Shown here: positions 1 to 64,000 of the stretch, in pieces
How positions within the stretch are numbered: position 1 is the first letter of the stretch
Layout of the letters: the number at the start of each line of letters is the position of its first letter
Assembly (NCBI GenBank): GCA_029861845.1
Contig: JAOTYM010000001.1
Location: forward strand, 16,137 to 80,136
Direction of reading: 5' to 3'
DNA length: 64,000 nt
Source: Gammaproteobacteria bacterium
GTDB taxonomy: Bacteria; Pseudomonadota; Gammaproteobacteria; Acidiferrobacterales; SPGG2
The notes under the pieces: model-generated
What the model saw: only the letters and a program-made list of their open reading frames with translations
The model's database searches: none
Told to the model about the DNA's origin: nothing
Position numbers and translations under genes: made by a program

Positions 1-107
1 GCACTCGAGAGGTCGTTGTACTCTCTAAAATGATGTCAAGCCGTTGTTGGCCTTCACGAACTACTCGTCAGTGAAAGCCTCCTTGACGCGCAGCCCCCTG
101 CATCGAA

Positions 108-767
108 TCACTCTGGTCGGCGGAACAGCATCGCGTAGTCGCTGCGGAACCAATCGTCGATTCGGCGAACGAGCTCAAAGCCGTTCGCGGTCATTTCCTC
201 AATCAGTTGATCCTTGGGTGTCCCGTGACCGCCGCGCCGCTCGGGAATGCCAGGTAGAGTGCGCGTAGGGGCGCCCGGCGCCCCGGGTTGGAAATCGATG
301 ACGAGGATCAGGCCACCGGGGCGCAACGACGCGAACATGCTCCGATCCATATCATTCGGATCCGCGAAGTGGTGGTAGACGCGCCGAAGAAGGATCGCGT
401 CACAGCACTGCTCCGGTAGCTTGGTGTCCGTAATGGTGCCCTCGATCACCGTGACGTTCTGGAGTGCAGCACCGGCGACGGTCTTTTCGATGGCACGCAG
501 GCGCTCTGGCTTGATTTCGGTGGAATAGACCCGGCCTGTCTTGCCAACGCGTCGCGCCAGGTCGACGGTCCACCGGCCATCTCCGGCGCCGACATCCGCA
601 ACGACGGCACCCTCTTTGATCTCCAGAACTTGAGCGATCCGGTCGCGTTCGTCCGCCTCGGCGTGAGGAACCATCATTAGGCAGTAATACGCCGAGAGTA
701 GTACTACCTTAATTGGGGTCGTGTTCAGTGCAACGGTCCGAGTTCGGAAAATCATTGGCCTCGACAT
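108..767 (-). CDS. Class I SAM-dependent methyltransferase with N-terminal hydrophobic segment
   Basis: 219-aa ORF. Motif I 'VADVGAGDGRWTVDLA' and post-I acidic residue pattern typical of Rossmann-fold methyltransferases. Hydrophobic N-terminus. Confidence 0.7.
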   Translation of the reverse strand: MSRPMIFRTRTVALNTTPIKVVLLSAYYCLMMVPHAEADERDRIAQVLEIKEGAVVADVGAGDGRWTVDLARRVGKTGRVYSTEIKPERLRAIEKTVAGAALQNVTVIEGTITDTKLPEQCCDAILLRRVYHHFADPNDMDRSMFASLRPGGLILVIDFQPGAPGAPTRTLPGIPERRGGHGTPKDQLIEEMTANGFELVRRIDDWFRSDYAMLFRRPE

Positions 768-928
768 GATCTGTTACAGGTCTTGAGAATTGTACCAACC
801 CTCGGATCGTTAGACCCTTAACTAATCGAAATTGTTGTGGGGAATGCCTGCCATAGCTGTAGTCATAAATCGGTCACAGTTTAAGGCAGGGAAGTAGGAA
901 CGGAGAAGAAGTAAGTCTTTGTTTTAGT

Positions 929-1092
929 TGGTGGGCCGTGCTGGAATCGAACCAGCGACCCCCTGATTAAAAGGTGGATGCTCAAACGTTGTGTTTCAAT
1001 GAATTGAGTGTGAATTGCCAAATATTTCGCTTGGTTTCTACGTCGTTTTAAATCAGATCATTATGTTTTATTTAGCCGCGGATATTTGGCAG
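929..1092 (-). repeat. Junction module copy A: 45-nt 3' half of tRNA-Lys plus ~120-bp conserved element arm (attL-like)
   Basis: 'tggtgggccgtgctggaatcgaaccagcgacc' matches the intact tRNA at 26789. Continues as 'ggatgctcaaacgttgtgtttcaat...attgccaaatatttcgc...gcggatatttggcag', as in the copies at 8046 and 21907. More diverged than those two. Confidence 0.8.
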
Positions 1093-1552
1093 TGTCATAG
1101 GCATGGTCACATTTAAGCCAGGTTCAAAGCTTCCTATCTTAAACAAATTCTTGCCATACAGCCTAAATAAACCAGCTCATCTGTTACCCTGGTATACACA
1201 GACTGATTTGGTTTCGCGTGCCATCCATAGAGCCGCCGATATTCCCACGGTGGATTAGGTTTGCGCTCTCGACCAAACTCCAGGCCCAATGCCCGTCTCT
1301 CCATTTCTTGGACCATACAACGCTGAGGTGCGCACTAGATCGTCTCTAACCTCGAACGAGCGTGGGAGATTACTGGCGAGAGCGAAGACCGATTAACAGG
1401 GCTATGATTTAGATTTCACAGAGGGTGGCAAGGCAGTTTAAGATTAAGAATTGCCTTCTTGGCTTCCTCGCCGGTGGCTGTCAGATTAATTCGTATTTAC
1501 GACATCGAGCGGGATATTGTTTGTAGGTGATCGAGACGACCAAACATAACTG

Positions 1553-2272
1553 ATGATTAGACGGAACATTTTTATCGAAGAACCGCGCCGATGGCTGATC
1601 GCATTCCGGACGATTGCTGTCATGGTCTCGATCGCCGGAGGTGTACTAGCGGCCTCAATCATCTATGCGGTGTACTCGGGGCATTACATAAGCTTCTTTG
1701 GTGCCAGCATCGGCCAAACAGACCAGAGTCTACTTGCCAGAATCGAAACGCTGGAACAGGAATTGGCGAAGCGGCCCATGAGAGACGAGGTAAAGAAACT
1801 CAAGATAGACGTGGAGAAGGCGAAAGCCGAGGCGGTGAACGCGTTGGTGCAATCGGATCTTCCTGATCTTTGGGAGCCTCATGAGTCGAAGGCGCAAATA
1901 ATTGGGAAAATCACAGCGATGAGTAAGATAGCCGATGCTTATAATGAGGTCACTCAGAGCATGGAGTTCGTCTTCGTGGAGCTAGAGCGCGCGATCACTA
2001 GATCGGGCGGCTACATCAATACCAACGAGGGAACGGAGAGCGGCCCGAACGTCTTGCGCTTAATCCAGAGGGCGCTTGCGTCTATTAATGCTTTCGAGGG
2101 TACGCCGGACGGCGAACAGAGCTCTACCAATAAGGCACTCGAGACGTTTCAAGCAACGTACAATGCAGGGCTGTCGCCTGACGAAATACAGCTGAGGCCG
2201 TTGGGCTTCTTCGGGCCGCGCACCCTATCGATCATGCGCGATCGATACTGGCGCCATGACGCGGGAGCATAA
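1553..2272 (+). CDS. Membrane-anchored coiled-coil protein with possible peptidoglycan-binding-like C-terminus
   Basis: 239-aa ORF. One N-terminal TM helix, then a charged heptad-like region ('LARIETLEQELAKRPMRDEVKKLKIDVEKAKAEA'). The C-terminal 'VLRLIQRALASINAFEGTPDG...ALETFQ' resembles the PG_binding_1 pattern. Confidence 0.45.
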   Translation: MIRRNIFIEEPRRWLIAFRTIAVMVSIAGGVLAASIIYAVYSGHYISFFGASIGQTDQSLLARIETLEQELAKRPMRDEVKKLKIDVEKAKAEAVNALVQSDLPDLWEPHESKAQIIGKITAMSKIADAYNEVTQSMEFVFVELERAITRSGGYINTNEGTESGPNVLRLIQRALASINAFEGTPDGEQSSTNKALETFQATYNAGLSPDEIQLRPLGFFGPRTLSIMRDRYWRHDAGA

Positions 2273-2785
2273 ACGCCCGATTGCGAGTTGCCAGAATAGC
2301 GGCACAGATCGCTTCTCGTCTGGCTTGGTCCGCTGGCTTACAATTTACCTGAGTCTACTCGTGCTAACCTCCTGTGTGGCCGCGGTACCGTCGCGTCGGC
2401 CGGCATCGCCCACCGCAGAGGTTTTGGTTGCACCCCGCCTCGATCCGCAAGCTGTCGTCTTCACCGACCAGAGTCAGCTCGGCCATACAAGCTACATAAG
2501 CCCGCTCTACATCACCACTCTTCTGAGCCTGCTTCTTGCAGAACTCCTGCACTACTCGGAAATGTGTTTCCTAGGGCGTAGGTTGGATGGCAACCCAAGC
2601 CTGTGACACTTGACTGAGTCATGACCAAGACTGTCTATATCGTATCCGGTACGCCACACTGGCAGATATTTCGGGTGCTATAGAAGTCAAGCAACCGCGG
2701 TTCCCAAAATTCGGCAAGTGTGAACAGTCGGCCTGAGCGATCTGCGCTGCCGGCGTTTTTCAGGTCCTTGTCACCACAGTTGTGG

Positions 2786-3718
2786 CTACAGACTCTGCTG
2801 TAGAGCAACTTGATTATCGTACTCGCGCCGTACGTTATCGAGGTACTCTTCACGAGGGAGTTCGTGCAACTGTCTCTTGTAAGCTTCGGTCTCATCAAAC
2901 CATAGTTCGGCACGGCGCTCAAAGGCCTCCTTACCCGTCAACGTTTGGGATTCGAGAAACACTCTAATTGCGAGCAGATAGCGGACGACATTACGCTCGA
3001 CAACGCCCTGTATACCCCTAACATATTGTGGCTCGCCGTCTCTGTCGTAACGGGACACGGTAAATCCCTCTTTGTGTCGACCAAGGGTCGCCAAATATAA
3101 TTTTCCGAGTCTCCTCGCCACCTTACCGAATCGCTGCGAAACCCTCAGCTCACTGTAGACGCCGCCGGTTGTCGGTATTGCGTAGAGGTCAATGTGATAA
3201 TGGAAGGTGCCATAAGGCCCCTTCTTTGAGTACAGATTGACGCTAAGCAAGTCCTGCGTATGCTTGCTGTTGAAGTGAAGGGTCAGGGGTTTGGCTTTCT
3301 TGGGAGGCTGGTAGTGTTTCCTGCCAAGGTATAATGTTATCTCTCGACGATCACTGCCGTTTGCAACTGATACACATGCCTTTACGTTTAGGTGCAGCGG
3401 CATGAAGCCACACCATGCAGCCGGCTCGCCCAGTATCGTAGCCAATTCGGCCAACGATCGCCCTGCCATCTCGACCCCCATTCGGGCTACGAACGTACTT
3501 TTTTCAAGCTTCGTAGTCTCTAAGAAGAACGGGATATCCGAATCGTTTCGCTGCTTCCACGATTGGTACGCGGCATGGTTTCTCCGTAGCTCGTCAAGGC
3601 TAGGGGGACCTGCGGCAGCGATCCCAACACAGAAGCTTAATATCAGCGTCGGCGTCAGAAGCATCGCCGCCAACGACATCTTCATCGAACTTTTCATCCG
3701 TCTCTTCCGTTGCCGCAC
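2786..3718 (-). CDS. Secreted hypothetical protein
   Basis: 310-aa ORF with a basic N-terminus plus hydrophobic signal-like segment ('MKMSLAAMLLTPTLILSFCVGIAAAG'). No family recognised. Confidence 0.5.
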   Translation of the reverse strand: MRQRKRRMKSSMKMSLAAMLLTPTLILSFCVGIAAAGPPSLDELRRNHAAYQSWKQRNDSDIPFFLETTKLEKSTFVARMGVEMAGRSLAELATILGEPAAWCGFMPLHLNVKACVSVANGSDRREITLYLGRKHYQPPKKAKPLTLHFNSKHTQDLLSVNLYSKKGPYGTFHYHIDLYAIPTTGGVYSELRVSQRFGKVARRLGKLYLATLGRHKEGFTVSRYDRDGEPQYVRGIQGVVERNVVRYLLAIRVFLESQTLTGKEAFERRAELWFDETEAYKRQLHELPREEYLDNVRREYDNQVALQQSL

Positions 3719-3840
3719 TACGGCTACGGATAGTTTACGACCTAGTGACCTTTACTACGAACCGTAGCGTTGTTCCACATCGCTCCCGGCGATACTGATC
3801 AAACGCCTTATGATTTCGTCGGGAGTTCGAACCTCCCGTG

Positions 3841-3880
3841 CTAAAAAAGCGAAGTTCACACATGGTGAACTTTGCTTTTT
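3841..3880 (-). terminator. Rho-independent terminator (bidirectional hairpin) downstream of the 4066..4767 methyltransferase
   Basis: 14-bp stem 'aaagcgaagttcac'/'gtgaactttgcttt' (one G:T pair) with a 5-nt loop. Flanked by an A6 run on one side and a T5 run on the other. Confidence 0.7.
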
Positions 3881-4065
3881 CTTAGCGCACCCGGAGAGTA
3901 TTTGATCGAGAAACCAACTACCGGGACGCCCGTTGCGTAATTTGCCGTACTGTGCAGGCCCGTGCACGACTCATCCCCACAAAATCTCCCCACATGGCTT
4001 AGACAGTAAACATGCCGGCTCGCAGCTGTGGCGGTAGGGTACCGGGTCTTGATTCTCACCACGGC

Positions 4066-4767
4066 CTATTCAGCCTTCTTCGCCACAATAAACACGGCTT
4101 TGCCTTTTCCCGGTTGCCATTGGTAGTCAATCTGAAAACCGGCATCGGTCAAACTGTCTTCCAGTTCTTTCGTGGTGAAGACCATAACCTGCGGCATCAA
4201 ACCGAAGAATCTTCCAATCGGCACGATAACCTTTAAGAACCTCATCATCGTGTCCCCAATGCATGCCGTACTGGTGACGAATATGCCGCCCGGTTTGAGC
4301 ATTTTGTGCACCTTGGCAATTACCTTTTCCTTGTTATCCAGCAAGTGCAAAATACTGAGCCCCAACACGACATCCAAGGTTTGATCGGCAACGCTGATTT
4401 CCTCGACGGTCGATTGTTCGAAAGTAACGTTTTCGACGTTTTCTGCGTCAGCTTTACCTTGGGCGATTTCGATCATTTTCGATGAGATATCGATGGCGTG
4501 AATGTGTTTCACATAAGGCGCATGGGTGATGGCGGTCGACCCCGTTCCACAGCCAAACTCCAATACCTCCATATCCGGCCGAAAGTGCTCGCGTGTGACC
4601 TGCAGTTTTTTCTGATAGGCCGCTTCATCAGCGATGGGTTGTTTTGAATAGCGCTCTGCAATCTTGTCCCAAAACTTAGTTGACTGATCCACCATCATCC
4701 CCTGCTTATTTGACTGAGACCATGCGCGCTCATCGCTAGACTCGACCAAGTCGCTCGAAGTCATCAA
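4066..4767 (-). CDS. Class I SAM-dependent methyltransferase
   Basis: 233-aa ORF. Motif I 'VLEFGCGTGSTA', plus 'LKPGGIFV'. The real start may be the internal 'MMVDQSTKFWDKIAERY' (around 4698). Confidence 0.75.
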   Translation of the reverse strand: MMTSSDLVESSDERAWSQSNKQGMMVDQSTKFWDKIAERYSKQPIADEAAYQKKLQVTREHFRPDMEVLEFGCGTGSTAITHAPYVKHIHAIDISSKMIEIAQGKADAENVENVTFEQSTVEEISVADQTLDVVLGLSILHLLDNKEKVIAKVHKMLKPGGIFVTSTACIGDTMMRFLKVIVPIGRFFGLMPQVMVFTTKELEDSLTDAGFQIDYQWQPGKGKAVFIVAKKAE

Positions 4768-4864
4768 TTAAAACACGAAAATCGTAATGTAATGACCAAA
4801 ATAAAACGCGTTGAGCGCGGTTCATGACGTTTGTGGTCTCCGTTGTGCGTACGCTTCTTGTTTG

Positions 4865-5293
4865 TCAGAAGCCCTGTGACCGGGTTTCTTTGCCAGTATT
4901 AACGAAGCGCCGCGATCTGACGAAAGCGCGGACGCAAACCAGTCCAATGACCAACTCCAAAACGGCTGCCTGAACAAGCCGTTCAGCTGGCAATCCATCC
5001 ACTGCCATGCTCAGAATCCGGGATAAACCGTAGGAAAAGTAGAGCAACGTGGATACCACCGCGGAAGTAAATGTCAGTTTGGCGACGAAGGTGCCTGACA
5101 TGATCAGTATGCCGCTTGCCATTAGTGCGCCGCCAGGAGCTCGAACTTCACTCAGTAACGAGCTGTTACCACCCAAGTCGATGCCGTTGGTGGCATGAAA
5201 TGCCGCGGGTAAGAACAGAATCGCTCCGCCAATTCCGGTTGCAATCAGTCCGGAGAGGAAAAGTACCATTCTAAGAACTTTCGAATTTTTCAT
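4865..5293 (-). CDS. Small integral membrane protein (four predicted TM helices, DUF4345-like)
   Basis: 142-aa ORF made almost entirely of four hydrophobic stretches. The family name is from memory only. Confidence 0.5.
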   Translation of the reverse strand: MKNSKVLRMVLFLSGLIATGIGGAILFLPAAFHATNGIDLGGNSSLLSEVRAPGGALMASGILIMSGTFVAKLTFTSAVVSTLLYFSYGLSRILSMAVDGLPAERLVQAAVLELVIGLVCVRAFVRSRRFVNTGKETRSQGF

Positions 5294-5455
5294 GACTTTC
5301 GCCTCACGAAGTTGCGTTTCGCATTAAACGCAGGATGTACAACAGCGTTGCCGCCACCGTCCGAACGGTGTTCCACATCGTCCACCGGTCAAGGTAGAGC
5401 TTCTATAATTTGATGGCGTCGGGGTTCGTCGTCCCGATGACCGTGGTTAATTGAC

Positions 5456-6334
5456 TCATGCCGCAACCTCTTCTTCAATTGACGGTGCATTCCAGACACC
5501 CGTATCGGCGATCCGGCGCGCATACTCCGAGAAGTCTGTCGGCTCCCGACCCAGCGCTCGCTGGACACCATCGCACAGGTATGCGTTGCGACCGTCGAGC
5601 ACGGTGGAAAACAGGTAATCCAGCAACCACGCGATGTCATCCGGTGCGCCAGACTCGGCAATGCCGACTGCAAAGGCTTCTTTCGGAATCTGGATGTAGT
5701 CGATAACGCGTCCGCTGGCTAGGGCAATCTCTCCCGCTACCTCAGCAAACGTCAGCATCCGGGGTCCCGTCACTTCGTAGATCTCGCCGGCGTGGCCGTC
5801 TTCGGTTAGCGCCGCGACAGCGACATCAGCTATGTCATCCACGTCGACGAACGGCTCCGGGACATCCCCGGCTGGCAGCGCGATCGCGCCGTCCAGTACC
5901 ATGCCGAGAAATTCGCCGTCCGAGAAATTCTGGTTGAACCAGCTGGCGCGAACCACAGTCCATTCGATACCCGCTTCCTGGACGATCCGTTCGCAAAGCT
6001 GTGCCTCTTCTTCGCCGCGGCCGGACAACAGAACAAGGCGCTGGACACCCTGCTCCACGGCTTTTTCGACAAAGTCGCGGATGGCGTCCGTGGCGCCTGG
6101 AATCGCGAGGTCCGGTGCATAGCTCACGTACGCCGCGGTAACGCCATCGAGCGCCGCGTCCCAAGTGCTCTGGTCGTTCCAATCGAAGCTTGGATCGGCT
6201 GATCGGGATGCGACGCGCGTGGCTACACCACGGCTTGTCAGTCGATCTACCACGCGACGGCCGGTTTTACCGGTGCCGCCCAGAACGAGGGTCATTCCGT
6301 CAGATGGTGTGATGCTGTTCATGTCGACTTTCAT
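5456..6334 (-). CDS. NmrA-like / atypical SDR NAD(P)-binding protein
   Basis: 292-aa ORF. N-terminal Rossmann motif 'VLGGTGKTGRRVVDRL'. Overall NmrA-family layout. Divergent from a TetR gene. Confidence 0.7.
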   Translation of the reverse strand: MKVDMNSITPSDGMTLVLGGTGKTGRRVVDRLTSRGVATRVASRSADPSFDWNDQSTWDAALDGVTAAYVSYAPDLAIPGATDAIRDFVEKAVEQGVQRLVLLSGRGEEEAQLCERIVQEAGIEWTVVRASWFNQNFSDGEFLGMVLDGAIALPAGDVPEPFVDVDDIADVAVAALTEDGHAGEIYEVTGPRMLTFAEVAGEIALASGRVIDYIQIPKEAFAVGIAESGAPDDIAWLLDYLFSTVLDGRNAYLCDGVQRALGREPTDFSEYARRIADTGVWNAPSIEEEVAA

Positions 6335-6354
6335 CGTTCTCTCCTGTTGTTAAC

Positions 6355-6412
6355 TTGACACTGTGTCAATTGACACGGTGTTAACCTTAGGGCAGAATTG
6401 ACACCATGTCAA
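6355..6412. promoter_or_regulatory. Probable TetR operator sites in the NmrA/TetR divergent intergenic region
   Basis: Perfect 15-bp palindrome 'ttgacactgtgtcaa' (6355-6369). A third 'ttgacac' half-site at 6370-6376. Near-perfect palindrome 'ttgacaccatgtcaa' (6398-6412) covering the TetR ATG at 6406. Confidence 0.6.
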
Positions 6413-6999
6413 GTGAAAATATCGAAACCCGCACACGGATCCTGGAAGCAACGGTCCGCATGCTTGAAGAGCACGGGGGACGTGGCGTGCGAATGGGTGA
6501 TATCGCCAAGGAATCCGAGATCTCCCGCCAGGCGGTTTACCTACACTTTGCGTCGCGTACGGAGTTGCTGGTGGCGGCAACGAGGTATCTTGACGAGGTG
6601 CTGGACGTGGATCGCCGACTCGCCCCGTCACGAGCGGCGACGTCTGGCGTCGAACGTCTTGCTCTGTATATCGAGTGTTGGGGTAACTACATCCCGGACA
6701 TCTTCGGCGTGGCCAAAGCGCTCTTGCTGGCGCAAGACACGGACGAGGCGGCGGCTGCAGCCTGGCAAGACCGCATGCTGGCGATGCGAGAAGGCTGCCG
6801 CGCGGCGATCGAAGCGCTGCACGCCGACGGCACCCTTACACCCGAATGGTCGCCCAAGAAAGCCACGGATGCTTTATGGACGATGCTCTTGGTGCCGAAT
6901 TGGGAGCACCTCACAATAAAGTGCGGCTGGTCAACCAAAGCGTATGTACGCTACATGAAGACCTTGGCTCAACGGACTTTTGTAGTGGATTCAAAGTAA
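6406..6999 (+). CDS. TetR/AcrR family transcriptional regulator
   Basis: 197-aa ORF. N-terminal HTH 'RMGDIAKESEISRQAVYLHFASRTELL' is typical of TetR_N. Confidence 0.8.
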   Translation: MSSENIETRTRILEATVRMLEEHGGRGVRMGDIAKESEISRQAVYLHFASRTELLVAATRYLDEVLDVDRRLAPSRAATSGVERLALYIECWGNYIPDIFGVAKALLLAQDTDEAAAAAWQDRMLAMREGCRAAIEALHADGTLTPEWSPKKATDALWTMLLVPNWEHLTIKCGWSTKAYVRYMKTLAQRTFVVDSK

Positions 7000-7053
7000 T
7001 CTCGGTCGCAAACGAAAAGGGGCTTGCCCCAGTAGGCAAACCCTTGTTTTAAA

Positions 7054-7099
7054 TTGCGCGCCCGGAGAGATTCGAACTTCCGACCACCTGGTTCGTAGG
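7054..7099 (-). other. Degenerate 3' half of a tRNA-Arg(ACG), likely an att-site relic
   Basis: Reverse complement 'CCTACGAACCAGGTGGTCGGAAGTTCGAATCTCTCCGGGCGCGCAA' aligns by eye with the E. coli argQ 3' half 'GCTACGAACCGAGCGGTCGGAGGTTCGAATCCTCCCGGATGCACCA'. No 5' half is present, and the T-stem carries an indel. Confidence 0.6.
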
Positions 7100-7424
7100 A
7101 AGGTACCAGAAACGCAACTTACTGATTCGATTCAAACTGGCGGTGTCGACACCCGTTGCAAATATCACGACTGAGCATAACTGCGCACAACCGAGTCACA
7201 CAGATCTCACACAGCTGAGATTCTCACAAGGTCTGCTATCGCGTGACCGGCGATATCACTAGTTGCATCATCAGCCAATCCGCTCAAGGACTTCGGCTTG
7301 TGCGGATAGCCAATTGAAGAAAACGCCATGAAATCTTGATTCAGCGCAATGCAATTGCGCCCAAGCGGAATTATCGTTCAATAATTACATAACGAATGTC
7401 GTCACAAAGGAGAGGAGGTAGACC

Positions 7425-7970
7425 ATGCCTGTTCATCTGGAGCCGCGAGACGTTTCTGCTGACCTTGAAAACTTCAACTCGGTTTTGATTGTCTCTTGTC
7501 CCGTTTGTCCGCCGATGTGTCTGGCGATGCAGCAGAACTTGCCGTTCATTGAGTTCTTCAAGCGGGGCCTCAAGACAGGGGCTTTCGAAGACTACATCCA
7601 GTCTATTCGCAAACCGCTCGAGCAACGCGGCATGCCAACCGGCGCGTATTCCATACACACGCCAACTCCGATGATGTGCCTTTGGACCAAGGGGCAGCGC
7701 CGCCGATTGCTGAAACGCGCCCGGGACTATGAGGCGGTGCTCGTATTGGGGTGCGATTCTGCCGCATATACCGCGCAGGAAGCCCTCAAGAATACCACCT
7801 GCCAAGTCATTCAAGGGATGCGGATGATCGGTACCACAAACGCTACCCTAAAGGTTCGGTTTCCCATGACGATTGACCTCGACATGCATTGTGTGCTGAA
7901 GAACGGCGAGGCGCGCCAGCACAAGACCAACGTGGGCGCGAGCCAGGAAATCGAGAAGATGGCATCATGA
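7425..7970 (+). CDS. Cys-rich hypothetical protein
   Basis: 181-aa ORF preceded by a strong RBS 'aaaggagaggagg'. Contains a 'SCPVCPPMC' cluster and further Cys residues. No family recognised. Confidence 0.55.
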   Translation: MPVHLEPRDVSADLENFNSVLIVSCPVCPPMCLAMQQNLPFIEFFKRGLKTGAFEDYIQSIRKPLEQRGMPTGAYSIHTPTPMMCLWTKGQRRRLLKRARDYEAVLVLGCDSAAYTAQEALKNTTCQVIQGMRMIGTTNATLKVRFPMTIDLDMHCVLKNGEARQHKTNVGASQEIEKMAS

Positions 7971-8045
7971 CGGAGAACGGTTCAATGAACGAAGGCCACA
8001 CCACACAAAAAGTAGGGGTAGCAAACCACTAGTTTTGGTGGGCCG

Positions 8046-8209
8046 TGCTGGAATCGAACCAGCGACCCTCTGATTAAAAGGCGGATGCTCAAACGTTGTG
8101 TTTCAATAACTTAAGTGCGAATTGCCAAATATTTCGCTGAGTTTGTACTTCGTTTTGAATCAAATCGTTAGGTTTTATTTGGCAGCGGATATTTGGCAGT
8201 TCCCTATTT
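8046..8209 (-). repeat. Junction module copy B: 45-nt tRNA-Lys 3' half plus conserved arm
   Basis: Differs from copy C (21907-22070) at about 4 positions by eye. Shares an extra 'agcaaaccactagtttt' immediately to the left with copy C. Confidence 0.85.
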
Positions 8210-8244
8210 TAGAAACAGACTAGAAACATGTAAGCTAGAAACAC

Positions 8245-8640
8245 ATGCCACGGCCAAAAGGACTCCCAAAGACAGGCGGGCGACAGCGAGGGTCGCTGAA
8301 TAAGCGTACCATCGCGCAGCAGAACCAAACAAAGACGATACGCCAGGCGGCCAAGGAAGCTGGTTCATCGCCGCTTGAGTACATGTTGCAGGTCATGCGA
8401 GATCCCGCAACGGAAGCCCAGCGTCGGGACGAAATGGCGAAGGCCGCTGCCCCCTACTGCCACGCCCGGCTGCAAGTCATTCAAGGCGGGGCGGAGGATC
8501 AAATTAACGATAAGAAGCCGATAAACCTGCTAGTGGTGGCGAGACAAGTAGCCTTGGCCTTACATCTGGCCGACAAGCAGCTAGAGCAACACCCATCTGT
8601 CGGAAAGGCGCAGCAGTTCCCGTCCTCGACTGAGTTGTGA
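8245..8640 (+). CDS. Phage/island-associated small basic protein
   Basis: 131-aa ORF. N-terminal 'MPRPKGLPKTGGRQRGSLNKRT' is a motif I associate with small proteins of phages and integrative elements. It is the first gene inside the element arm. Confidence 0.5.
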   Translation: MPRPKGLPKTGGRQRGSLNKRTIAQQNQTKTIRQAAKEAGSSPLEYMLQVMRDPATEAQRRDEMAKAAAPYCHARLQVIQGGAEDQINDKKPINLLVVARQVALALHLADKQLEQHPSVGKAQQFPSSTEL

Positions 8641-9996
8641 TAACTCAGGCCCGACCGTACAAACACCGTCAGAATTACCCTCGCCTTAATGGCGGCTCTC
8701 GCCCGCGCAGCGGTCGGTCGAGTGCTACGATGACAACAGGCGGAAATCGACCCGCTGCTGCCATTCGAGCCTCGGCAACCTGAGTGTCCGGTATTCAGCC
8801 CTAGTGCGGTCATTTCAAACAGTTACGCTATTCATAAAAAAGCGAAACACTTAGCGGTTGATCTAAGGCTCGTAAGACAGTTGCGCTTCTTCTAATTGCG
8901 AAAACGTCTGACTACAACTATTCAAATCTCGGGTTGGTCCGTCCAGCCTTGCACGCCGACCGGCTGCTCCTTAGCCCGAGCGCCACCGCAGGGTGAACTA
9001 CCGAGCCTGACGGAATAAGGTTTACACCCTCTCGCGCCCATCCTCCGCCCGGCTCACCAGCGCAGACGAAAACGCCCGTCATCGCGCTGATTTCGGAGGT
9101 GCCCATCGCCGTGGCAAGGAAACTCGGGCGTGCACAGCATCCGAGGACAGCGATCACCGCTAATTACATGGGTCCGAATCACGGCAATGGGACACTCGTT
9201 TTCACAAAAGAGGGGGTTATCCTTGCCTACACTCCGCTAGAGCACGGTCTGGGTATCTTCCCGGCAGGCCATCTATTGTTGCGAGGCGCATCCTTTACGG
9301 GCACGAGGCAGGAAACTGTGGATACTGCGAAAGATTAACCGAAGAGCGGTTGAGCCTGTCCCGCACTCTACCCTTTAACCCCCCTTCGTTGTCTCAAAAA
9401 AAGGGCGCCCGGATCGACGTCCAGGGGCCCCGAGACGCAGTGCTCTTCCGCTGGGTCAACCAACCCGGCGGCGGCGCTATCTACGGCAGGTTTTGCTGCG
9501 CGTGGGCGCCGATGTCGTTCGCCTGCTCGATCGTGCCGCCGAAGACCACGATGCCCGGCATTGCGGTCCCCGGGTGGTCGTAACGCACCTTGTGCTGGAA
9601 CTCCCACGGGCTCGCTCATGCAGGGTAACACGACGACCGTGGGCGTATGTCGGGGTCGGCCACCCTGGGTAACCGAGGTCGCTCGCCGGCCGCGACGCAT
9701 TTGGCCTAAGGCTCACGAGCGCGGACGGCGATACCGGCGGTCGTCGCGGTCATCGTCAGCTCTGAATGGCCGATCGGATATGGGGGTTCAGGAGTCTTTA
9801 TAGGCTTTAGGGGCCTTTATATTCGAACAAGCACAGTAGGATCCCCAAGGCGCGTGCCGTGTAAAACGCGCGCGAGATCCAACGCTACCCTGACTATTCG
9901 CAAAGAATCGACGGAGGGGTCCTTCCCTCCGCCGTCGGTTACGCGCGCCTAGCGCTCAGCCATGACGCCAGCAGTTCCACCTAGTCGTTGTCGTCG

Positions 9997-10761
9997 TTAC
10001 GGTTTGGATCCCTTGCAGTCGCGGTCGCTCATGTCGTACCTGCCGTCGCCGTCGTTGTCCAGCCCCTTAGGGCCACCGGCGTAGTCTTCGTCGCGGCGCT
10101 GGTTGCAGGGGTCGGTCGGCTTGTTAACGAAGACATCATTCGGCGCGGCATAGTAGGATGGTGAGACGTCCTCCCCCACGGGGGTGTAGTTGGCCGGGTT
10201 CGCATCCCGATGACAGGTCTTACATTCCGTTACGCCGGCATTCGTGTGGTGCTGCCGCAGTCCTGCGCCGAGCCCTCTAGATATGGAGTCGTTACCCGCG
10301 TCTTCATTGCGCCCGTGGCACCCCCCGCAGGAGATCGCCTCCAAACCTTCACCTCCCGTGGACGAACCCAGGAATACCGGATAAAACGGGGGCCTTGTGT
10401 GACAGACGCTGCATCTGCTGCGACCAATCTTGTCCAACATGATGTGTCGATGGATGTCGTGGAGACCAACTTCCTCTTCGGGCACAGGGGGGTCCGCCTC
10501 TACCTCTTGGTACATCTCCCTCCAGGGCTTGTCATCGGCGGGCGAGATGTACTCGTCCTGCAAAAAAGGAGTGCCATTAGTCTCGTCAGTAGCCCGAAAG
10601 TGCCCGTGACAGGTTTTACAATTTCCGACGGCCTCCTCCGCGCCGTCGGGGTTTATGACTTTATCTGCCGAATACGTCGGGTAGGCCTCGGCCGGCGGAG
10701 CCAAGATGGTCATGGCCGCCAGGGCAATGCAACAGGAAAAAAATGTAGCGGTTGTTTTCAT
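9997..10761 (-). CDS. Secreted tetraheme c-type cytochrome
   Basis: 254-aa ORF with a signal peptide ('ALAAMTILAPPAEA'). Four CxxCH motifs (CKTCH, CSVCH, CGGCH, CKTCH). C-terminal 'DNDGDGRYD' is an acidic Ca-binding-like motif. Confidence 0.8.
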   Translation of the reverse strand: MKTTATFFSCCIALAAMTILAPPAEAYPTYSADKVINPDGAEEAVGNCKTCHGHFRATDETNGTPFLQDEYISPADDKPWREMYQEVEADPPVPEEEVGLHDIHRHIMLDKIGRSRCSVCHTRPPFYPVFLGSSTGGEGLEAISCGGCHGRNEDAGNDSISRGLGAGLRQHHTNAGVTECKTCHRDANPANYTPVGEDVSPSYYAAPNDVFVNKPTDPCNQRRDEDYAGGPKGLDNDGDGRYDMSDRDCKGSKP

Positions 10762-11683
10762 GGCTATGTCTCCTCTCTCAAAGTACGGATAGCGTGGAAC
10801 GCGTACGCACTAGATGTTGTGCCAAAGGGCTTGGCAACCTTTCGAGAAGTATTGCGGTGTCTTATTAAACTATGATCGTCGTCCTCCGCTTCTTTTGCGA
10901 TTCCGACCGAAATCCGGGCCAGAATGCGGTGGTGGAATGGCGCCACCGCCCTCGTAGAGGCGCCCATTACTTCAGGCTCTCTGAATACTCTTCCCGCAGC
11001 ACGCTGTCATTGATTTACAGCAATTATCAAAAAAAATTGCGAATGACTTAATACTGATCGAAGGTACTGCTCGAGGCAATGACTTGAGCCGGAGGCGACG
11101 GCTCACATCCGAACGGAGTGCTGAGTCGTTTGTATTTCGGTTGTCCCAGGATCGAAACATTTTGATGCTGTAGATAGTCATTCAGAAGATTGTAAGAGCG
11201 AAACTACCTTCGACATGGTGGATGTCCGGATAAGAATCTAAACCAGTCCTTCAGACGCAATAGATCCGACATGGCTGAATGACGGGTCATGGCCGACTGC
11301 CGCCTCTACCAACCAGCGAATCAGCGTTGTTTGAGCGGCTGCTTCCTGCTGCGAAGCGGCCCTGGATGTTAGCCAACACCAACAGGCAGCTGGCGACCCT
11401 GAGGAGCCATTCCCATCGTCCTTACTAGGCTCGAAGAATATGAAGAAGCAGACGTTCGAGAAGATAATTTCTCAGTCGGCGAATACCGACAATTGACATG
11501 CGTTGGCCAGATGAATACCGACGTCGCCGCGGGCGCGGGAGTAGGCCAGCGGGATAGGTGTCGCACATGGTTGTGGCTACATTGCACCGTGGCCTGCAAA
11601 CCCTGACGAAGAGGCGCTACGTAGCGAGCAGGGGGCTTCGCCCCCTACACCCCCACAAAGGGTAAAAGGACAAGAACAAGCGG

Positions 11684-13051
11684 TCACAGGTCCTGGGCAA
11701 GACGAAAACCCACGCCGGTGGTCCCGCCCTCCGCGTTGGACATTTGGCGGTTCGCCGAACGAATGTGATCCGGTATGTCGACCCAGGAGCCGCCCCGGAT
11801 TACACGCTGGTCACAATCACCACCGTCTTCCCCTAGCCAGGCGCGGCCGTCATCCGGCGCGTTCTTGTAGTCCGCGTGCCAACAGTCTTCCACCCACTCC
11901 GACACATTGCCATGCACCTCGTGCAAGCCCCAAGGGTTCTCAGGCAGGCTACCAACCGGCACGGTCTGTTTCCGGTATTGCCCCCTGGGACTGCCCGCGT
12001 AGGAAAGGGTCGCGGCGTAGTTCACCTGCTTGTCGGTGATGAGGCCCTCGAAGCTGAACGGACCTTTCGTACCAGCTCGCGCCGCGAACTCCCATTCCGC
12101 TTCGCTCGGCAAGCGATAGCGCTTGCCCGTCTGTTCCGACAACCACGCGCAATAGGCTTGGGCATCGTCCCAGGACACGTCGATGACCGGTCGGTTGCCG
12201 CGACCCCAACCCGCGTCCGCCGGCGCCTCGCGCTCCGTCGCCTCGACAAACCGGTCGTACTCTTCGAAGGTCACCGCGTACTTCCCGATGGCAAACGGGT
12301 ACGCAAATACGACCTCGTGTTGCGGAATCTCGTTCCAGTTGCGGCATAGTTCATCTTCAGGTGAGCCCATCGTGAACTTGCCGGCGGGAATCACCACCAT
12401 CTCGGGCCCAAAGAAACCGTCCTTGAGTGTGTCGCGGAATACGGTGCCCGGGGGCGGCGCTTGCTCTGCGACCTCGTCTGCCTCCACAGCTTTAACCTGG
12501 ATGCCTAGGTTCTTCTCAATCCCCCTTATGAGTCGCCCCACATCTGAATCAAACGTAGGCTTCGGACGAATCGGCGTGCCGTTACGAAGTGCAAGTTCCC
12601 TCAAAGACTTAGGTAACTTATTCGCTGGGGGTATTGCGGCATTGCCCACAAGCAAGGGTATAACGGGAATTTCTCGCTTCAGCGCCGACTCTATTTCGAG
12701 ACGGACAAAATCTCCAGGCTGCTGAAGTCGCGGACGGTCACCATCATCGGTCACACTCAGCCATTTTTCACCAATAACCGCCAGAAAGATGTCACATTTG
12801 CCCACTTGTTCATCAATGTAGTCTTTGAAATTCACACCCAGCGGTATCGAGTCGATATCCGTGAAGATGGCGTCTGAACCAAAATGTCTAGCGAGTCGAT
12901 CTTGGATGAGGTCGACGGCCCACTCGCTGTCCTCGCGGCGATAGGAAATGAATATACCGTTCACTGGCTCTCTTAACCGATTGTTCGGGATGTTGTGAAC
13001 ACTTCGATAGTGAACTCTATCATTTCTCCCGCTGAGCAAGATAACCCCCAC
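11684..13051 (-). CDS. TIR domain - FGE-sulfatase (SUMF1/FGS) domain fusion protein
   Basis: 455-aa ORF. The N-terminal half has the TIR_2 pattern 'IFISYRREDSEWA...CDIFLAVIGEKWL...VRLEIESALKREIPVIPLLV'. The C-terminal half has FGE-sulfatase hallmarks 'GKFTMGSP...LPSEAEWEFAARAG...HGNVSEWVEDCW...RVIRGGSW...GFRLAQD'. Confidence 0.8.
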   Translation of the reverse strand: MGVILLSGRNDRVHYRSVHNIPNNRLREPVNGIFISYRREDSEWAVDLIQDRLARHFGSDAIFTDIDSIPLGVNFKDYIDEQVGKCDIFLAVIGEKWLSVTDDGDRPRLQQPGDFVRLEIESALKREIPVIPLLVGNAAIPPANKLPKSLRELALRNGTPIRPKPTFDSDVGRLIRGIEKNLGIQVKAVEADEVAEQAPPPGTVFRDTLKDGFFGPEMVVIPAGKFTMGSPEDELCRNWNEIPQHEVVFAYPFAIGKYAVTFEEYDRFVEATEREAPADAGWGRGNRPVIDVSWDDAQAYCAWLSEQTGKRYRLPSEAEWEFAARAGTKGPFSFEGLITDKQVNYAATLSYAGSPRGQYRKQTVPVGSLPENPWGLHEVHGNVSEWVEDCWHADYKNAPDDGRAWLGEDGGDCDQRVIRGGSWVDIPDHIRSANRQMSNAEGGTTGVGFRLAQDL

Positions 13052-13290
13052 TGTAATGTGTTGATTTTCTGGCCCGCTGTCAGCGAGCTACGGAATGACC
13101 GGTCTTGGGAGCTACAACTGGTACCACGACCGGTCGGTTTTGGCCGTTCTCTGCCTACCACGATGTCGATTTCATAGTCGATTGACTGGCTGCTCCAACC
13201 CTGAGAGCTGCTGGTCAAGTGATAGAATTTCGACCGGCGGAGAACGACCCGAAGCTGCCTTAATGAATAGAACGTAGGGGAAGAAGAACC

Positions 13291-13848
13291 ATGACCACCA
13301 TAACGAGTCGGCTTCCATCAGAGTCAGACGAGCTCTGGAAAATACGCGAATTGGAAGCGCAGAATTTGCTGGCGCTCCAAAACCGGTTGATGGTGGAAGA
13401 AAGAGACATGATTGGATGGCTCTGCACCGTTCATAGGAACAAAGTTGATTACCCAAACGCAAAGCCGGAGGACGTCAAAAGAATCCAGGAGCAACTGAAT
13501 AAGGCGAGCAATTTGATCTCACTCACGTACATCTGGGCGCTGCTCGATGAAGGTGGATTCGATGAACACTGCAAGTGGGTTTCAGCCGAAGAAAGGCTTG
13601 AGCTGAAGGCATGGAAACACGTCAGACATACGGGAGCGCACGCGCCTGGAAGTAGGGCGAAGCGTTATTCTAAAGAATTCGAGGATTTCATGACGAATAG
13701 AAACGGTCCGTCGGGGCTGAAACAGAATTGTCAGTGGACAAAATCGTCAATCGACTTGAAAGACGGTATGAATATGCAGTTTTTCCTATGGGTTCAGGAG
13801 ATGGTTAAGAAAGCACTCGGCCACTGTGCAAATGGAAATGTACCATAA
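13291..13848 (+). CDS. Small helical protein with Rx4H motif (possible HEPN-like RNase)
   Basis: 185-aa ORF divergent from the TIR gene. Composition looks all-alpha. 'WKHVRHTGAHAPG' fits the HEPN R-x4-H (R[N]xxAH-like) signature. The call rests on the motif only. Confidence 0.35.
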   Translation: MTTITSRLPSESDELWKIRELEAQNLLALQNRLMVEERDMIGWLCTVHRNKVDYPNAKPEDVKRIQEQLNKASNLISLTYIWALLDEGGFDEHCKWVSAEERLELKAWKHVRHTGAHAPGSRAKRYSKEFEDFMTNRNGPSGLKQNCQWTKSSIDLKDGMNMQFFLWVQEMVKKALGHCANGNVP

Positions 13849-13968
13849 GAGAAATACACGAGAGTGTGATGCCGCTAGCGGCGAAAGCAGCCTATCGAGC
13901 TCGATCTGATCGGACAGGGTGTGTACGGTCAGATCTGAGTTCTCACCACTAGCAACAATTAGTATCGG

Positions 13969-15063
13969 CTAGTTGTTTCCTCCACCCTTAGCCTTAATCA
14001 CCACGACATCATGGCCCTCTATAGGCGTGCCGTCCAACAGCACTCCGATCAGCGTAAGAACGCGTACCTCACCGTCTTCTACATCACCAAGCGCCTGGAT
14101 CAACTCTTGGCTGTCGAATTTCAGCGTCAGGTCATCGAATCCATCCGGGCCGAAATCATTGCAGTCAAGCGCATCAACGAGGCCATTGGTGGGGGTGAAC
14201 GGTGTGGCTACATCCTCGATTGCAGAGCGAATGGCAGCTACGCCTTCAAGGCGCAAAGAGGCAATATCAATCTGGGTGACGTCAAGATCTGCCGTACCGA
14301 GGACGGCTACAGGGGTTACCCCTTTGCTCTTGGTGTTGAGCGGATTGGGACAGTTTTGGGGTTTGATGTCGAGCGCAACGGGTTCAAACACGGACAAAGG
14401 AATTGTTCCGGTGTAAAACTCACCGAAGTATTCGTCGTCTATGCCGCCCTCAATTTCACGGATTTCTGCGCGGTCGAAAGCCGTATCACTCCAAACGCCG
14501 ACAAACGAGATTACATCATCCGGTGCGTTGAACGTAAACGTGTCCACAGGTGTCGCGCCATCTATTAGCGTTACCATAAACGTGGAATCAACACCGAAGG
14601 GGCGGCCTTGGTTGCCATAGGGGACCGGCATCGTCACATCGGGCTCGGCGAAATCAAAGCCCATAGAAAAAACCGGGCTAGCGAAAGCCACGTCTATGTT
14701 TTCCCTCTGGTTGATGGCGATGTCATTTCCCGGCAGCGGGGCATACCAATCGCCTGTAGGGACCTGAGGTACACCGACTGCACCGATGAAGAAGCCCGAG
14801 GTTCTGTTGATGAACGTGGCACTTCCAACGGTTCGATTAGTGCTGACGCCCCCGACGTTAGGTAACGGACCTGTGGCACTGCTTGCACCTGTTGCTGCAA
14901 GGAACGCCGCCTTGTCATCAAAAGTGAGGAGCGTTGCCTGTGCTTGGATTCCAAAGCTGACTAAGGCGGTCACCGCCGCTAAAAGCACAGCCCCTGTTAC
15001 CGTGTAAGCATGTCGATGATTTGTGCCGAGTCCGTTCGGGCACTGAGATTGTTGTTTACTCAT
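13969..15063 (-). CDS. Secreted hypothetical protein
   Basis: 364-aa ORF with an N-terminal signal/anchor ('AVLLAAVTALVSFGIQAQA'). The acidic C-terminal region 'IKPQNCPNPLNTKSKGVTPVAVLGTADLDVTQIDIASLRL' is a recurring module in secreted bacterial proteins. Confidence 0.55.
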   Translation of the reverse strand: MSKQQSQCPNGLGTNHRHAYTVTGAVLLAAVTALVSFGIQAQATLLTFDDKAAFLAATGASSATGPLPNVGGVSTNRTVGSATFINRTSGFFIGAVGVPQVPTGDWYAPLPGNDIAINQRENIDVAFASPVFSMGFDFAEPDVTMPVPYGNQGRPFGVDSTFMVTLIDGATPVDTFTFNAPDDVISFVGVWSDTAFDRAEIREIEGGIDDEYFGEFYTGTIPLSVFEPVALDIKPQNCPNPLNTKSKGVTPVAVLGTADLDVTQIDIASLRLEGVAAIRSAIEDVATPFTPTNGLVDALDCNDFGPDGFDDLTLKFDSQELIQALGDVEDGEVRVLTLIGVLLDGTPIEGHDVVVIKAKGGGNN

Positions 15064-15080
15064 GTTGCCCTCCGATAGGC

Positions 15081-15120
15081 CAGATTGGTCCAGGTAGGTC
15101 CAGGTAGGTCCAGGTAGGTA
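15081..15120. repeat. Four tandem 10-bp repeats (caggtaggtc x3 plus degenerate cagattggtc)
   Basis: Read directly: 'cagattggtc caggtaggtc caggtaggtc caggtaggta'. Begins 18 nt upstream of the start codon of the 13969..15063 gene, in a divergent intergenic region. Confidence 0.9.
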
Positions 15121-15300
15121 TGTAGAGCTGTCAATACACCACTACTGGCAGGCCGCGACTTTGATATGAATCAAGGGAAAAGATCCTTTGGGCGGTATGT
15201 ATCGAATTACAGGCGCTTTTTGGGCGACGACATCACCCCGGAGCGGAGATTTACTACAATTGAGATGTTCAATATTCGTCAGCCGTATAAACGAGGAACA

Positions 15301-15936
15301 ATGGAAAGCATCAACAATGAAATTCTGAATCCTTGGGTATCAATGTGGACTAAGCCACGTGCCACTATTCAGCAAATAGTTGACACGAATCCAGAACGTT
15401 TAGTTTTGGTATTGGCAGCTATTGCTGGTTTCTCCCAGGCGTTAGATCGCGCCAGTATGAACAGTAACGGAGATACATTGGAATGGCCCACAATTTTCCT
15501 TATCGCCGCGATCGCTGGGCCGATTAGCGGGTTAATTACTTTATACATAGGTAGTGCGCTAATTCGCTGGACAGGACACTGGATGAGCGGGAATGCTTCA
15601 TCGCAGAATATACGGGCCGCAATGGCGTGGTCCAGCGTGCCGATAATTTGGGCGCTGATACTCTGGATTCCCGCGCTTATTCTATTCGGCCAAGAGTTAT
15701 TCACAACAGAGCCCCCAATTATTGATGCAACCCCTTCTTTGATTCTTATCTTTTTGGGATTTGCTGCGATTGAAATAACAATTGGAATTTGGGTAATTGT
15801 GGTATTCCTGAAATGCTTAGGGCAAGTTCAAGGTTTTTCTGCATGGAAAGCTCTTGGCAATGTATTTCTGGCCGGGCTAGTCGTCATCATTCCGATTGTA
15901 ATTATCGTTCTTGGCATAGCTGGTTTGACGCGATGA
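15301..15936 (+). CDS. Yip1-domain integral membrane protein
   Basis: The long ORF starts at 15166, but the ATG at 15301 has an RBS-like 'acgagga' and gives 'MESINNEILNPWVSMWTKPRATIQQIV' followed by five hydrophobic helices. That layout is typical of the Yip1/DUF1282 family. Confidence 0.6.
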   Translation: MESINNEILNPWVSMWTKPRATIQQIVDTNPERLVLVLAAIAGFSQALDRASMNSNGDTLEWPTIFLIAAIAGPISGLITLYIGSALIRWTGHWMSGNASSQNIRAAMAWSSVPIIWALILWIPALILFGQELFTTEPPIIDATPSLILIFLGFAAIEITIGIWVIVVFLKCLGQVQGFSAWKALGNVFLAGLVVIIPIVIIVLGIAGLTR

Positions 15937-15989
15937 CAAGAGATGTTATGCAGCGGCACTACGTCACTTATGGTTTCGCCACTGCCTGT

Positions 15990-16283
15990 GCCATCGGACT
16001 CTCCTACAATGCGGCCATAGCGATCCCGCTTTTCGTACTCAATCGTGACTTGTTTCCCCGTGACTATCGAAGCTAAGTGCTTACGAGAAGCCAGTCCATA
16101 CGCCTGCTTTCGTTCGGGCGCATCGATCCCGGCTAAACGAATCTTGTGCTGCTTGTAGTTGGCATCGAGGACGTAGAGGGTATCGCCGTCCGTAATCTTG
16201 ACAACCTTGCCGGTGAGGGTGTTGGCAAAGGCTGCTAGGGAGAGAAATAAGAGGAAGAAAAGCACAATTACACGGGCAATCAT
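15990..16283 (-). pseudogene. 3'-truncated thermonuclease (SNase) family gene
   Basis: Signal peptide plus 'LTGKVVKITDGDTLYVLDANYKQHKIRLAGIDAPERKQAYG...DRYGRIVGE' matches the SNase fold. The translation then loses all similarity, and the ORF runs 109 nt into the converging Yip1 gene. Confidence 0.6.
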
Positions 16284-16604
16284 TGCTTTATATCCCTAGA
16301 ATCATAGATTTGAATGCTTCACCAATGACATTGTAGTGCGTTAACGCTTGCTATTTCATAGCGACCGTGGTTTGCTGGGGTTGGCAGGTGCTGGACGATT
16401 AGCGCTCCTGGAAGAACCAACCCCCAAAGATTCACCTGCCGGGTAGAGCTTGCCGCTTTCTGAGGGGTCTTGCCCTCCGTCTCCCATACATACGGCTCCG
16501 TAACTCCACGGAATGTCGTCTTGGCGGGTGAGAGACAACCGAATGAGAAACAACCGAACTAAGCTAATGTCAGCCGTGTTGACCTTAATTTTCGCACAGT
16601 TGGT

Positions 16605-17000
16605 GTGATGACTGGCGCGTTAGTGCTGTTGATTGTCGTTATCGCTATCGCTGTTGCGGCGTGGCTAGGGCGGCGTCGCGCCAAAGCGCAGCGCCAGTTC
16701 CTCATTAAATTGGATCGTTTTTCTAGTAGATATCACAGCGTGCCGATAGGGTATTACCTGTATCACCACGGCAATGCCTGCGAAGCGGTCAAGAAGCTTG
16801 AGGGGAAAAGGTTCCTCTCGAAAGAGGCACCACATTTGCCACTGCCTGGTTGTGGAGCTGCACACTGTCACTGCCGATATGTTCACTTCAAAGATGGGCG
16901 GGAAGATGACCGCCGCCGCTCATACAAATCGCCACTCTTTGCCAGTACGGACCGTCGGGCCACAACTGGGCGGCGGCAGTTGCATAGTGACATGCTGTGA
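16605..17000 (+). CDS. Small membrane-anchored Cys/His/Arg-rich hypothetical protein
   Basis: 131-aa ORF. N-terminal TM helix, then 'LPGCGAAHCHCRYVHFKDGREDDRRRS'. No family recognised. Confidence 0.4.
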   Translation: MMTGALVLLIVVIAIAVAAWLGRRRAKAQRQFLIKLDRFSSRYHSVPIGYYLYHHGNACEAVKKLEGKRFLSKEAPHLPLPGCGAAHCHCRYVHFKDGREDDRRRSYKSPLFASTDRRATTGRRQLHSDML

Positions 17001-17244
17001 TACATGAGCCTTACGACGGGTGATGGATTTGCGGACGACTTAGTTTGCACTCAAGCCTGCCCGAATTGCACAACCACTAACGATAATCCCTCACCACCCG
17101 CCAGTTTGTTGTCCTTTCGCTCTATGAGGGGTCTTGCCCTCCGTTTCCGATAACTAGTTGTTGATCGTCAACCCTTCGTGCGATTGGGGAGGCTATGACA
17201 CCTCGACGCTACGACATGGGGGCATTCGATAAAGGAGGGTAACT

Positions 17245-17538
17245 ATGTACGCAAGTATACGTCGATACAAAGTCGATTCCGGTACGGAAGCTGAGATAGC
17301 GCGGCGAGCAAATGAGGGCTTTGTCCCAATTATCAGCAAAGCGTCAGGATTTGTCGCCTATTACATCGTCAACGCGGGAAACGGCATCGTGGCTTCGGTC
17401 AGTATTTTTCAAGATCAAGCCGGGGCAGACGAATCCACCGCAATGGCGGCAGCGTGGGTAAAAGAGAGCTTGGCCTCGCTTCTCCCAAACCCACCAGAGA
17501 TAACCGCCGGGGAGGTAACGACATATAAAACAGCCTAG
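17245..17538 (+). CDS. ABM/Dabb-like (dimeric alpha-beta barrel) small protein
   Basis: 97-aa ORF with RBS 'aaaggaggg'. 'MYASIRRYKV...GFVAYYIV...VASVSIFQDQAGADES' fits the ferredoxin-like ABM pattern. Confidence 0.55.
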   Translation: MYASIRRYKVDSGTEAEIARRANEGFVPIISKASGFVAYYIVNAGNGIVASVSIFQDQAGADESTAMAAAWVKESLASLLPNPPEITAGEVTTYKTA

Positions 17539-17590
17539 AAGGCTAGCACCAATGAAGACAACTATTGGCCTCAGTGTCGATGTTCATGAT

Positions 17591-17620
17591 AGGCGCGCCC
17601 CGTGCGCGCCTTTTTCTTTT
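17591..17620 (+). terminator. Rho-independent terminator after the ABM-like gene
   Basis: GC stem 'ggcgcgc'/'gcgcgcc' with loop 'cccgt', followed by 'tttttctttt'. Confidence 0.75.
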
Positions 17621-17679
17621 CAGCGCGGATCGCTACCGTGGTCACACCACTAGGAAGACAGGAGGCCCGCCATGCCCTT

Positions 17680-17836
17680 CTATCCCGGCCAAACGGATCT
17701 TGTGTTGCTGGTAGTTGTTATCGAGGACATAGAGGGTATCGCCATCCGCAATCTTGACGACCTTGCCGGTGAGGGTATCGGCCAAGGCTGGTATGAGGAG
17801 AAATACCAAGAAAAGCGTAATTACACGGACTGCCAT
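17680..17836 (-). pseudogene. 5' fragment (~52 codons) of a second thermonuclease paralogue
   Basis: 'MAVRVITLFLVFLLIPALADTLTGKVVKIADGDTLYVLDNNYQQHKIRLAGI' is collinear with the 16283 copy (~80% nt identity by eye). Similarity stops abruptly at the catalytic 'AGID' position. Confidence 0.65.
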
Positions 17837-18264
17837 TCCTTATCTCTCGAATCCTGGATTTGAAAGTCTCACAGACCATAGTGTATTTGATCGTCTGCAC
17901 ACGGGCTGGGCCACTGCTCAATTGCGGTGATGTTGGCGATTTTCTAGCGCCTGATATACACCCCCTCCCGTTTCTGCGACGCAACCCGCTGGCTGGAAAA
18001 GCCGGATGCGTTGTCTATACTGCTTAGGCCAACGCAATAAAGGCATCAAGCCACTTAAATAGGCTTCTTCTAGCCTAAATTTCCACACGGGGAGTGATCG
18101 ATCCGAATGGCGATGCGAGCGCATCGCTAGCGGCCCGCTTGTGCTAGGCGGCGCCGCACGGCGATGGGGGATAAGGGAGGCTGCACGGAGGCAGCGCACG
18201 AAGCGCAATCGGGGCTGCCGTGACCGGAACACCACGTCGGCGCCGCGATAAGGGGGTAGATAAG

Positions 18265-19878
18265 ATGTTTCTCAAATCGCTCACGCCGATATTCTTGACA
18301 CTTTTTCTCCTAGTGATATCGATCCAAGGGCCATCCGCCTGGGCGGCGAAACCGCCCGGGGGGCATCTTAATATCACTGAGGTGTTAGTAACCTTTGGCC
18401 CGCCGGATACCCTTACCATCACCGGCGAGGACTTCGATTTTGGACCTGGCCCATTGGTCGTCACCTTCGGGGATCTCGGCCCGCTCGACATCGTCAGCGC
18501 CACTGCTACGGAGATTGTGGTCAAGTGTCCGTTGACCTTGACCGGATATATGTGCCCGGAGGGTGACCGCCTGCTCACTGTCTCCATGGGCAATGGGCAA
18601 AGCCAAAACGATGAGTACGATCTGACCATCGGCGCGGTAGGCCCGCAAGGACCCCAGGGCGATAAAGGAGACAAGGGTGATCAGGGAGATAAAGGCGATA
18701 AAGGAGACAAGGGTGATCAGGGAGATAAAGGCGATAAAGGAGACAAGGGTGACACGGGAGAGCAAGGCATCCAAGGAGTGAAGGGTGACACGGGAGAGCA
18801 AGGCATCCAAGGAATGAAGGGTGACACGGGAGAGCAAGGCATCCAAGGAATGAAGGGTGACAAAGGTGACCAGGGTGAACAAGGTCCGCAGGGACCAGCG
18901 GGACCGCCAGGAGAACCGGCAGCCGTCGAACAGCGCGTCGGCGGAGGCGTGTTCGGGGGAGCAGAGATTGTGGCGATGTTTGGGGATAATTTTCCAGGCG
19001 ATAGTACTATCGAAGGGTTTGAGGGAGGTCATAGTGTGGTTGCGCTGGGCTTCGGTCTCACTGCTTCAACGGATGGAAGCGGTACAGTTCGCGCTACCCC
19101 GTTCGACGTGCAGCTGCAGCTGGACAGCAATCCCCTGATCCTGCCGCTGCAATTGGCCGCTGCTCAAGGTACGGTTATCCCCGAGGTTAAGGTATTCCTT
19201 ATTCGTAGGGATGCGGGAGAACCAGCCCCTTTTTTGGTTCTGGAGTTAGAGAACGTTTTTATCAATTCTGTGAACCTTACAGGGAGCGGCGACCCCACCA
19301 GCAGGCCTGCGGTGCAGATAGCTCTGAACTATGGCAAAGTGATCTTCACCGTCACTCCACGTCAGGCCGACGGCACACCGGGGGCAGAGATAACAGCTGC
19401 GTGGGACGTTGTCAGGAATGATGTCAACGGCTGTACGTTACCGGACCCACTGAAATACGCGACGCCGATCAATCCCGATGAGGGCCAGCAATTCGAGTTC
19501 TTAAGCTCAAGCCTTGGTTTCAGTAGCGTTGTCGACAGTACTGGCTCTGGAGCTGGAAGAACGACTTTTCAGACTGTGAACGTAACCAGGGACATAGCCA
19601 GTGAGTTGGCCATTAGTCCCTGTCTCTTCGGTGCTGCGGCCAATGGCCAGCTCCTTAACGCTGTCGAGATCAACAGGTTTACTCGTGATGAGACGGGCGA
19701 GCTATTTGGCCTGGCGTCGCGAATGCGCTTAGAGGACGCATTTATCACTAGCTACACGCTGTCCGGCAATTCGGAAACAGTGAAGTTTGCTTACAGCAAG
19801 ATTATCTGGACCGAGGAAGTGAAAGACGGCCCAAGAACAACAATAAGGTGGGACGTGATTAAGAACGAGCAATTTTGA
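18265..19878 (+). CDS. Secreted IPT/TIG - collagen-like triple-helix - tandem Hcp-like domain protein
   Basis: ATG at 18265 after 'aaggggg'. Signal peptide 'MFLKSLTPIFLTLFLLVISIQGPSAWA'. Ig-like 'LTITGEDFDFGPGPLVVTFGD...ATEIVVKCP'. 32 uninterrupted G-X-Y triplets (18631-18918). Two segments that align by eye with Hcp ('IEGFEGGHSVVALGFGL...FLVLELENVFINSVNLTGSGD..RPAVQIALNYGKVIFTV..RQADGTPG..AAWDVVRN', and '...VKFAYSKIIWTEE...IRWDVIKN'). Confidence 0.7.
   Translation: MFLKSLTPIFLTLFLLVISIQGPSAWAAKPPGGHLNITEVLVTFGPPDTLTITGEDFDFGPGPLVVTFGDLGPLDIVSATATEIVVKCPLTLTGYMCPEGDRLLTVSMGNGQSQNDEYDLTIGAVGPQGPQGDKGDKGDQGDKGDKGDKGDQGDKGDKGDKGDTGEQGIQGVKGDTGEQGIQGMKGDTGEQGIQGMKGDKGDQGEQGPQGPAGPPGEPAAVEQRVGGGVFGGAEIVAMFGDNFPGDSTIEGFEGGHSVVALGFGLTASTDGSGTVRATPFDVQLQLDSNPLILPLQLAAAQGTVIPEVKVFLIRRDAGEPAPFLVLELENVFINSVNLTGSGDPTSRPAVQIALNYGKVIFTVTPRQADGTPGAEITAAWDVVRNDVNGCTLPDPLKYATPINPDEGQQFEFLSSSLGFSSVVDSTGSGAGRTTFQTVNVTRDIASELAISPCLFGAAANGQLLNAVEINRFTRDETGELFGLASRMRLEDAFITSYTLSGNSETVKFAYSKIIWTEEVKDGPRTTIRWDVIKNEQF
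18661..18858 (+). repeat. Two families of perfect or near-perfect 36-bp tandem repeats inside the collagen-like region
   Basis: Unit 1 'gataaaggagacaagggtgatcagggagataaaggc' occurs at 18661 and 18697, with a half copy at 18733. Unit 2 'gacacgggagagcaaggcatccaagga(g/a)tgaagggt' occurs at 18751, 18787 and 18823. Confidence 0.9.
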
Positions 19879-19923
19879 TAGTGCCTAGTAACTTTCAAGT
19901 CTTGTTATAGTTAGTTGCTGCAT

Positions 19924-19954
19924 CCTCCCGTGCTGGCGGCACGGGAGGTTTTTT
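19924..19954 (+). terminator. Rho-independent terminator after the collagen/Hcp-like gene
   Basis: 10-bp stem 'cctcccgtgc'/'gcacgggagg' followed by 'tttttt'. Confidence 0.8.
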
Positions 19955-20373
19955 GTGTGGTTAGACCGTTATTGCCCCTTAGGACCGGTGGTCACAAGGG
20001 GACTACCAATGATTGACATTTCGGTTGCCATCCCGCTGAGCGTTCTGCCCAACAGACAACACGGAGAGGGAAACCACCATGCCCTTCTACCTAACCCCCG
20101 AACAAGACGACTACAACCAAATCTCCGAGCCTGTATTGCCGAAGCCTTGTACGATGTAGATTCGATTGTGGCGGACCCAGGGGCTTACACGAAAGAAGAA
20201 CTCGCAAGCCTACACAGCCAGATCTTGTCTAATCGGGAACAGGCGTGGGAGCTATTAGGTGGGAGTGAGGATCAACTCCTGTCTACGATGATGCAGATCT
20301 CGCAGGTGGTGACGCGGGAATTTACGAGGGAGAAATGAACGCTCTACCTGCGAGGTAGGCAGCCCGTCCGCGC

Positions 20374-20589
20374 CTACTCCTTTCGGCGACTTAGTTCGAG
20401 TTCTAGAAGCCTCAACTTTGTCTCAGGGATCGGCGCTGTTTGGCCCTTCGACAGCCACCCGTATACCCGTAGCTCTGACACCCTGAGGATCTTGGCTACC
20501 TCCTTGGCCGAGATCTCGTAACGCTTCATCAAGGTCCGGAGTTTTCGGAGCTTCGTTCTCGGCTTCATCAAGGTTCGCCCTCTACGCAT
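20374..20589 (-). CDS. Small HTH protein (excisionase/regulator-like), divergent from the integrase
   Basis: The C-terminal 50 aa 'YEISAKEVAKILRVSELRVYGWLSKGQ' form a helix-turn-helix. The long ORF extends to 20724, but the basic 'MRRGRTLMKPRTKLRKL' start looks more plausible. The start is uncertain. Confidence 0.5.
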   Translation of the reverse strand: MRRGRTLMKPRTKLRKLRTLMKRYEISAKEVAKILRVSELRVYGWLSKGQTAPIPETKLRLLELELSRRKE

Positions 20590-20845
20590 GGCCCCAGGAA
20601 CATCGAAAACATAGCCGCTAGGCCCCGCCAGAGCCCGCTGGGGGTGAGAAATAGCACGACCGACCCCCAAGCTATTAGCAGTATTGCAAGTCTTGCAGGA
20701 CTGCAAGTTTAGTCTAGGAATCAACCCCTGAATAGCTTATGATAAGAGGTCTTCCCAAAAGCTAATTTGGGGAAGGGCGAGCCCCGCAGGTGCGCGAACA
20801 CCTACGAGGCTCTAACCACAACGCAACCTGTATAGGAGGTGCGCC

Positions 20846-21877
20846 ATGGCTGCTGTCATCCTACCACGGCCTATTGCTGGCCAAAGTCTCTCCACTCGTG
20901 CCACCCGTAACCCGGCGAGTGTTTATCTCGCCTCGCTTCAACCTACGGGCAGACGTGCGATGGCGGGTCGTTTGAAGACCGTTGCCGAGTTACTCGGCTA
21001 CACCAACATACGTACCGTCCCCTGGCACGCGCTGCGCTATGAACACGCGACCGCGATCCGCGCCAGACTCCAGGAACTCGGCAAGGCTCCGACAACAGTG
21101 AACGCAACGCTCTACGCGCTCCGTGGTATTGCGAGGGCTGCGTTCAACCTGGGACTCATGACTGCGGAAGATTACCAGCGTTTGCGAGACGTGCGCCCGG
21201 TAAAAGGTGAGCGACTCCCAGCTGGTCGCGCTCTTTCCCGTGGAGAGATCGCCGCGCTGATGGCCGCCTGTACCCGTGATAAAGCCTCAGCCGGTATCCG
21301 CGATGCGGCGCTGATCGGCATTATGTACTGCGCCGGATTACCCCGGGCCGAAATCGTAGCCCTCGATCTACAGCACTGCACCCTTGGTGGGGACACGGCT
21401 GAGCTTAAAGTGCAAGGCAAGGGCAACAAGGAGCGGCTTGTCTATCTCGACAACGGCGCGCACGATGCGCTCGAAGACTGGTTGCGCTTGCGCGAAGACA
21501 GCTCCGGGGTGCTTTTTGTTCCGATTAACAAGGGTAGTCGTATCCAACCCCAGCGCATGACCGAGCAAGCCGTGTACAACGTACTTCGCAAACGCGCTAG
21601 GGAGGCTGGCATCAAAACCTTCTCGCCACACGATCTGCGTCGAAGTTTCATTGGAGATCTGCTCGATGCGGGGGCAGATATCGCTACCGTTCAGAAGCTC
21701 GCTGGCCATGCCAACGTGAGCACCACAGCCAAGTATGATCGGCGGGGTGAGCAGGCGAAGAAAAAGGCCGTGAAGTTGCTGCACATCCCGTACCAATCAC
21801 AAGGAGGCCACTTTGATGATCATCCCCTTTCCAGGCGCAGCAGAGCGCAAGAACTTTCATCTAGACAAAGTCCATGA
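20846..21877 (+). CDS. Tyrosine recombinase / phage-type integrase
   Basis: 343-aa ORF after RBS 'aggagg'. Catalytic pattern is present: 'GLPRAE' (Arg), 'KGNKER' (Lys), 'HDLRRSF' (His-x-x-Arg), 'LAGHANVSTTAKYDRR' (His...Tyr). Ends 29 nt from the tRNA-Lys half-site. Confidence 0.85.
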   Translation: MAAVILPRPIAGQSLSTRATRNPASVYLASLQPTGRRAMAGRLKTVAELLGYTNIRTVPWHALRYEHATAIRARLQELGKAPTTVNATLYALRGIARAAFNLGLMTAEDYQRLRDVRPVKGERLPAGRALSRGEIAALMAACTRDKASAGIRDAALIGIMYCAGLPRAEIVALDLQHCTLGGDTAELKVQGKGNKERLVYLDNGAHDALEDWLRLREDSSGVLFVPINKGSRIQPQRMTEQAVYNVLRKRAREAGIKTFSPHDLRRSFIGDLLDAGADIATVQKLAGHANVSTTAKYDRRGEQAKKKAVKLLHIPYQSQGGHFDDHPLSRRSRAQELSSRQSP

Positions 21878-21906
21878 AGGACTCAGGGTGAGCAAACCAC
21901 TAGTTT

Positions 21907-22070
21907 TGGTGGGCCGTGCTGGAATCGAACCAGCGACCCTCTGATTAAAAGGCGGATGCTCAAACGTTGTGTTTCAATACGTTAAATGCGAATTGCCAAA
22001 TATTTCGCTGAGTTTGTACTTTGTTTTGAATCAAATCGTTAGGTTTTATTTGGCAGCGGATATTTGGCAG
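21907..22070 (-). repeat. Junction module copy C: 45-nt tRNA-Lys 3' half plus conserved arm
   Basis: Near-identical to copy B. The arm carries inverted 'tgccaaatat' / 'atatttggca' motifs. Confidence 0.85.
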
Positions 22071-22237
22071 CATCACGAATAGTATTGCGTTGCCCAGCGC
22101 TACGTCTATAAGCTGACCTGATACGTCACCCCTTTTTGTGTAGTTTCAAGGCGACCACTCTCCTTCGAAACCTCGTCCCAGTGTTTTATCAACGATTGGC
22201 TAACATTGGCATGCCTTATGCACCATAGGGCCAGTTG

Positions 22238-22345
22238 TTTCGTTACAAAGGCAAACCATCCCGAAAGGGTGGGACGCAAAGCTACCTGCCTAGGGTCGAA
22301 AGACGAAGGTAGAGGGGCCGCAGGAGAAACGCCGTACTTTGCAGG
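22238..22345 (+). promoter_or_regulatory. c-di-GMP-I (GEMM-I) riboswitch-like aptamer
   Basis: 'AAAGGCAAACCAUCCCGAAAGGGUGGGACGCAAAGCUACCUGCC...GUCGAAAGAC..AGGUAGAGGGGCCGCAGG' parallels V. cholerae Vc2 'GGGCAAACCAUUCGAAAGAGUGGGACGCAAAGCCUCCGGCC...CCGGUAGGUAGCGGGG'. It has a GAAA-capped first hairpin, the conserved ACGCAAAGC junction, and a 6-bp CUACCU/AGGUAG second helix. It lies ~95 nt upstream of a c-di-GMP signalling operon. Confidence 0.7.
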
Positions 22346-22438
22346 CTTCCCCCCCCCGTCCCTCGAAAACTAGGTCAGCCAGGACTATGGTTTTAGGACT
22401 ATGGTTAATGAGCATTAACCTAATTAGGGGCGAATCCC

Positions 22439-24340
22439 ATGTCATTAAGAAATAAAGTGATTTTTATCATCGTGGCACTGTTCCTCACCTACGGTGCTTT
22501 GGATATTGGTGTTCAGCGCTTTGTCATCATGCCGAGCTTCACTGAGCTCGAGCGCGACGAAGCCACAAAAAACATGGAGCGAGCCGTCCAGGCCATGGAG
22601 CGTGAAATCGAGCACCTGGGCTTTTCAGTCAGCGACTGGGCGTTCTGGGACGACACGTATGAGTTTGTCTCCGGCACCAATCCCGAGTATGTGGAGGATA
22701 ATCTTGTCTTCACCAGCTTCACCGCCCTCAAGGTCCACCTCATGCACTTCTATAACACCGAAGGGAAGCTGGTGTGGGGGAAAAGCTTCGACCTTGAGAC
22801 GGAGGAGGAGATCGAAGTATCCGAGTTTGCCGAGGGTGCGCTGACGGTAGAGAGCGCCCTCATCACCCATAAGACAGAAGATAGTGTCGTTTCAGGGGTC
22901 TTCATGACCCAGGGTGGACCGATGCTGCTCGTATCCAAGCCTGTCTTGACGAATGAGATAAAGGGACCGCCTGCGGGCGCGATCATCATGGCGCGGTTTC
23001 TCAACGAGGCGGCCATCGACACCATCGCCGAGCAGGCTCGGGTCGACCTCGTCGTCGCCCCGCTCATGGGTGCCAACGCCATCAAGCATGATGCACTTCA
23101 GCACATTTCCGACGAGGCGCCTACCTACATCGAGCAAACTGATACCAGCTCCCGCGTCTTTACGACATTTAAGGGCGTCGACGGCAAGCCAGCGCTGTTG
23201 CTGCAGGTCGATGTCCCAAGAGAAATCAGTGCCCGCGGCGAGACCGCTGTCCGCTATGCGGTTGGTTCTCTCGCCATCGCTGGCCTCCTGGCGCTTGGGG
23301 TGCTGCTCCTGCTGCTCCAGCGCACCGTTTTCAAGCCGGTGACCCGCCTCACCAACCACGTTATTCAATTCGGAAAGAGTGACGACTTGGCGGCACGCAT
23401 AGCAATGGAGCGTGATGATGAGATTGGGACGCTCGCCCAAGAGTTCGACCGAATGGTTGAGCGGCTTGCCGACGCGCGCCGCCGGCTCATCGAACAATCC
23501 TATGAGTCAGGTGTGGCCGAGATGGCAAGTGGCGTGCTGCACAACATTGGCAACGCTCTGACCCCGGTGACGGTTCGGCTGGCAAATTTGTCGCAGACAC
23601 TGCACAAGGCACCGCTTGCCGAGGTGGACCAGGCCCATGCGGAGCTTGCTGAGGGCGCCGCACCGGCTGAGCGCCAGGCGGCTCTCAAAGAGTTTGTGAC
23701 GATGGCCGGTCAAGAGCTTGCCGAGACGGTACGCCGTACAGCTCAAGATGTGGAGGTAACCACGAGTCAGATCAGCCACATTGAACAGATTTTGGCCGAC
23801 CAAGAGAAGTTCAGTCGCGCAGAGCGCGTCCTCGAGGCCATCGACATCGATGGGCTTGTTGCGGAGTCTCTAGGCTTTGTGTCGACGACTCTCCTCGAGT
23901 CGATGTCAGTCAAACAGGATTCGGCCCTCAAAGACATGCATCCCATCGACGGCGCGCGAACACCATTACAGCAGGTGGTGGCGAATCTCATCATCAACGC
24001 GGCCGAAGCTATACAGCACATGCCTGCCGACGAAGGTCGGCTTGAGATTTCAGCCGAGGAGACACGTGTCGACGGGGATGAAATGCTCCACATTCGGTTC
24101 AAGGATAACGGTTGCGGCATTGATCCACAGAATATTGAGCGCATCTTCGAGCGTGGCTTTACGACTAAACCGTCTGGCGCCTCGGGGCTAGGGCTGCACT
24201 GGAGCGCCAACACTGTTTCGGTGATGCGCGGGAGACTTTACGCAGAAAGTGAAGGTGCGGGGCGCGGTGCCTGTCTGCATCTATTGTTACCTCTATCCTC
24301 CTCTGCCACGGGGACGTCAGTGACCGAGGTTGCGGCGTGA
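22439..24340 (+). CDS. Sensor histidine kinase with CHASE4-like periplasmic domain and HAMP
   Basis: 633-aa ORF. TM1, then a periplasmic region with 'SDWAFWDDTYEFV' (CHASE4-type, from memory), then TM2 and HAMP ('DEIGTLAQEFDRMVERL'). H-box 'SGVLHNIGNAL'. HATPase_c N/G boxes 'NLIINAAEAI', 'DNGCGI', 'GLGLH'. Confidence 0.8.
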   Translation: MSLRNKVIFIIVALFLTYGALDIGVQRFVIMPSFTELERDEATKNMERAVQAMEREIEHLGFSVSDWAFWDDTYEFVSGTNPEYVEDNLVFTSFTALKVHLMHFYNTEGKLVWGKSFDLETEEEIEVSEFAEGALTVESALITHKTEDSVVSGVFMTQGGPMLLVSKPVLTNEIKGPPAGAIIMARFLNEAAIDTIAEQARVDLVVAPLMGANAIKHDALQHISDEAPTYIEQTDTSSRVFTTFKGVDGKPALLLQVDVPREISARGETAVRYAVGSLAIAGLLALGVLLLLLQRTVFKPVTRLTNHVIQFGKSDDLAARIAMERDDEIGTLAQEFDRMVERLADARRRLIEQSYESGVAEMASGVLHNIGNALTPVTVRLANLSQTLHKAPLAEVDQAHAELAEGAAPAERQAALKEFVTMAGQELAETVRRTAQDVEVTTSQISHIEQILADQEKFSRAERVLEAIDIDGLVAESLGFVSTTLLESMSVKQDSALKDMHPIDGARTPLQQVVANLIINAAEAIQHMPADEGRLEISAEETRVDGDEMLHIRFKDNGCGIDPQNIERIFERGFTTKPSGASGLGLHWSANTVSVMRGRLYAESEGAGRGACLHLLLPLSSSATGTSVTEVAA

Positions 24341-26607
24341 CTACGCAGCCTGAGCCGCCGGCCTCACCATTACGTGTGCTTATCGCCGACGACGAGGCTG
24401 TGATTCGGGAGTCTTACCGGGACATCCTGGCGCCGAACAGTTCCAAAACACCCGCCGGCGACAAATTCGGCGCCATGAAGGCCCAGCTTTTTGGTGCGGA
24501 TACGCAACCGGCCGAGCGTCCCCAGATTGAAGTCGTTTGCTGTGAACAAGCGGAGCAGGCGGTCGACGCGGTCGTGCAAGCTCTCGCGGCGGGCCAGCCG
24601 TTCGCGGTTGCGTTTCTCGATATTCGCATGCCCCCAGGAAAGGACGGCGTGTGGGCGGCCGAGCAAATCCGGGCGCTCGACCCCGACATCGAGATTGTCA
24701 TCGTCACCGCCTACTCTGACGTCGACCCACAAGAAATCGCCGCCCGCGTACCACCAGTCGACAAGCTCTTGTACCTGCAGAAGCCCTTTCACCCCCATGA
24801 GGTTCGCCAATGTGTCTCGTCGCTCGGCGCCAAATGGCGCGGCGCGCAGTCACTTCGAAAAAACCAGGTTCGCCTCGAGACGGCACAACGCATCGCCAAA
24901 TTCGGGTACTGGGAGTTGGACCCACAAACGGGCTACGCCTGGTGGTCGCGCGAGCTGTGCAATGTGTTCGGTTTGCCGGTCGACCACTGTAGCGGACCGA
25001 TTCAAACGCTCTGGTCGCGCATCCATCCCGACGACGAGCCGCAAGTTCAGGTGGCCATCAATCGCGCAGTGCGCGAGCGCACAGCTAGGAGCCTTGAATA
25101 CCGCATAAGGGCGCCCGATGGGTCGGAGCGATATATCCGCCAGGAAGTCATAGCGACCGATGCGGAGGACAACGTCTGTCGGATGATCGGAGCGGTGCAG
25201 GACGTCACCGAACGCAAGGTAATGGAGAACCAGATTCGCCATCTTGCGTATTTTGACCAACTCACGGAGCTACCCAATCGCACCTTCCTTACGAAGCACC
25301 TCACCTACGTGCTGAGCCAGGCCAAGCGGTACGAGCGCACCGTTGCGCTGCTCTACGTCGACCTCGATAACTTTAAACGAATCAATGATACCTTCGGGCA
25401 CAGTCGCGGCGACGACCTCTTGCGAGAAGTTTCCGTGCGGCTCAAGGCTTGTGTCCGCGAGAGTGATGTCGTCACACATGCTTCCCGGCCAGAGCGCCCA
25501 TCGCCGATGGACAAAAGTGGCACTGACACGATTATCCGCTTCGGTGGTGACGAGTTTATTGTCCTGTTGAGTGAAGTGGCTCATGTGCAGGATGCGGCGC
25601 GGGTCGCTCGGCGCATTATTCGAGCCCTGGAGGTTCCCGTACGATTTGACGCCACCGACGTAGTGGTTGGCGCAAGCATCGGCATCGCGCTGTACCCAAA
25701 CGACGGCGACACCGACGAAGTATTGCTCAAGAACGCAGACGCTGCCATGTATCACGCCAAGGAAAATGGCCGTAATAACTTTCAATTCTACACGGAGACT
25801 TTAAACGCGACGGCCTTTGAGCGACTGTCGCTCGAGGCAGATCTCAGACACGCCATCGAAACAGACGAACTCATATTGCACTATCAGCCGAAGATTAGCG
25901 TAGTGGACGGTACTGTGGTGGGGGCTGAGGCCCTGGTCCGTTGGCACCACCCCGAGCTTGGCATGGTAGGCCCCGGGGAATTCATCCCGATTGCAGAGGA
26001 GACCGGTCTCATTGTCCCGTTAGGTGAGTTTGTATTGCGTACCGCCTGCAATCAGATAAAGCAATGGGAGGATGCAGGCGTTCGCATGCCAATCTCAATC
26101 AATGTGTCATTTCGTCAATTTCGCGACCAATCTCTGATTTCCCAAGCCCGCCAAGCGCTTGCGGCCACAGGCATTAGCCCACACCTTTTAGAGATTGAGT
26201 TTACCGAGAGTGCCGTCATGGAGGACACGAGGGCAAGCGATCGACTCCTCGCCGAACTCAAGGCGCTTGGTCTTTCCATCTCCCTGGACGATTTCGGAAC
26301 CGGATACTCATCCCTTAGCCGTCTCAAACGGCTACCCATTGATATCCTGAAGATTGACCAGTCCTTTGTCAGCGACTTACTGACAAGCGCAGACGACGAA
26401 GCAATCGTGACGGCCATCATCGCGATGGCGCATCACATGAAACTGACAGTTGTCGCGGAGGGAGTCGAGACGCAGGCACAACTGGACATCCTCAGCCATC
26501 ACGGGTGCGACATCATGCAGGGTTATCTCGTGAGCCCCGCGGTACCCCCAGGCGAGTTCGAAAGCCGATTTCTGAATGGTGAGTCTCAATTAGAAGTGGC
26601 CGTTTAA
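24337..26607 (+). CDS. Response regulator REC-PAS-GGDEF-EAL (c-di-GMP turnover)
   Basis: 756-aa ORF whose start overlaps the kinase stop by 4 nt. REC ('VLIADDE', 'FLDIRMPPGKDG', 'LQKPF'), PAS, 'RFGGDEF', 'EALVRW', and 'DDFGTGYSSL' are all present. Confidence 0.85.
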   Translation: MTTQPEPPASPLRVLIADDEAVIRESYRDILAPNSSKTPAGDKFGAMKAQLFGADTQPAERPQIEVVCCEQAEQAVDAVVQALAAGQPFAVAFLDIRMPPGKDGVWAAEQIRALDPDIEIVIVTAYSDVDPQEIAARVPPVDKLLYLQKPFHPHEVRQCVSSLGAKWRGAQSLRKNQVRLETAQRIAKFGYWELDPQTGYAWWSRELCNVFGLPVDHCSGPIQTLWSRIHPDDEPQVQVAINRAVRERTARSLEYRIRAPDGSERYIRQEVIATDAEDNVCRMIGAVQDVTERKVMENQIRHLAYFDQLTELPNRTFLTKHLTYVLSQAKRYERTVALLYVDLDNFKRINDTFGHSRGDDLLREVSVRLKACVRESDVVTHASRPERPSPMDKSGTDTIIRFGGDEFIVLLSEVAHVQDAARVARRIIRALEVPVRFDATDVVVGASIGIALYPNDGDTDEVLLKNADAAMYHAKENGRNNFQFYTETLNATAFERLSLEADLRHAIETDELILHYQPKISVVDGTVVGAEALVRWHHPELGMVGPGEFIPIAEETGLIVPLGEFVLRTACNQIKQWEDAGVRMPISINVSFRQFRDQSLISQARQALAATGISPHLLEIEFTESAVMEDTRASDRLLAELKALGLSISLDDFGTGYSSLSRLKRLPIDILKIDQSFVSDLLTSADDEAIVTAIIAMAHHMKLTVVAEGVETQAQLDILSHHGCDIMQGYLVSPAVPPGEFESRFLNGESQLEVAV

Positions 26608-26624
26608 TAGACGGGCAATCAGTT

Positions 26625-26741
26625 ATGCACAACCCCACTGAGCTGCTAGGGCATGATGATCCAAAGACAACAAATCGGGTTTATCGCCGGGGACCACGCA
26701 GAGTGACCCCACTCAAGCCGAAAATATTAGGCAATCGGTGA
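26625..26741 (+). pseudogene. C-terminal remnant of a tyrosine integrase next to the tRNA-Lys 3' end
   Basis: The frame reads '...ELLGHDDPKTTNRVYRRGPRRVTPLKPKILGNR*', which is the LGH...T..Y box of tyrosine recombinases. There is no upstream integrase body; the EAL gene ends at 26607. Confidence 0.6.
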
Positions 26742-26788
26742 TTTATTAGGCAGCGGTTTTTTGAAAAGACCGATAAGCTATTGATTAT

Positions 26789-26864
26789 TGGTGGGCCGTG
26801 CTGGAATCGAACCAGCGACCCTCTGATTAAAAGTCAGATGCTCTGCCAACTGAGCTAACGGCCC
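26789..26864 (-). tRNA. tRNA-Lys (anticodon UUU)
   Basis: Reverse complement 'GGGCCGTTAGCTCAGTTGGCAGAGCATCTGACTTTTAATCAGAGGGTCGCTGGTTCGATTCCAGCACGGCCCACCA'. Full cloverleaf, with anticodon stem TCTGA/TCAGA, loop CTTTTAA and an encoded CCA. Confidence 0.95.
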
Positions 26865-26950
26865 GTATGAACAATCGGAGGGAAAAAGCGGGCGCATTAT
26901 ACCCCTCCCCATCCCTCCCCGACTAGCGGCGAAGAGCGCCACTGAGCTCA

Positions 26951-26980
26951 GAAAAGGTAGGGGCGCTTTTTAGCGCCCCT
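26951..26980 (-). terminator. Rho-independent terminator at the end of cpoB
   Basis: 9-bp stem 'aggggcgct'/'agcgcccct' overlapping the cpoB stop codon, followed on the minus strand by 'ccttttc'. Confidence 0.65.
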
Positions 26981-27746
26981 CTTCGTCCATCTTGGTCAGG
27001 CGAATCTGTGCGAGCTTGGCGACAGTCGTATTCGGAAAACGGGCCACAACATCAGTCAGTGCCTGGCGCGCCTTCTCCCACGTGCCGATCTCATAGTAGC
27101 TGTAACCAATCTTCAACAAGGCATCGGCGACCTTAGGGCTGTCCGGATATTCCTTGACCACACGGTCAAACTCCTTCAGTGCAAGCCCGAAGTTGCGTAT
27201 GACGTAATTCGCCTCGGCCGTCCAGTACTGGGCATTCCCGGCCAATGGGCTGGTCGGGTGTTGTTGGGTGAACGCTCGAAAGGCCTGGCTCGCGCGCGAA
27301 TAGAGCCCCTGCTTCAGGAGATTGAATGCTGCCTCGTACTGCTGCTGCTCCTCAGCCGTGGCGGTTAAACGCGAAGTCGATGGCGTGGTAGCAGGCGCTG
27401 GTACCGTCGCGGCTTGCGTTTGGGTCGGCGCCGTGGGCTGCGGACGCGTCGTTTGCGTAGTAGCGCCGCGCTCGATGTTGGTCAATCGTCGATCGAGATC
27501 GCGCAACAGTTCGCGCTGCCTAGTACTTAAACGTTCTAGCTCGTGGCTCTGCAACTCAGCCTTGTTTCGGAGTTCACGCAATTCCGTCTGCATCGCTTCC
27601 ATCTGCGACAGCAACTCTAATACCGTGTCCTGCGAGAGTTGCGCGAATACAGGCGCAGACAGAAGACTCACGACGGCTAGGCAAGCCGCCGTAATTATTG
27701 TCTTCGTTACACGCGCAACGGTGAGTATGTGACTACTAGTAGACAA
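26970..27746 (-). CDS. cpoB: Cell division coordinator CpoB (YbgF), TPR protein
   Basis: 258-aa ORF. Signal peptide, coiled coil, Q/T/P-rich linker and C-terminal TPR repeats. It is the last gene of the tol-pal cluster. Confidence 0.85.
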   Translation of the reverse strand: MSTSSHILTVARVTKTIITAACLAVVSLLSAPVFAQLSQDTVLELLSQMEAMQTELRELRNKAELQSHELERLSTRQRELLRDLDRRLTNIERGATTQTTRPQPTAPTQTQAATVPAPATTPSTSRLTATAEEQQQYEAAFNLLKQGLYSRASQAFRAFTQQHPTSPLAGNAQYWTAEANYVIRNFGLALKEFDRVVKEYPDSPKVADALLKIGYSYYEIGTWEKARQALTDVVARFPNTTVAKLAQIRLTKMDEEGR

Positions 27747-28275
27747 ATTCCACGCGCCGGTTTAGCCGCCAGGCAGATTCATCGTGGCCGGTCGCGACAG
27801 GATTCTCCTCACCATAGGACCGAGCGGCTAATCGCTCACTGTTGATACCTAACAACCGCAACATGCGTCTTACCGCCTGTCCCCGGCGCTCGCCTAGCGC
27901 TAGATTGTACTCGCGGGTACCACGCTCATCGGCATGGCCCTCAAGGTTAAGCCTAACATCAGGTCTAGCTGCGAGATAGGCGGCGTGGGCTTCGATAACC
28001 GCCCGCGATTCACTATCTATCGCACTGCTGTCAAATTCGAAGTGCACACGCAGCTTAGTGGGCCTTTCCCCCGCCATTGCCATCTGCATCTGCTCATTGA
28101 TACTCTCCCCTGTCATGCTGCCGCTATCGGCCGTACCCGTTTCGGCACTACTTGATCCCGAACTGCTCGTGCTTTGCTCATCCACCAGCGGCTCTTGGAC
28201 GGCAGCGCCACCTCCACACGCGGCCACACCGACCGCAAATATTAGTGCCAACACGATATAAGAAAAATTTTTCAT
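27736..28275 (-). CDS. pal: Peptidoglycan-associated lipoprotein Pal
   Basis: 179-aa ORF. Lipobox 'VAAC'. OmpA-like C-terminal domain 'LEGHADERGTREYNLALGERR...NRRVEFVY'. Confidence 0.9.
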   Translation of the reverse strand: MKNFSYIVLALIFAVGVAACGGGAAVQEPLVDEQSTSSSGSSSAETGTADSGSMTGESINEQMQMAMAGERPTKLRVHFEFDSSAIDSESRAVIEAHAAYLAARPDVRLNLEGHADERGTREYNLALGERRGQAVRRMLRLLGINSERLAARSYGEENPVATGHDESAWRLNRRVEFVY

Positions 28276-28279
28276 AGCA

Positions 28280-29596
28280 TTACTCCTTTAAGGCTAGTTC
28301 ACGATTATATGGCGACCAAGCTGGCTCTCGAACATCGCCTTCCTCGAGCTTGTACAATTGTCGTACGCGCCCATCCGAAGACACCGATGCCAGCACACCC
28401 CGCCCTCCCACAGCGGTGGCATAAAGTATCATGCGACCGTTAGGTGCAAAACTGGGCGATTCATCAAGTGGCGTGTCCGATAACACCTGCAGTACCTTGT
28501 CCTTGAGTCGCAACACACCGATATGGTACTTACCCTGAAATGCAGTTACGAGGGTAATCATTTCCCCATCCGCCGAATACGATGCCCGCGCGTTTGAATC
28601 ACCCTCGAACGTCAGGCGTTCAATGCTACGCCCACCCACCTTCATCCGATAGATCTGCGGCTTGCCGGCACGATCCGAGGTAAATATGATATCACGCCCG
28701 TCCGGCGACCAGGCAGGCTCAGTATCAATTACACGATTTTTCGTAAGCCGTTTCAAGCGCTTGGTATCGAGATCGAGCACATAGATCTCCGGATTTCCGT
28801 CCTTCGATAGGGTCAATGCCAGGCGCCTGCCATCTGGCGACCAGGCGGGGGCGCCATTGATGCCCGGGAAATTCGCGATCAACTCGCGAGATCTGTCCGC
28901 CACACCCTGAACAAAAACCTTAGAATTTCGTTCTTCAAACGCGACGTACGCGATTTTGCTGCCATCGGGCGACCAGGCCGGTGACAATATCGAATCCTGC
29001 GACTTGAGAATCGTTACCGCATTGTAACCATCCGAGTCTGCCACCTGGAGCTTATAGGTGATTCCGGTCGGCCCATCTTCCTTGGTGACATAAGCAATGC
29101 GAGTATTGAAGGCGCCCGGCTCGCCAGTAAGTTTTTCATGGATAACGTCGCTGATCTGGTGTGCCACGGCTCGCAACTTGTCGGCGCTCACCGAATACCG
29201 GATACCGGCAAGTTGTTGCTCGCGAAACACATCATAGAGTCGGAATGTGACTTCGAACTGATTGGCACTGCGCTGGCGTATAGTGCCAATCGCCAACGCC
29301 TCTGCCTTCGCTATGCGCCAATCCTTGAATATGACTTCACTATTACGATGCGGCGTAGAAAGAAAATCCTGCTTCGGGATCAGAGAGAAGCGACCGCTGC
29401 GGGCGAGATCGGAGGCGACAATGGCGGGCACATCGTGCACCGGTTTCACTTGACCCTCAACACTAAACGGCACAATGGCGACCGGGATGCCGACATCTGC
29501 TCCTTGAGTAATCTCAATAGTCAAAACAGCGTGGACGCTTGTACTCCAAATACCTACGCTCACAAACAAAAGATAGTTAATAAGATGCTTAAACAT
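28280..29596 (-). CDS. tolB: Tol-Pal system beta-propeller protein TolB
   Basis: 438-aa ORF. Signal peptide, and repeated 'PAWSPDG' beta-propeller blades. Confidence 0.95.
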   Translation of the reverse strand: MFKHLINYLLFVSVGIWSTSVHAVLTIEITQGADVGIPVAIVPFSVEGQVKPVHDVPAIVASDLARSGRFSLIPKQDFLSTPHRNSEVIFKDWRIAKAEALAIGTIRQRSANQFEVTFRLYDVFREQQLAGIRYSVSADKLRAVAHQISDVIHEKLTGEPGAFNTRIAYVTKEDGPTGITYKLQVADSDGYNAVTILKSQDSILSPAWSPDGSKIAYVAFEERNSKVFVQGVADRSRELIANFPGINGAPAWSPDGRRLALTLSKDGNPEIYVLDLDTKRLKRLTKNRVIDTEPAWSPDGRDIIFTSDRAGKPQIYRMKVGGRSIERLTFEGDSNARASYSADGEMITLVTAFQGKYHIGVLRLKDKVLQVLSDTPLDESPSFAPNGRMILYATAVGGRGVLASVSSDGRVRQLYKLEEGDVREPAWSPYNRELALKE

Positions 29597-29614
29597 CGTA
29601 ACTAAATAGCTCCG

Positions 29615-30466
29615 CTAATTCTCGGGATTGAATATAAACTCGATCTCGCGAAAGTACTCGAAAAGATCCCTGTCTTCCGGTAACGGCAGTGGTGACGCCT
29701 TATATACCGCATTTTCTACCGATCGGTCGAATCTCTCGTCACCACTGGTTTTGGCCACCGTCACCTGGAGCACATCACCGTTGGGCACTAGCCTTACCCG
29801 CACCGTGCACTGCAATCCCGTCTGGGCCCCAGGGGGGCGTGCCCAGTTTCGGCTAACCTTCTGACGAATAAGGAGTTTATACTTTTCGGCCACGGTCAAC
29901 GCGCGCGCTTTACGGGCTGCCTCCTTGCGATCGCGCTCTTCGGCCTCGAGTGATTCGGCCAATTGTCGCTCGGCTTCCTGACGCTGACGTTCTTCCTCCT
30001 CTCGTTTTCTACGTTCTTCCTCTATGCGCTGTTGCTCCTCTGCTAAGCGTTGCTTTTCTTCCTCCAACCGGCGTCTTTCCTCTTCAAGACGTTGCTCCTC
30101 TACTTTTCTTTGTTCTTCTTCTTCGCGTTTCTGTTCCGCTTCTTCTTTGGCTTTTTGTTCCGCGAGTCGCTTTTTTTCCGCTTCCTTGCGCTTACGTTCC
30201 GCCTCAGCTTTACGCCTCTGCTCTTCCTTCTTGCGTTTCGCCTCCGCCTTCTTGCGCTTGGCTTCGGCCTTCTTCTTCGCCTCTTGCTTCTTCAGCTCCT
30301 CGGTATCATCAACCACGACTGCTTTTACGACATCGGCGCCCGGGCTTGGCTCGCTCGGCCAACGAAACGCAATCACCGCGATCGCCACAACCACGAGATG
30401 CACCGCTATCGCAAGTATAAGCGCTCTAAACCTACCCGGCGTTTTACGAGCCCGGAGTCGCCGCAC
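29615..30466 (-). CDS. tolA: TolA
   Basis: 283-aa ORF. N-terminal TM anchor, a long K/E/A-rich helical domain II and a TolA/TonB-like C-terminal domain. Position is between tolR and tolB. Confidence 0.85.
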   Translation of the reverse strand: MRRLRARKTPGRFRALILAIAVHLVVVAIAVIAFRWPSEPSPGADVVKAVVVDDTEELKKQEAKKKAEAKRKKAEAKRKKEEQRRKAEAERKRKEAEKKRLAEQKAKEEAEQKREEEEQRKVEEQRLEEERRRLEEEKQRLAEEQQRIEEERRKREEEERQRQEAERQLAESLEAEERDRKEAARKARALTVAEKYKLLIRQKVSRNWARPPGAQTGLQCTVRVRLVPNGDVLQVTVAKTSGDERFDRSVENAVYKASPLPLPEDRDLFEYFREIEFIFNPEN

Positions 30467-30467
30467 C

Positions 30468-30884
30468 TTAGTTCTTCAAGATAGGTTGTGTGATTAGGCC
30501 GACGCTGGGTGCCCCTGCCGCCTTTAGCAGAGCCATTGCTTCAACGACCTTACCGTAAGGCACACGACGATCGCCTCGAACCAAAATCGGCGTCTGCGGT
30601 CGCAACCGCATGACCACAGCAACTTTCTTGCGCAAGGCAGCCGGTTTGATTTTGCGATCGTCGAGATAGTATTGGCCCTTTTTGTCGACCGTCACCACCA
30701 GGGTTTCCGAGTCCTTGCTAGACGCTGGGCTGGCCGCTGTCTCTGGCAATTCCACTTTCACGCCTTGGCTGAGCAGTGGCGCCGTGATCATAAAAATCAC
30801 CAATAATACGAGCATGACGTCGATGTAGGGGACGACGTTAATCTCGCTCATGAGCCTCTTACGACGGGCGCGATACGCTTCCAC
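30468..30884 (-). CDS. tolR: TolR (ExbD family)
   Basis: 138-aa ORF. 'MSEINVVPYIDVMLVLLVIFMITAP' is the ExbD/TolR signature. Confidence 0.9.
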   Translation of the reverse strand: MEAYRARRKRLMSEINVVPYIDVMLVLLVIFMITAPLLSQGVKVELPETAASPASSKDSETLVVTVDKKGQYYLDDRKIKPAALRKKVAVVMRLRPQTPILVRGDRRVPYGKVVEAMALLKAAGAPSVGLITQPILKN

Positions 30885-30886
30885 GC

Positions 30887-31585
30887 CTAGGCCTTCGGTA
30901 CTAACGCCTGTCGTTGCACGATGCTAGAGAATTCATCCATGAAGATCTCGTATCGGGTCACCAACCGTTCTACTCGGGTCGAATACCGATTATAGGCAAT
31001 AACCGCCGGTATCGCCGCGAACAGGCCCATAGCGGTGGCGATGAGGGCCTCAGCAATCCCGGGCGCCACATGGGCAATGGTGGCCTGTTGCAGCGAGCCC
31101 AAAGCGATAAACGAGTTCATGATACCCCACACCGTCCCAAACAGCCCCACATACGGGCTAATGGACCCAACCGTGGCCAGGAAAGGTAGATGGGTTTCGA
31201 GGAAATCGATTTCGCGCGACAACGCCACACGCATAGCCCGTTGCACACCTTCCATGATGTCGCCGGGCTGGATCTTAGGCGGTTTGGTGAGTCGCTTGAA
31301 TTCCCTAAAACCATCGACAAAGACGCTCGCCATCCCCTCAGGCACAACGCCCCCACGACTGAGGTCAGAGTACATTTGGTTCAAGTTACCGCCCGACCAA
31401 AAGCGATGTTCGAAACGATCCGCGGTACGTGCCGCCGACTGGAACACGAACCACTTGCTAATAATGAAGTACCACGAAATTAAAGAAGCCAACACCAACA
31501 TCAACATAACCAACTGTACTAATAGGCTCGCTTGCTTTATTAGGGTAAACAATACGATCGCGTCGACTGAGGTCGTGATATTCAA
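30887..31585 (-). CDS. tolQ: TolQ (MotA/ExbB family)
   Basis: The ORF is open to 31663. However, an in-frame TTG at 31585 overlaps the ybgC stop and gives the canonical N-terminus 'LNITTSVDAIVLFTLIKQASLLVQLVML'. MotA/TolQ/ExbB core 'GLFGTVWGIMNSF'. Confidence 0.85.
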   Translation of the reverse strand: MNITTSVDAIVLFTLIKQASLLVQLVMLMLVLASLISWYFIISKWFVFQSAARTADRFEHRFWSGGNLNQMYSDLSRGGVVPEGMASVFVDGFREFKRLTKPPKIQPGDIMEGVQRAMRVALSREIDFLETHLPFLATVGSISPYVGLFGTVWGIMNSFIALGSLQQATIAHVAPGIAEALIATAMGLFAAIPAVIAYNRYSTRVERLVTRYEIFMDEFSSIVQRQALVPKA

Positions 31586-32016
31586 AAGAGGGTCACCGTA
31601 TCTAACTGCGCGACAACACGATTGGGAATCGAGCGTGGTGAAAGAGACCGCGCATCCAAACACGCCACCTTAACTTCTGCTTCGCAAAGCGTAGTAGAGT
31701 TTCGCTGAACATCTTGCTTCAGGGTCAGACTCGCACCGCCTCGCCGGCGTATGTTCACGGTTGCCTCAAGCAAGTCATTAAACCGTCCGGGCTTGTAGAA
31801 ATCCACTTTAACCGCGCGCACTGCGAATATCACACCCTCCTCCGCCGACAACGCATCCTGTTCAAACCCCAACCCCCGCAGCCATTCCGTGCGTGCCCGC
31901 TCCATGAACTTGAGGTAGTTGGCATAATAAACCAACCCACCCGCGTCAGTGTCTTCATAATAGACACGTACCGGTATGGAAAAATTCCCCTGCCTGGACC
32001 GTTCTGATTCAATCAT
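31582..32016 (-). CDS. ybgC: Tol-Pal-associated acyl-CoA thioesterase YbgC (4HBT fold)
   Basis: 144-aa ORF. 'VRVYYEDTDAGGLVYYANYLKFMERARTEWLR'. Confidence 0.9.
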   Translation of the reverse strand: MIESERSRQGNFSIPVRVYYEDTDAGGLVYYANYLKFMERARTEWLRGLGFEQDALSAEEGVIFAVRAVKVDFYKPGRFNDLLEATVNIRRRGGASLTLKQDVQRNSTTLCEAEVKVACLDARSLSPRSIPNRVVAQLDTVTLF

Positions 32017-32040
32017 AAACGCTTGCGCCCCGAGTTTGGG

Positions 32041-33090
32041 TTAGTCACTTTCGAAAATACCGGCTTGTCGCTGATCTTGGCTTGATGGAACCGCAAGGCC
32101 GAAGTGTTGCCAGGCCCTGGGGGTTGCCGTACGCCCACGCGGTGTGCGCATCAAGAATCCCTGCTGAATCAGAAATGGTTCGACCACATCCTCAATGGTG
32201 CCGCGTTCCTCACCGACAGCGGCGGCCAGGCTATCGATGCCCACCGGCCCACCGGCAAATTTTTCCACTACCGTTCGTAATAACTTGCGGTCCAGCATGT
32301 CGAAACCGCTTTCATCGACGTCCAGCAGCGTGAGCGCCATTTCTGCACTCTCGCGGGTAAGATGCCCGTTTCCTTTAACTTGTGCGAAATCTCGTGCCCG
32401 ACGCAACAGCCGATTGGCAATACGCGGCGTACCGCGGGCGCGATGGGCAATGGCCGATACCCCTTCTGGTTCGACCGGCACGTCGAGGATGGTCGCAGAT
32501 CGATTAATTATTTTGCCAAGTTCCTCGGCTGTGTAATATTCCAAGCGCTGAATAATACCGAAGCGATCACGCAGCGGCGAAGTTAGGCGACCGGCACGAG
32601 TGGTCGCTCCAATCAAGGTGAACGGTGGTAAATCGAGCTTAATCGCACGTGCGGCCGGGCCCTCGCCAATCACAATATCTAGTTGATAATCCTCCATGGC
32701 AGGATAGAGGATCTCTTCAACCACTGGACTTAGGCGGTGGATCTCATCGATAAATAATACATCTTTAGGTTGCAAGTTAGTCAGCAGCGCGGCCAAATCG
32801 CCGGGACGTTCGAGCACCGGCCCTGACGTTTGCCGCAGGTTTACGCCAAGCTCGTTAGCAATGATGTGCGCGAGCGTTGTTTTACCAAGACCTGGCGGGC
32901 CGAATACCAATACATGATCCATGGCCTCACCACGCTTACGCGCGGCCGGAATAAAGACTTCCATCTGCGTATGCACGTGTGCTTGCCCAACGTACTCGCC
33001 AAGGGTTATTGGCCGTAAGCCAGGTTCTCGGTTCGCATCTTCGGGTGTACTCAGAACGTGGGCGGAAACGAGACGATCGGATTCAATCAC
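32041..33090 (-). CDS. ruvB: Holliday junction helicase RuvB
   Basis: 349-aa ORF. Walker A 'GPPGLGKTT', 'LFIDEIHRL', and full-length RuvB similarity. Confidence 0.95.
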
Positions 33091-33094
33091 ATTC

Positions 33095-33691
33095 TTATCC
33101 TACGGCAGCCTTAAGCGCCCGACGAATTATTTCTTCGGTCGTCATACCGCTGGGGGCCACACCATGAACAGCGCGACTGGCCTCGTTGGGCTTATAGCCA
33201 AGTGCCACTAGTGCACTAACCGCCTCGCCAACCGGATCTTGTTTTGCAGTGGTGGTACAAACACCTGTCAGTTCAACCTCATCATGGCCGACAAACGCTT
33301 TGTCACGCATCTCCATTACTAAACGCTGCGCGGTCTTGCGGCCGATACCGGGGGTTTGGCTCAGCCGCGCCACATCCTCACTACTAATGCAATGCATGAA
33401 TTCCTCTTCCGACAATCCAGACAAGATCGCCAAGGCTACCCGCGGCCCGATACCACTTATCTTAAGCAGACTGCGGAACAATCGGCGCTGGTTTTCGCGG
33501 CTAAATCCATATAGCAGGTGCGCATCGTCGCGCACCACCATGTGCGTGTACAGGGTAGTGTCCTCTCCCATGGCCGGGAGATCGTAAAAGGTCGTCATCG
33601 GCGCTTCCAGTTCGTAACCCACACCCGCCACATCCAACAGTAGTGATGGCGGTTCCTTGCCCAGTAATCTCCCCCTTAGCCTACCGATCAT
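33095..33691 (-). CDS. ruvA: Holliday junction DNA-binding protein RuvA
   Basis: The canonical start '[10 protein letters not shown]' at 33691 overlaps the ruvC stop (ATGA). The longer ORF to 33763 is unlikely. Confidence 0.9.
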
Positions 33692-34206
33692 CAGACTACC
33701 CTCGTCCGCGCCCCTATTCCGCGGGTTGCCGCCGCATGGCCCATCGCATAGTGTGCGTGGCAAATCGCACAGGCAAGCGCATCGGCGGCATCGGCTTGCG
33801 GGGTCCCGGACAAACTAAGCAATACCTTTACCATGTGCTGCACCTGTTGCTTCCGTGCCTGACCGTTACCAACCACTGCGCGCTTGATTTGTAACGCCGT
33901 ATATTCCATAGCTTCCAGTTCATGATTGATACCGGCACAGATTGCTACGCCTCGGGCCTGTCCCAGCTTGAGTGCCGAGTCCGCATTCCTAGCCATAAAA
34001 ACTTTTTCAACCACCAGTACGTCGGGAATGTAGCTGGTGATAACCGCAGAAATCCCATCGTAGATGGTCTTCAGACGCTGTGATTGACTGTTGCCCTCGG
34101 TACGCACGCAACCGCTATCGACGTACGCTATGCCACCGTCCCTAGCAACGTTAATCATCCCGAACCCAGTAATGCGTGAGCCTGGATCAATGCCCAGCAC
34201 GCGCAT
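33691..34206 (-). CDS. ruvC: Holliday junction resolvase RuvC
   Basis: 171-aa ORF. '[16 protein letters not shown]', RNase H-like fold. Confidence 0.95.
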
Positions 34207-34255
34207 CGGTTAGATGAGTATCCGAGGGAATGTCGTCATGGGTCTTGCGGCTGTT

Positions 34256-35005
34256 TCAGCCCTGCTGTTGTTTTGCCAACTCTTCTGGAAAGTCAGCGTT
34301 GGTGTAGACATTCTGCGCATCGTCCAAATCCTCAAGCGTCTCTAAAAGTCGCAATGTCTTTTCCGCATCTTCATCGGATAGCGGCACGCCGGTGGATGCG
34401 TGTTGGGTCACTTCGGCCACCTCGGGTGCAAACCCGCTGGCCTGCATAGCGTCGCGGATAGCTTCGAAGCTTTGCGGGGTGGTTATGACGTCGTATGTTC
34501 CGTCATCATTGCTGACAACGTCCTCAGCCCCTGCCGATATCGCCGCCTCCATGATGGCTTCCTCGTCGACGTCGGCGGGAAAACTGAGCATGCCTTGTTT
34601 GCTAAATAGATAGGCAACAGAACCATCGGTGCCGAGATTACCACCATGCTTGGTGAAGGCATGGCGCACCTCACCCACGGTACGGTTTCGATTGTCGGTC
34701 GTGCACTCGACAAGTATGGCTACGCCTCCCGGCCCAAAGCCTTCGTACCGCACGTCCTCATAGCTCACGCCATCGACATCGCCAGTGCCGCGTTTGATGG
34801 CGCGCTCGACGTTGTCCTTAGGCATATTCTGCGCCATCGCCTTATCGATGGCGGTTCGCAGTCTCGGATTGGCCGCCGGATCTTCCCCACCAAGACGCGT
34901 GGCAGCAGTGATCTCGCGGATTAATTTGGTGAAAAGCTTGCCGCGCCGGGCATCTTGCGCGCCTTTCCGGAAACGGATATTGGCCCATTTGCTATGGCCG
35001 GCCAT
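34256..35005 (-). CDS. yebC: YebC/PmpR family DNA-binding regulator
   Basis: 249-aa ORF. 'MAGHSKWANIRFRKGAQDARRGKLFTKL'. Confidence 0.95.
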   Translation of the reverse strand: MAGHSKWANIRFRKGAQDARRGKLFTKLIREITAATRLGGEDPAANPRLRTAIDKAMAQNMPKDNVERAIKRGTGDVDGVSYEDVRYEGFGPGGVAILVECTTDNRNRTVGEVRHAFTKHGGNLGTDGSVAYLFSKQGMLSFPADVDEEAIMEAAISAGAEDVVSNDDGTYDVITTPQSFEAIRDAMQASGFAPEVAEVTQHASTGVPLSDEDAEKTLRLLETLEDLDDAQNVYTNADFPEELAKQQQG

Positions 35006-35187
35006 AGATATGCTTGCTATATCGGATATGCCTGAGGCTCCAAAGCGGCCGGCAGCAGTGTACCACTAGCGCCAATTGACTCCCAACCGGGGACAAAACG
35101 GGCTGACAAGCGGCAGTAAGCGGCCAGCCAAAAGGCGCGCTCGGGACATGGCTGGGCCCGCAGCGGGGCTGGGGTCAGTAATTGTCA

Positions 35188-35838
35188 TTAACGGTTCGTT
35201 TGGAAACGCCCATGTTTCAGAAACCAAGACACCTGCTGCGCAACCTGCGACGACACTACCATTGCGGTGTGGGATACATGTAACGTAATGCTGTCGGTGG
35301 CGCCTGGCAACGCCGCCTCCGCCGCCGAGACTACGCCATCATTGGGTCGTGGTAACCGCCGAAACAATCGTCCCATACCGACGCTCAGGTCACCGGCGAT
35401 TATCCCAATATCTCGGTCTACCGGCTGCCAGTGGGCCGGCATGCCCGCCAAAAGCTGTTGTATAGAGCGCCCCGTAATCTTGCGCCCAAGCGCGGTTCGT
35501 ACCAACATCGACGCCGGGTAACTACCGCCGTGGGGCGAGCCCAGCGTTACGATGCGGCCGCCCGGTGGCTGCTCTGGGTGCTGATGAAACAGCGCTCGAA
35601 TGACAATACCGCCAAGGCTGTGTCCGACCAGGTGCACCACCGGGCGCTCCAAGTCGACCAAGAATCGTTGCAAACGCTCCGCGTTTTGCAGGAGATTTTG
35701 GCTAACCGAAGGGTATGAAAACGAAAAGGTTTCGAATCCGTGGCGCGCCAACCGCTGACCTAGCACATACAAACTCCAGCCTGACAGCCACAGGCCGTGA
35801 ACCAGTACTACTGTCTCTTGCCCGGTGCTACGCGCCAA
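35188..35838 (-). CDS. Alpha/beta hydrolase (lipase/esterase-like)
   Basis: 216-aa ORF. 'VVLVHGLW' oxyanion region and nucleophile elbow 'GHSLGG'. Confidence 0.75.
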   Translation of the reverse strand: MARSTGQETVVLVHGLWLSGWSLYVLGQRLARHGFETFSFSYPSVSQNLLQNAERLQRFLVDLERPVVHLVGHSLGGIVIRALFHQHPEQPPGGRIVTLGSPHGGSYPASMLVRTALGRKITGRSIQQLLAGMPAHWQPVDRDIGIIAGDLSVGMGRLFRRLPRPNDGVVSAAEAALPGATDSITLHVSHTAMVVSSQVAQQVSWFLKHGRFQTNR

Positions 35839-36292
35839 GGTTGCACGTTGCCTGAATTAAATCGATTGCCTCCCGGTTAGTCCACGATGTTACGCGTTGC
35901 GACGCCTCAGCAAACGGTAACCAAACAAACTCTGCGTGCTCCACCGGATTCATCGTGATCACCACTTCCTCCGGCAACTCTAGCGAAAACATGTGCTCGA
36001 TGTTTTGTTTTGTTCCTGGCGCATACCGATGCGCCCACTGTGGCAAGATTTGGAATCGGAAAGTCTTCCCCCAGTCACGAAGGTCATCAGTTACTTCAAT
36101 GCTGGTCTCTTCTCTAAGTTCGCGACCTGCGGTGATTTCGGGATCACTTTCATCCCATCTCATACTGCCAGTAACTGACTGCCAGAAATCGGTTTTGTCT
36201 GAGCGCCGCAACAACAATACTTTGCCAGCTCTCGTGTAAACAACGACCAACACCGACTCCGGCCTCTTATACCTAGACATAACTACCGACAA
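35828..36292 (-). CDS. nudB: Dihydroneopterin triphosphate diphosphatase (Nudix)
   Basis: 154-aa ORF. Nudix box 'GRELREETSIEV', 'FWQSVTGS', and the conserved position next to aspS. Confidence 0.8.
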   Translation of the reverse strand: MSVVMSRYKRPESVLVVVYTRAGKVLLLRRSDKTDFWQSVTGSMRWDESDPEITAGRELREETSIEVTDDLRDWGKTFRFQILPQWAHRYAPGTKQNIEHMFSLELPEEVVITMNPVEHAEFVWLPFAEASQRVTSWTNREAIDLIQATCNLGA

Positions 36293-36293
36293 G

Positions 36294-38078
36294 CTATTGT
36301 TTCGCGGGCGTAGACGGTTTGCGCAGTCTTATGTGTAGTTCGCGTAGCTGTCGGTCATCGACCAGGCTTGGCGCCTCGGTCATCAGGTCCGCCGCTTTCT
36401 GTGTCTTTGGAAATGCAATTACCTCACGAATCGACTCAGCACCAGCCATCAGCGCCGCAATGCGATCGAGACCAAAAGCAATGCCACCATGAGGTGGTGC
36501 ACCATACTTCAAAGCCTCCAACAAAAAGCCAAACTTCTCGCGCGCCTCTTGCTCTTCTATGCCAAGCGCCGCAAACACCTTCTGCTGCACATCCAGCCGA
36601 TGGTTACGGATCGAACCACCGCCGATTTCGCTGCCGTTGACAACTAGATCATATGCGCGTGACATCACATTGGCGGGATCAATGTCCACGCGTTCTGCAT
36701 CCACATCTGTCGGCGCCGTGAATGGATGATGACGCGCCATCCAGCGCTTGGCGTCTGGATCATACTCAAACATAGGAAAGTCAACGATCCAGACCGGTTG
36801 CCAACCACCTTCTACGATGCCGGTGTCGGTACCAAGGAGCAGACGCAACGCACCCAGGGCATCGTTGACCACGTCGGCCTGATCAGCGCCAAAGAACAGC
36901 ATGTCACCCGCCTGGGCACCGGTACGTTCTAAGATCACGGCTACCACAGGGTCGGACAGAAACTTGAGAACTGGCGATTGCAGACCATCACGCCCTTTAG
37001 CAGGGTCATTGACCTTTATATAGGCCAACCCCTTGGCGCCGTAATTGCCAACAAAGTTCGTGTAGTCATCGATCTCCTTGCGGGTAAGATCGCCGCCAGC
37101 GGGCAGGCGTAAAACCGCGACCCGACCGCCGCTGCGGTTAGCCGGCTGCGAGAACACTTTGAATTCGACATCCTTCATCTGGTCGCCGACGTCGACTAAT
37201 TCAAGCGGATTGCGTAGATCGGGTCGATCGGTGCCATAGCGGGCACGGGCCTCGGCGTAAGTCAACCGCGGGAAGGGATTGGGCAAATCGACCGCGAGCA
37301 CTGCCTTGAACAGATCACGGATCATCGCCTCCATCAGCGCCATGATATCTTCTTCGCCCATAAAGGATGTCTCTATATCCAACTGGGTGAATTCCGGCTG
37401 GCGATCGGCGCGTAGATCCTCATCGCGGAAGCAGCGTACGATCTGGTAATAGCGTTCGAACCCCGCCACCATCAAGATCTGCTTGAAAATTTGAGGTGAT
37501 TGCGGCAACGCGAAGAAATGACCAGGATAGGTGCGCGCCGGTACCAGATAGTCGCGCGCCCCCTCAGGGGTAGACTTCGTCAACATCGGCGTTTCGATGT
37601 CGACGAAACCATGGTGCTCTAGGAAATCACGCAGAGAAGTCGTCACTCGATGGCGCAGTCGCATGTTTTCCTGCATAACCGGTCGACGCAAATCGAGGTA
37701 CCGATACTTCAATCTCACCGCCTCGCCAACATCTGGTTCGTCGAGTTGAAACGGCAATACATCCGATTGGTTGAGGATTTCTAACTGGGCGCCGACGACC
37801 TCTACCTGACCCGTACCCAGACTCGGGTTTTCGGTTCCCGCCGGACGTTGGCGCACCTGGCCCGTTACGCGCAGTACATACTCGTTGCGAATGCTTTCCG
37901 CCAGCGAGAACACCCGCGATTCCACCGGATCGAAAACGATTTGCACGATACCCTTAGTGTCGCGCAGGTCGATAAAGATCAACCCGCCGTGATCTCGGTA
38001 GCTATTCACCCAACCACACAAGGTAACCTCTTGGTCGATTAAGGATTCATCGACCTGTCCGCAATAATGGCTACGCAT
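36294..38078 (-). CDS. aspS: Aspartate--tRNA ligase
   Basis: 594-aa ORF. 'MRSHYCGQV...' start, and class II motifs '[18 protein letters not shown]' and 'GGIAFGLDR'. Confidence 0.95.
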
Positions 38079-38125
38079 CGTGTCCTTGTACTATCTCTGG
38101 TTAGACGGCCTAGCGAGGACAGACG

Positions 38126-38767
38126 TCACTTATTCTTTTGCCCACTGGCAACCAACGCATCTTTGCTTTCCTTGGGCACGACCACGCCGGCGGACATGAT
38201 CATTTTAATTCCCTCGTCTATCGTCATATCCAACACGATCACATCATTAGTAGGCACCGCTAAAAAGAAGCCAGAGGTCGGGTTCGGCGTTGTCGGTACG
38301 AATAGATGACTCACCGAACCCCCAACTTTGGCCTCTATCTCGGACGCGCCCTGCTCTCCGGTCAAAAACGCCAGCGTCCATACTCCCTTTCGCGGATACT
38401 CAATCAAGACGACGCTACGGAAAGACCTCCCACCGTTAGAGAACATCGTCTCCGTGACCTGCTTGACGCCCGAATAGATCGAACGCACTAACGGAATCCG
38501 AGCCACCATGCGTTCGCCGAACTGTACGAGCTTTCGACCGACCAAGTTGGCCGCAATCACGCCGGTCACCAAGACCACGACAACCGTCAGCAGTACCCCC
38601 AGCCCGGGAATTCTAAAGCCCAACAAGTTGTCAGGGCGTAGGCCAGGTGGCAATAACAGCAGTGTCCGATCCATCAGGTCGATCAAGAACTTGATCACCA
38701 AGACTGTGAACCCGAGCGGGACCCAGACGAGAAGGCCAGCGATAAGATAACGTCGAATGTGGCCCAT
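38126..38767 (-). CDS. DUF502-family membrane protein
   Basis: 213-aa ORF. Two TM helices, 'IPLVRSIYSGVKQV', and conserved synteny between the zinc-ribbon gene and aspS. Confidence 0.75.
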   Translation of the reverse strand: MGHIRRYLIAGLLVWVPLGFTVLVIKFLIDLMDRTLLLLPPGLRPDNLLGFRIPGLGVLLTVVVVLVTGVIAANLVGRKLVQFGERMVARIPLVRSIYSGVKQVTETMFSNGGRSFRSVVLIEYPRKGVWTLAFLTGEQGASEIEAKVGGSVSHLFVPTTPNPTSGFFLAVPTNDVIVLDMTIDEGIKMIMSAGVVVPKESKDALVASGQKNK

Positions 38768-38772
38768 CGGTA

Positions 38773-39063
38773 TTAATCGTCGCTACTACTAGAACCGCTA
38801 GCCTTTTTCTTGTCTTTGGTTTTTTCTTCCTTCTTAGGCTTGGATTCAGTTTCGGAATCTTCCTTCATTTTGCTCTTACCACCGTCCTTGAAATCAGTCA
38901 CATACCATCCGGTACCTTTAAGTTGGAAACCGGCGGCTGAAACTAGCTTCTTTAGCTCCGATTTGCCGCAGACCGGGCAATCCCTAAGGGCTGGATCACT
39001 GAACTTCTGGATAGCCTCAAGCTCATGGCCACAAGCTTCGCATCGGTATTCATAGATTGGCAT
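38773..39063 (-). CDS. FmdB-family zinc-ribbon protein
   Basis: 'MPIYEYRCEACGHELE...CPVCG'. Start taken at the second Met (39063). Acidic/basic C-terminal tail. Confidence 0.85.
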   Translation of the reverse strand: MPIYEYRCEACGHELEAIQKFSDPALRDCPVCGKSELKKLVSAAGFQLKGTGWYVTDFKDGGKSKMKEDSETESKPKKEEKTKDKKKASGSSSSDD

Positions 39064-39099
39064 TCTTGCTAACTCCGGCAATACACCCCCTCGTCAGAG

Positions 39100-39757
39100 G
39101 GGGGGTCATGCACGCATAAATCAACGGCGCATTATAGCGAGCCCCCCTGGGTAACGCATTATTTCCTAAGCGATGTTTGTCAATCGGATGGATGGAGGCA
39201 ATCCATTCAAATCGATTGCGAAAGTGACTTACCAGTGTATGCGCATACAAATTGGGAACGTGAAAAGCGCTGTGTTTCGATTTGCGCCGACCGGGTTGGT
39301 CAAACAAGTAGTCGAATGCGAGAAGCATGGGGCGGCTACCCGGCCGATGGACATCCAAAGGTAATTAGGGTCAATCCCTGGCCAGGCAGCCCCTGCACCA
39401 GTTCGTGCTGTGCCAGCTGTGGCGGCACTACACCCCGCAAGCAGGCATTCTCGATACCATCATCAGGCCAGTACGTGCACCCAGCCGCGGCGAGCCCAGC
39501 CACGCCCAAGGCTGACAGCAACGAACGCCGATTCCTTCAGACCCCATTGCTGCGAACTTGCTGGCGGCGGACGTCGCGTCCGGTGGGTCGCGCGTATGCA
39601 TATAGCGGGCCAACATATTAAACTTGCCTAACAAGGCGGGTTGGGAGCGGTCAACAAACGAAGATCCGACGGTCGGTTCGCCGGAACAGATGAGCGGGCC
39701 ACTGACCACGCTGCCTTTGTGTTGCCGGCGATAGTGATTCTCACGCACTGTCATCAA
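39100..39757 (-). pseudogene. Frame-disrupted gene debris (Tat-signal-like segment, then a second frame without recognisable family)
   Basis: Three short minus-strand ORFs in different frames read through one another: '...LSALGVAGLAAAGC...' and then 'DVHRPGSRPMLLAFDYLFDQPG...NLYAHTLVSHFRNRFEWIASIHP'. No single intact frame exists. Confidence 0.3.
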
Positions 39758-40096
39758 GCCTAAGGTTTAAAAGAAAAAATCTCGACCGCATTGACGAGTT
39801 TGAGAGATAGTTGATCGGCGCAGCGCCAGATTCCCGAGGCGGCAGTCTTCCCATCATTGCCACCAACCAACCCCAGGGTCAGCCCCGAAAGAGATTGTAA
39901 ATTAATGAATTAATAAAAGTTTAGAATCTTTTTTCTCAACGCACTATGATCCACTCGACTATGCACAGGTTAAAGGGCAGGCAACCCAGTTCCACCTGCG
40001 TGTCGATTTTTTTTTGACCAAACGCTACCCTCGGCGCTGTCTATTGTGCTAAGTTACTGGCGCACAAAATCTCCAACTTCCTCGTAGGAGCGATAA

Positions 40097-40402
40097 ATGC
40101 CAACAAAACCATCGACGAAGTCAGAAATCTACACCTACATTTGTGAACGCAGCAATCTGAAAAAGAAAGACGTGAGTGCGGTATTCGACGCGCTCTCCAA
40201 CATGATCGCGCGGGATTTAAGAAGGGGTGCCGGTGTCTTTAACGTCCCTGGGTTGATGAAGATCAAGGCCGTACACAAGCCTGCTGTCCCGGAACGCAGA
40301 GGCATTAACCCCTTCACTAAGGAAGAGACGACCTTCAAGGCCAAACCAGCGCGCAACGTGGTCAAGGTCCAGCCGCTGAAGGGCTTGAAGGATATGGTCT
40401 GA
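40097..40402 (+). CDS. HU/IHF-family nucleoid-associated DNA-binding protein
   Basis: 101-aa ORF after RBS 'gtaggag'. 'KKDVSAVFDALSNMIARDL' and the beta-arm 'RRGINPFTKEETTFKAKPARNVVKVQPLK'. Confidence 0.8.
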   Translation: MPTKPSTKSEIYTYICERSNLKKKDVSAVFDALSNMIARDLRRGAGVFNVPGLMKIKAVHKPAVPERRGINPFTKEETTFKAKPARNVVKVQPLKGLKDMV

Positions 40403-40546
40403 CGAAGTCTCGTTTCTTTTCTGGTCTTAGCGAGACGAATCTAGCCCAAGGACGGGTAGCACTGTCTGCGCGCCGCGCATCATTTTGAAGTAACGCATAG
40501 GCACAGGTTGCTACCGGTGCCGGTTCGGTTATGGCTCTACGCTGGC

Positions 40547-43500
40547 TCAGGTCCGCGGCGCGGGCGCCGGCGTGGATCCATAACCACCGCCACCCGGCGT
40601 CGCGATCACAAACACGTCACCGGGGTTCATATCGACTTGATCACAGCCCGCCAGCTCAAGCGTACGGCCGTCTGTACGCTCGACGTGGTTGATACCCAGG
40701 GCACCCGACCCGCCGCCGTGAACACCAAATGGCGGGGCAATGCGTCGGTTGGACAGAATCGCGGCAGTCATCGGTGCGAGGAATCTTATGCGCCGGACTG
40801 CGCCGTTACCCCCTCGTCTGTGGCCAGCCCCGCCGCTACCCTGGCGGATGCAGAAACTTTCCACTAGCACCGGGAAACGCCACTCCAATACCTCTGGGTC
40901 GGTAATACGCGCATTGGTCATGTGGGTGTGGACCGCGTCAGTACCGTCAAAATCGGGTCCAGCGCCGGACCCGCCACAGATCGTTTCGTAGTATTGCCAA
41001 CGCGCGCTACCAAACGTGAAGTTGTTCATCGTGCCCTGGGCTGCCGCCATCACCCCTAACGCCCCATATAGCGCGTCGACGATGCACTGTGAGGTCTCGA
41101 CATTACCCGCCACTACCGCGCCTGGGTGTCTGGGTTTGAGCATGCTTCCCTCGGGTATGATGATTTCCAGTGGCTTAAGGCAACCGGCATTCAACGGAAT
41201 ATCGTCCGCTACCAGCGTGCGAAATACATAAAGCACTGCTGCCTTACAGACAGCCGCCGGTGCATTGAAGTTGCTAGGCTGCTGTGGTGAGGTGCCGGTG
41301 AAATCAATGCGCGCCCGACGGGCAGATCGGTCAATGCTGATGGCCACGCGCACAACACTGCCGTCGTCTAGATGATAGGCAAAATCCCCGTCCTTTAGGA
41401 CGTCGAGAACACGGCGCACAGATTCTTCGGCATTGTCTTGTACGTGGCCCATAAACGCGTGCACAGTGTCGAGGCCAAAATGGTCGATCATCTTGCGCAA
41501 GCCTTGCACCCCGGCCTCGTTAGCCGCGATCTGGGCCTTAAGATCGGCAATGTTCTGATCGGGATTGCGTACCGGGTAACGCCCCGACGTGAGAAGTTTT
41601 CTTAACTCGGCTTCGCGCAGCCGACCGCCGTCTACCAGCATGAAGTTGTCTATCAGTACGCCCTCTTCTTCGATATTGACGCTGTTTGGTGGCATTGAGC
41701 CCGGAGTGATTCCACCTACATCAGCATGGTGTCCACGTGCACCCACGTACAGCAAAATGTTCTTACCGGCTTCGTCGAATACAGGCGTGATAACAGTAAC
41801 GTCGGGTAGATGGGTACCACCGTTGTAAGGGGCATTGAGGGCATAGACGTCGCCGGGCTTCATGGTCGCCCCACACTGGCTAATGACACTTTGCACGCTC
41901 TCACCCATTGACCCTAGGTGAACTGGGATATGGGGCGCGTTTGCCACCAGTCCGCCATCAGCATCGAAGATCGCGCAGGAGAAGTCCAGACGCTCCTTCA
42001 TGTTTACTGAATGGCTGGTGTTCTGCAGGATTGTGCCCATCTGCTCTGCAATGGACATGAACAGATTGTTGAATATCTCGAGTCGCACCGGATCGACCTG
42101 GGTACCGACGGCGGTAGTACGTGCTAATGGAGTGACTCGACTTAGAACTATGTGTTTGCGCGCGGTGGGCTCCGCACGCCAGCCAGGTTCTACAACGATG
42201 GTACTGTTGGCTTCGACGATGATGGCCGGCCCCACAACGTAGCTGCCGGGCGCTAACTGATCACGCCTAAGAATCGGTGCTTTACACTGCTTCTCGCCAT
42301 CGTGAGTGGTGTTGGCAGTATACATGTCGACCTGGTCGACGCGCTTGTCAGAGTAACTGGACGCATCATCACTTGCTGATAGGGCAACCAGATCGTCGCG
42401 CACGTCACCGGCCCCGATTATTTCCACCGAGGCGGCTTCAACCACCAGCGCTTTGTCGGGATCTATGAATCCGAAACGTCGCCGGTGAGCGTGCTCGAAA
42501 TGCTTACTGATATCGACCGGCGCGCCATAATCAACGATTAATGCTGTATCCGTACCGTCATAACGCACATGCACTTTGCGCACGCTGGAGACTTCGTGAT
42601 CGGCGAGTCCCTGGTATTCCATCTCTACCCGGCCGTCCGATTCAAGGTCCGCAAATATTTGATCGAGCCGTGGTACAAGGTTATCGGTCAACTTCGCCTC
42701 AACCGCTTGCTCACGCATGACTCGCCTATCAGCCAGGCCCATGCCGTACGCTGACAGCACCCCCGCATAGGGATGTATAAAAACTTTCGATATATCAAGC
42801 GCATCCGCGACCAAGCACGCATGCTGAGGCCCAGCACCACCGAAGCAACAAAGCGCATATTCAGACACGTCATAACCGCGCTGCACCGAAATCTTACGGA
42901 TCGCGTTGGCCATGTTCTCCACCGCAATCTCCAGAAAGCCGTGCGCAACTTGTTCGGGTGTGCGCACATTTCCGGTGGCAGCCTCTATCTCTGCCGCGAG
43001 CGTACTAAACTTGGCGCGCACGACATTCACATCCAAGGGCAGCTTGCCGCTAGGGCCGAAAACTTTGGGAAAGTGGCTAGGTATGATCTTTCCCACCATT
43101 ATGTTGCAATCGGTAACCGTAAGCGGTCCACCTCGCCGGTAACAGGCCGGCCCCGGGTCAGCCCCCGCCGATTCGGGACCGACACGAAAGCGACTACCAT
43201 CGAAACGTATAATCGAACCACCGCCAGCCGCCACCGTATGGATGTACATCATCGGCGCCCGCATGCGGACGCCGGCCACTTCGCTCTCAAACGTGCGCTC
43301 GAATTCGCCGTCATAATGCGATACATCCGTAGAGGTACCGCCCATATCAAATCCGATAATCTTTTCGAAGCCGGCAGCGACGCTAGTGCGGGCTGCGCCC
43401 ACCACGCCAGCGGCGGGGCCAGACAAAATACTGTTCTTGCCTTGGAAAAAACGACTGTCTACCAGGCCGCCGTTCGACTGCATGAATAGTAGCTGTATAC

Positions 43501-44197
43501 CACTGAGCTGTGCGGCTACGGTGTCTATGTAACGTCGGAGTATTGGTGATAGATAGGCATCTACAACCGTCGTATCGCCGCGACCTACTAACTTCATTAG
43601 CGGACTCACCTCGTGGGAAGTCGACACCTGCGTAAAGCCGATCGCCCGTGCCAGCTCGGCCACCCGCTTTTCATGTTGTGGACAGCGATAGCCGTACATG
43701 AACACGATCGCGACCGATCGTATGCCATCGTCAAAAGCTGCCTGTAATTGAGATCGAGCGGCGCCAGTATTTAGTGGCACCAGCTCCTCGCCGTCGGCGC
43801 GATAACGGCCATCTATTTCTATCACACGCTCATAAAGCAGCTCGGGCAAAACGATGTGGCGCGCAAAGATCCGCGGCCGATTCTGATATCCGATCCGCAG
43901 GATGTCGCCAAAACCGCGTGTTACTGCTAGTAGCGTGCGCTCGCCTTTGCGTTCCAATAACGCGTTAGTCGCCACCGTCGTACCCATCTTGACGGAATCG
44001 ATGAGATCGACCGGCATGGGCGCATCAGAAGTAAGGCCGAGCACATCGCAAATGCCTTGTAAGGCAGCGTCGGAGTAATGCTCTGGATTTTCTGACAGCA
44101 ACTTGTGTGTTGCTAGCTCGCCATCGGGTGAGCGTGCGACCACGTCCGTAAATGTGCCGCCGCGATCTATCCAGAATTGCCATGTCCCCTTAGACAT
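40547..44197 (-). CDS. Fused hydantoinase/oxoprolinase (HyuA + HyuB domains in one polypeptide)
   Basis: 1216-aa ORF. The N-terminus '[17 protein letters not shown]' and '[11 protein letters not shown]' belong to the hydantoinase_A/ASKHA fold. The C-terminal half '[26 protein letters not shown]' belongs to hydantoinase_B. Confidence 0.85.
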
Positions 44198-44238
44198 AGC
44201 GATATGCTAGAAAAAAATAAAAGGTGTTTAACAAGGTA

Positions 44239-44913
44239 CTAGTGTCTACCGGTAAGCGGTACAAACGCCACCGGGAGAACACGTTTTTTGGTGATCGATC
44301 CCGCCTTGTCCTTCTGCACGAGCGTTAAGGTCTGGCCGGAGTACGCAGTACCCACGGGAATCGCCATGCGGCCACCAGGTTTGAGTTGGTCCACAAGTGG
44401 TTTTGGTATGGTGTCGGCCGCGGCTGTAACCATAATGGCGTCGAACGGCGCGTGTTGACTCCAACCATGATAACCATCAGCCACACGAAATTCGATGTTT
44501 TTCCTACCCATGGCACTCAAGCGCTGTCGGGCCTGTTCGCTAAGATCTCCGATCACTTCGACCGTATATACCTGCTTCGCGAGTTCACTCAATATTGCTG
44601 TCTGATAACCACAACCTGTGCCGACTTCCAAGACAATGTCGTCCTTACGCAGCGCCAAAAGGTCGGTCATCAGTGCGACAATGTAAGGTTGAGATATTGT
44701 TTGACCAAAACCGATATTGAGAGGTTGATTGAGGTAGGCCAACGATTCTGTATCTGATGGCACGAACTTGTGGCGTGCAACCGTATTCATGACGGCCATG
44801 ACGCGCGCGTCGAACGATCCCTTGCCAGTGAGACGGCTGGTATACTCAGCCTCAGCCTCGATCTCTTGGACCATGCGTGCCCTTTCTTTTGTGTATGGAT
44901 CCTCTGCAATCAT
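44239..44913 (-). CDS. pcm: Protein-L-isoaspartate O-methyltransferase
   Basis: 224-aa ORF. 'QTISQPYIVALMTDLL' and 'VLEVGTGCGYQTAILSEL'. Confidence 0.9.
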   Translation of the reverse strand: MIAEDPYTKERARMVQEIEAEAEYTSRLTGKGSFDARVMAVMNTVARHKFVPSDTESLAYLNQPLNIGFGQTISQPYIVALMTDLLALRKDDIVLEVGTGCGYQTAILSELAKQVYTVEVIGDLSEQARQRLSAMGRKNIEFRVADGYHGWSQHAPFDAIMVTAAADTIPKPLVDQLKPGGRMAIPVGTAYSGQTLTLVQKDKAGSITKKRVLPVAFVPLTGRH

Positions 44914-44949
44914 GGGTAGTGAAGATTAACGATTACGGTACCCAAACAA

Positions 44950-45750
44950 TCAACTTGTCTCCCTGATACGCTCTAGACGCAGACGTTCGCGCTCGTCAAA
45001 GAGACGCCGTGCTGCCACTGAAACGGCTGCGACAGTACCGAACCCCGTACCACCAGCGATCATGAACATAATAAGGATCTGATATTTTACGGCTTCTAAT
45101 GGTGGCGTGCCGGCTAGGATCTGGCCGGTCATCATGCCTGGAAGACTTACTATACCTGCTACCGCCATCGCGTTAATGGTTGGGATCATGCCACTGCGCA
45201 TACTATCATTGCGTATATCCTCGATGACCTGCTTCCAGGTGTGGCCCAACATCAATCGGTTTTCAATCAATCCGCGTTGTTGCTGTGTTGTTCGTGTCAA
45301 TCGGTCCAGTGCGAGCGCGACTCCGGTCATAGTATTGCCGAGCATCATGCCTAATAGCGGAATGGCGTATCGCGGCGCATACCACGGCTCGGTATCGATA
45401 ATAACCACTAACACCAAGATAGTAATGGCGAAGGTCGATACAAACATGGACAGACTACCGACCCCGAATCCCCACCAGCCTACCAACCGCTGTCGTTGTC
45501 GGGCCATCGCCTCCCAACCCGCCACCAACAACATGATCATCGCAATCAACGTGATCAAGCCTAGATTTACGTTATCAAACAAAGCCTTAAGAACCAACCC
45601 GACTAACAACAACTGCACCACCGTGCGCGCACCGGCAACCACAAGCTGCCTACCAATAGCAAGGCCCATCGGCAAAGACAACGCCGCTAGCGCCAGCACT
45701 AGTCCGGCTGCCAGCGCCAAATCCGTAGGTGTTAATGAAACGACGTTCAT
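44950..45750 (-). CDS. ABC transporter permease, FetB/YbbM (UPF0014) family
   Basis: 266-aa polytopic ORF immediately downstream of a YbbL-like ATPase. Confidence 0.7.
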   Translation of the reverse strand: MNVVSLTPTDLALAAGLVLALAALSLPMGLAIGRQLVVAGARTVVQLLLVGLVLKALFDNVNLGLITLIAMIMLLVAGWEAMARQRQRLVGWWGFGVGSLSMFVSTFAITILVLVVIIDTEPWYAPRYAIPLLGMMLGNTMTGVALALDRLTRTTQQQRGLIENRLMLGHTWKQVIEDIRNDSMRSGMIPTINAMAVAGIVSLPGMMTGQILAGTPPLEAVKYQILIMFMIAGGTGFGTVAAVSVAARRLFDERERLRLERIRETS

Positions 45751-45756
45751 ATCATG

Positions 45757-46344
45757 CTAGCTGGAATCGTGGGGCGTCATGCGCAGATGCTGATCGCCGA
45801 CACGTTTGATCTGCCGTGAATCATGACTAACCCACAACACCGGAATCTTGTGCTTGGATCGGTAGGTAACAATAAGTTTTTCCACTCGGCGCACATTCTT
45901 AGGATCGAGGCTTGCCGTCGGTTCATCCAACAGCAGTGCCTTAGGACGCTGGCTAAGTAACCTCAGCAAGGCCAGGCGTTGTCGTTCGCCAGTCGAAAGG
46001 CCGGCAATTCTGCGATCAAGGACCTTGGCGTCGAAACCCAGCTGCTCCAGTCCGACTGTTTGTGCTTCAGCGAAATGTGCGCCGACCCGTTCGCGCCACC
46101 AGTGGCTCTCTGCTGGCAGCAACCCCACCTTGCGACGCCATGTCGGGCCATCGACGCTCATATGCTCGACAGTTCCGAGGAAGACTTTGCCATGAGACGG
46201 ATCCAAGTCGACTATGGCCCGCAACAACAGGGTCTTACCAACACCTGATGGCCCTGAAAGACAAAGACACTTGCCGGAAGGCACGCTCAGGCTTATCGGT
46301 CTCAAGAACTTGTTTGACAGTTTGACAACACGCAAACCACTCAT
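45757..46344 (-). CDS. ABC transporter ATP-binding protein, FetA/YbbL-like
   Basis: 195-aa ORF. Walker A 'GPSGVGKT', signature 'LSTGERQR', Walker B 'LLLDEPT'. Confidence 0.8.
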   Translation of the reverse strand: MSGLRVVKLSNKFLRPISLSVPSGKCLCLSGPSGVGKTLLLRAIVDLDPSHGKVFLGTVEHMSVDGPTWRRKVGLLPAESHWWRERVGAHFAEAQTVGLEQLGFDAKVLDRRIAGLSTGERQRLALLRLLSQRPKALLLDEPTASLDPKNVRRVEKLIVTYRSKHKIPVLWVSHDSRQIKRVGDQHLRMTPHDSS

Positions 46345-46811
46345 GGAACTGCCTCATCATCCTGAGGCACTAATTTCTCCAGCGCCGATCGAATATGTTG
46401 CGGCATCGGGACCGATTTTTGAGTCTGTCGATCTACAAACACGTCCACAAAGTAACCCGCTGCCGCTGGTTGATCTTGGTGCTGCCTGAACAACCCAATT
46501 TCGTAGCGCACACTCGAATTACCTAGCCGTGCAACACGTAGGCCAGCGTCAACGATTTCTGGAAAAGACAACGAGTGATAATATCGACACTTACTTTCAA
46601 CCGTAAACGGCAACACCGCACCTGTAAGGATGTCGATCTGTGCCTCGACCATCAAGTAATGGGTTATGGCCGTATCGAAATAGGAATAGTAAACAACGTT
46701 ATTGACATGGCCATATATATCGTTGTCTTTCCAACGTGTCGGTATCGCCAGGAAATGCCGAAAACAACCCCTGGCTTCATTGGCTCTCGATGCGTGGTTA
46801 GACATGCGCAC
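46341..46811 (-). CDS. Acyl-CoA thioesterase (4HBT/hotdog fold)
   Basis: 156-aa ORF. 'RWKDNDIYGHVNNVVYYSYFDTAI'. Confidence 0.8.
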   Translation of the reverse strand: MRMSNHASRANEARGCFRHFLAIPTRWKDNDIYGHVNNVVYYSYFDTAITHYLMVEAQIDILTGAVLPFTVESKCRYYHSLSFPEIVDAGLRVARLGNSSVRYEIGLFRQHQDQPAAAGYFVDVFVDRQTQKSVPMPQHIRSALEKLVPQDDEAVP

Positions 46812-46934
46812 AATTTCTCAGCAACGATGTAAATCCATAGATGAAAAATTCTCAGTACAATCTGATCACGGTATACTACGTTTTTGACCACATCTTGAAG
46901 GCTGCGAAAATATCATAAAGGAGGGCATGTATTC

Positions 46935-47288
46935 ATGCCAGAAGAAACGATGTTCAGTAAAATTATTCGCCACGAAATCCCAGCGACCATCCTATTTCAA
47001 GACGAACGTATCACCGCCTTCGCCGACATCAATGCCCAGGCCCCGACCCACATACTCATTGTCCCAAACAAGATCATTCCAACTGTGAACGATGTCACGC
47101 CCGCCGATGAAGCAGACCTCGGCCACATGTTTGTCGTTGCCGCAAAGCTCGCGAAGGAGCAAGGGATTGCCGAGCAAGGTTATCGGCTCATCGTTAATTG
47201 TGGGCCCGACGGTGGCCAAGAAGTGTATCACTTACATATGCACTTACTCGGTGGACGTCGTCTGGGCCGAATGCTGAAGATGAATTAG
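46935..47288 (+). CDS. HIT-family nucleotide hydrolase (HinT-like)
   Basis: 117-aa ORF. '[11 protein letters not shown]' and histidine triad 'HLHMHLLGG'. Confidence 0.9.
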
Positions 47289-47296
47289 CTGCTAGA

Positions 47297-48940
47297 TTAA
47301 CCGCGATCGCGTTTGCTATCCAAGTCTCGCCGACGCAACTCCATCCGGCGCACCTTGCCGGTGGTAGTCATCGGCACTTCCTCAATGAATTCGATCTCGC
47401 GGGGGTATTCGTAGGCCGCTAGACGCGTACGTACGGACGCTTGGATATCCGTTTTTAGTTCATCCGTTGGTTCATAGCCTTTAGCCAACACAATAAATGC
47501 CTTAACAATGCTGCCGCGCAGTTCATCGGGGCTGCCGATAACCGCCGCCTGCGCGACGGCGGCATGCTTCAATAGACAATCCTCAATCTCCCCAGGGCCG
47601 ATACGATAACCGGCGCTAGAAATAACATCATCCTTACGGCCAACAAACCAAAGATATCCGTCGTCATCGTAGTATCCGACATCACCGGTGCAAAACCATT
47701 GGCCGATGAATTTCTCGCGAGTCGCTTCTTCCTTGCCCCAGTAATTAAGGAACATGACCGGATCATTGATCCGAGCCGCAAGTTCGCCAGGCTCACCAAT
47801 CGGCATCGCCTGGCCGTCTCCGTCGATGACACCTATCGAATGCCCCGGGTAGGGCTTACCCATTGAGCCCGGCTTAACCGACATGATCGCACTGCAGTTG
47901 CCGACCAGATAGTTGAACTCGGTCTGCCCCCACATCTCGTTAACCGACACCCGCAACCCGTCCTCGGCCCAACGGAAAACCTCTTCGCCCAAGGTCTCAC
48001 CGGCCGACATGATGCTGCGGAAAGCGAGTTTGAAGCGGCTACCGATGTCCGGTACCTGCCGCATCATCTTCAGCGCCGTCGGTGGGATGAAGGCATTCGT
48101 GACTTCATACTTCTCAAGCAAGTGGCAGGCGCGCTCGGCATCGAACTTGCCACCCTCATAAGCAAGGATAGGACTGCCGTAATACCAGGACGGCAACAAT
48201 CCATCCATAAGCCCGCCGGTCCAGGCCCAATCGGCCGGCGTCCAGAACACGTCGTTTTCGCGTGGAAAAAAGTTCTGCGACAATTCGAAGCCAGGCAGGT
48301 TTCCCAGTAACGAGCGATGCGCAACCAACGCGCCCTTGGGCGGGCCGGTGGTCCCGGACGTATAGATCAAGAGCGCCGGGTCATCGGCGCCGGTGGTGAC
48401 GGCTGGCGGTGAATCCTTTGCCTTTTCGAGTAACGGCCAAAACCCCATCCGCCCTTGAGCATCGTCACAACCAATGACCACATCAAGGTCCGGCAACTGT
48501 TGCTTCATGTCTGCCAACATGTCCGAATGACTGGCGTCGGTTAGCACTACCTTTGCGCCACTATCGCGCAATCGATACTCCAACGCGTCGCGTCCGAACA
48601 GAATCGAAAGCGGTAAGGCTATAGCGCCGATTTTGTATATCGCGAGATGGGCAATACCGGTCTCGACACGTTGCGACAAGATGATAGCAACACGGTCACC
48701 ACGACTGACACCGAGGGCGCGCAAGGCATTGGCAAACTGGTCGGACAGCGACCTGATTTGCCCAAACGTAAACGACTTTTTGTCGCCGCGGTCGTTCTCA
48801 TAAAAAAGCGCAATGTCGTTGGACCGTCGTTCGTGTTTATCGCAGGCTTCGTAGGCGATGTTGTAGTACGTAGGAATTTCCCACCGAAACGATGCACAAA
48901 TCTCGTCGAAGTTTCTCTGGTCGGGTTCAATAAGCCTCAT
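47297..48940 (-). CDS. AMP-forming acyl-CoA synthetase
   Basis: 547-aa ORF. 'LLIYTSGTTGPPKG', 'TGDVGYYDDDGYLWFVGRKDD', and a C-terminal 'TTGKVRR'. Confidence 0.85.
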   Translation of the reverse strand: MRLIEPDQRNFDEICASFRWEIPTYYNIAYEACDKHERRSNDIALFYENDRGDKKSFTFGQIRSLSDQFANALRALGVSRGDRVAIILSQRVETGIAHLAIYKIGAIALPLSILFGRDALEYRLRDSGAKVVLTDASHSDMLADMKQQLPDLDVVIGCDDAQGRMGFWPLLEKAKDSPPAVTTGADDPALLIYTSGTTGPPKGALVAHRSLLGNLPGFELSQNFFPRENDVFWTPADWAWTGGLMDGLLPSWYYGSPILAYEGGKFDAERACHLLEKYEVTNAFIPPTALKMMRQVPDIGSRFKLAFRSIMSAGETLGEEVFRWAEDGLRVSVNEMWGQTEFNYLVGNCSAIMSVKPGSMGKPYPGHSIGVIDGDGQAMPIGEPGELAARINDPVMFLNYWGKEEATREKFIGQWFCTGDVGYYDDDGYLWFVGRKDDVISSAGYRIGPGEIEDCLLKHAAVAQAAVIGSPDELRGSIVKAFIVLAKGYEPTDELKTDIQASVRTRLAAYEYPREIEFIEEVPMTTTGKVRRMELRRRDLDSKRDRG

Positions 48941-48955
48941 AAGATTTATAAGGCG

Positions 48956-50251
<1,296 letters not shown>

Positions 50252-50275
50252 TTACCCCCTACTGATACATTGCTA

Positions 50276-50758
50276 TCAGTTTGAAATAACCTTGGTTCTC
50301 TTTGACGAGATGACCTTGGTGTTGACGCCAACGAAGTTAAGGCCGCCAAACAAACGCCCGTGCTCGATCTTCATACAGCGATCCATGATAACTTCCAGTC
50401 CGGCCTCACGCGCCCGTTCCGCCGCTTGCTGATTTACGATGCCGAGCTGCATCCAAACAACTTTGGCGTCCATCCTGATAGCTTCATCGACAAATGGTTG
50501 TACCTTATCCGCTCGTTGAAATAGCTGAACAACGTCGACCGGCTCCGCTATTTCGGACAGGCTTGCATAGCATCGTTCGCCGAGAATTTCCTCGTAACGC
50601 GGGTTAACTGGAATAACGCGATAGCCATGCTCTTGGAGATATTTTGCCGCGAAGAAACTAGGTCGATACCAGTTGGCCGATAGACCCACAGACGCAATCA
50701 CTCGATTTTCATCCAGGATTCGCCGCAACACGGCTATGTCAGTCATAGCTGCCAGCAC
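50276..50758 (-). CDS. CoA-binding domain protein (YccU/YneT-like)
   Basis: 160-aa ORF. 'IASVGLSANWYRPSFFAAKYLQEHGYRVIPVNP'. Confidence 0.8.
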   Translation of the reverse strand: MLAAMTDIAVLRRILDENRVIASVGLSANWYRPSFFAAKYLQEHGYRVIPVNPRYEEILGERCYASLSEIAEPVDVVQLFQRADKVQPFVDEAIRMDAKVVWMQLGIVNQQAAERAREAGLEVIMDRCMKIEHGRLFGGLNFVGVNTKVISSKRTKVISN

Positions 50759-52033
50759 CTAGTCGTATTTTCGAATATCATCAATCACCTTACCATCGGT
50801 AGCGAGGCTATCGATGGCAACAAATACAACCTCACCACGTAGCTTGCACACGTCGCGAAGGCTCGCCGTGATATCGTTTGCGAGGCCGGGGGTTCCCTTT
50901 GTCTCGGTCTCGCAATACAACGTCATGGTGTCGCTATCGGCCTGACGGTCGACTACCAGACGCCCTTTTGTTATCTGCGGGTGTCGGTTGACGACCTCGG
51001 CCACTTGTGTCGGGGTGACGAACATACCGCGCACTTTAGTGGTTTGATCAGCCCGGCCCATCCAGCCCTTGATACGTATGTTGGTACGCCCGCACGGGCT
51101 TACACCGGCCATGACGGCAGACAAATCGCCGGTGGCAAAACGAATCAACGGATAGTCAGGGTTGAACGTGGTGACAACAACCTCGCCGACCTCGCCATCA
51201 GGCACAACATCGCCCGTGCCCGGGCGCACGATTTCGACGATCACCCCTTCATCGACGATAAGTCCCTCCTTGGCGGCTGACTCATAGGCGATCAACCCCA
51301 GGTCGGCCGACGCATAGCATTGCAAGACCTCGACCCCATGCTTACCGATTTCGGCCCGCAGGCTCGGCGGCAAGGCCTCACCGGATACCACCGCTTTGCG
51401 CAGACTAGTCGTATCGAGCTTCATTTCGGCGCCCTTATCCAAAATCATCTTGAGGAACGAAGGCGTGCCGACGTACCCGTTGGGTCGCAGGTCAGCCACC
51501 GCTTGCGCCTGAAGTTCGGTCTGTCCGACGCCGGCGGGAAAGACGGCGCAGCCCAATGCGCGCGCTGCCCCCTCTACCATGGAGCCGGCCGGCGTGAAGT
51601 GGTAAGCAAAACTATTGTGCACCAGATCACCGCGGCGGAACCGGGCTGCGAACAAGGCCCGCGCAAGACGCCAGTAATCGGGTCGATGGGACTCCGGCTC
51701 ATAGACTGGACCCGGGGAAGAGAATACACGTGCAAATTCGCCAGGTTCAGCCGTCGCCAGGCCACCAAAGGGCGGATCCTGCTTGGCCAGCGCGGTGAGC
51801 GCTGATTTTCGCGTTACCGGCAGCTGCGCCAGCGCATCAGCAGTTCTGATACTAGCGCTATCGATGTCGGCAAGGATACGCGCAAATGCCCGTGACCGTC
51901 GCTGCGCGTGGTTGATCTGTTCTGGCAGCGCCGCAAACTGAGCGTCCAGGCGAGCCTGCGGATCCCGCGTTTCAAGCTCATCATAGTATTCGACATCTTT
52001 GTTCATGGCGACCGACTTCTTCGTGAGACACAT
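50759..52033 (-). CDS. Phenylacetate-CoA ligase family (PaaK-like) adenylating enzyme
   Basis: 424-aa ORF, with a probable start at 'MNKDVEYYD' (52006). PaaK-like layout ('FSSPGPVYE', 'ATGDLS', 'KVRGMFV') as commonly found inside LIV-type ABC clusters. Confidence 0.7.
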   Translation of the reverse strand: MCLTKKSVAMNKDVEYYDELETRDPQARLDAQFAALPEQINHAQRRSRAFARILADIDSASIRTADALAQLPVTRKSALTALAKQDPPFGGLATAEPGEFARVFSSPGPVYEPESHRPDYWRLARALFAARFRRGDLVHNSFAYHFTPAGSMVEGAARALGCAVFPAGVGQTELQAQAVADLRPNGYVGTPSFLKMILDKGAEMKLDTTSLRKAVVSGEALPPSLRAEIGKHGVEVLQCYASADLGLIAYESAAKEGLIVDEGVIVEIVRPGTGDVVPDGEVGEVVVTTFNPDYPLIRFATGDLSAVMAGVSPCGRTNIRIKGWMGRADQTTKVRGMFVTPTQVAEVVNRHPQITKGRLVVDRQADSDTMTLYCETETKGTPGLANDITASLRDVCKLRGEVVFVAIDSLATDGKVIDDIRKYD

Positions 52034-52085
52034 TCGGCTACTGTAGCCGCCGGTTCACGAATTGCGCCGCGCTAATAGCGTGATA

Positions 52086-52901
52086 TCAGGATAACCAACG
52101 CTTGCGCCTGCGGTAGTGTTTAAACTCACGGAAGCTCTTACGCTGTTCTCCGCTCACCCCGAGATAAAATTCCTTCACGTCCTCGTTCGCCGATAGGGCC
52201 TTAGAGTCACCGTCCATGACCACACGCCCATTTTCTAGGATATACCCGTACTGCCCATAATGCAGGGCCATATTGGTATTCTGTTCGGCAAGCAGGAAAC
52301 TTACGTTCTCATTTTGATTGAGTCGCTTTACGATATCGAAGATCTCCTCTACTAACTGGGGTGCCAATCCCATCGAGGGTTCATCCAATAGAATCATCTT
52401 CGGCCGCGACATCAACGCACGACCTAATGCCGTCATCTGCTGCTCGCCCCCAGAAATATAGCCAGCCTGTCCGTGACGTCGTTCCTTCAGTTTTGGAAAG
52501 TAGCTGTAGACCAACTCTAGGTCTTGCTGAATGCCAGCGCGGCCATCACCGCGCGAGTACGCACCCGTAAGCAGGTTTTCCTCCACCGTCAGGTGCTCGA
52601 AACAATGTCGGCCCTCCATGACCTGAATCACGCCGCGCTTCACCAGATCAGATGGAGTGAGCCGGTCCACGCGTTCGCCCCGATACTCAATGGAGCCCTT
52701 GGTAACTTCGCCGCGTTCGGCCTTAAGCAGGTTGGAAATAGCCTTAAGGGTGGTGGTCTTACCGGCGCCGTTGGCCCCAAGGAGGGCGACGATACCCCCC
52801 TCGGGAACCTCCAGTGAAACACCCTTCAACACCAAAATGACGCGATCATAGATCACTTCGATGTTGTTGACGGCAAGTAGCGACGTTCCATTGTTGGTCA
52901 C
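52086..52901 (-). CDS. LIV-type ABC transporter ATP-binding protein (LivF-like)
   Basis: 271-aa ORF. 'GANGAGKTT', 'ISGGEQQM', 'LLDEPSMGLAP'. Confidence 0.85.
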   Translation of the reverse strand: MTNNGTSLLAVNNIEVIYDRVILVLKGVSLEVPEGGIVALLGANGAGKTTTLKAISNLLKAERGEVTKGSIEYRGERVDRLTPSDLVKRGVIQVMEGRHCFEHLTVEENLLTGAYSRGDGRAGIQQDLELVYSYFPKLKERRHGQAGYISGGEQQMTALGRALMSRPKMILLDEPSMGLAPQLVEEIFDIVKRLNQNENVSFLLAEQNTNMALHYGQYGYILENGRVVMDGDSKALSANEDVKEFYLGVSGEQRKSFREFKHYRRRKRWLS

Positions 52902-52937
52902 GCCGCACCTCCGCCTTTAACTGCAAACAACCGACGC

Positions 52938-54257
52938 TTAGCCGCAATCACGCGGTTCGATCTTGTTCTCCATAGCGTAATCCGCCGCGGCCTTCTCGAT
53001 CATCGGGCGTACGACATCGCGGATGGTCGGGATCCAATCGCTTACCATCTTCCACTGCTTGCCGTCCCATTGTTGAATAATGACGGGACCGCCGGTCTCG
53101 TGGTCGACACAACTGACCTTGACTGGCCGCAACATATCCTTCATGCCGAGTTTCTTCAGGCGTCGCTTGGTGACGTTAAGGTTTTCAAGCCCCCAGCGGA
53201 CTTGCTCACCGGTCATGGATTTGTTGCCGTACTTTTCCATCGCGGTGCGGATCGCCTCGACACCGAACATGGCGTTCACCAAGGTACGATTGTAGAGAAC
53301 CTCGCCCAGATTGTTGGCCTTGGCCTTGGCCTCGTCCCCACCGTAGACATAGTTGATGATGTCCCTGTGGACTTGCCAATTGGCACCGGCCCCGTGAAAA
53401 GACGTAGACTTGTAGCCGACGGCACCGTCACCGGCTGGAATCACATCGGCGTCGGAACCCGACCACCAATTGCCGACGAAGTGATCCATCGGATAGTTGA
53501 TGGCCGCCGCTTCTTTGACCGCAACCTGATTCATGACACCCCAACCGGACATGAAAATCCAGTCAGGTCGCAGGCGACGGATTTGCAGCCAAGTGGATTT
53601 CTGCTCCTGACCCGGGTGATCAACCGCGAGCAGCGTAAGATTGTAGCCGTACTTTTCGGCCAGCACCTCCAGGGTTGGGTTGGCTTCCTTACCGTAGGCG
53701 GAATTGTGATGGACATGGACAATCTTCTTGCCCTTTAACTTGTCCAAACCACCTTCCTGCTTGGCAACATAATTGATGAAGCCGGATGCCTGACTCCAAT
53801 AGGTAGTCGGAAAATTAAACACCCAAGGAAATACCCGGCCGTCGGCGGCGGCGGTGCGCCCGTAACCCATGGACAGAATCGGTACCTGGTCCACGGGCGC
53901 CTTGGGAATCAGCTGGTAGGTGATGCCGGTGCTATAGGGATTGACCAGTGAGGCGCCGGTGGGGCCCTTGTTCTTGAGCTTCTCATAGCACTCTACGCCC
54001 AGCTTGGTATTGTATTGGGTCTCGCATTCCTCGAACGTGATCTTGACACCATTAATGCCCCCGTCGCGCTCGTTGATCAGGGTGTAGTAGTCACGAAACC
54101 CATTGGCGACCGGGATCCCGCTCGGTGCATAGGGGCCAGTACGATACACGAGCATGGGGATGAACTGCTCATTCTGCGCCACCGCCTGCGTGGCAAACAG
54201 GCCTGCGAAGACGGTCAATGCGCCCAGGCCAAAAACGGCTAGTCTACTCGGTTTCAT
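52938..54257 (-). CDS. LIV-type ABC transporter periplasmic substrate-binding protein
   Basis: 439-aa ORF with a signal peptide. Type I periplasmic binding-protein pattern, within the ABC operon. Confidence 0.8.
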   Translation of the reverse strand: MKPSRLAVFGLGALTVFAGLFATQAVAQNEQFIPMLVYRTGPYAPSGIPVANGFRDYYTLINERDGGINGVKITFEECETQYNTKLGVECYEKLKNKGPTGASLVNPYSTGITYQLIPKAPVDQVPILSMGYGRTAAADGRVFPWVFNFPTTYWSQASGFINYVAKQEGGLDKLKGKKIVHVHHNSAYGKEANPTLEVLAEKYGYNLTLLAVDHPGQEQKSTWLQIRRLRPDWIFMSGWGVMNQVAVKEAAAINYPMDHFVGNWWSGSDADVIPAGDGAVGYKSTSFHGAGANWQVHRDIINYVYGGDEAKAKANNLGEVLYNRTLVNAMFGVEAIRTAMEKYGNKSMTGEQVRWGLENLNVTKRRLKKLGMKDMLRPVKVSCVDHETGGPVIIQQWDGKQWKMVSDWIPTIRDVVRPMIEKAAADYAMENKIEPRDCG

Positions 54258-54364
54258 TGTTCCTCCTGCCTATTGGTAGAGCGATGATCAATTTTTCGCC
54301 GCGAGCGGAAAACTCTAGCACGGACCGAGAACGCCGCAAAGCGCCGGCCAGAACAACAATCCTT

Positions 54365-55444
54365 TTAGTAAGGAAAAGGCCAGCGCCGCAATTTTTCCTT
54401 GGCAATTTGCCACAGACGGGCAAAGCCCTGTGGCTCGACGATCAGGAAATAGATGATTAGGCCGCCGAAAATCATTACTTCCAGATGTTTCTGCAAGTCG
54501 GTGGCCATGGTAAACCCGAACAACTGCGGGGCATTGGTGAGAAAAACCGGTACCAGGGTAATAAACGCAGCGCCCAGAAATGACCCCAGAATGCTGCCGA
54601 GGCCACCGATGATAACCATAAAAAGCACTGGGAACGACACCGTCAGAAGGTCGAAGGCCTCCGTCTCCGCGCTGCCGAGCCATAGAAACAAGCTCATCGC
54701 ACCGGCAACGCCACAGTAGAACGATGAGATCGCGAACGCCAGCAGCTTGGTCTGAAACGGGCGAATCCCGATAATCTCAGCCGCGATGTCCATGTCGCGA
54801 ATAGCCATCCATGAACGACCAATACGTCCGCGCACCAGGTTTTTGGCCGCCAGCGCAAACACGGTCACCAATATAAGCGCGATCAGATAGCGCGTCTCCG
54901 CCGTGGCCTCTGGTCCGGTCACCATGAGCGTGGCAAAGGTGCGCGGTGGTGCAGTAATAGTGCCGGATGGGTTGTAGTTGTAGAACCAAGGCACCTTATT
55001 GAACATCCAGCTCAGGAAGAACTGCGCCGCCAGCGTGGCCACCGCCAAATAGAAACCCTTGATGCGCAGACTGGGGATTCCAAAGATCAGCCCGACGCCA
55101 GCCGCGATCATCCCGGAAAGCAGGAACGCCACGATGACGTTCATTTCTGGAAACATTGTCACCAGCTTGTAAGTCGAATAGGCACCAACCGCCATGAAAC
55201 CGCCGGTGCCCAAGCTTAACTGACCGGCGTAACCAGTAAGCAGGTTGAGGCCAATGGCCGCCATGCAGAACACCAGAAATGGAATTAGAACCGCTTGTAA
55301 CCAATACTCGCTAGCAACAAACGGCACCACGACATAAGCCAATCCCAGGACCGCGGCGATAAACCACCGATCCTGTACGATGGGAAGCATCGCCTGGTCG
55401 GCGACGTAAGTGGCTTTGAACTGCCCAGCTTCTCGGTAGAGCAT
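54365..55444 (-). CDS. LIV-type ABC transporter permease (LivM-like)
   Basis: 359-aa polytopic ORF. 'LNLLTGYAGQLSLG'. Confidence 0.85.
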   Translation of the reverse strand: MLYREAGQFKATYVADQAMLPIVQDRWFIAAVLGLAYVVVPFVASEYWLQAVLIPFLVFCMAAIGLNLLTGYAGQLSLGTGGFMAVGAYSTYKLVTMFPEMNVIVAFLLSGMIAAGVGLIFGIPSLRIKGFYLAVATLAAQFFLSWMFNKVPWFYNYNPSGTITAPPRTFATLMVTGPEATAETRYLIALILVTVFALAAKNLVRGRIGRSWMAIRDMDIAAEIIGIRPFQTKLLAFAISSFYCGVAGAMSLFLWLGSAETEAFDLLTVSFPVLFMVIIGGLGSILGSFLGAAFITLVPVFLTNAPQLFGFTMATDLQKHLEVMIFGGLIIYFLIVEPQGFARLWQIAKEKLRRWPFPY

Positions 55445-55448
55445 GGCG

Positions 55449-56393
55449 TTACACTCGTTCTATTATTCGTTCTCCAAACAGCCCCTGCGGCCTAAATAAT
55501 AAGAACACCAATGCGAGCACGTAAGCGAACCAGTTCTCAATGGCGCCGCCGACCAGCGGTCCCCAGTAGATTTCTCCAATCTTCTCGCCCACGCCGATGA
55601 TCAACCCACCGATAATGGCGCCGGGTACCGATGTAAAGCCACCGAGAATCAAAACCGGCAGGGCTTTGAGGGCAATTAGTGATAAAGAGAACTGCACGCC
55701 GCTCTTGGCGCCCCACATGATGCCCGCCACCATAGCGACGATGCCGGCCACCGACCACACCACCACCCAGATCGTCTTCAAAGGGATACCGACCGACAGT
55801 GCCGCTTGATGATCATCGGCCACTGCGCGTAGGGCGCGGCCGATCGCTGTCTTGTGAAAGAATACCACCAGCACCCCGACCAGCGCCGCCGCCGTTACCG
55901 CGGCAAACAGATCAAACTGATTTAGCAAAATACCACCGACTTCGAAAGATTCGTTAGGGATACCGACATCCAGCTTCTTGACATTGCTACCCCATAGAAG
56001 CTCACCAAATCCTTCGAGGAAGAATGTCAATCCGATAGTCGCCATAAACAAGATGATGTGTGGCTGATTCACCAGCGGTCGCAGCATTAGCCGTTCGATC
56101 GCAAAGGCAAGTGCGACCATAACCACCATGGTCAGGGCAAGTGCGAGCCATACCGGCACCCCATGTTCCATCAGACCGACCAAGGTCAAGGCGGCGAACA
56201 ATACCATCACACCCTGTGCAAAATTGAAAACTCCCGACGCCTTGAAGATCAACACAAACCCGAGGGCGACGAGAGAATACATGACTCCCGTCAACAAACC
56301 GTTGATTACTACTTCCGCGAAAAACACCGGGTAACCCCACATGTCTACGAAAGGCGCCACAAGAAATGAATATAAGATGTCCATCGTTACCAC
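55449..56393 (-). CDS. LIV-type ABC transporter permease (LivH-like)
   Basis: 314-aa polytopic ORF. 'YSLVALGFVLIFKASGVFNFAQG'. Confidence 0.85.
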   Translation of the reverse strand: MVTMDILYSFLVAPFVDMWGYPVFFAEVVINGLLTGVMYSLVALGFVLIFKASGVFNFAQGVMVLFAALTLVGLMEHGVPVWLALALTMVVMVALAFAIERLMLRPLVNQPHIILFMATIGLTFFLEGFGELLWGSNVKKLDVGIPNESFEVGGILLNQFDLFAAVTAAALVGVLVVFFHKTAIGRALRAVADDHQAALSVGIPLKTIWVVVWSVAGIVAMVAGIMWGAKSGVQFSLSLIALKALPVLILGGFTSVPGAIIGGLIIGVGEKIGEIYWGPLVGGAIENWFAYVLALVFLLFRPQGLFGERIIERV

Positions 56394-56420
56394 TTTATGA
56401 TTTGTGACATTCTTACTCGC

Positions 56421-57209
56421 CTAGTGAGCCACACCCAGATAGGCGTCGATTACTTCCGGCTTGGTGCGGACTTCGTCGGGCATGCCATCTGCAATTTTTC
56501 GACCGTAGTCCAATACCACCACACGATCTGAGATATCCATAACGACACCCATGTCATGCTCGATAAGTACAATGGTGGTGCCAAACTGCTCGTTTACATC
56601 GAGAACGAACCGACACATGTCTTCTTTTTCCTCTGTATTCATACCTGCCATGGGTTCATCGAGCAGCAATAGCTCGGGTTCCGCTGCTAGCGCGCGCCCA
56701 AGCTCGACGCGCTTTTGCAAACCATAGGGGAGTTGCCCAACCGGTGTCTTTCGAATGGCCTGAATCTCAAGAAAATCGATAACGCGTTCAGCCGCCCGCC
56801 GATGCTCCATCTCTTCCCTGCGCGCTGGTCCGAGATAAAACGCCTGCAGCAAAAAGTTTGTTCGCATCTTGAGATTGCGCCCGGTCATGATGTTGTCGAG
56901 CGTGCTCATGCCCTTGAACAGCGCAATGTTCTGGAACGTGCGCGCAATCCCCTGCGCCGCCGCTTCGTGCGTGTGCATCTGCTTGCGCGTCTTGCCTTTG
57001 TAGGTAATGACCCCGTCCTGAGGGTGGTAGAAGCCGTTAACTACGTTGAGCATCGAGCTCTTGCCGGCACCGTTTGGCCCGATGATGGCCCGGATCTCGC
57101 CCTTGCACACATCGAAGCTCACGTTCTCCAGTGCGCGTACCCCGCCGAACGCCAGACTGACATTCTCGACGTCGAGCAATACCTCATCGAACTGCCTGGC
57201 GCTCGCCAT
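56421..57209 (-). CDS. LIV-type ABC transporter ATP-binding protein (LivG-like)
   Basis: 262-aa ORF. 'GPNGAGKSS', 'LPYGLQKR', 'LLLDEPMAG'. Confidence 0.85.
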   Translation of the reverse strand: MASARQFDEVLLDVENVSLAFGGVRALENVSFDVCKGEIRAIIGPNGAGKSSMLNVVNGFYHPQDGVITYKGKTRKQMHTHEAAAQGIARTFQNIALFKGMSTLDNIMTGRNLKMRTNFLLQAFYLGPARREEMEHRRAAERVIDFLEIQAIRKTPVGQLPYGLQKRVELGRALAAEPELLLLDEPMAGMNTEEKEDMCRFVLDVNEQFGTTIVLIEHDMGVVMDISDRVVVLDYGRKIADGMPDEVRTKPEVIDAYLGVAH

Positions 57210-57221
57210 CGTAGCGGCTCC

Positions 57222-59204
57222 TCAGTTGGCGGCGGCGGCAGCCTGGCCGCGTGCGACGTCGCGGATCTCGACATCGGCGCTGACGGATCCCTTGCGGCCG
57301 TCCTCGAAGGTCACCTCGGTCTCGATATTGCAGTGCGATTCGTCCGAGTAGAGCGCATCGACGAGCTTACCGTACTTGTCGGCGACGAAGCTCCGCCGTA
57401 CCTTGCGCGTGCGTGTCAGCTCGCCATCGTCGGCATCGAGCTCCTTGTGCAGCACCAGAAATCGCTTGACCTGCGAGGAAGCGAGGTGCACGTCTCTGGC
57501 GAGGTCACGGTTGACCTGCTCCACGCAGCTCTGCAACAGCTCGTAGACCTCCTGGCGCTGGGCAAGCTCCTGATAACTTCCGTACGCGATATTGCGCCGC
57601 TCGGCCCAGTTGCCGACTGCCTCGAGGTCAATATTGATAAACGCCGTCACGTAGTCGCTGCCGTGGCCGAAAGTGACGGCTTCCTTGATATAAGGAAAGA
57701 ACTTGAGCTTGTTCTCGATGTACTTGGGAGCAAATATGGACCCGTCGTTCAGCTTACCCACATCCTTGGCGCGGTCGATAATCTTCAGGTGCCCATCCTC
57801 GTCGAAGAACCCGGCATCGCCAGTGTGGACCCAGCCGTCGGGCGTCTTGGTCGCGGCGGTGGCTTCGCTATTCTTGTAATATTCCTGAAATACACCTGGG
57901 CTTCGATACATGACCTCACCATCGTCGGTGATCTTGATCTCTACCTCCGGGGCCGGTGTGCCTACCGTGTCGGGCTTGACCTGTCCGTCTGGCTGCATGG
58001 TGACAAACACAGCCGCTTCTGTCTGACCATACAATTGTTTCACGTTGATCCCCAGTGATCGGTAAAAGTCGAAGATATCCGGACCGATGGCCTCACCCGC
58101 TGTGTAAGCGATACGGATGCGGGAGAATCCAAGCGTATTTCGCAGCGGTCCATACACAAGCACATTGCCAATCCAATAGAGTATTCGCTTGTGCAACATC
58201 ACCGACTTGCGATCAAGAATTTTCCCGCCTACATCCCGCGCAACGCTCATAAAGTAATCAAACATCTTCCGCTTAAGCCAGCCGGCATCCTCCATGCGGA
58301 TCATTACAGTGGTCAGAATGTTCTCGTAGATGCGCGGCGGCGCGAAAAAATATGTGGGGCCAATCTCGCGCAGATCCGTCAAAACGGTTGCGCTGCTTTC
58401 GGGACAGCTTACGCAGAACCCACCTACGTAAGACTCGCCATATGAATATACATGGTCGCCCACCCAAGCCATGGGTAGATACGCCAGCACTTCGTCGTCT
58501 TGGTGCAGCCCGTCGAACTTGATGCCATTGCGCGCCGAGACGACCACGTTATCGTGCGTCAAGACAACGCCTTTTGGGCTCCCGGTCGTACCTGAGGTGT
58601 ACAGGATAACCGAAACATCGCCGCCACGGCCGGTATTGACCTGATCCAAAAAGAAACCGGGGTCCTTGGCGTCGAAATCGCGTCCCAGCTGCTGTATGTC
58701 TTCGAAATCGTACAGGTACTCCTGCGTGTAGTTGCGCAGTCCGCGCCGATCATCGTAGATAATTACCTCCAGCTTGGGATAGTTGTCCCTGATTTCTAAT
58801 AGCTTATCTACCTGCTCTTGATCCTCGGCGATGGCAAAGCGTGCTTCGGCGTGCTCCAGCACATACCGAAGCTCTGCCGCGACTGCGTCCTGATACATTG
58901 GTACCGGTACCCCACCGAGACACTGAGCCGCGCACATTGACCAATAAAGCCGCGGCCGATTGTCACCGATGATGGCGAGTTTATCGCCGCGCGCGAACCC
59001 TTTGGCCGCGAGACCACAGGCTAGGGCACGTACCTCTTGCGCCACCTGACCCCAGGCCCAGGTTTGCCAGATGCCATAGTCCTTTTCGCGGATCGCGGGT
59101 CGTGCGCTACCGCGTTTGGCCCTCTCAAGCAACAACTTTGGGAAGGTGTCTAGCGTATCGCTGGTTGCGGAATCGGTAACAGCACTAACCTGAAGGTCGC
59201 TCAT
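57222..59204 (-). CDS. Long-chain-fatty-acid--CoA ligase family (AMP-binding)
   Basis: 660-aa ORF. 'ILYTSGTTGSPKGV', 'HTGDAGFFDEDGHLKIIDRAKD'. It is the first gene of the ABC operon. Confidence 0.8.
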   Translation of the reverse strand: MSDLQVSAVTDSATSDTLDTFPKLLLERAKRGSARPAIREKDYGIWQTWAWGQVAQEVRALACGLAAKGFARGDKLAIIGDNRPRLYWSMCAAQCLGGVPVPMYQDAVAAELRYVLEHAEARFAIAEDQEQVDKLLEIRDNYPKLEVIIYDDRRGLRNYTQEYLYDFEDIQQLGRDFDAKDPGFFLDQVNTGRGGDVSVILYTSGTTGSPKGVVLTHDNVVVSARNGIKFDGLHQDDEVLAYLPMAWVGDHVYSYGESYVGGFCVSCPESSATVLTDLREIGPTYFFAPPRIYENILTTVMIRMEDAGWLKRKMFDYFMSVARDVGGKILDRKSVMLHKRILYWIGNVLVYGPLRNTLGFSRIRIAYTAGEAIGPDIFDFYRSLGINVKQLYGQTEAAVFVTMQPDGQVKPDTVGTPAPEVEIKITDDGEVMYRSPGVFQEYYKNSEATAATKTPDGWVHTGDAGFFDEDGHLKIIDRAKDVGKLNDGSIFAPKYIENKLKFFPYIKEAVTFGHGSDYVTAFINIDLEAVGNWAERRNIAYGSYQELAQRQEVYELLQSCVEQVNRDLARDVHLASSQVKRFLVLHKELDADDGELTRTRKVRRSFVADKYGKLVDALYSDESHCNIETEVTFEDGRKGSVSADVEIRDVARGQAAAAAN

Positions 59205-59507
59205 GAAGCCCTACCCCCCGCTTTCGTAGACCGAGAACAAGTTGCCACAATCGAATCGCAAAGCAGCGATGATCCTCCCGACGGGGTGCGTTTAACCCGG
59301 AGGCAAAACTGTTCTTATACAGATATATACAGCCGAATCTCGGCTATGCTAGCCGCTCTCGCATTTTCGCACAACCTTGCCAATGCCGGCATACGGCTAC
59401 CAGCCATCCACGCGTTCAACGTGGAATAGTCCTACGGTAAGATATCCGAATAGACGCGGCTTTAGTTCCAAGCCCCCATCGGCAACAGAATCGGCCCGTA
59501 CCCCATC

Positions 59508-61196
59508 ATGAGTATGATCAGCGATCTTGACCGGGCAGAATCGATTCGGCTCAAATTTGGCGCCGAATTCGAACGCCAACGGTTTGAGCTTATAAAGAGA
59601 ATGGAAGCCGGCGTGTTCCGAACACCATCACAAGTCCAGCGTTATCACGAACTCGTTTGTTTTGCGCGCGCCTGGCCCGATAGCCCGCGGGTCCTTCGGT
59701 TAAGTCGGCGAATAGCAAACAATTTCGATCGTCGCCCGGACTTGTGGCGATTCCGGAAGCGACTTAAAGGTACGGGTATTGCCGGCACCGACATTGCATT
59801 CACTTTCTACCTGCCAACGGCAAAATGGCTCGCAAAGCACTATCCGCAACAGCTCGACATGGATTGGGCAAATTTTGAAGAGCACGACCGGCTAGACGAA
59901 TTGCTAAAGCACATGGCGGTCTTCGCCGAGCAGCAAGGTCTGGACAGCTATGACTTCAATGGCATGGAGCGCATGCAAAAGATGCGGGATAGCAACAACA
60001 ATGCTGACGGCACGTTCCTCATTTCACTGTTCGAACTACTGCCGATGGCCCCGCGCATCAAAGAACATTTTTACGACCACCTGTCGCTACCGTTCGTGTT
60101 GCGCCCCGGACCGAAAACGCCCTCACGCACCAAGGCCGGGCTCCGCCTAAGCGAGATCCACTATCAAGACCAACCGCTGGGATTGTCCACGATCAATCTC
60201 AAACAAGTGGCCAACCAACCGCTTACCTTTGGTAGCGCCACCGGCGCGCAGGCGCACCGCCTCATCGCACTCGCGCGCAGCGCCATGGTTTCTCGCTTCC
60301 GAGATCTCGACCCGATTGCCTACGCCGATCCACATGATGTCAGCGTGATCGAAGCTGGGCAGGGCGTTCAGATCGTGCTCTATGGCGTCGTTGCCGAGCG
60401 TCGTTTCCTACTGGAATGCGAATACGGCCACCTCATACTCAAGAATGGTATTCCAGTTGGTTATGGATCGGCCTGGTCGCTTTACGGGACATGTCTGTTG
60501 AACTTCAACATATTTCCGACGTTCCGCGGCGGTCAGGGTGTGTGGCTTTACGCCAAGACTTTCGCCGTGTTTCACCAACTCTTCAATGCGGATACGTTCG
60601 TGGTGGAGCCCTATCAATTGGGCGAAGAGAACGAGGAGGCAATCCAGTCCGGTGCTTGGTGGTTCTACAACAAGCTCGGCTACAAGCCCTACGATCGAGA
60701 AGCAAGTCGCCTAGCGAAATGGGAGAACGAAAAGCGGCGAGCCCGCAAAAACTACAGATCTTCGCCCTCGGCGCTGCGACGACTCGCCCAGGCACCGATG
60801 TTTCTGCATCTCGGACGTCGCCGAAAAGACGTCCTGGGGCTAGTCGATCTGGAGGCCTGTGGTCTTGCCGTCACGGATTATCTGAACCGATGGCATGGAG
60901 TAGATCGGTCACAAGCCGAAGTCGATTGCGCAAAGACCGTGTGCGGTTGGTTAGATATCGACCAACCAAAACTATCTAGCGACCAACGCCTATGGTTACG
61001 TCGATGGAGTCCGCTGATCGCAAGTCTAGAATCCGTTCCTGGTTGGTCGCAGAATGACAAGACGGCGTTGAGGGCGGTTTTGCTGGCCAAAGGCGGGCAG
61101 CAACAATCTCATTACGTACATCTGTTCGATCGCCATCGCCCTTTGCGTGAAGCGCTATTGAAATTATCCCGCCGCGGCCTTCAAAAGCTGGAATAA
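59508..61196 (+). CDS. Hypothetical protein, possible GNAT-like C-terminal region
   Basis: 562-aa ORF with clean coding appearance and no recognised family. The C-terminal 'GVWLYAKTFAVFHQLF...EEAIQSGAWWFYNKLGYKP' is loosely acetyltransferase-like. Confidence 0.5.
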   Translation: MSMISDLDRAESIRLKFGAEFERQRFELIKRMEAGVFRTPSQVQRYHELVCFARAWPDSPRVLRLSRRIANNFDRRPDLWRFRKRLKGTGIAGTDIAFTFYLPTAKWLAKHYPQQLDMDWANFEEHDRLDELLKHMAVFAEQQGLDSYDFNGMERMQKMRDSNNNADGTFLISLFELLPMAPRIKEHFYDHLSLPFVLRPGPKTPSRTKAGLRLSEIHYQDQPLGLSTINLKQVANQPLTFGSATGAQAHRLIALARSAMVSRFRDLDPIAYADPHDVSVIEAGQGVQIVLYGVVAERRFLLECEYGHLILKNGIPVGYGSAWSLYGTCLLNFNIFPTFRGGQGVWLYAKTFAVFHQLFNADTFVVEPYQLGEENEEAIQSGAWWFYNKLGYKPYDREASRLAKWENEKRRARKNYRSSPSALRRLAQAPMFLHLGRRRKDVLGLVDLEACGLAVTDYLNRWHGVDRSQAEVDCAKTVCGWLDIDQPKLSSDQRLWLRRWSPLIASLESVPGWSQNDKTALRAVLLAKGGQQQSHYVHLFDRHRPLREALLKLSRRGLQKLE

Positions 61197-61270
61197 ACCG
61201 CACAATCACGGCAATCGCACCAACACGCGTTGACCTGCTCGCCGCACCGTGGTACGACACGAACGATTAC

Positions 61271-61738
61271 TTGTTAGGTTACCGTCGGTCTCGACACGGG
61301 GCAATCATAGCGGTGGAATCCACGTCTAATCGATCGCAGCGTCCCCCGAAAATCCTAATCACAAAGATTGGGCTCGATGGCCACGATCGGGGTAGTCGGG
61401 TGATTGCGACCCAACTGCGGGATGCGGGCATGGAGGTGGTTTATACAGGACCTTGGCAGGAGATCCTCGCTGTGGTCAAGCTCGCGTTGGAAGAGGATGT
61501 AGATGTCATCGGTATCAGCGCGTTGGCGACTGACCATCTACTCGTACCGAAACTCATGGATGCACTACGTAGCGCCGACCTGGCGCACGTAAGAGTAGTA
61601 GTTGGCGGTATCGTCCCCCCTGAAGATGAATCCGCTTTACTAATGGCCGGCGTAAGTAAGGTCTTCCATCCCGGAAGCTCGCGCGACGAGATCGTGTCGG
61701 ACATGAATCGCTTGGCAAGTGAAGCGCGGTCTAGATAA
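61271..61738 (+). CDS. B12-binding small subunit of an acyl-CoA mutase
   Basis: 155-aa ORF (start uncertain). Cobalamin motif 'GLDGHDRG' (DxHxxG), then 'VDVIGISAL' and 'VVVGG'. Confidence 0.85.
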
Positions 61739-61757
61739 GCCGATAAAGGAGATCCTG

Positions 61758-63440
61758 ATGAACCAGGAGCCGATGCAGTTGCCTTTGCCTGGATTCGAGA
61801 ATGCCCGCGCAACGTGGCAACGGGATTACAGCAAGCATATCGCCGACGACCATGCGATCCGTAATCGCTCTGGCATCCAAGTGAACGCGCTTTATACACC
61901 ACACGACTGGGACAGCGAGCGATACATGGACGACCTAGGATTTCCTGGTCAGTTACCGATGACCCGCGGCATTTATACAACCATGCATCGGGGTCGACCC
62001 TGGAGCCAACGTCAGCTGATCGGCCTTGGCACACCGGAAGACTACAACCGCCGACTCAAATCGATATTCAAGGCCGGCGCATCGGCGATCAGTCTTATTC
62101 CATGCAATTCCGTTTACCGCGGTTACGACATGGACGAAGTGGACCCCCTCTTACTCGGAACTTGCGGCACCATCGTTAACTCGGTCGAGGACATGGATAT
62201 ATTCCTACGCGATATTCCGATCGATCAGATATCCGCCGCCCAGAACGATCCATTACCATTCACACTACTCGCCTTTGTGCTCGCGGTCGCCAAACGTCGG
62301 GGTATCCCTTGGGAAAAGGTCACCGGCACGTCGAACCAGAGCGACTATATTTCCCATTTTGTTGCCAATCACATGTTCTTCCGTATCGCGTTACCGGGGT
62401 CACGGCGCGTTCTGACCGATCACATAGAGTTTACAAACAAGCACGTCCCTGGTTGGAATCCAGTGTCTGTTGTGGGTCAACATATGCAACAAGCGGGGGC
62501 GACACCAGCCGAGGCCATGGCGTTTACACTCTGCACGGCGCTGCAGTACGCTGAAGACTGCATGGCGCGTGGCATGGCGCCGGATACCTTCCTGCCACGG
62601 TTCACATTCTTCTTCGATATCTCTGTCAGCTTCTTTGAAGAGATCGCGAAGTTGCGGGCCGGCCGGCGTGTCTGGTCAAGAGTCACCCGTCAACGTCTTG
62701 CGGCCAAGGATCCACGTAGCTGGCGGTTCAAGTTTCATGCCCAGACCTCGGGCGTCGACCTCACCCGGCAACAACCGCTAAACAATATTGCCCGCGTTAC
62801 CTTACAGGCGATGGCTGGGCTATTCGGTGGCCTGCAGTCGCTGCACACCGATGCCTTTGACGAAGTCTTCAGCACCCCCACCGAGGAAGCGGCTCGTGTT
62901 GCTGTCAGCACGCAGAATATTCTGCGCCACGAGGCCCATCTTGCTGACGTCATCGATCCACTCGGCGGTTCTTACTATGTCGAAACCCTGACCAACGAGA
63001 TGGAGCAACAGGTCGAGACCACCATGGCCAAAATCGATGACGCCGGTGGTATGTACAAGGCAGTGGAATCAGGTTTGGTTCAAACAATGATCGGCGAGTC
63101 AGCTCTCGCCTTTCAGCGGCAAGTAGATAGTGGCGAGCAAAAAATTATTGGCGTCAACGCATATCAGGTAGAGGAAACGCCGTCCCATCATGCGCCGCTA
63201 AAACGGCCCGATCCCGCCGTGACCGCGACGCAGCTTAGCCGCTTCAAAGCGTTCAAACAAAGCCGTAACCAAGCGCGCATACGAGCGGCACTCGATACAT
63301 TAGCGTCGGCGGCAAATAGCGAAAACGAAAATATCTTCGCCCGTGTAGTGGAAGCGGCCGATGTCGGCGTTACTCACGGCGAGATTGTGGCCTGCTTGCG
63401 TCGCGAGATGGGAGTCGGTCAGCCGCTGGTAGTCGCGTGA
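61758..63440 (+). CDS. Acyl-CoA mutase large (substrate-binding TIM-barrel) subunit; substrate uncertain
   Basis: ATG at 61758 after RBS 'aaaggag'. Full-length similarity to the methylmalonyl-CoA mutase catalytic domain ('FHAQTSG', '[13 protein letters not shown]', '[10 protein letters not shown]'), but the specificity positions differ from MCM (see findings). Confidence 0.8.
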
Positions 63441-64000
63441 GTACTGGTTCCAATTCAGAAGCGACAACAGACTTGACAGCGCGTCTCTTACGCGGCGAAC
63501 CAGCGGCGCTCGCGCGGGCAATCACCGAGGTCGAAAACGAAACGACAGAGATGTCGGCCATTTTGCGCGCGACCCAGCCGCGATTGGGCAAAGCAACTAT
63601 TGTCGGTTTCACCGGCGCCCCCGGTGCCGGCAAATCCACCCTGATCAGTGCCTACATCAAAGTATTGCGGGCGCGTGACAAGACGGTCGGCGTGGTCACC
63701 GTCGATCCGTCGAGCCCGTTCAGCCGTGGTGCGATTCTGGGTGATCGCATCCGCATGGCCGAGCACACAACCGATCTAGGCGTTTTCGTGCGGTCAGTTG
63801 CTGCCCGCGGCCATCTGGGCGGCATCTCGCGCACAACTGCGCGGATCGTGGACATCTTCGACGCTGTCGGTAAGGACGTCGTCATTGTCGAAACCGTGGG
63901 TGCTGGTCAGTCGGAGGTCGCAGTCGCCGAGATCGCTGATATTAAAGTCGTGGTCTGCGCACCTGGGTTGGGTGACGACGTGCAGGCAATCAAAGCCGGT
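63437..64000 (+). CDS. meaB: MeaB/ArgK-type G-protein metallochaperone (5' part, runs off the window)
   Basis: GTG at 63437 overlaps the mutase stop (GTGA). P-loop 'GAPGAGKST', '[18 protein letters not shown]', '[10 protein letters not shown]'. Not in the ORF track because it has no stop codon inside the window. Confidence 0.85.

Follow-up and report, generated by a model that had tools for sequence, protein, structure and literature searches.

Among the closest described counterparts of the locus analyzed here are the tandem islands collected by Islander and TIGER. In these, as here, an intact tRNA gene is accompanied by directly repeated, displaced 3' fragments at which the islands end, the attachment (att) site is centered on the anticodon, and a single tRNA gene can hold several islands. 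Islander describes an anticodon-centered attP class and recognizes arrays only where every island carries an integrase of its own; by this criterion, arrays of at least three were rare, with 4 among 3919 islands (Hudson, Lau and Williams 2015, PMC4383910). Tandem accretion followed by decay to integrase-less, att-flanked relics has also been documented (PMC5704250, PMC3146451). Examples of accretion and of cis-mobilizable elements (CIMEs) include ICESt1/ICESt3 of Streptococcus thermophilus and a tRNA-Lys composite of S. agalactiae (reviewed in PMC5704250), in which, as here, the older units are reduced by decay to integrase-less segments between att sites. The ssrA islands of Dehalococcoides (PMC3146451) likewise consist of multiple tandem islands bounded by direct repeats of a small RNA gene's 3' end; each repeat has an extra conserved flank, and some units have no integration module. 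Two further systems are relevant: phage lambda attP and Int (1z1b, 1z1g), which share with the present locus arm-type sites (predicted here) on both sides of the core, IHF-consensus matches and an integrase that reads toward att; and the PAPI-1/pKLC102 islands, for which a tRNA-Lys gene near the tol-pal cluster is a hotspot.

The locus lies in a window of 64,000 nucleotides, the whole stretch of DNA that was analyzed, from an uncultured gammaproteobacterium of about 55% GC whose CpoB is closest to those of Acidiferrobacterales metagenome-assembled genomes. Unlike the Islander arrays, it has one intact integrase only, of a type mismatched to the att arms, and unlike ICESt1/ICESt3 and the S. agalactiae composite it has no conjugation or mobilization genes and appears to have had phage-type builders. 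Where the Dehalococcoides islands have a 20-bp repeat, a tmRNA gene and a serine recombinase, we find a 45-nt core, a 120-nt arm, a tRNA gene and the relic of a tyrosine integrase. Lambda integrates between gal and bio rather than in a tRNA anticodon loop, its arm sites differ in sequence and number from those predicted to bind integrase here, and its Int is about 24% identical to the relatives of the integrase stub described below. The PAPI-1/pKLC102 islands (about 100 kb) occur in a different host, whereas the units here are 5-14 kb long; Pfam and NCBIfam scans of ORFs of at least 80 aa in 1-27 kb detected no pKLC102-type integrase, pilus or type IV secretion gene, relaxase or partition gene. 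The connection to Pseudomonas and to PAPI-1/pKLC102 drawn in a first-pass annotation of this sequence was therefore dropped. Tandem accretion being already known, the array is real but ordinary, and it leaves the current understanding of island formation unchanged.

The array can be described as a head-to-tail series of att-bounded segments on the 3' side of a single tRNA-Lys(UUU) gene, as first proposed (Table 1). ARAGORN and Rfam both find a single intact gene, at the right end of the array. Its 3' 45 nt, as written on the plus strand, recur with 0 mismatches at core copies 2 and 3 (and in the gene itself, 26789-26833) and with 1 mismatch at core copy 1, all on the plus strand, for a chance expectation of 0. 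The four direct copies reported at first pass are thus present, although the start of copy 2 had been misplaced at 8046. The partial copies all lie downstream of the tRNA 3' end, so that the locus has the arrangement by which Islander defines an array: an intact tRNA gene and, here, three same-orientation 3' fragments. Identity with the tRNA ends exactly at the 5' edge of the anticodon loop, past which there are 2 mismatches in 3 nt and then 7 further identical nt. The identity block, which reaches from the CCA end to this edge, corresponds to Islander's anticodon sublocation, and from it we infer the crossover point. Islander's rule of one integrase per island does not describe the locus: unit A has none, unit B has an Xer-like enzyme (IntB), and unit C has only a 36-codon stub of lambda-Int type. 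The single integrase lineage originally suggested is thus not reflected in what the units contain.

Table 1 Features of the tRNA-Lys array; positions are counted from the first letter of the window, and arm-type sites are predicted
Feature	Position	Strand	Comment
Relic resembling int-proximal arm, AATCGGT-N5-TTTAAGGCAG	868-889	+	39 nt left of core 1
Core copy 1	929-973	-	tRNA-Lys(UUU) positions 32-76, anticodon loop to CCA; 1 mismatch
Int-distal att arm, unit A	974-1092	+	Arm-type sites 1016-1024 (inverted), 1083-1091; middle site degenerate; 88-90% identical to B/C arms
Unit A cargo	1093-8013		Two hypothetical proteins, SAM methyltransferase, DUF4345, NmrA-like protein, TetR regulator, 181-aa hypothetical protein
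Decayed tRNA-Arg(ACG) 3' half, from anticodon loop	7051-7098	-	Foreign att relic inside unit A; identified by alignment
22-nt junction copy 1 (..AGCAAACCACTAGTTTT)	8014-8035	+	Common to right ends of units A and B
Core copy 2	8036-8080	-	Identical to tRNA 3' part
Int-distal att arm, unit B	8081-8199	+	Arm-type sites 8123-8131 (inverted), 8176-8184, 8190-8198; IHF-consensus match 8158-8170
Unit B first gene, phage-like 131-aa protein	8245-8640	+	PHROG 15261; weak match to terminase small subunit
HTH protein, divergent partner of IntB	20374-20724	-	Same pairing in locus L011
IntB, Xer-like tyrosine recombinase	20846-21877	+	No arm-binding domain; non-homologous C-terminal tail of about 26 aa; ends 29 nt before core 3
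22-nt junction copy 2	21885-21906	+	Repeats 8014-8035
Core copy 3	21907-21951	-	Identical to tRNA 3' part
Int-distal att arm, unit C	21952-22090	+	Arm-type sites 21994-22002 (inverted), 22047-22055, 22061-22069; IHF-consensus match 22029-22041
Unit C cargo	22240-26607	+	c-di-GMP-I riboswitch (22240-22325), CHASE4-HAMP histidine kinase, REC-PAS-GGDEF-EAL protein
Lambda-Int-type integrase C-terminal stub, 36 codons	26613-26741	+	Unit C; ends ..NPTELLGHDDPKTTNRVYRRGPRRVTPLKPKILGNR*
Int-proximal att arm	26720-26788	+	Two direct arm-type sites 26725-26733, 26744-26752; IHF-consensus match 26774-26786, minus strand
Intact tRNA-Lys(UUU)	26789-26864	-	ARAGORN and Rfam; 3' 45 nt = core copy 4

An arm of about 120 nt, 88-97% identical among its copies, follows each of the partial cores, in agreement with the first-pass description. 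Core and arm belong to a repeated module of 186 nt at 8014-8199 and 21885-22070; these two copies are 96.8% identical, with 6 differences where about four had been counted by eye, and a third copy (928-1093, 166 nt) is 88-90% identical to both. The sequence GCAAACCACTAGTTTT, which had been noted to the left of cores 2 and 3, has just two occurrences in the 64-kb window, at 8021 and 21892. When 1-27000 was compared with the whole window by self-BLAST, no module copy appeared outside the array; within the window, the module is not a dispersed repeat. In the same comparison units A, B and C shared nothing beyond the 166-186-nt att module, so that the phrase "three related elements" holds for the att arms and for nothing else.

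Beyond the window, 596 Gb of genomes and the JGI metagenomes were scanned, and only one other module locus was found, in another organism. A 26-mer from the core/arm junction had 1 match in genome contigs (L001), and an arm 25-mer had 1 match in the JGI metagenomes (L005, the same locus). This locus is an attP-like junction of int-proximal arm, decayed core and int-distal arm, 93-96% identical to the module, and its similarity to the int-distal arm of unit C extends to about 22090. These results also bear on the proposal that the module is a dispersed repeat (REP- or MITE-like, or a small RNA gene) that happens to contain a tRNA-like piece and has nothing to do with integration. The arm does contain a 17-nt imperfect inverted repeat, and in L001/L005 it is somewhat better conserved than the core; however, all copies in the window lie in the array, in one orientation, each beginning with the exact 3' part of the tRNA, and the scanned genomes and metagenomes contain the single further locus. 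We regard a dispersed repeat as extremely improbable, and it is effectively refuted within the data available. An RNA-gene reading of the arm was likewise rejected, as there was no match to an Rfam family and folding was not significant (z-scores an unremarkable -1.3 to -2.2).

The distribution of a short motif connects the arms to integration. TATTWGGCA has 11 matches in 64 kb, against 0.54 expected, and 10 of the 11 fall within the three int-distal arms or the 70 nt left of the intact tRNA; the related tttattaggcagcgg box that had been seen to the left of the tRNA is indeed there, at 26741-26755. Exact matches to WATCAANNNNTTR, which are matches to the IHF consensus only, occur at 8158, 22029 and 26786 (minus strand), in each case between or adjoining the candidate arm-type sites. 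Lambda-type att sites are defined by repeated arm-type sites that flank the core on both sides and are distinct from it, and the predicted sites here have this organization. The conserved arm motifs thus behave like arm-type integrase sites, to which an integrase and, at the consensus matches, IHF would bind. This reading, put forward at first pass, is strengthened by the presence of the motif on both arms and of the same 9-mer, or a one-base variant, beside related integrases in two phage contigs.

The int-proximal arm overlaps the end of the integrase stub, whose identity to longer remnants from other metagenomes is 79-81%. In one of these remnants, L013, the same two-site arm precedes a different tRNA-like 3' half. 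Because the short remnants matched nothing in Pfam, PHROGs, NCBIfam or PDB, the stub was classified through a profile search for full-length relatives, which are 320-335 aa long. The best solved relative of these proteins (P0245 and others) is lambda Int, which aligns from residue 1 and includes the arm-binding N-terminus (E = 5.8e-6), while the Pfam arm-domain models did not score. Predicted viral contigs (IMG/VR) contain at least 452 relatives of the stub family, and in 5 of the 80 loci kept the integrase stop lies no more than about 170 nt from an intact tRNA encoded on the opposite strand. One of the two phage contigs (L028) has two direct copies of the same 9-mer in its int-proximal arm; beyond the tRNA-derived core there are one further direct copy and an imperfect inverted one. 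In the other (L045), a one-base variant occurs once in the int-proximal arm and, beyond a core that corresponds to a tRNA-Lys(CUU)-like 3' half, once inverted and once direct. No intact lambda-type or cognate integrase is present in the 64-kb window.

Since TATTWGGCA lies beside the intact tRNA and the stub, and the relatives of the stub occur in phage contigs upstream of tRNA genes, lambda-type temperate elements most likely built the array. The repeats, the distribution of the motif, what the stub encodes and how its relatives are organized are observed; that they reflect integrative elements stacked in tandem at the tRNA-Lys(UUU) gene beside cpoB and since decayed, with temperate phage-type builders that carried a lambda-Int-like, arm-binding tyrosine integrase, is in our judgment probable. 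The lack of an intact lambda-type integrase in the window counts against this origin, as do two further results. The core/arm junction 26-mer and two further arm patterns had 0 matches in viral contigs, and the cargo has no phage genes beyond one weakly terminase-small-subunit-like ORF. A core 31-mer also had 0 matches in viral contigs, and when the att region was searched by BLASTN in collections of phages and plasmids nothing was returned.

The attP of such an element would comprise, in order, the 3' end of the integrase gene; an int-proximal arm with two direct TATTAGGCA sites and an IHF-like site; the 45-nt core, equivalent to tRNA positions 32-76; and an int-distal arm of about 120 nt in which one inverted and two direct TATTTGGCA sites surround an IHF-like site. 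Strand exchange would take place in or beside the anticodon loop, with the crossover predicted within the 7 nt of the loop, CTTTTAA. At every integration the tRNA would be rebuilt from the element's own copy, and the displaced 3' half, with the int-distal arm, would come to lie at the element's far end. Further rounds of integration, into the rebuilt tRNA or into a resident att site, would then stack the units by accretion. Decay would have followed, with unit C retaining the int-proximal arm and the integrase stub, and units A and B losing both the integrase and the int-proximal arm and ending in the same 22-nt junction. The array is presumably immobile today. To the left of core 1, the AATCGGT-N5-TTTAAGGCAG pattern occurs only at the relic listed in Table 1 and at 26733-26753, the latter 35 nt from its core; this pattern was defined with both sites already in view, and the alignments are weak. 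The relic may represent a further decayed fourth unit left of 929, so that the repeat-bounded array described at first pass stands but its left end may lie beyond the position given.

The right ends of units A and B count against this origin, as they have no int-proximal arm and share the 22-nt sequence instead. Units A and B may conceivably belong to a derivative element type that kept the core and int-distal arm but exchanged the lambda-type integrase and int-proximal arm for the GCAAACCACTAGTTTT junction and, in B, also for an Xer-like recombinase and an HTH protein, though we consider this rather unlikely. Such a type could have arisen by a swap of integration modules, in which case a recombinase without an arm-binding domain would act on an anticodon-loop site with fossil arm sites; or the units could be integrase-less hitchhikers moved in trans or in cis by the lambda-type integrases of co-resident phages. 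About equally doubtful is a history of one or two integrations in which the module was multiplied by homologous recombination or unequal crossing-over, by import of a composite island, or through a transducing-type derivative with a hybrid site (flank, core and arm), and unrelated cargo was inserted or exchanged later. The 97% identity of modules B and C over 186 nt, including 22 nt outside the core, is what recombination or duplication of a whole junction would give, no other sequence is common to the units, and transfer of whole composites is documented (PMC5704250). The divergence of module A, in contrast, fits separate arrivals, similarity ends sharply at the module edges, and the contents of the units are entirely different, which implies that no segment larger than the module was duplicated.

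The decayed tRNA-Arg(ACG) half inside unit A also indicates a mosaic origin, as a history of multiplication and exchange would have it. It is identical at 32 of 38 positions to E. coli argV, and it was not detected in the Rfam E-value scan.

IntB, the sole intact integrase in the array, could itself have integrated units A and B and perhaps C, with the 186-nt module, including its 22-nt GCAAACCACTAGTTTT side, as attP; the single integrase lineage suggested at first pass would then be that of IntB. It reads toward core 3 and ends close to it, which is the usual int-att geometry; the 22 nt to the left of the right-hand cores are common to units A and B; and IntB and its HTH partner form a two-gene module that is conserved. 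However, IntB homologues at six loci in four distinct contexts (65-75% identity) have no tRNA gene, tRNA fragment or module nearby. IntB scores 137 bits against the NCBIfam XerC/XerD models, whose cut-offs are 279-335, and is thus Xer-like but neither XerC nor XerD; it has no detectable similarity to the arm-binding type of integrase, and the arm-type repeats of the module go with that different family. Homology to its relatives stops about 26 codons before the IntB stop, so that the sequence between IntB and core 3, of which no further copies were found, is not native to the IntB module. In addition, unit A has the 22 nt but no IntB. IntB as array builder, which we consider improbable, was rejected as the main explanation on the strength of the homologue loci. 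Because its relatives do not lie beside tRNAs, IntB is probably cargo or a replacement, and for the IntB-HTH pair this role is more likely than that of array builder.

Returning to accretion of lambda-type elements, we looked for an empty or shorter site in related organisms. None was retrieved among the three closest CpoB relatives (88-91% identity), whose contigs all end inside the tRNA gene, or from a 60% relative, and this counts against the proposed origin. The 60% relative has a near-identical tRNA-Lys followed by a stub in which a tyrosine-recombinase C-terminal motif can be recognized by eye, with no Pfam match, a point in favor of a hotspot at this gene; its gene order before the tRNA (queE, queC, transporter) is different, and it therefore cannot serve as an empty site. 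Look-ups with Pal and IntB returned matches from the same population only.

With respect to content, unit A (1093-8013) has no integrase by tblastn, and units A and C are att-flanked without integration and transfer genes, as CIMEs are by definition. They look like integrase-less, CIME-like relics, for which mobilization in cis is putative. For a reading of unit B as a defence island, PADLOC gave weak matches only (TIR-like, E = 1e-4; SNase, 8e-4).

With this locus, a tRNA-Lys integration hotspot is recorded for an uncultured and little-known lineage of gammaproteobacteria that is related to Acidiferrobacterales. A clean candidate attP model for a large family of lambda-like phage integrases can also be drawn from it; the model combines a core in the anticodon loop with TATTWGGCA arm sites and IHF-like sites, and it could aid island-mapping software and the mining of integrases with defined att sites. 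The array has, in addition, brought in a riboswitch-controlled c-di-GMP signaling operon, and its cargo includes a TIR-FGE fusion protein and an Hcp-collagen fusion protein.

The window holds four direct copies of the 45-nt 3' part of tRNA-Lys(UUU) (the core), none of which is expected by chance. A 45-mer search thus bears out the first-pass annotation, which had reported four such copies, except that the second begins at 8036 rather than 8046. The intact tRNA gene has its 3' end on the left; downstream of that end, and oriented as the gene is, come the three partial copies, which bound three intervals (units A, B and C). Each partial core belongs to a repeat module that was delimited by repeat search and self-BLAST: modules B and C (186 nt) are 96.8% identical, with 6 differences, and module A (166 nt) is 88-90% identical to both. 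The sequence that the annotation had noticed to the left of copies B and C is indeed common to them. Self-BLAST found no other sequence common to the three intervals and, in the remaining 37 kb of the window, no copy of the module. In the public genome, metagenome and viral collections the module was found at only one other locus, seen twice; that it is a dispersed repeat is very improbable.

In the tRNA sense the core spans positions 32-76: it opens with the first base of the anticodon loop (CTTTTAA) and runs through to the CCA end. The next 3 nt of the partial copies differ from the tRNA at 2 positions (GCG versus TCA, on the 5' side of the anticodon stem), and 7 more identical nucleotides follow. 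This pattern is that of an attP with an identity block ending at the anticodon loop, and the crossover would lie in or beside that loop. The 'anticodon-centred' class was the commonest among tRNA-integrating islands in the Islander survey (PMC4383910).

Features of the tRNA-Lys(UUU) array and its surroundings
Feature	Position	Strand	Description	Integrase
Core 1	929-973	plus	1 mismatch	
Core 2	8036-8080	plus		
Core 3	21907-21951	plus		
Core 4	26789-26833	plus	within intact tRNA gene	
Module A	928-1093			
Module B	8014-8199			
Module C	21885-22070			
Module part 1			22 nt (..AGCAAACCACTAGTTTT); copies B and C only	
Module parts 2 and 3			45-nt tRNA part, then arm of ~120 nt	
Unit A	974-8035		two hypotheticals, SAM methyltransferase, DUF4345, NmrA-like protein, TetR, 181-aa hypothetical	none
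tRNA-Arg(ACG) 3' half	7051-7098		decayed	
Unit B	8081-21906		131-aa phage-like protein, multihaem cytochrome c-like, TIR-FGE-sulfatase fusion, Yip1, SNase, TIG-collagen-Hcp fusion, HTH	IntB (Xer-like)
TIR-FGE-sulfatase fusion	11684-13051	minus		
SNase gene	15828-16283	minus		
TIG-collagen-Hcp ORF	18220-19878		repeats at 18622-18891	
HTH gene	20374-20724			
IntB	20846-21877			
Unit C	21952-26788		c-di-GMP-I riboswitch, CHASE4-HAMP kinase, REC-PAS-GGDEF-EAL protein	36-codon lambda-type stub
Riboswitch and operon	22240-26607			
Intact tRNA-Lys(UUU)	26789-26864	minus	ARAGORN and Rfam; single intact copy found	
Right of tRNA			cpoB, pal, tolBARQ, ybgC, ruvBAC	

The motif TATTWGGCA has 11 matches in the window against 0.54 expected, 10 of them inside the array. 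Each 120-nt arm carries one inverted copy, ~45 nt away from the core, and a direct pair at its far end (the middle site of arm A is degenerate). Two further direct sites (26725 and 26744) fall within the int-proximal arm, the 70-nt stretch that separates the integrase stub from the intact tRNA. In arms B and C an exact match to the IHF consensus WATCAANNNNTTR (at 8158 and 22029) separates the inverted site from the direct ones, and a third such match (26774-26786, minus strand) lies beside the core in the tRNA-proximal arm. The distribution of motif and IHF matches points to a two-armed, attP-like layout, in which the core lies between arms that repeat one core-unrelated motif, with candidate bending-protein sites interspersed. 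The attP of lambda is likewise organized as a core and two arms with repeated arm sites and bending-protein sites. The int-proximal arm corresponds to P' in the lambda convention and the 120-nt arm to P.

The frame at 26562, directly left of the int-proximal arm, reads ..NPTELLGHDDPKTTNRVYRRGPRRVTPLKPKILGNR up to its stop, and is the GH...Y terminus of a tyrosine recombinase, truncated upstream by the EAL gene. A word-indexed search recovered three longer remnants from other metagenomes (70-81% identical), which add an HxxR box (..ERFTFNDLRAKAAS..). After one such pseudogene (L013) come the same two-site arm and, next, a different tRNA-like 3' half; after a more distant one (L012) come a further tRNA 3' half and an HTH_17 gene. 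Against 1.84 billion representatives, the remnant profile found 539 proteins. The full-length relatives (320-335 aa) match this profile at their extreme C-terminus and contain a Phage_integrase catalytic domain and, in most cases, a central domain. Lambda integrase (1z1b, 1z1g, 5j0n) is their best relative with a solved structure, and the alignment begins at residue 1 of lambda Int (MGRKRKH.RHDLP..YF..GAYY versus MGRRRSHERRDLPPNLYIRNNGYY), within the arm-binding domain.

An IMG/VR scan with an alignment of the full-length proteins yielded 452 relatives on predicted viral contigs of 15-70 kb, often at the contig end. An intact opposite-strand tRNA gene lies within ~170 nt of the integrase stop in 5 of the 80 loci kept, and additional loci have tRNA-like fragments at that place. 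Att layouts were examined in detail for two viral loci. In L028, two direct TTATTAGGCA sites precede a tRNA 3' half, with an imperfect inverted motif copy and one direct copy beyond the core; in L045, one ATTTTTGGCA site precedes a tRNA-Lys(CUU)-like 3' half, beyond which are one inverted and one direct copy. The viral context and these two layouts link the arm motif to the stub's integrase family and assign this family to temperate phage-type elements.

IntB is the only intact recombinase, and it reads toward core 3 with its stop 29 nt before it, as might be expected if IntB had built the array. However, it matches Xer-type NCBIfam models only, below their cut-offs; its catalytic domain begins at residue 130, leaving no space for an arm-binding domain; and pairwise comparison with the stub's family gives no significant similarity. 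Its homologues, thousands in metagenomes at 55-75% identity, lie on short contigs with no obvious target site, and six retrieved loci (four distinct contexts) have no tRNA, tRNA fragment or module nearby. Also, homology to relatives ends ~26 codons before the stop codon, and the divergent HTH gene and IntB form a pair that is conserved in a retrieved contig (L011, 1249-2618; 59.6% and 75% identity, respectively). IntB and its HTH partner are thus a separate two-gene module, and IntB is quite unlikely to be the array's builder. Its position beside the core more likely means that the original integrase and int-proximal arm were lost than that IntB itself acted there; IntB might conceivably have replaced that integrase functionally.

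The array was probably built by accretion: lambda-Int-type temperate elements would have integrated serially into tRNA-Lys(UUU) and then decayed. Units A and C would now be relics that are flanked by att sites and lack an integrase, as CIMEs do, and unit B a relic with an unrelated recombinase module. Of the earlier proposal that a single integrase lineage inserted serially, the serial part is favoured, whereas the intact IntB is unlike the arm-matched family; nor is the array an island of the PAPI-1/pKLC102 type, to which it had been likened. Alternatively, a whole junction was multiplied by homologous recombination, an already composite island was imported, or a hybrid att site of the transducing type was involved. 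This rival would best explain why modules B and C have the 22 nt in common and are 97% identical; on the whole it is rather unlikely. Tandem islands at tRNA and tmRNA genes, their accretion and their decay to cis-mobilizable relics are well documented (PMC4383910, PMC5704250, PMC3146451). With serial accretion, the locus would be a further example, in an unstudied lineage, although it falls outside the strict Islander definition of a tandem array (an integrase in each unit). Distinctive here are the unusually legible att architecture and an integrase mismatched to the arms.

The module's other locus, L001 (binned as Gemmatimonadota) and L005, comes from another organism and has an int-proximal-type arm, a decayed core (a 3-nt deletion and substitutions) and a 120-nt arm (93-96% identical), an attP-like junction at 2370-2715 and 275-622, respectively. 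A cytochrome c-like gene lies upstream of it, and the nearest 13 kb hold no tRNA gene. The core is more decayed than the 120-nt arm (~5/42 versus 4/120 strain-specific differences), a marginal difference. An extra Mutator-family (IS256-like) transposase is inserted ~20 nt past the arm in L001 and is absent from L005.

The window comes from an uncultured gammaproteobacterium. Its stretch from 10.8 to 38.3 kb recurs in an ENA contig from the same population, save for 36 nt in the collagen repeats; this contig crosses module C and by coordinates would reach left to ~5290, past module B. A second sample's contig (L004) ends inside arm C at 22058. In NCBI the IntB protein is assigned to a Gammaproteobacteria MAG, and the closest matches of CpoB are in Acidiferrobacterales MAGs. 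No empty site was found; the contigs of the three closest relatives (L014, L015, L016) stop inside the tRNA-Lys gene. Breaks there in three related populations, and in arm C in the same population, are consistent with repeats or variation at the locus; extra tRNA-Lys gene copies could also cause them. A more distant relative (L017, 60% CpoB identity) differs in gene order (cpoB, queE, queC, transporter, tRNA-Lys(UUU)). Its nearly identical tRNA-Lys is followed (13823-14300) by three TTGCTAC repeats and an ORF with a C-terminus (..QMGHSSIKVTTDTYGHL..) that resembles, by eye, a tyrosine-recombinase end, without a Pfam match. This succession suggests that tRNA-Lys may be a hotspot in the wider clade.

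Left of core 1, AATCGGT-N5-TTTAAGGCAG (868-889) lies 39 nt from the core, and the only other window match of this whole pattern, which was derived after both sites were known and has a weak wider alignment, is in the int-proximal arm (26733-26753), 35 nt from its core. This is a lead: the array may extend left of 929 as a fourth, older unit running off the window start, and the methyltransferase gene at 108-767 may lie in an older unit. The sequence at 868-889 (AATCGGTCACAGTTTAAGGCAG) resembles the int-proximal arm.

GC content does not distinguish the array region from its surroundings. The tRNA-Arg half in unit A, which ARAGORN and Rfam do not pick up, begins at the anticodon loop and is oriented as the Lys cores; it is an att relic of another tRNA gene and points to a mosaic origin. 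Unit C carries as its whole cargo a c-di-GMP-sensing and c-di-GMP-metabolising pair, the riboswitch before the histidine kinase operon scoring 65.6 bits in Rfam (gathering score 35). In unit B, the 131-aa protein matches PHROG 15261 and, weakly, terminase small subunit. The TIR/FGE-sulfatase (SUMF1-like) fusion has only a weak ThsB-like PADLOC match and no recognised partner gene. A second copy of the 5' portion of the SNase gene lies at a distance of 1.5 kb (16123-16322 versus 17679-17872, 80% identity), and a 35-nt repeat lies between small ORFs (16454-16488 versus 17118-17152, 89% identity). The TIG-domain ORF combines a collagen-like GXY repeat with two Hcp (type VI secretion) matches, and in its tract of 9-nt repeats the window and the ENA contig differ by 4 GXY triplets.

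Follow-up and report, generated by a model that had tools for sequence, protein, structure and literature searches.

A class I c-di-GMP riboswitch aptamer preceding a histidine kinase and GGDEF-EAL operon on a putative tRNA-Lys-linked island segment

The window analysed in this work, a stretch of 64,000 nucleotides of the gammaproteobacterial contig JAOTYM010000001.1, includes a gene for a histidine kinase with CHASE4, HAMP and HATPase_c domains that is followed on the same strand by a gene for a response regulator with the domain order REC-PAS-GGDEF-EAL (Table 1). The GTG start codon of the second gene overlaps the stop codon of the kinase gene by 4 nt (GTGA, 24337-24340); this overlap, together with the Pfam domains, bears out the translationally coupled operon of a CHASE4-like kinase and a REC-PAS-GGDEF-EAL protein that a previous interpretation of this DNA, made from its letters without database searches (hereafter the sequence-only reading), had described. 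In the kinase, the histidine of the H-box (...GVLHNIGN..., H368) is invariant in 24 homologues, and the N-terminus MSL..K is also conserved among homologues. Inspection of the 756-aa protein revealed the receiver aspartate of the REC domain (...AFLDIRMP...) and all of the motifs GGDEF, EALVR, DDFGTGYSS, EGVE and QGY. The Pfam GGDEF match is split in two stretches because an insertion of approximately 20 aa, placed between the RESD I-site and GGDEF, displaces the I-site. The top NCBIfam similarities of this protein are the GGDEF-EAL phosphodiesterases DibA, PRK10060 and DosP, all of them below the cut-off. Judged by these motifs, the GGDEF and EAL catalytic signatures are intact, and the two genes are predicted to form a two-component system with c-di-GMP as its output. 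The order of the two genes is frequent elsewhere, given that a kinase gene followed by a REC-GGDEF-EAL gene was observed in at least 30 of the 54 homologous loci examined.

Upstream of the operon, and on the same strand, lies a structured leader. When the whole window was searched with cmscan against the 4227 families of Rfam 15, two hits exceeded the gathering score: a tRNA at 26792-26864 of the reverse strand, and the c-di-GMP-I family (RF01051) at 22240-22325 of the forward strand, with 65.6 bits where the gathering threshold is 35, an E-value of 1.4e-10 for 64 kb, and an alignment that covers the complete model (positions 1-87 of 87). In a permissive Rfam scan of 21900-22500, c-di-GMP-I was the top member of its clan at the leader, and no further RNA family was detected even at E<=1. 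The match to RF01051 had been proposed as a check of a Vc2-like class I aptamer in this leader, and the outcome agrees with that assignment. The string on which the proposal was based, GGCAAACC AUCCC GAAA GGGUGGG ACGCAAAGC UACCUGCC ... GUC GAAA GAC ... AGGUAG AGGGGCC, is indeed present, at 22250-22319. The kinase ATG at 22439 is located 113 nt past the Rfam match and 107 nt past the P1 helix, so the aptamer precedes the operon as had been stated, at a distance from the Rfam match larger than the approximately 95 nt originally given; no credible leader peptide or small ORF was found between the aptamer and the ATG.

Table 1. Features of the leader, the operon and the surrounding segments (positions in the window).
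Feature	Position	Strand	Basis or remark
Promoter-like element TTGCGT, 16-nt spacer, TATAAG (weak, hypothetical)	22087..22114	+	Aligns with TTGACC-N17-TATATA 5' of the L090 and L088 aptamers
c-di-GMP-I (GEMM-I) aptamer	22240..22325	+	RF01051 full model; covariation in P2 and inner P3
P1 5' strand UGUUUC	22236..22241	+	Complementary to GAAACG 22326-22331
Aptamer P2	22251-22277	+	Model alignment; GAAA tetraloop 22263-22266
Aptamer AAA linker	22278-22280	+	Reads ...GACGC-AAA-GC...
Aptamer P3	22280-22319	+	Model alignment
P1 3' strand GAAACG	22326..22331	+	Complementary to UGUUUC; P1 belongs to the MFE structure of the transcript up to 22331
C-rich tract	22349..22364	+	Nine C (22349-22357) plus CGUCCCU(C) anti-SD (22357-22363/4)
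Tandem duplication, 14 nt, AGGACTATGGTT x2	22381-22408 (copies 22381-22392, 22395-22406)	+	Sequence
18-nt palindrome GGTTAATGAGCATTAACC	22403-22420	+	Sequence
Shine-Dalgarno candidate AGGGGCG	22426..22432	+	Sequence; 6 nt 5' of ATG 22439
CHASE4-HAMP-HATPase_c histidine kinase, 633 aa	22439..24340	+	Pfam CHASE4 1.2e-37, HAMP, HATPase_c 9e-19
REC-PAS-GGDEF-EAL response regulator, 756 aa	24337..26607	+	Pfam EAL 4e-77, GGDEF 2e-47, PAS_3, Response_reg
Putative tyrosine recombinase remnant, C-terminal part (…ELLGHDDPKTTNRVYRRG…), unproven	26622..26741	+	Weak motif-level resemblance
Intact tRNA-Lys(UUU), right boundary	26789..26864	-	ARAGORN; Rfam tRNA 76 bits
56-nt copy of the tRNA-Lys 3' part (att repeat), left boundary	21906..21961	-	54/56 identical to 26788-26843
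109-nt island arm	21962..22070	.	Common to copies at 8091-8199 and 984-1092
Segment A, 4.9 kb	21962-26788		Riboswitch operon is the only cargo
Segment B	8061-21905		Intact integrase next to att, Hcp-collagen protein, TIR/FGE-sulfatase protein, other genes
Intact tyrosine integrase of Segment B	20846..21877	+	Pfam Phage_integrase 1.7e-32; NCBIfam Xer-like, below cut-off
Segment C	954-8035		Methyltransferase, NmrA-like and TetR genes

The GEMM motif is characterized by two hairpins, a GAAA tetraloop and an AAA linker (PMC1950547), and the leader shows two adjacent hairpins with AAA between them and a GNRA tetraloop (GAAA) on the first one. In Vc2 the ligand is contacted by G20, A47 and C92 (PMC5888326); in the alignment to the model, the equivalent positions are G22250, A22278 and C22321, respectively. 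In the second hairpin, where a receptor is expected when the loop is GAAA, the tetraloop-receptor position reads CCUAGG...CGAAGG, where the model consensus is CUAAgg...AuGac, and represents a variant of the 11-nt motif that is common to the relatives of this aptamer (CCUAGG...CGACGG). We conclude that the stretch 22236-22331 forms a true aptamer of the class I c-di-GMP riboswitches, composed of P1, P2 and P3. Since the position equivalent to G20 determines ligand selectivity (PMC9262584) and is a G in this leader, c-di-GMP is the predicted ligand rather than cGAMP, and the cGAMP-specific variant known as GEMM-Ib was discarded for the same reason.

Related aptamers were retrieved by a pattern scan of metagenome contigs, which gave 13 loci, with an RF01051 match in 10. 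Among these 10 aptamers, compensatory changes occur in P2 and in the inner part of P3, with 9 pairs changed on both sides; 85.9% of the cells of these helices are paired, as compared with 35-52% when the partners were slid, P2 is 96.7% paired, and the covariation score was matched by none of 500 shuffles. The complementarity of P1, for which the support is that of sequence-by-sequence inspection only, is kept with other sequences (UGUUUU/AGAGCA in L087, CCUGU/ACAGG in L085, and GUGUU/GACAC in L092).

The region between the aptamer and the start codon carries a C-rich tract that includes an anti-SD sequence, a tandem duplication, a palindrome and a candidate Shine-Dalgarno sequence (SD). Further upstream a promoter-like element can be recognized; neither this element nor any other site in the leader passed a sigma-70 consensus scan. 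The sequence-only reading had suggested that folding of the leader might reveal a terminator or a sequestrator. No intrinsic terminator was found between the aptamer and the start codon, whereas a helix that would sequester the SD is predicted, with a stability that does not surpass that of shuffled sequences. Given that no terminator is present and that the C-rich tract is able to pair with either the P3 strand or the SD, we infer that the leader may act through translational control.

The folding predictions behind this proposal can be summarized as follows. According to ViennaRNA, the SD is paired with CGUCCCU (22357-22363) with a probability of approximately 0.7 in the free ensemble and of 0.95-0.98 when the aptamer is enforced, and in the apo MFE structure the C-run is paired with the GGGG of P3 and becomes free once the aptamer is enforced. 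For the full-length leader, the predictions place the SD largely in a masked state whether the aptamer is enforced or not, and the thermodynamic contrast of the switch is small. When the growing transcript is folded, the MFE structure of the RNA that ends at 22331 is the aptamer including P1; for ends between 22380 and 22425, it is a long hairpin formed by the 3' half of the aptamer and the C-rich tract, including the anti-SD; and once the SD is included, the SD-masked form is favoured by approximately 2 kcal/mol. Enforcing the alternative hairpin costs approximately 2 kcal/mol and raises the probability that the SD is unpaired from 0.16 to 0.44-0.50. The pairings were compared with 1000 composition-matched dinucleotide shuffles: the anti-aptamer duplex has -26.3 kcal/mol against -22.3±3.2 for the shuffles (111/1000 as good), and the duplex between the platform and the SD has -12.7 against -14.7±2.6 kcal/mol (788/1000 as good), neither of which is significant. 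A pyrimidine-rich tract is also present in four relatives whose platforms are unrelated, where its predicted pairing with the 3' strand of the aptamer has a probability of approximately 1; among the relatives, blocking of the aptamer is predicted to change the accessibility of the SD inconsistently. The same locus is found on two independent metagenome contigs with a leader that is 100% identical, and because the leader is identical in all three copies, covariation in the platform is unavailable.

On these grounds we propose a model in which control would be exerted at translation initiation, possibly with secondary effects of Rho. The C-rich tract (22349-22364) would have two alternative partners, the G-rich 3' strand of P3 and the SD. 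When the ligand is absent, the 3' half of the aptamer and the C-rich tract would form the long hairpin in the nascent RNA, leaving the SD more accessible; when c-di-GMP locks P1-P3, the C-rich tract would be free to mask the SD. High levels of c-di-GMP would then reduce the synthesis of the kinase and of the GGDEF-EAL enzyme, and the leader would work as a kinetic translational OFF switch similar to Vc2, which is reported to repress translation (PMC11705072). Since the specific pairings do not go beyond those of the shuffles, this mechanism is offered as an inference.

The main alternative retains a functional aptamer and gives it another output, either an ON switch, as in Vc1, or Rho-dependent termination as the primary effect, in which the binding of the ligand would uncover or conceal a Rho loading site in the C-rich, G-poor tract 22346-22371. 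GEMM-I riboswitches with nearly identical aptamers can work in either direction, as exemplified by Vc1 and Vc2 (PMC11705072), and the same contrast has been described for Cd1 and pilM (PMC9262584). The masking of the SD in both states of the full-length MFE, the C-run that is paired to the P3 GGGG in the apo form and released by the enforced aptamer, and the lack of an intrinsic terminator are also compatible with this possibility, and so are the pyrimidine-rich, G-poor tracts of 50-60 nt that follow the aptamer in the relatives. In contrast, the C-rich tract of the window, of approximately 20-25 nt, is short for a rut site, the masking of the SD increases instead of decreasing when the aptamer is enforced, and the co-transcriptional series favours an apo fold in which the SD is free; the folding arguments, it must be said, are all predictions without statistical support. 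Taking these points together, an ON switch or a Rho-dependent output is possible yet unlikely, and in the model, repression at high c-di-GMP is somewhat more likely than activation.

The genomic setting of the operon was also characterized. The operon reads towards an intact tRNA-Lys gene located downstream of ybgF-pal-tolB, as identified by Pfam for the neighbouring genes. The 25-nt 3' end of this tRNA appears four times in the window (at 929, 8036, 21907 and 26789), and the three partial copies are nearly identical over 165 nt, which comprise the tRNA part and an arm on the tRNA-proximal side, beyond which the sequences are unrelated. A second tRNA-Lys gene at 21906 was considered and rejected, given that the island arm replaces the 20 nt of the 5' end. 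The repeats delimit three segments (Table 1), and the arrangement has the signature of three island segments that would have accreted in tandem at one attB, of which the segment with the operon (Segment A) is the tRNA-proximal one. Because of the att repeat and the arm, the description of the operon as island cargo next to a junction repeat, made in the sequence-only reading, is largely supported.

Tandem islands integrated at tRNA genes, and integrase-less CIMEs placed beside ICEs, are known from the ICESt/CIME elements of Streptococcus and from tRNA-Lys islands. The window shares with these arrays the direct repeats of the tRNA 3' end, the tandem elements, and an integrase-less element next to one that bears an integrase; it differs in that genes for conjugation or excision were not seen in the 4.9 kb of Segment A, and in that a search of viral contigs for the att arm gave no match. 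No intact integrase is present inside Segment A; that of Segment B lies outside it and ends 29 nt from the att repeat. An integrase remnant had been claimed beside the operon, presumably that at 26622-26741, and is not statistically supported. When this region was compared by pairwise BLASTP with the neighbouring integrase, it resembled the catalytic C-terminus weakly, with E=0.015, and in a window-wide tblastn the match had E=1.7 and stood among chance hits; no match was obtained in Pfam, PHROGs or PDB, and tblastn against plasmids gave nothing relevant.

Alternatively, the operon could be native chromosomal DNA, with the flanking tRNA-derived repeat originated by rearrangements among the neighbouring islands. 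The absence of an integrase from the segment, with a remnant that is not significant, agrees with this idea, as does the GC content of Segment A (0.51-0.60), which is not distinct from that of the window; besides, a search with the exact Pal protein returned only the same two contigs and thus no relative with an empty site. Nevertheless, the left end of the segment carries the 56-nt repeat together with the 109-nt arm, an arrangement identical to that at the termini of the other two segments, the copy at 21906 does not include the 5' part of the tRNA and hence is not a second tRNA gene, and the nearest homologous operon resides in a different chromosomal context. A native origin is therefore judged quite improbable.

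A further question is whether the leader and the operon share a common history. Homologues of the kinase were found by the hundreds at 35-51% identity, and a single one (L003) at 84%. The latter is placed between unrelated genes, and the window resembles it only from approximately 25 nt before the ATG (around 22415) onwards. No riboswitch was detected by Rfam in the leader of this homologue even at E<=10, and none reached the gathering score at the 19 best genome loci of kinase homologues; likewise, the pattern of the GEMM core was absent from all of 80 genome loci with homologous operons. On the other hand, aptamers that are approximately 97% identical to that of the window over the 96-nt P1-P2-P3 module are present in other metagenomes (L088, L090 and L094), with 3 differences in the case of L090. 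These aptamers are located 5' of prepilin-type (PilW-like) genes, which are type IV pilin-like, in contrast to the operon that follows the aptamer in the window, and they show no relationship to the leader described here in flanks, promoter regions or expression platforms.

Since the homologous operons are devoid of a riboswitch and the aptamers with approximately 97% identity precede pilin-like genes, the histories of the leader and the operon must differ. The riboswitch would thus have been joined to this otherwise widespread operon in this lineage only, and the cassette appears to have been assembled locally instead of having been passed on whole from a known source. The same observations do not bear out the self-contained cassette, acquired as a unit, that had been envisaged from the sequence. 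We have also considered that the 96-nt module was recently copied from the leader of a pilus gene of the same lineage and grafted before the operon, in a segment that the neighbouring integrase could mobilise; this scenario is rather improbable.

The least probable of the alternatives is that the aptamer is a passenger or a relic, introduced by the recombination from which the leader arose and without control over the operon, and that the operon is expressed from a promoter/operator in 22381-22438: a riboswitch was never found with the homologous operons inspected, homology with the 84% homologue is restricted to the sequence after approximately 22415, its leader being otherwise unrelated, and the 14-nt tandem duplication and the 18-nt palindrome are just 5' of the SD, but the aptamer is intact, with its 65.6 bits and with P1 and every ligand-contact position retained, it is on the correct strand, separated from the start codon by 107 nt in which no terminator or ORF was found, 297 of 309 annotated GEMM cases are in a 5' regulatory position (PMC1950547), and the consensus scan did not find a promoter-like site in this region. 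Even with a working riboswitch, the tandem repeat and the palindrome (22381-22420) could be part of a second promoter/operator independent of it.

Taken as a whole, the explanation that best accounts for the locus is that of a class I c-di-GMP aptamer that would act through translational control, possibly as an OFF switch, carried as cargo of an island segment and joined to its operon in a lineage-specific manner; we assign to this reading a probability of roughly 0.8. The closest model is Vc2, from the 5' UTR of tfoY in Vibrio cholerae, which is also a gammaproteobacterial GEMM-I with P1-P2-P3, the GAAA tetraloop and the equivalents of G20, A47 and C92, and in which a terminator is equally absent and the ribosome-binding site is far from the aptamer. 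In contrast to Vc2, where tfoY is downstream, the leader of the window precedes the genes of a two-component kinase and a GGDEF-EAL enzyme; the sequence of the platform is unrelated, the direction of control is here a prediction, and the receptor of Vc2 reads CCUAAG...UAUGG in place of CCUAGG...GAAGG.

As PMC7266159 relates, GEMM-I motifs are located 5' of genes for the production, degradation, sensing and signalling of c-di-GMP; this association belongs to the original description of the class, and it was the one that led to the identification of the ligand. The locus resembles the examples of Sudarsan et al. 2008, as described in that source, in that an aptamer precedes genes that act on its own ligand; it differs from the examples given there in that the genes are a kinase and response-regulator pair and the sole cargo of an att-bounded segment. 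Since the regulated unit consists of a kinase and its response regulator, an input by phosphorylation would be layered on top of that of the riboswitch. The idea of a feedback loop, put forward from the sequence alone, is reasonable, and its sign would hinge on whether the switch is ON or OFF and on whether the enzyme acts as a cyclase or as a phosphodiesterase.

With regard to the family, this locus is an ordinary further example of the well-known GEMM-I class, and what is known of the class is unchanged. Its value resides in being a clean case of a c-di-GMP riboswitch placed before an enzyme that is predicted to act on the ligand of the riboswitch, with a kinase input added. The wiring appears to be lineage-specific, given that the homologous operons are riboswitch-free and that the nearest aptamers precede pilin-like genes. 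If the grafting of the 96-nt module from a pilus-gene leader were true, the shuffling of riboswitch modules would have been caught in the act, creating a transferable autoregulatory circuit for c-di-GMP. The locus is useful for annotation, and it is a candidate for studying how new operons may acquire riboswitch modules and how small tRNA-linked islands may carry them.

In the window, three att-bounded segments lie in tandem at tRNA-Lys, each of them closed by a 165-nt repeat that is formed by the 56-nt 3' part of the tRNA gene and a 109-nt arm; the intact integrase is present only in the middle segment. The integrase-bearing island segment includes a gene for a fusion of a TIR and an FGE-sulfatase (SUMF1-like) domain, which is possibly a defence or NADase-type gene. 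Another gene encodes collagen triple-helix repeats and a T6SS Hcp domain fused in one protein, and its coding DNA is based on 9-nt repeats. This protein has 552 aa in the window and 525 aa in L001, a metagenome contig that otherwise matches the window; therefore, the number of repeats differs among samples.

Between the aptamer and the start of the kinase gene, the leader carries a nine-C homopolymer that is potentially prone to slippage, although all three locus copies that are available have it at the same length. Directly 5' of the Shine-Dalgarno sequence, an exact tandem repeat (AGGACTATGGTT, two copies with a 14-nt period) overlaps the 18-nt palindrome GGTTAATGAGCATTAACC; no further copies of these elements were found within the window, and they could have arisen by simple duplication, or could serve as an operator for a protein or as a second promoter region. 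In ORF2, the REC-PAS-GGDEF-EAL response regulator, an insertion of approximately 20 residues (…VVTHASRPERPSPMDKSGTDT…, residues ~375-400) separates GGDEF from the RESD I-site motif, so that Pfam matches the GGDEF domain in two pieces.

Coordinates of the features described in the window and in related metagenome loci
Feature	Sequence	Position	Strand
tRNA-Lys 3'-end copies	window	929-953, 8036-8060, 21907-21931, 26789-26813	
109-nt arms of att repeats	window	984-1092, 8091-8199, 21962-22070	
TIR-FGE-sulfatase gene	window	11684-13051	-
Collagen-Hcp gene	window	18220-19878	+
Collagen-Hcp gene	L001	1863-3440	
Nine-C tract	window	22349-22357	
Tandem repeat and palindrome	window	22381-22420	
ORF2 insertion	window	25450-25530	
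Region upstream of kinase operon	L003	2099-2884	
GEMM-I aptamer	L088	1678-1763	-
GEMM-I aptamer	L090	672-757	+
GEMM-I aptamer	L094	6005-6090	-

A kinase operon with 84% identity is found in another metagenome (L003), preceded by a 785-nt intergenic region in which there was no Rfam match at all. GEMM-I aptamers ~97% identical to that of the window, including helix P1, were identified in three metagenome loci (L088, L090 and L094), where they are followed by prepilin-type (PilW-like) genes. Given that the flanking sequences are unrelated, this similarity suggests a lineage-specific aptamer subfamily that has been reused before differing operons.
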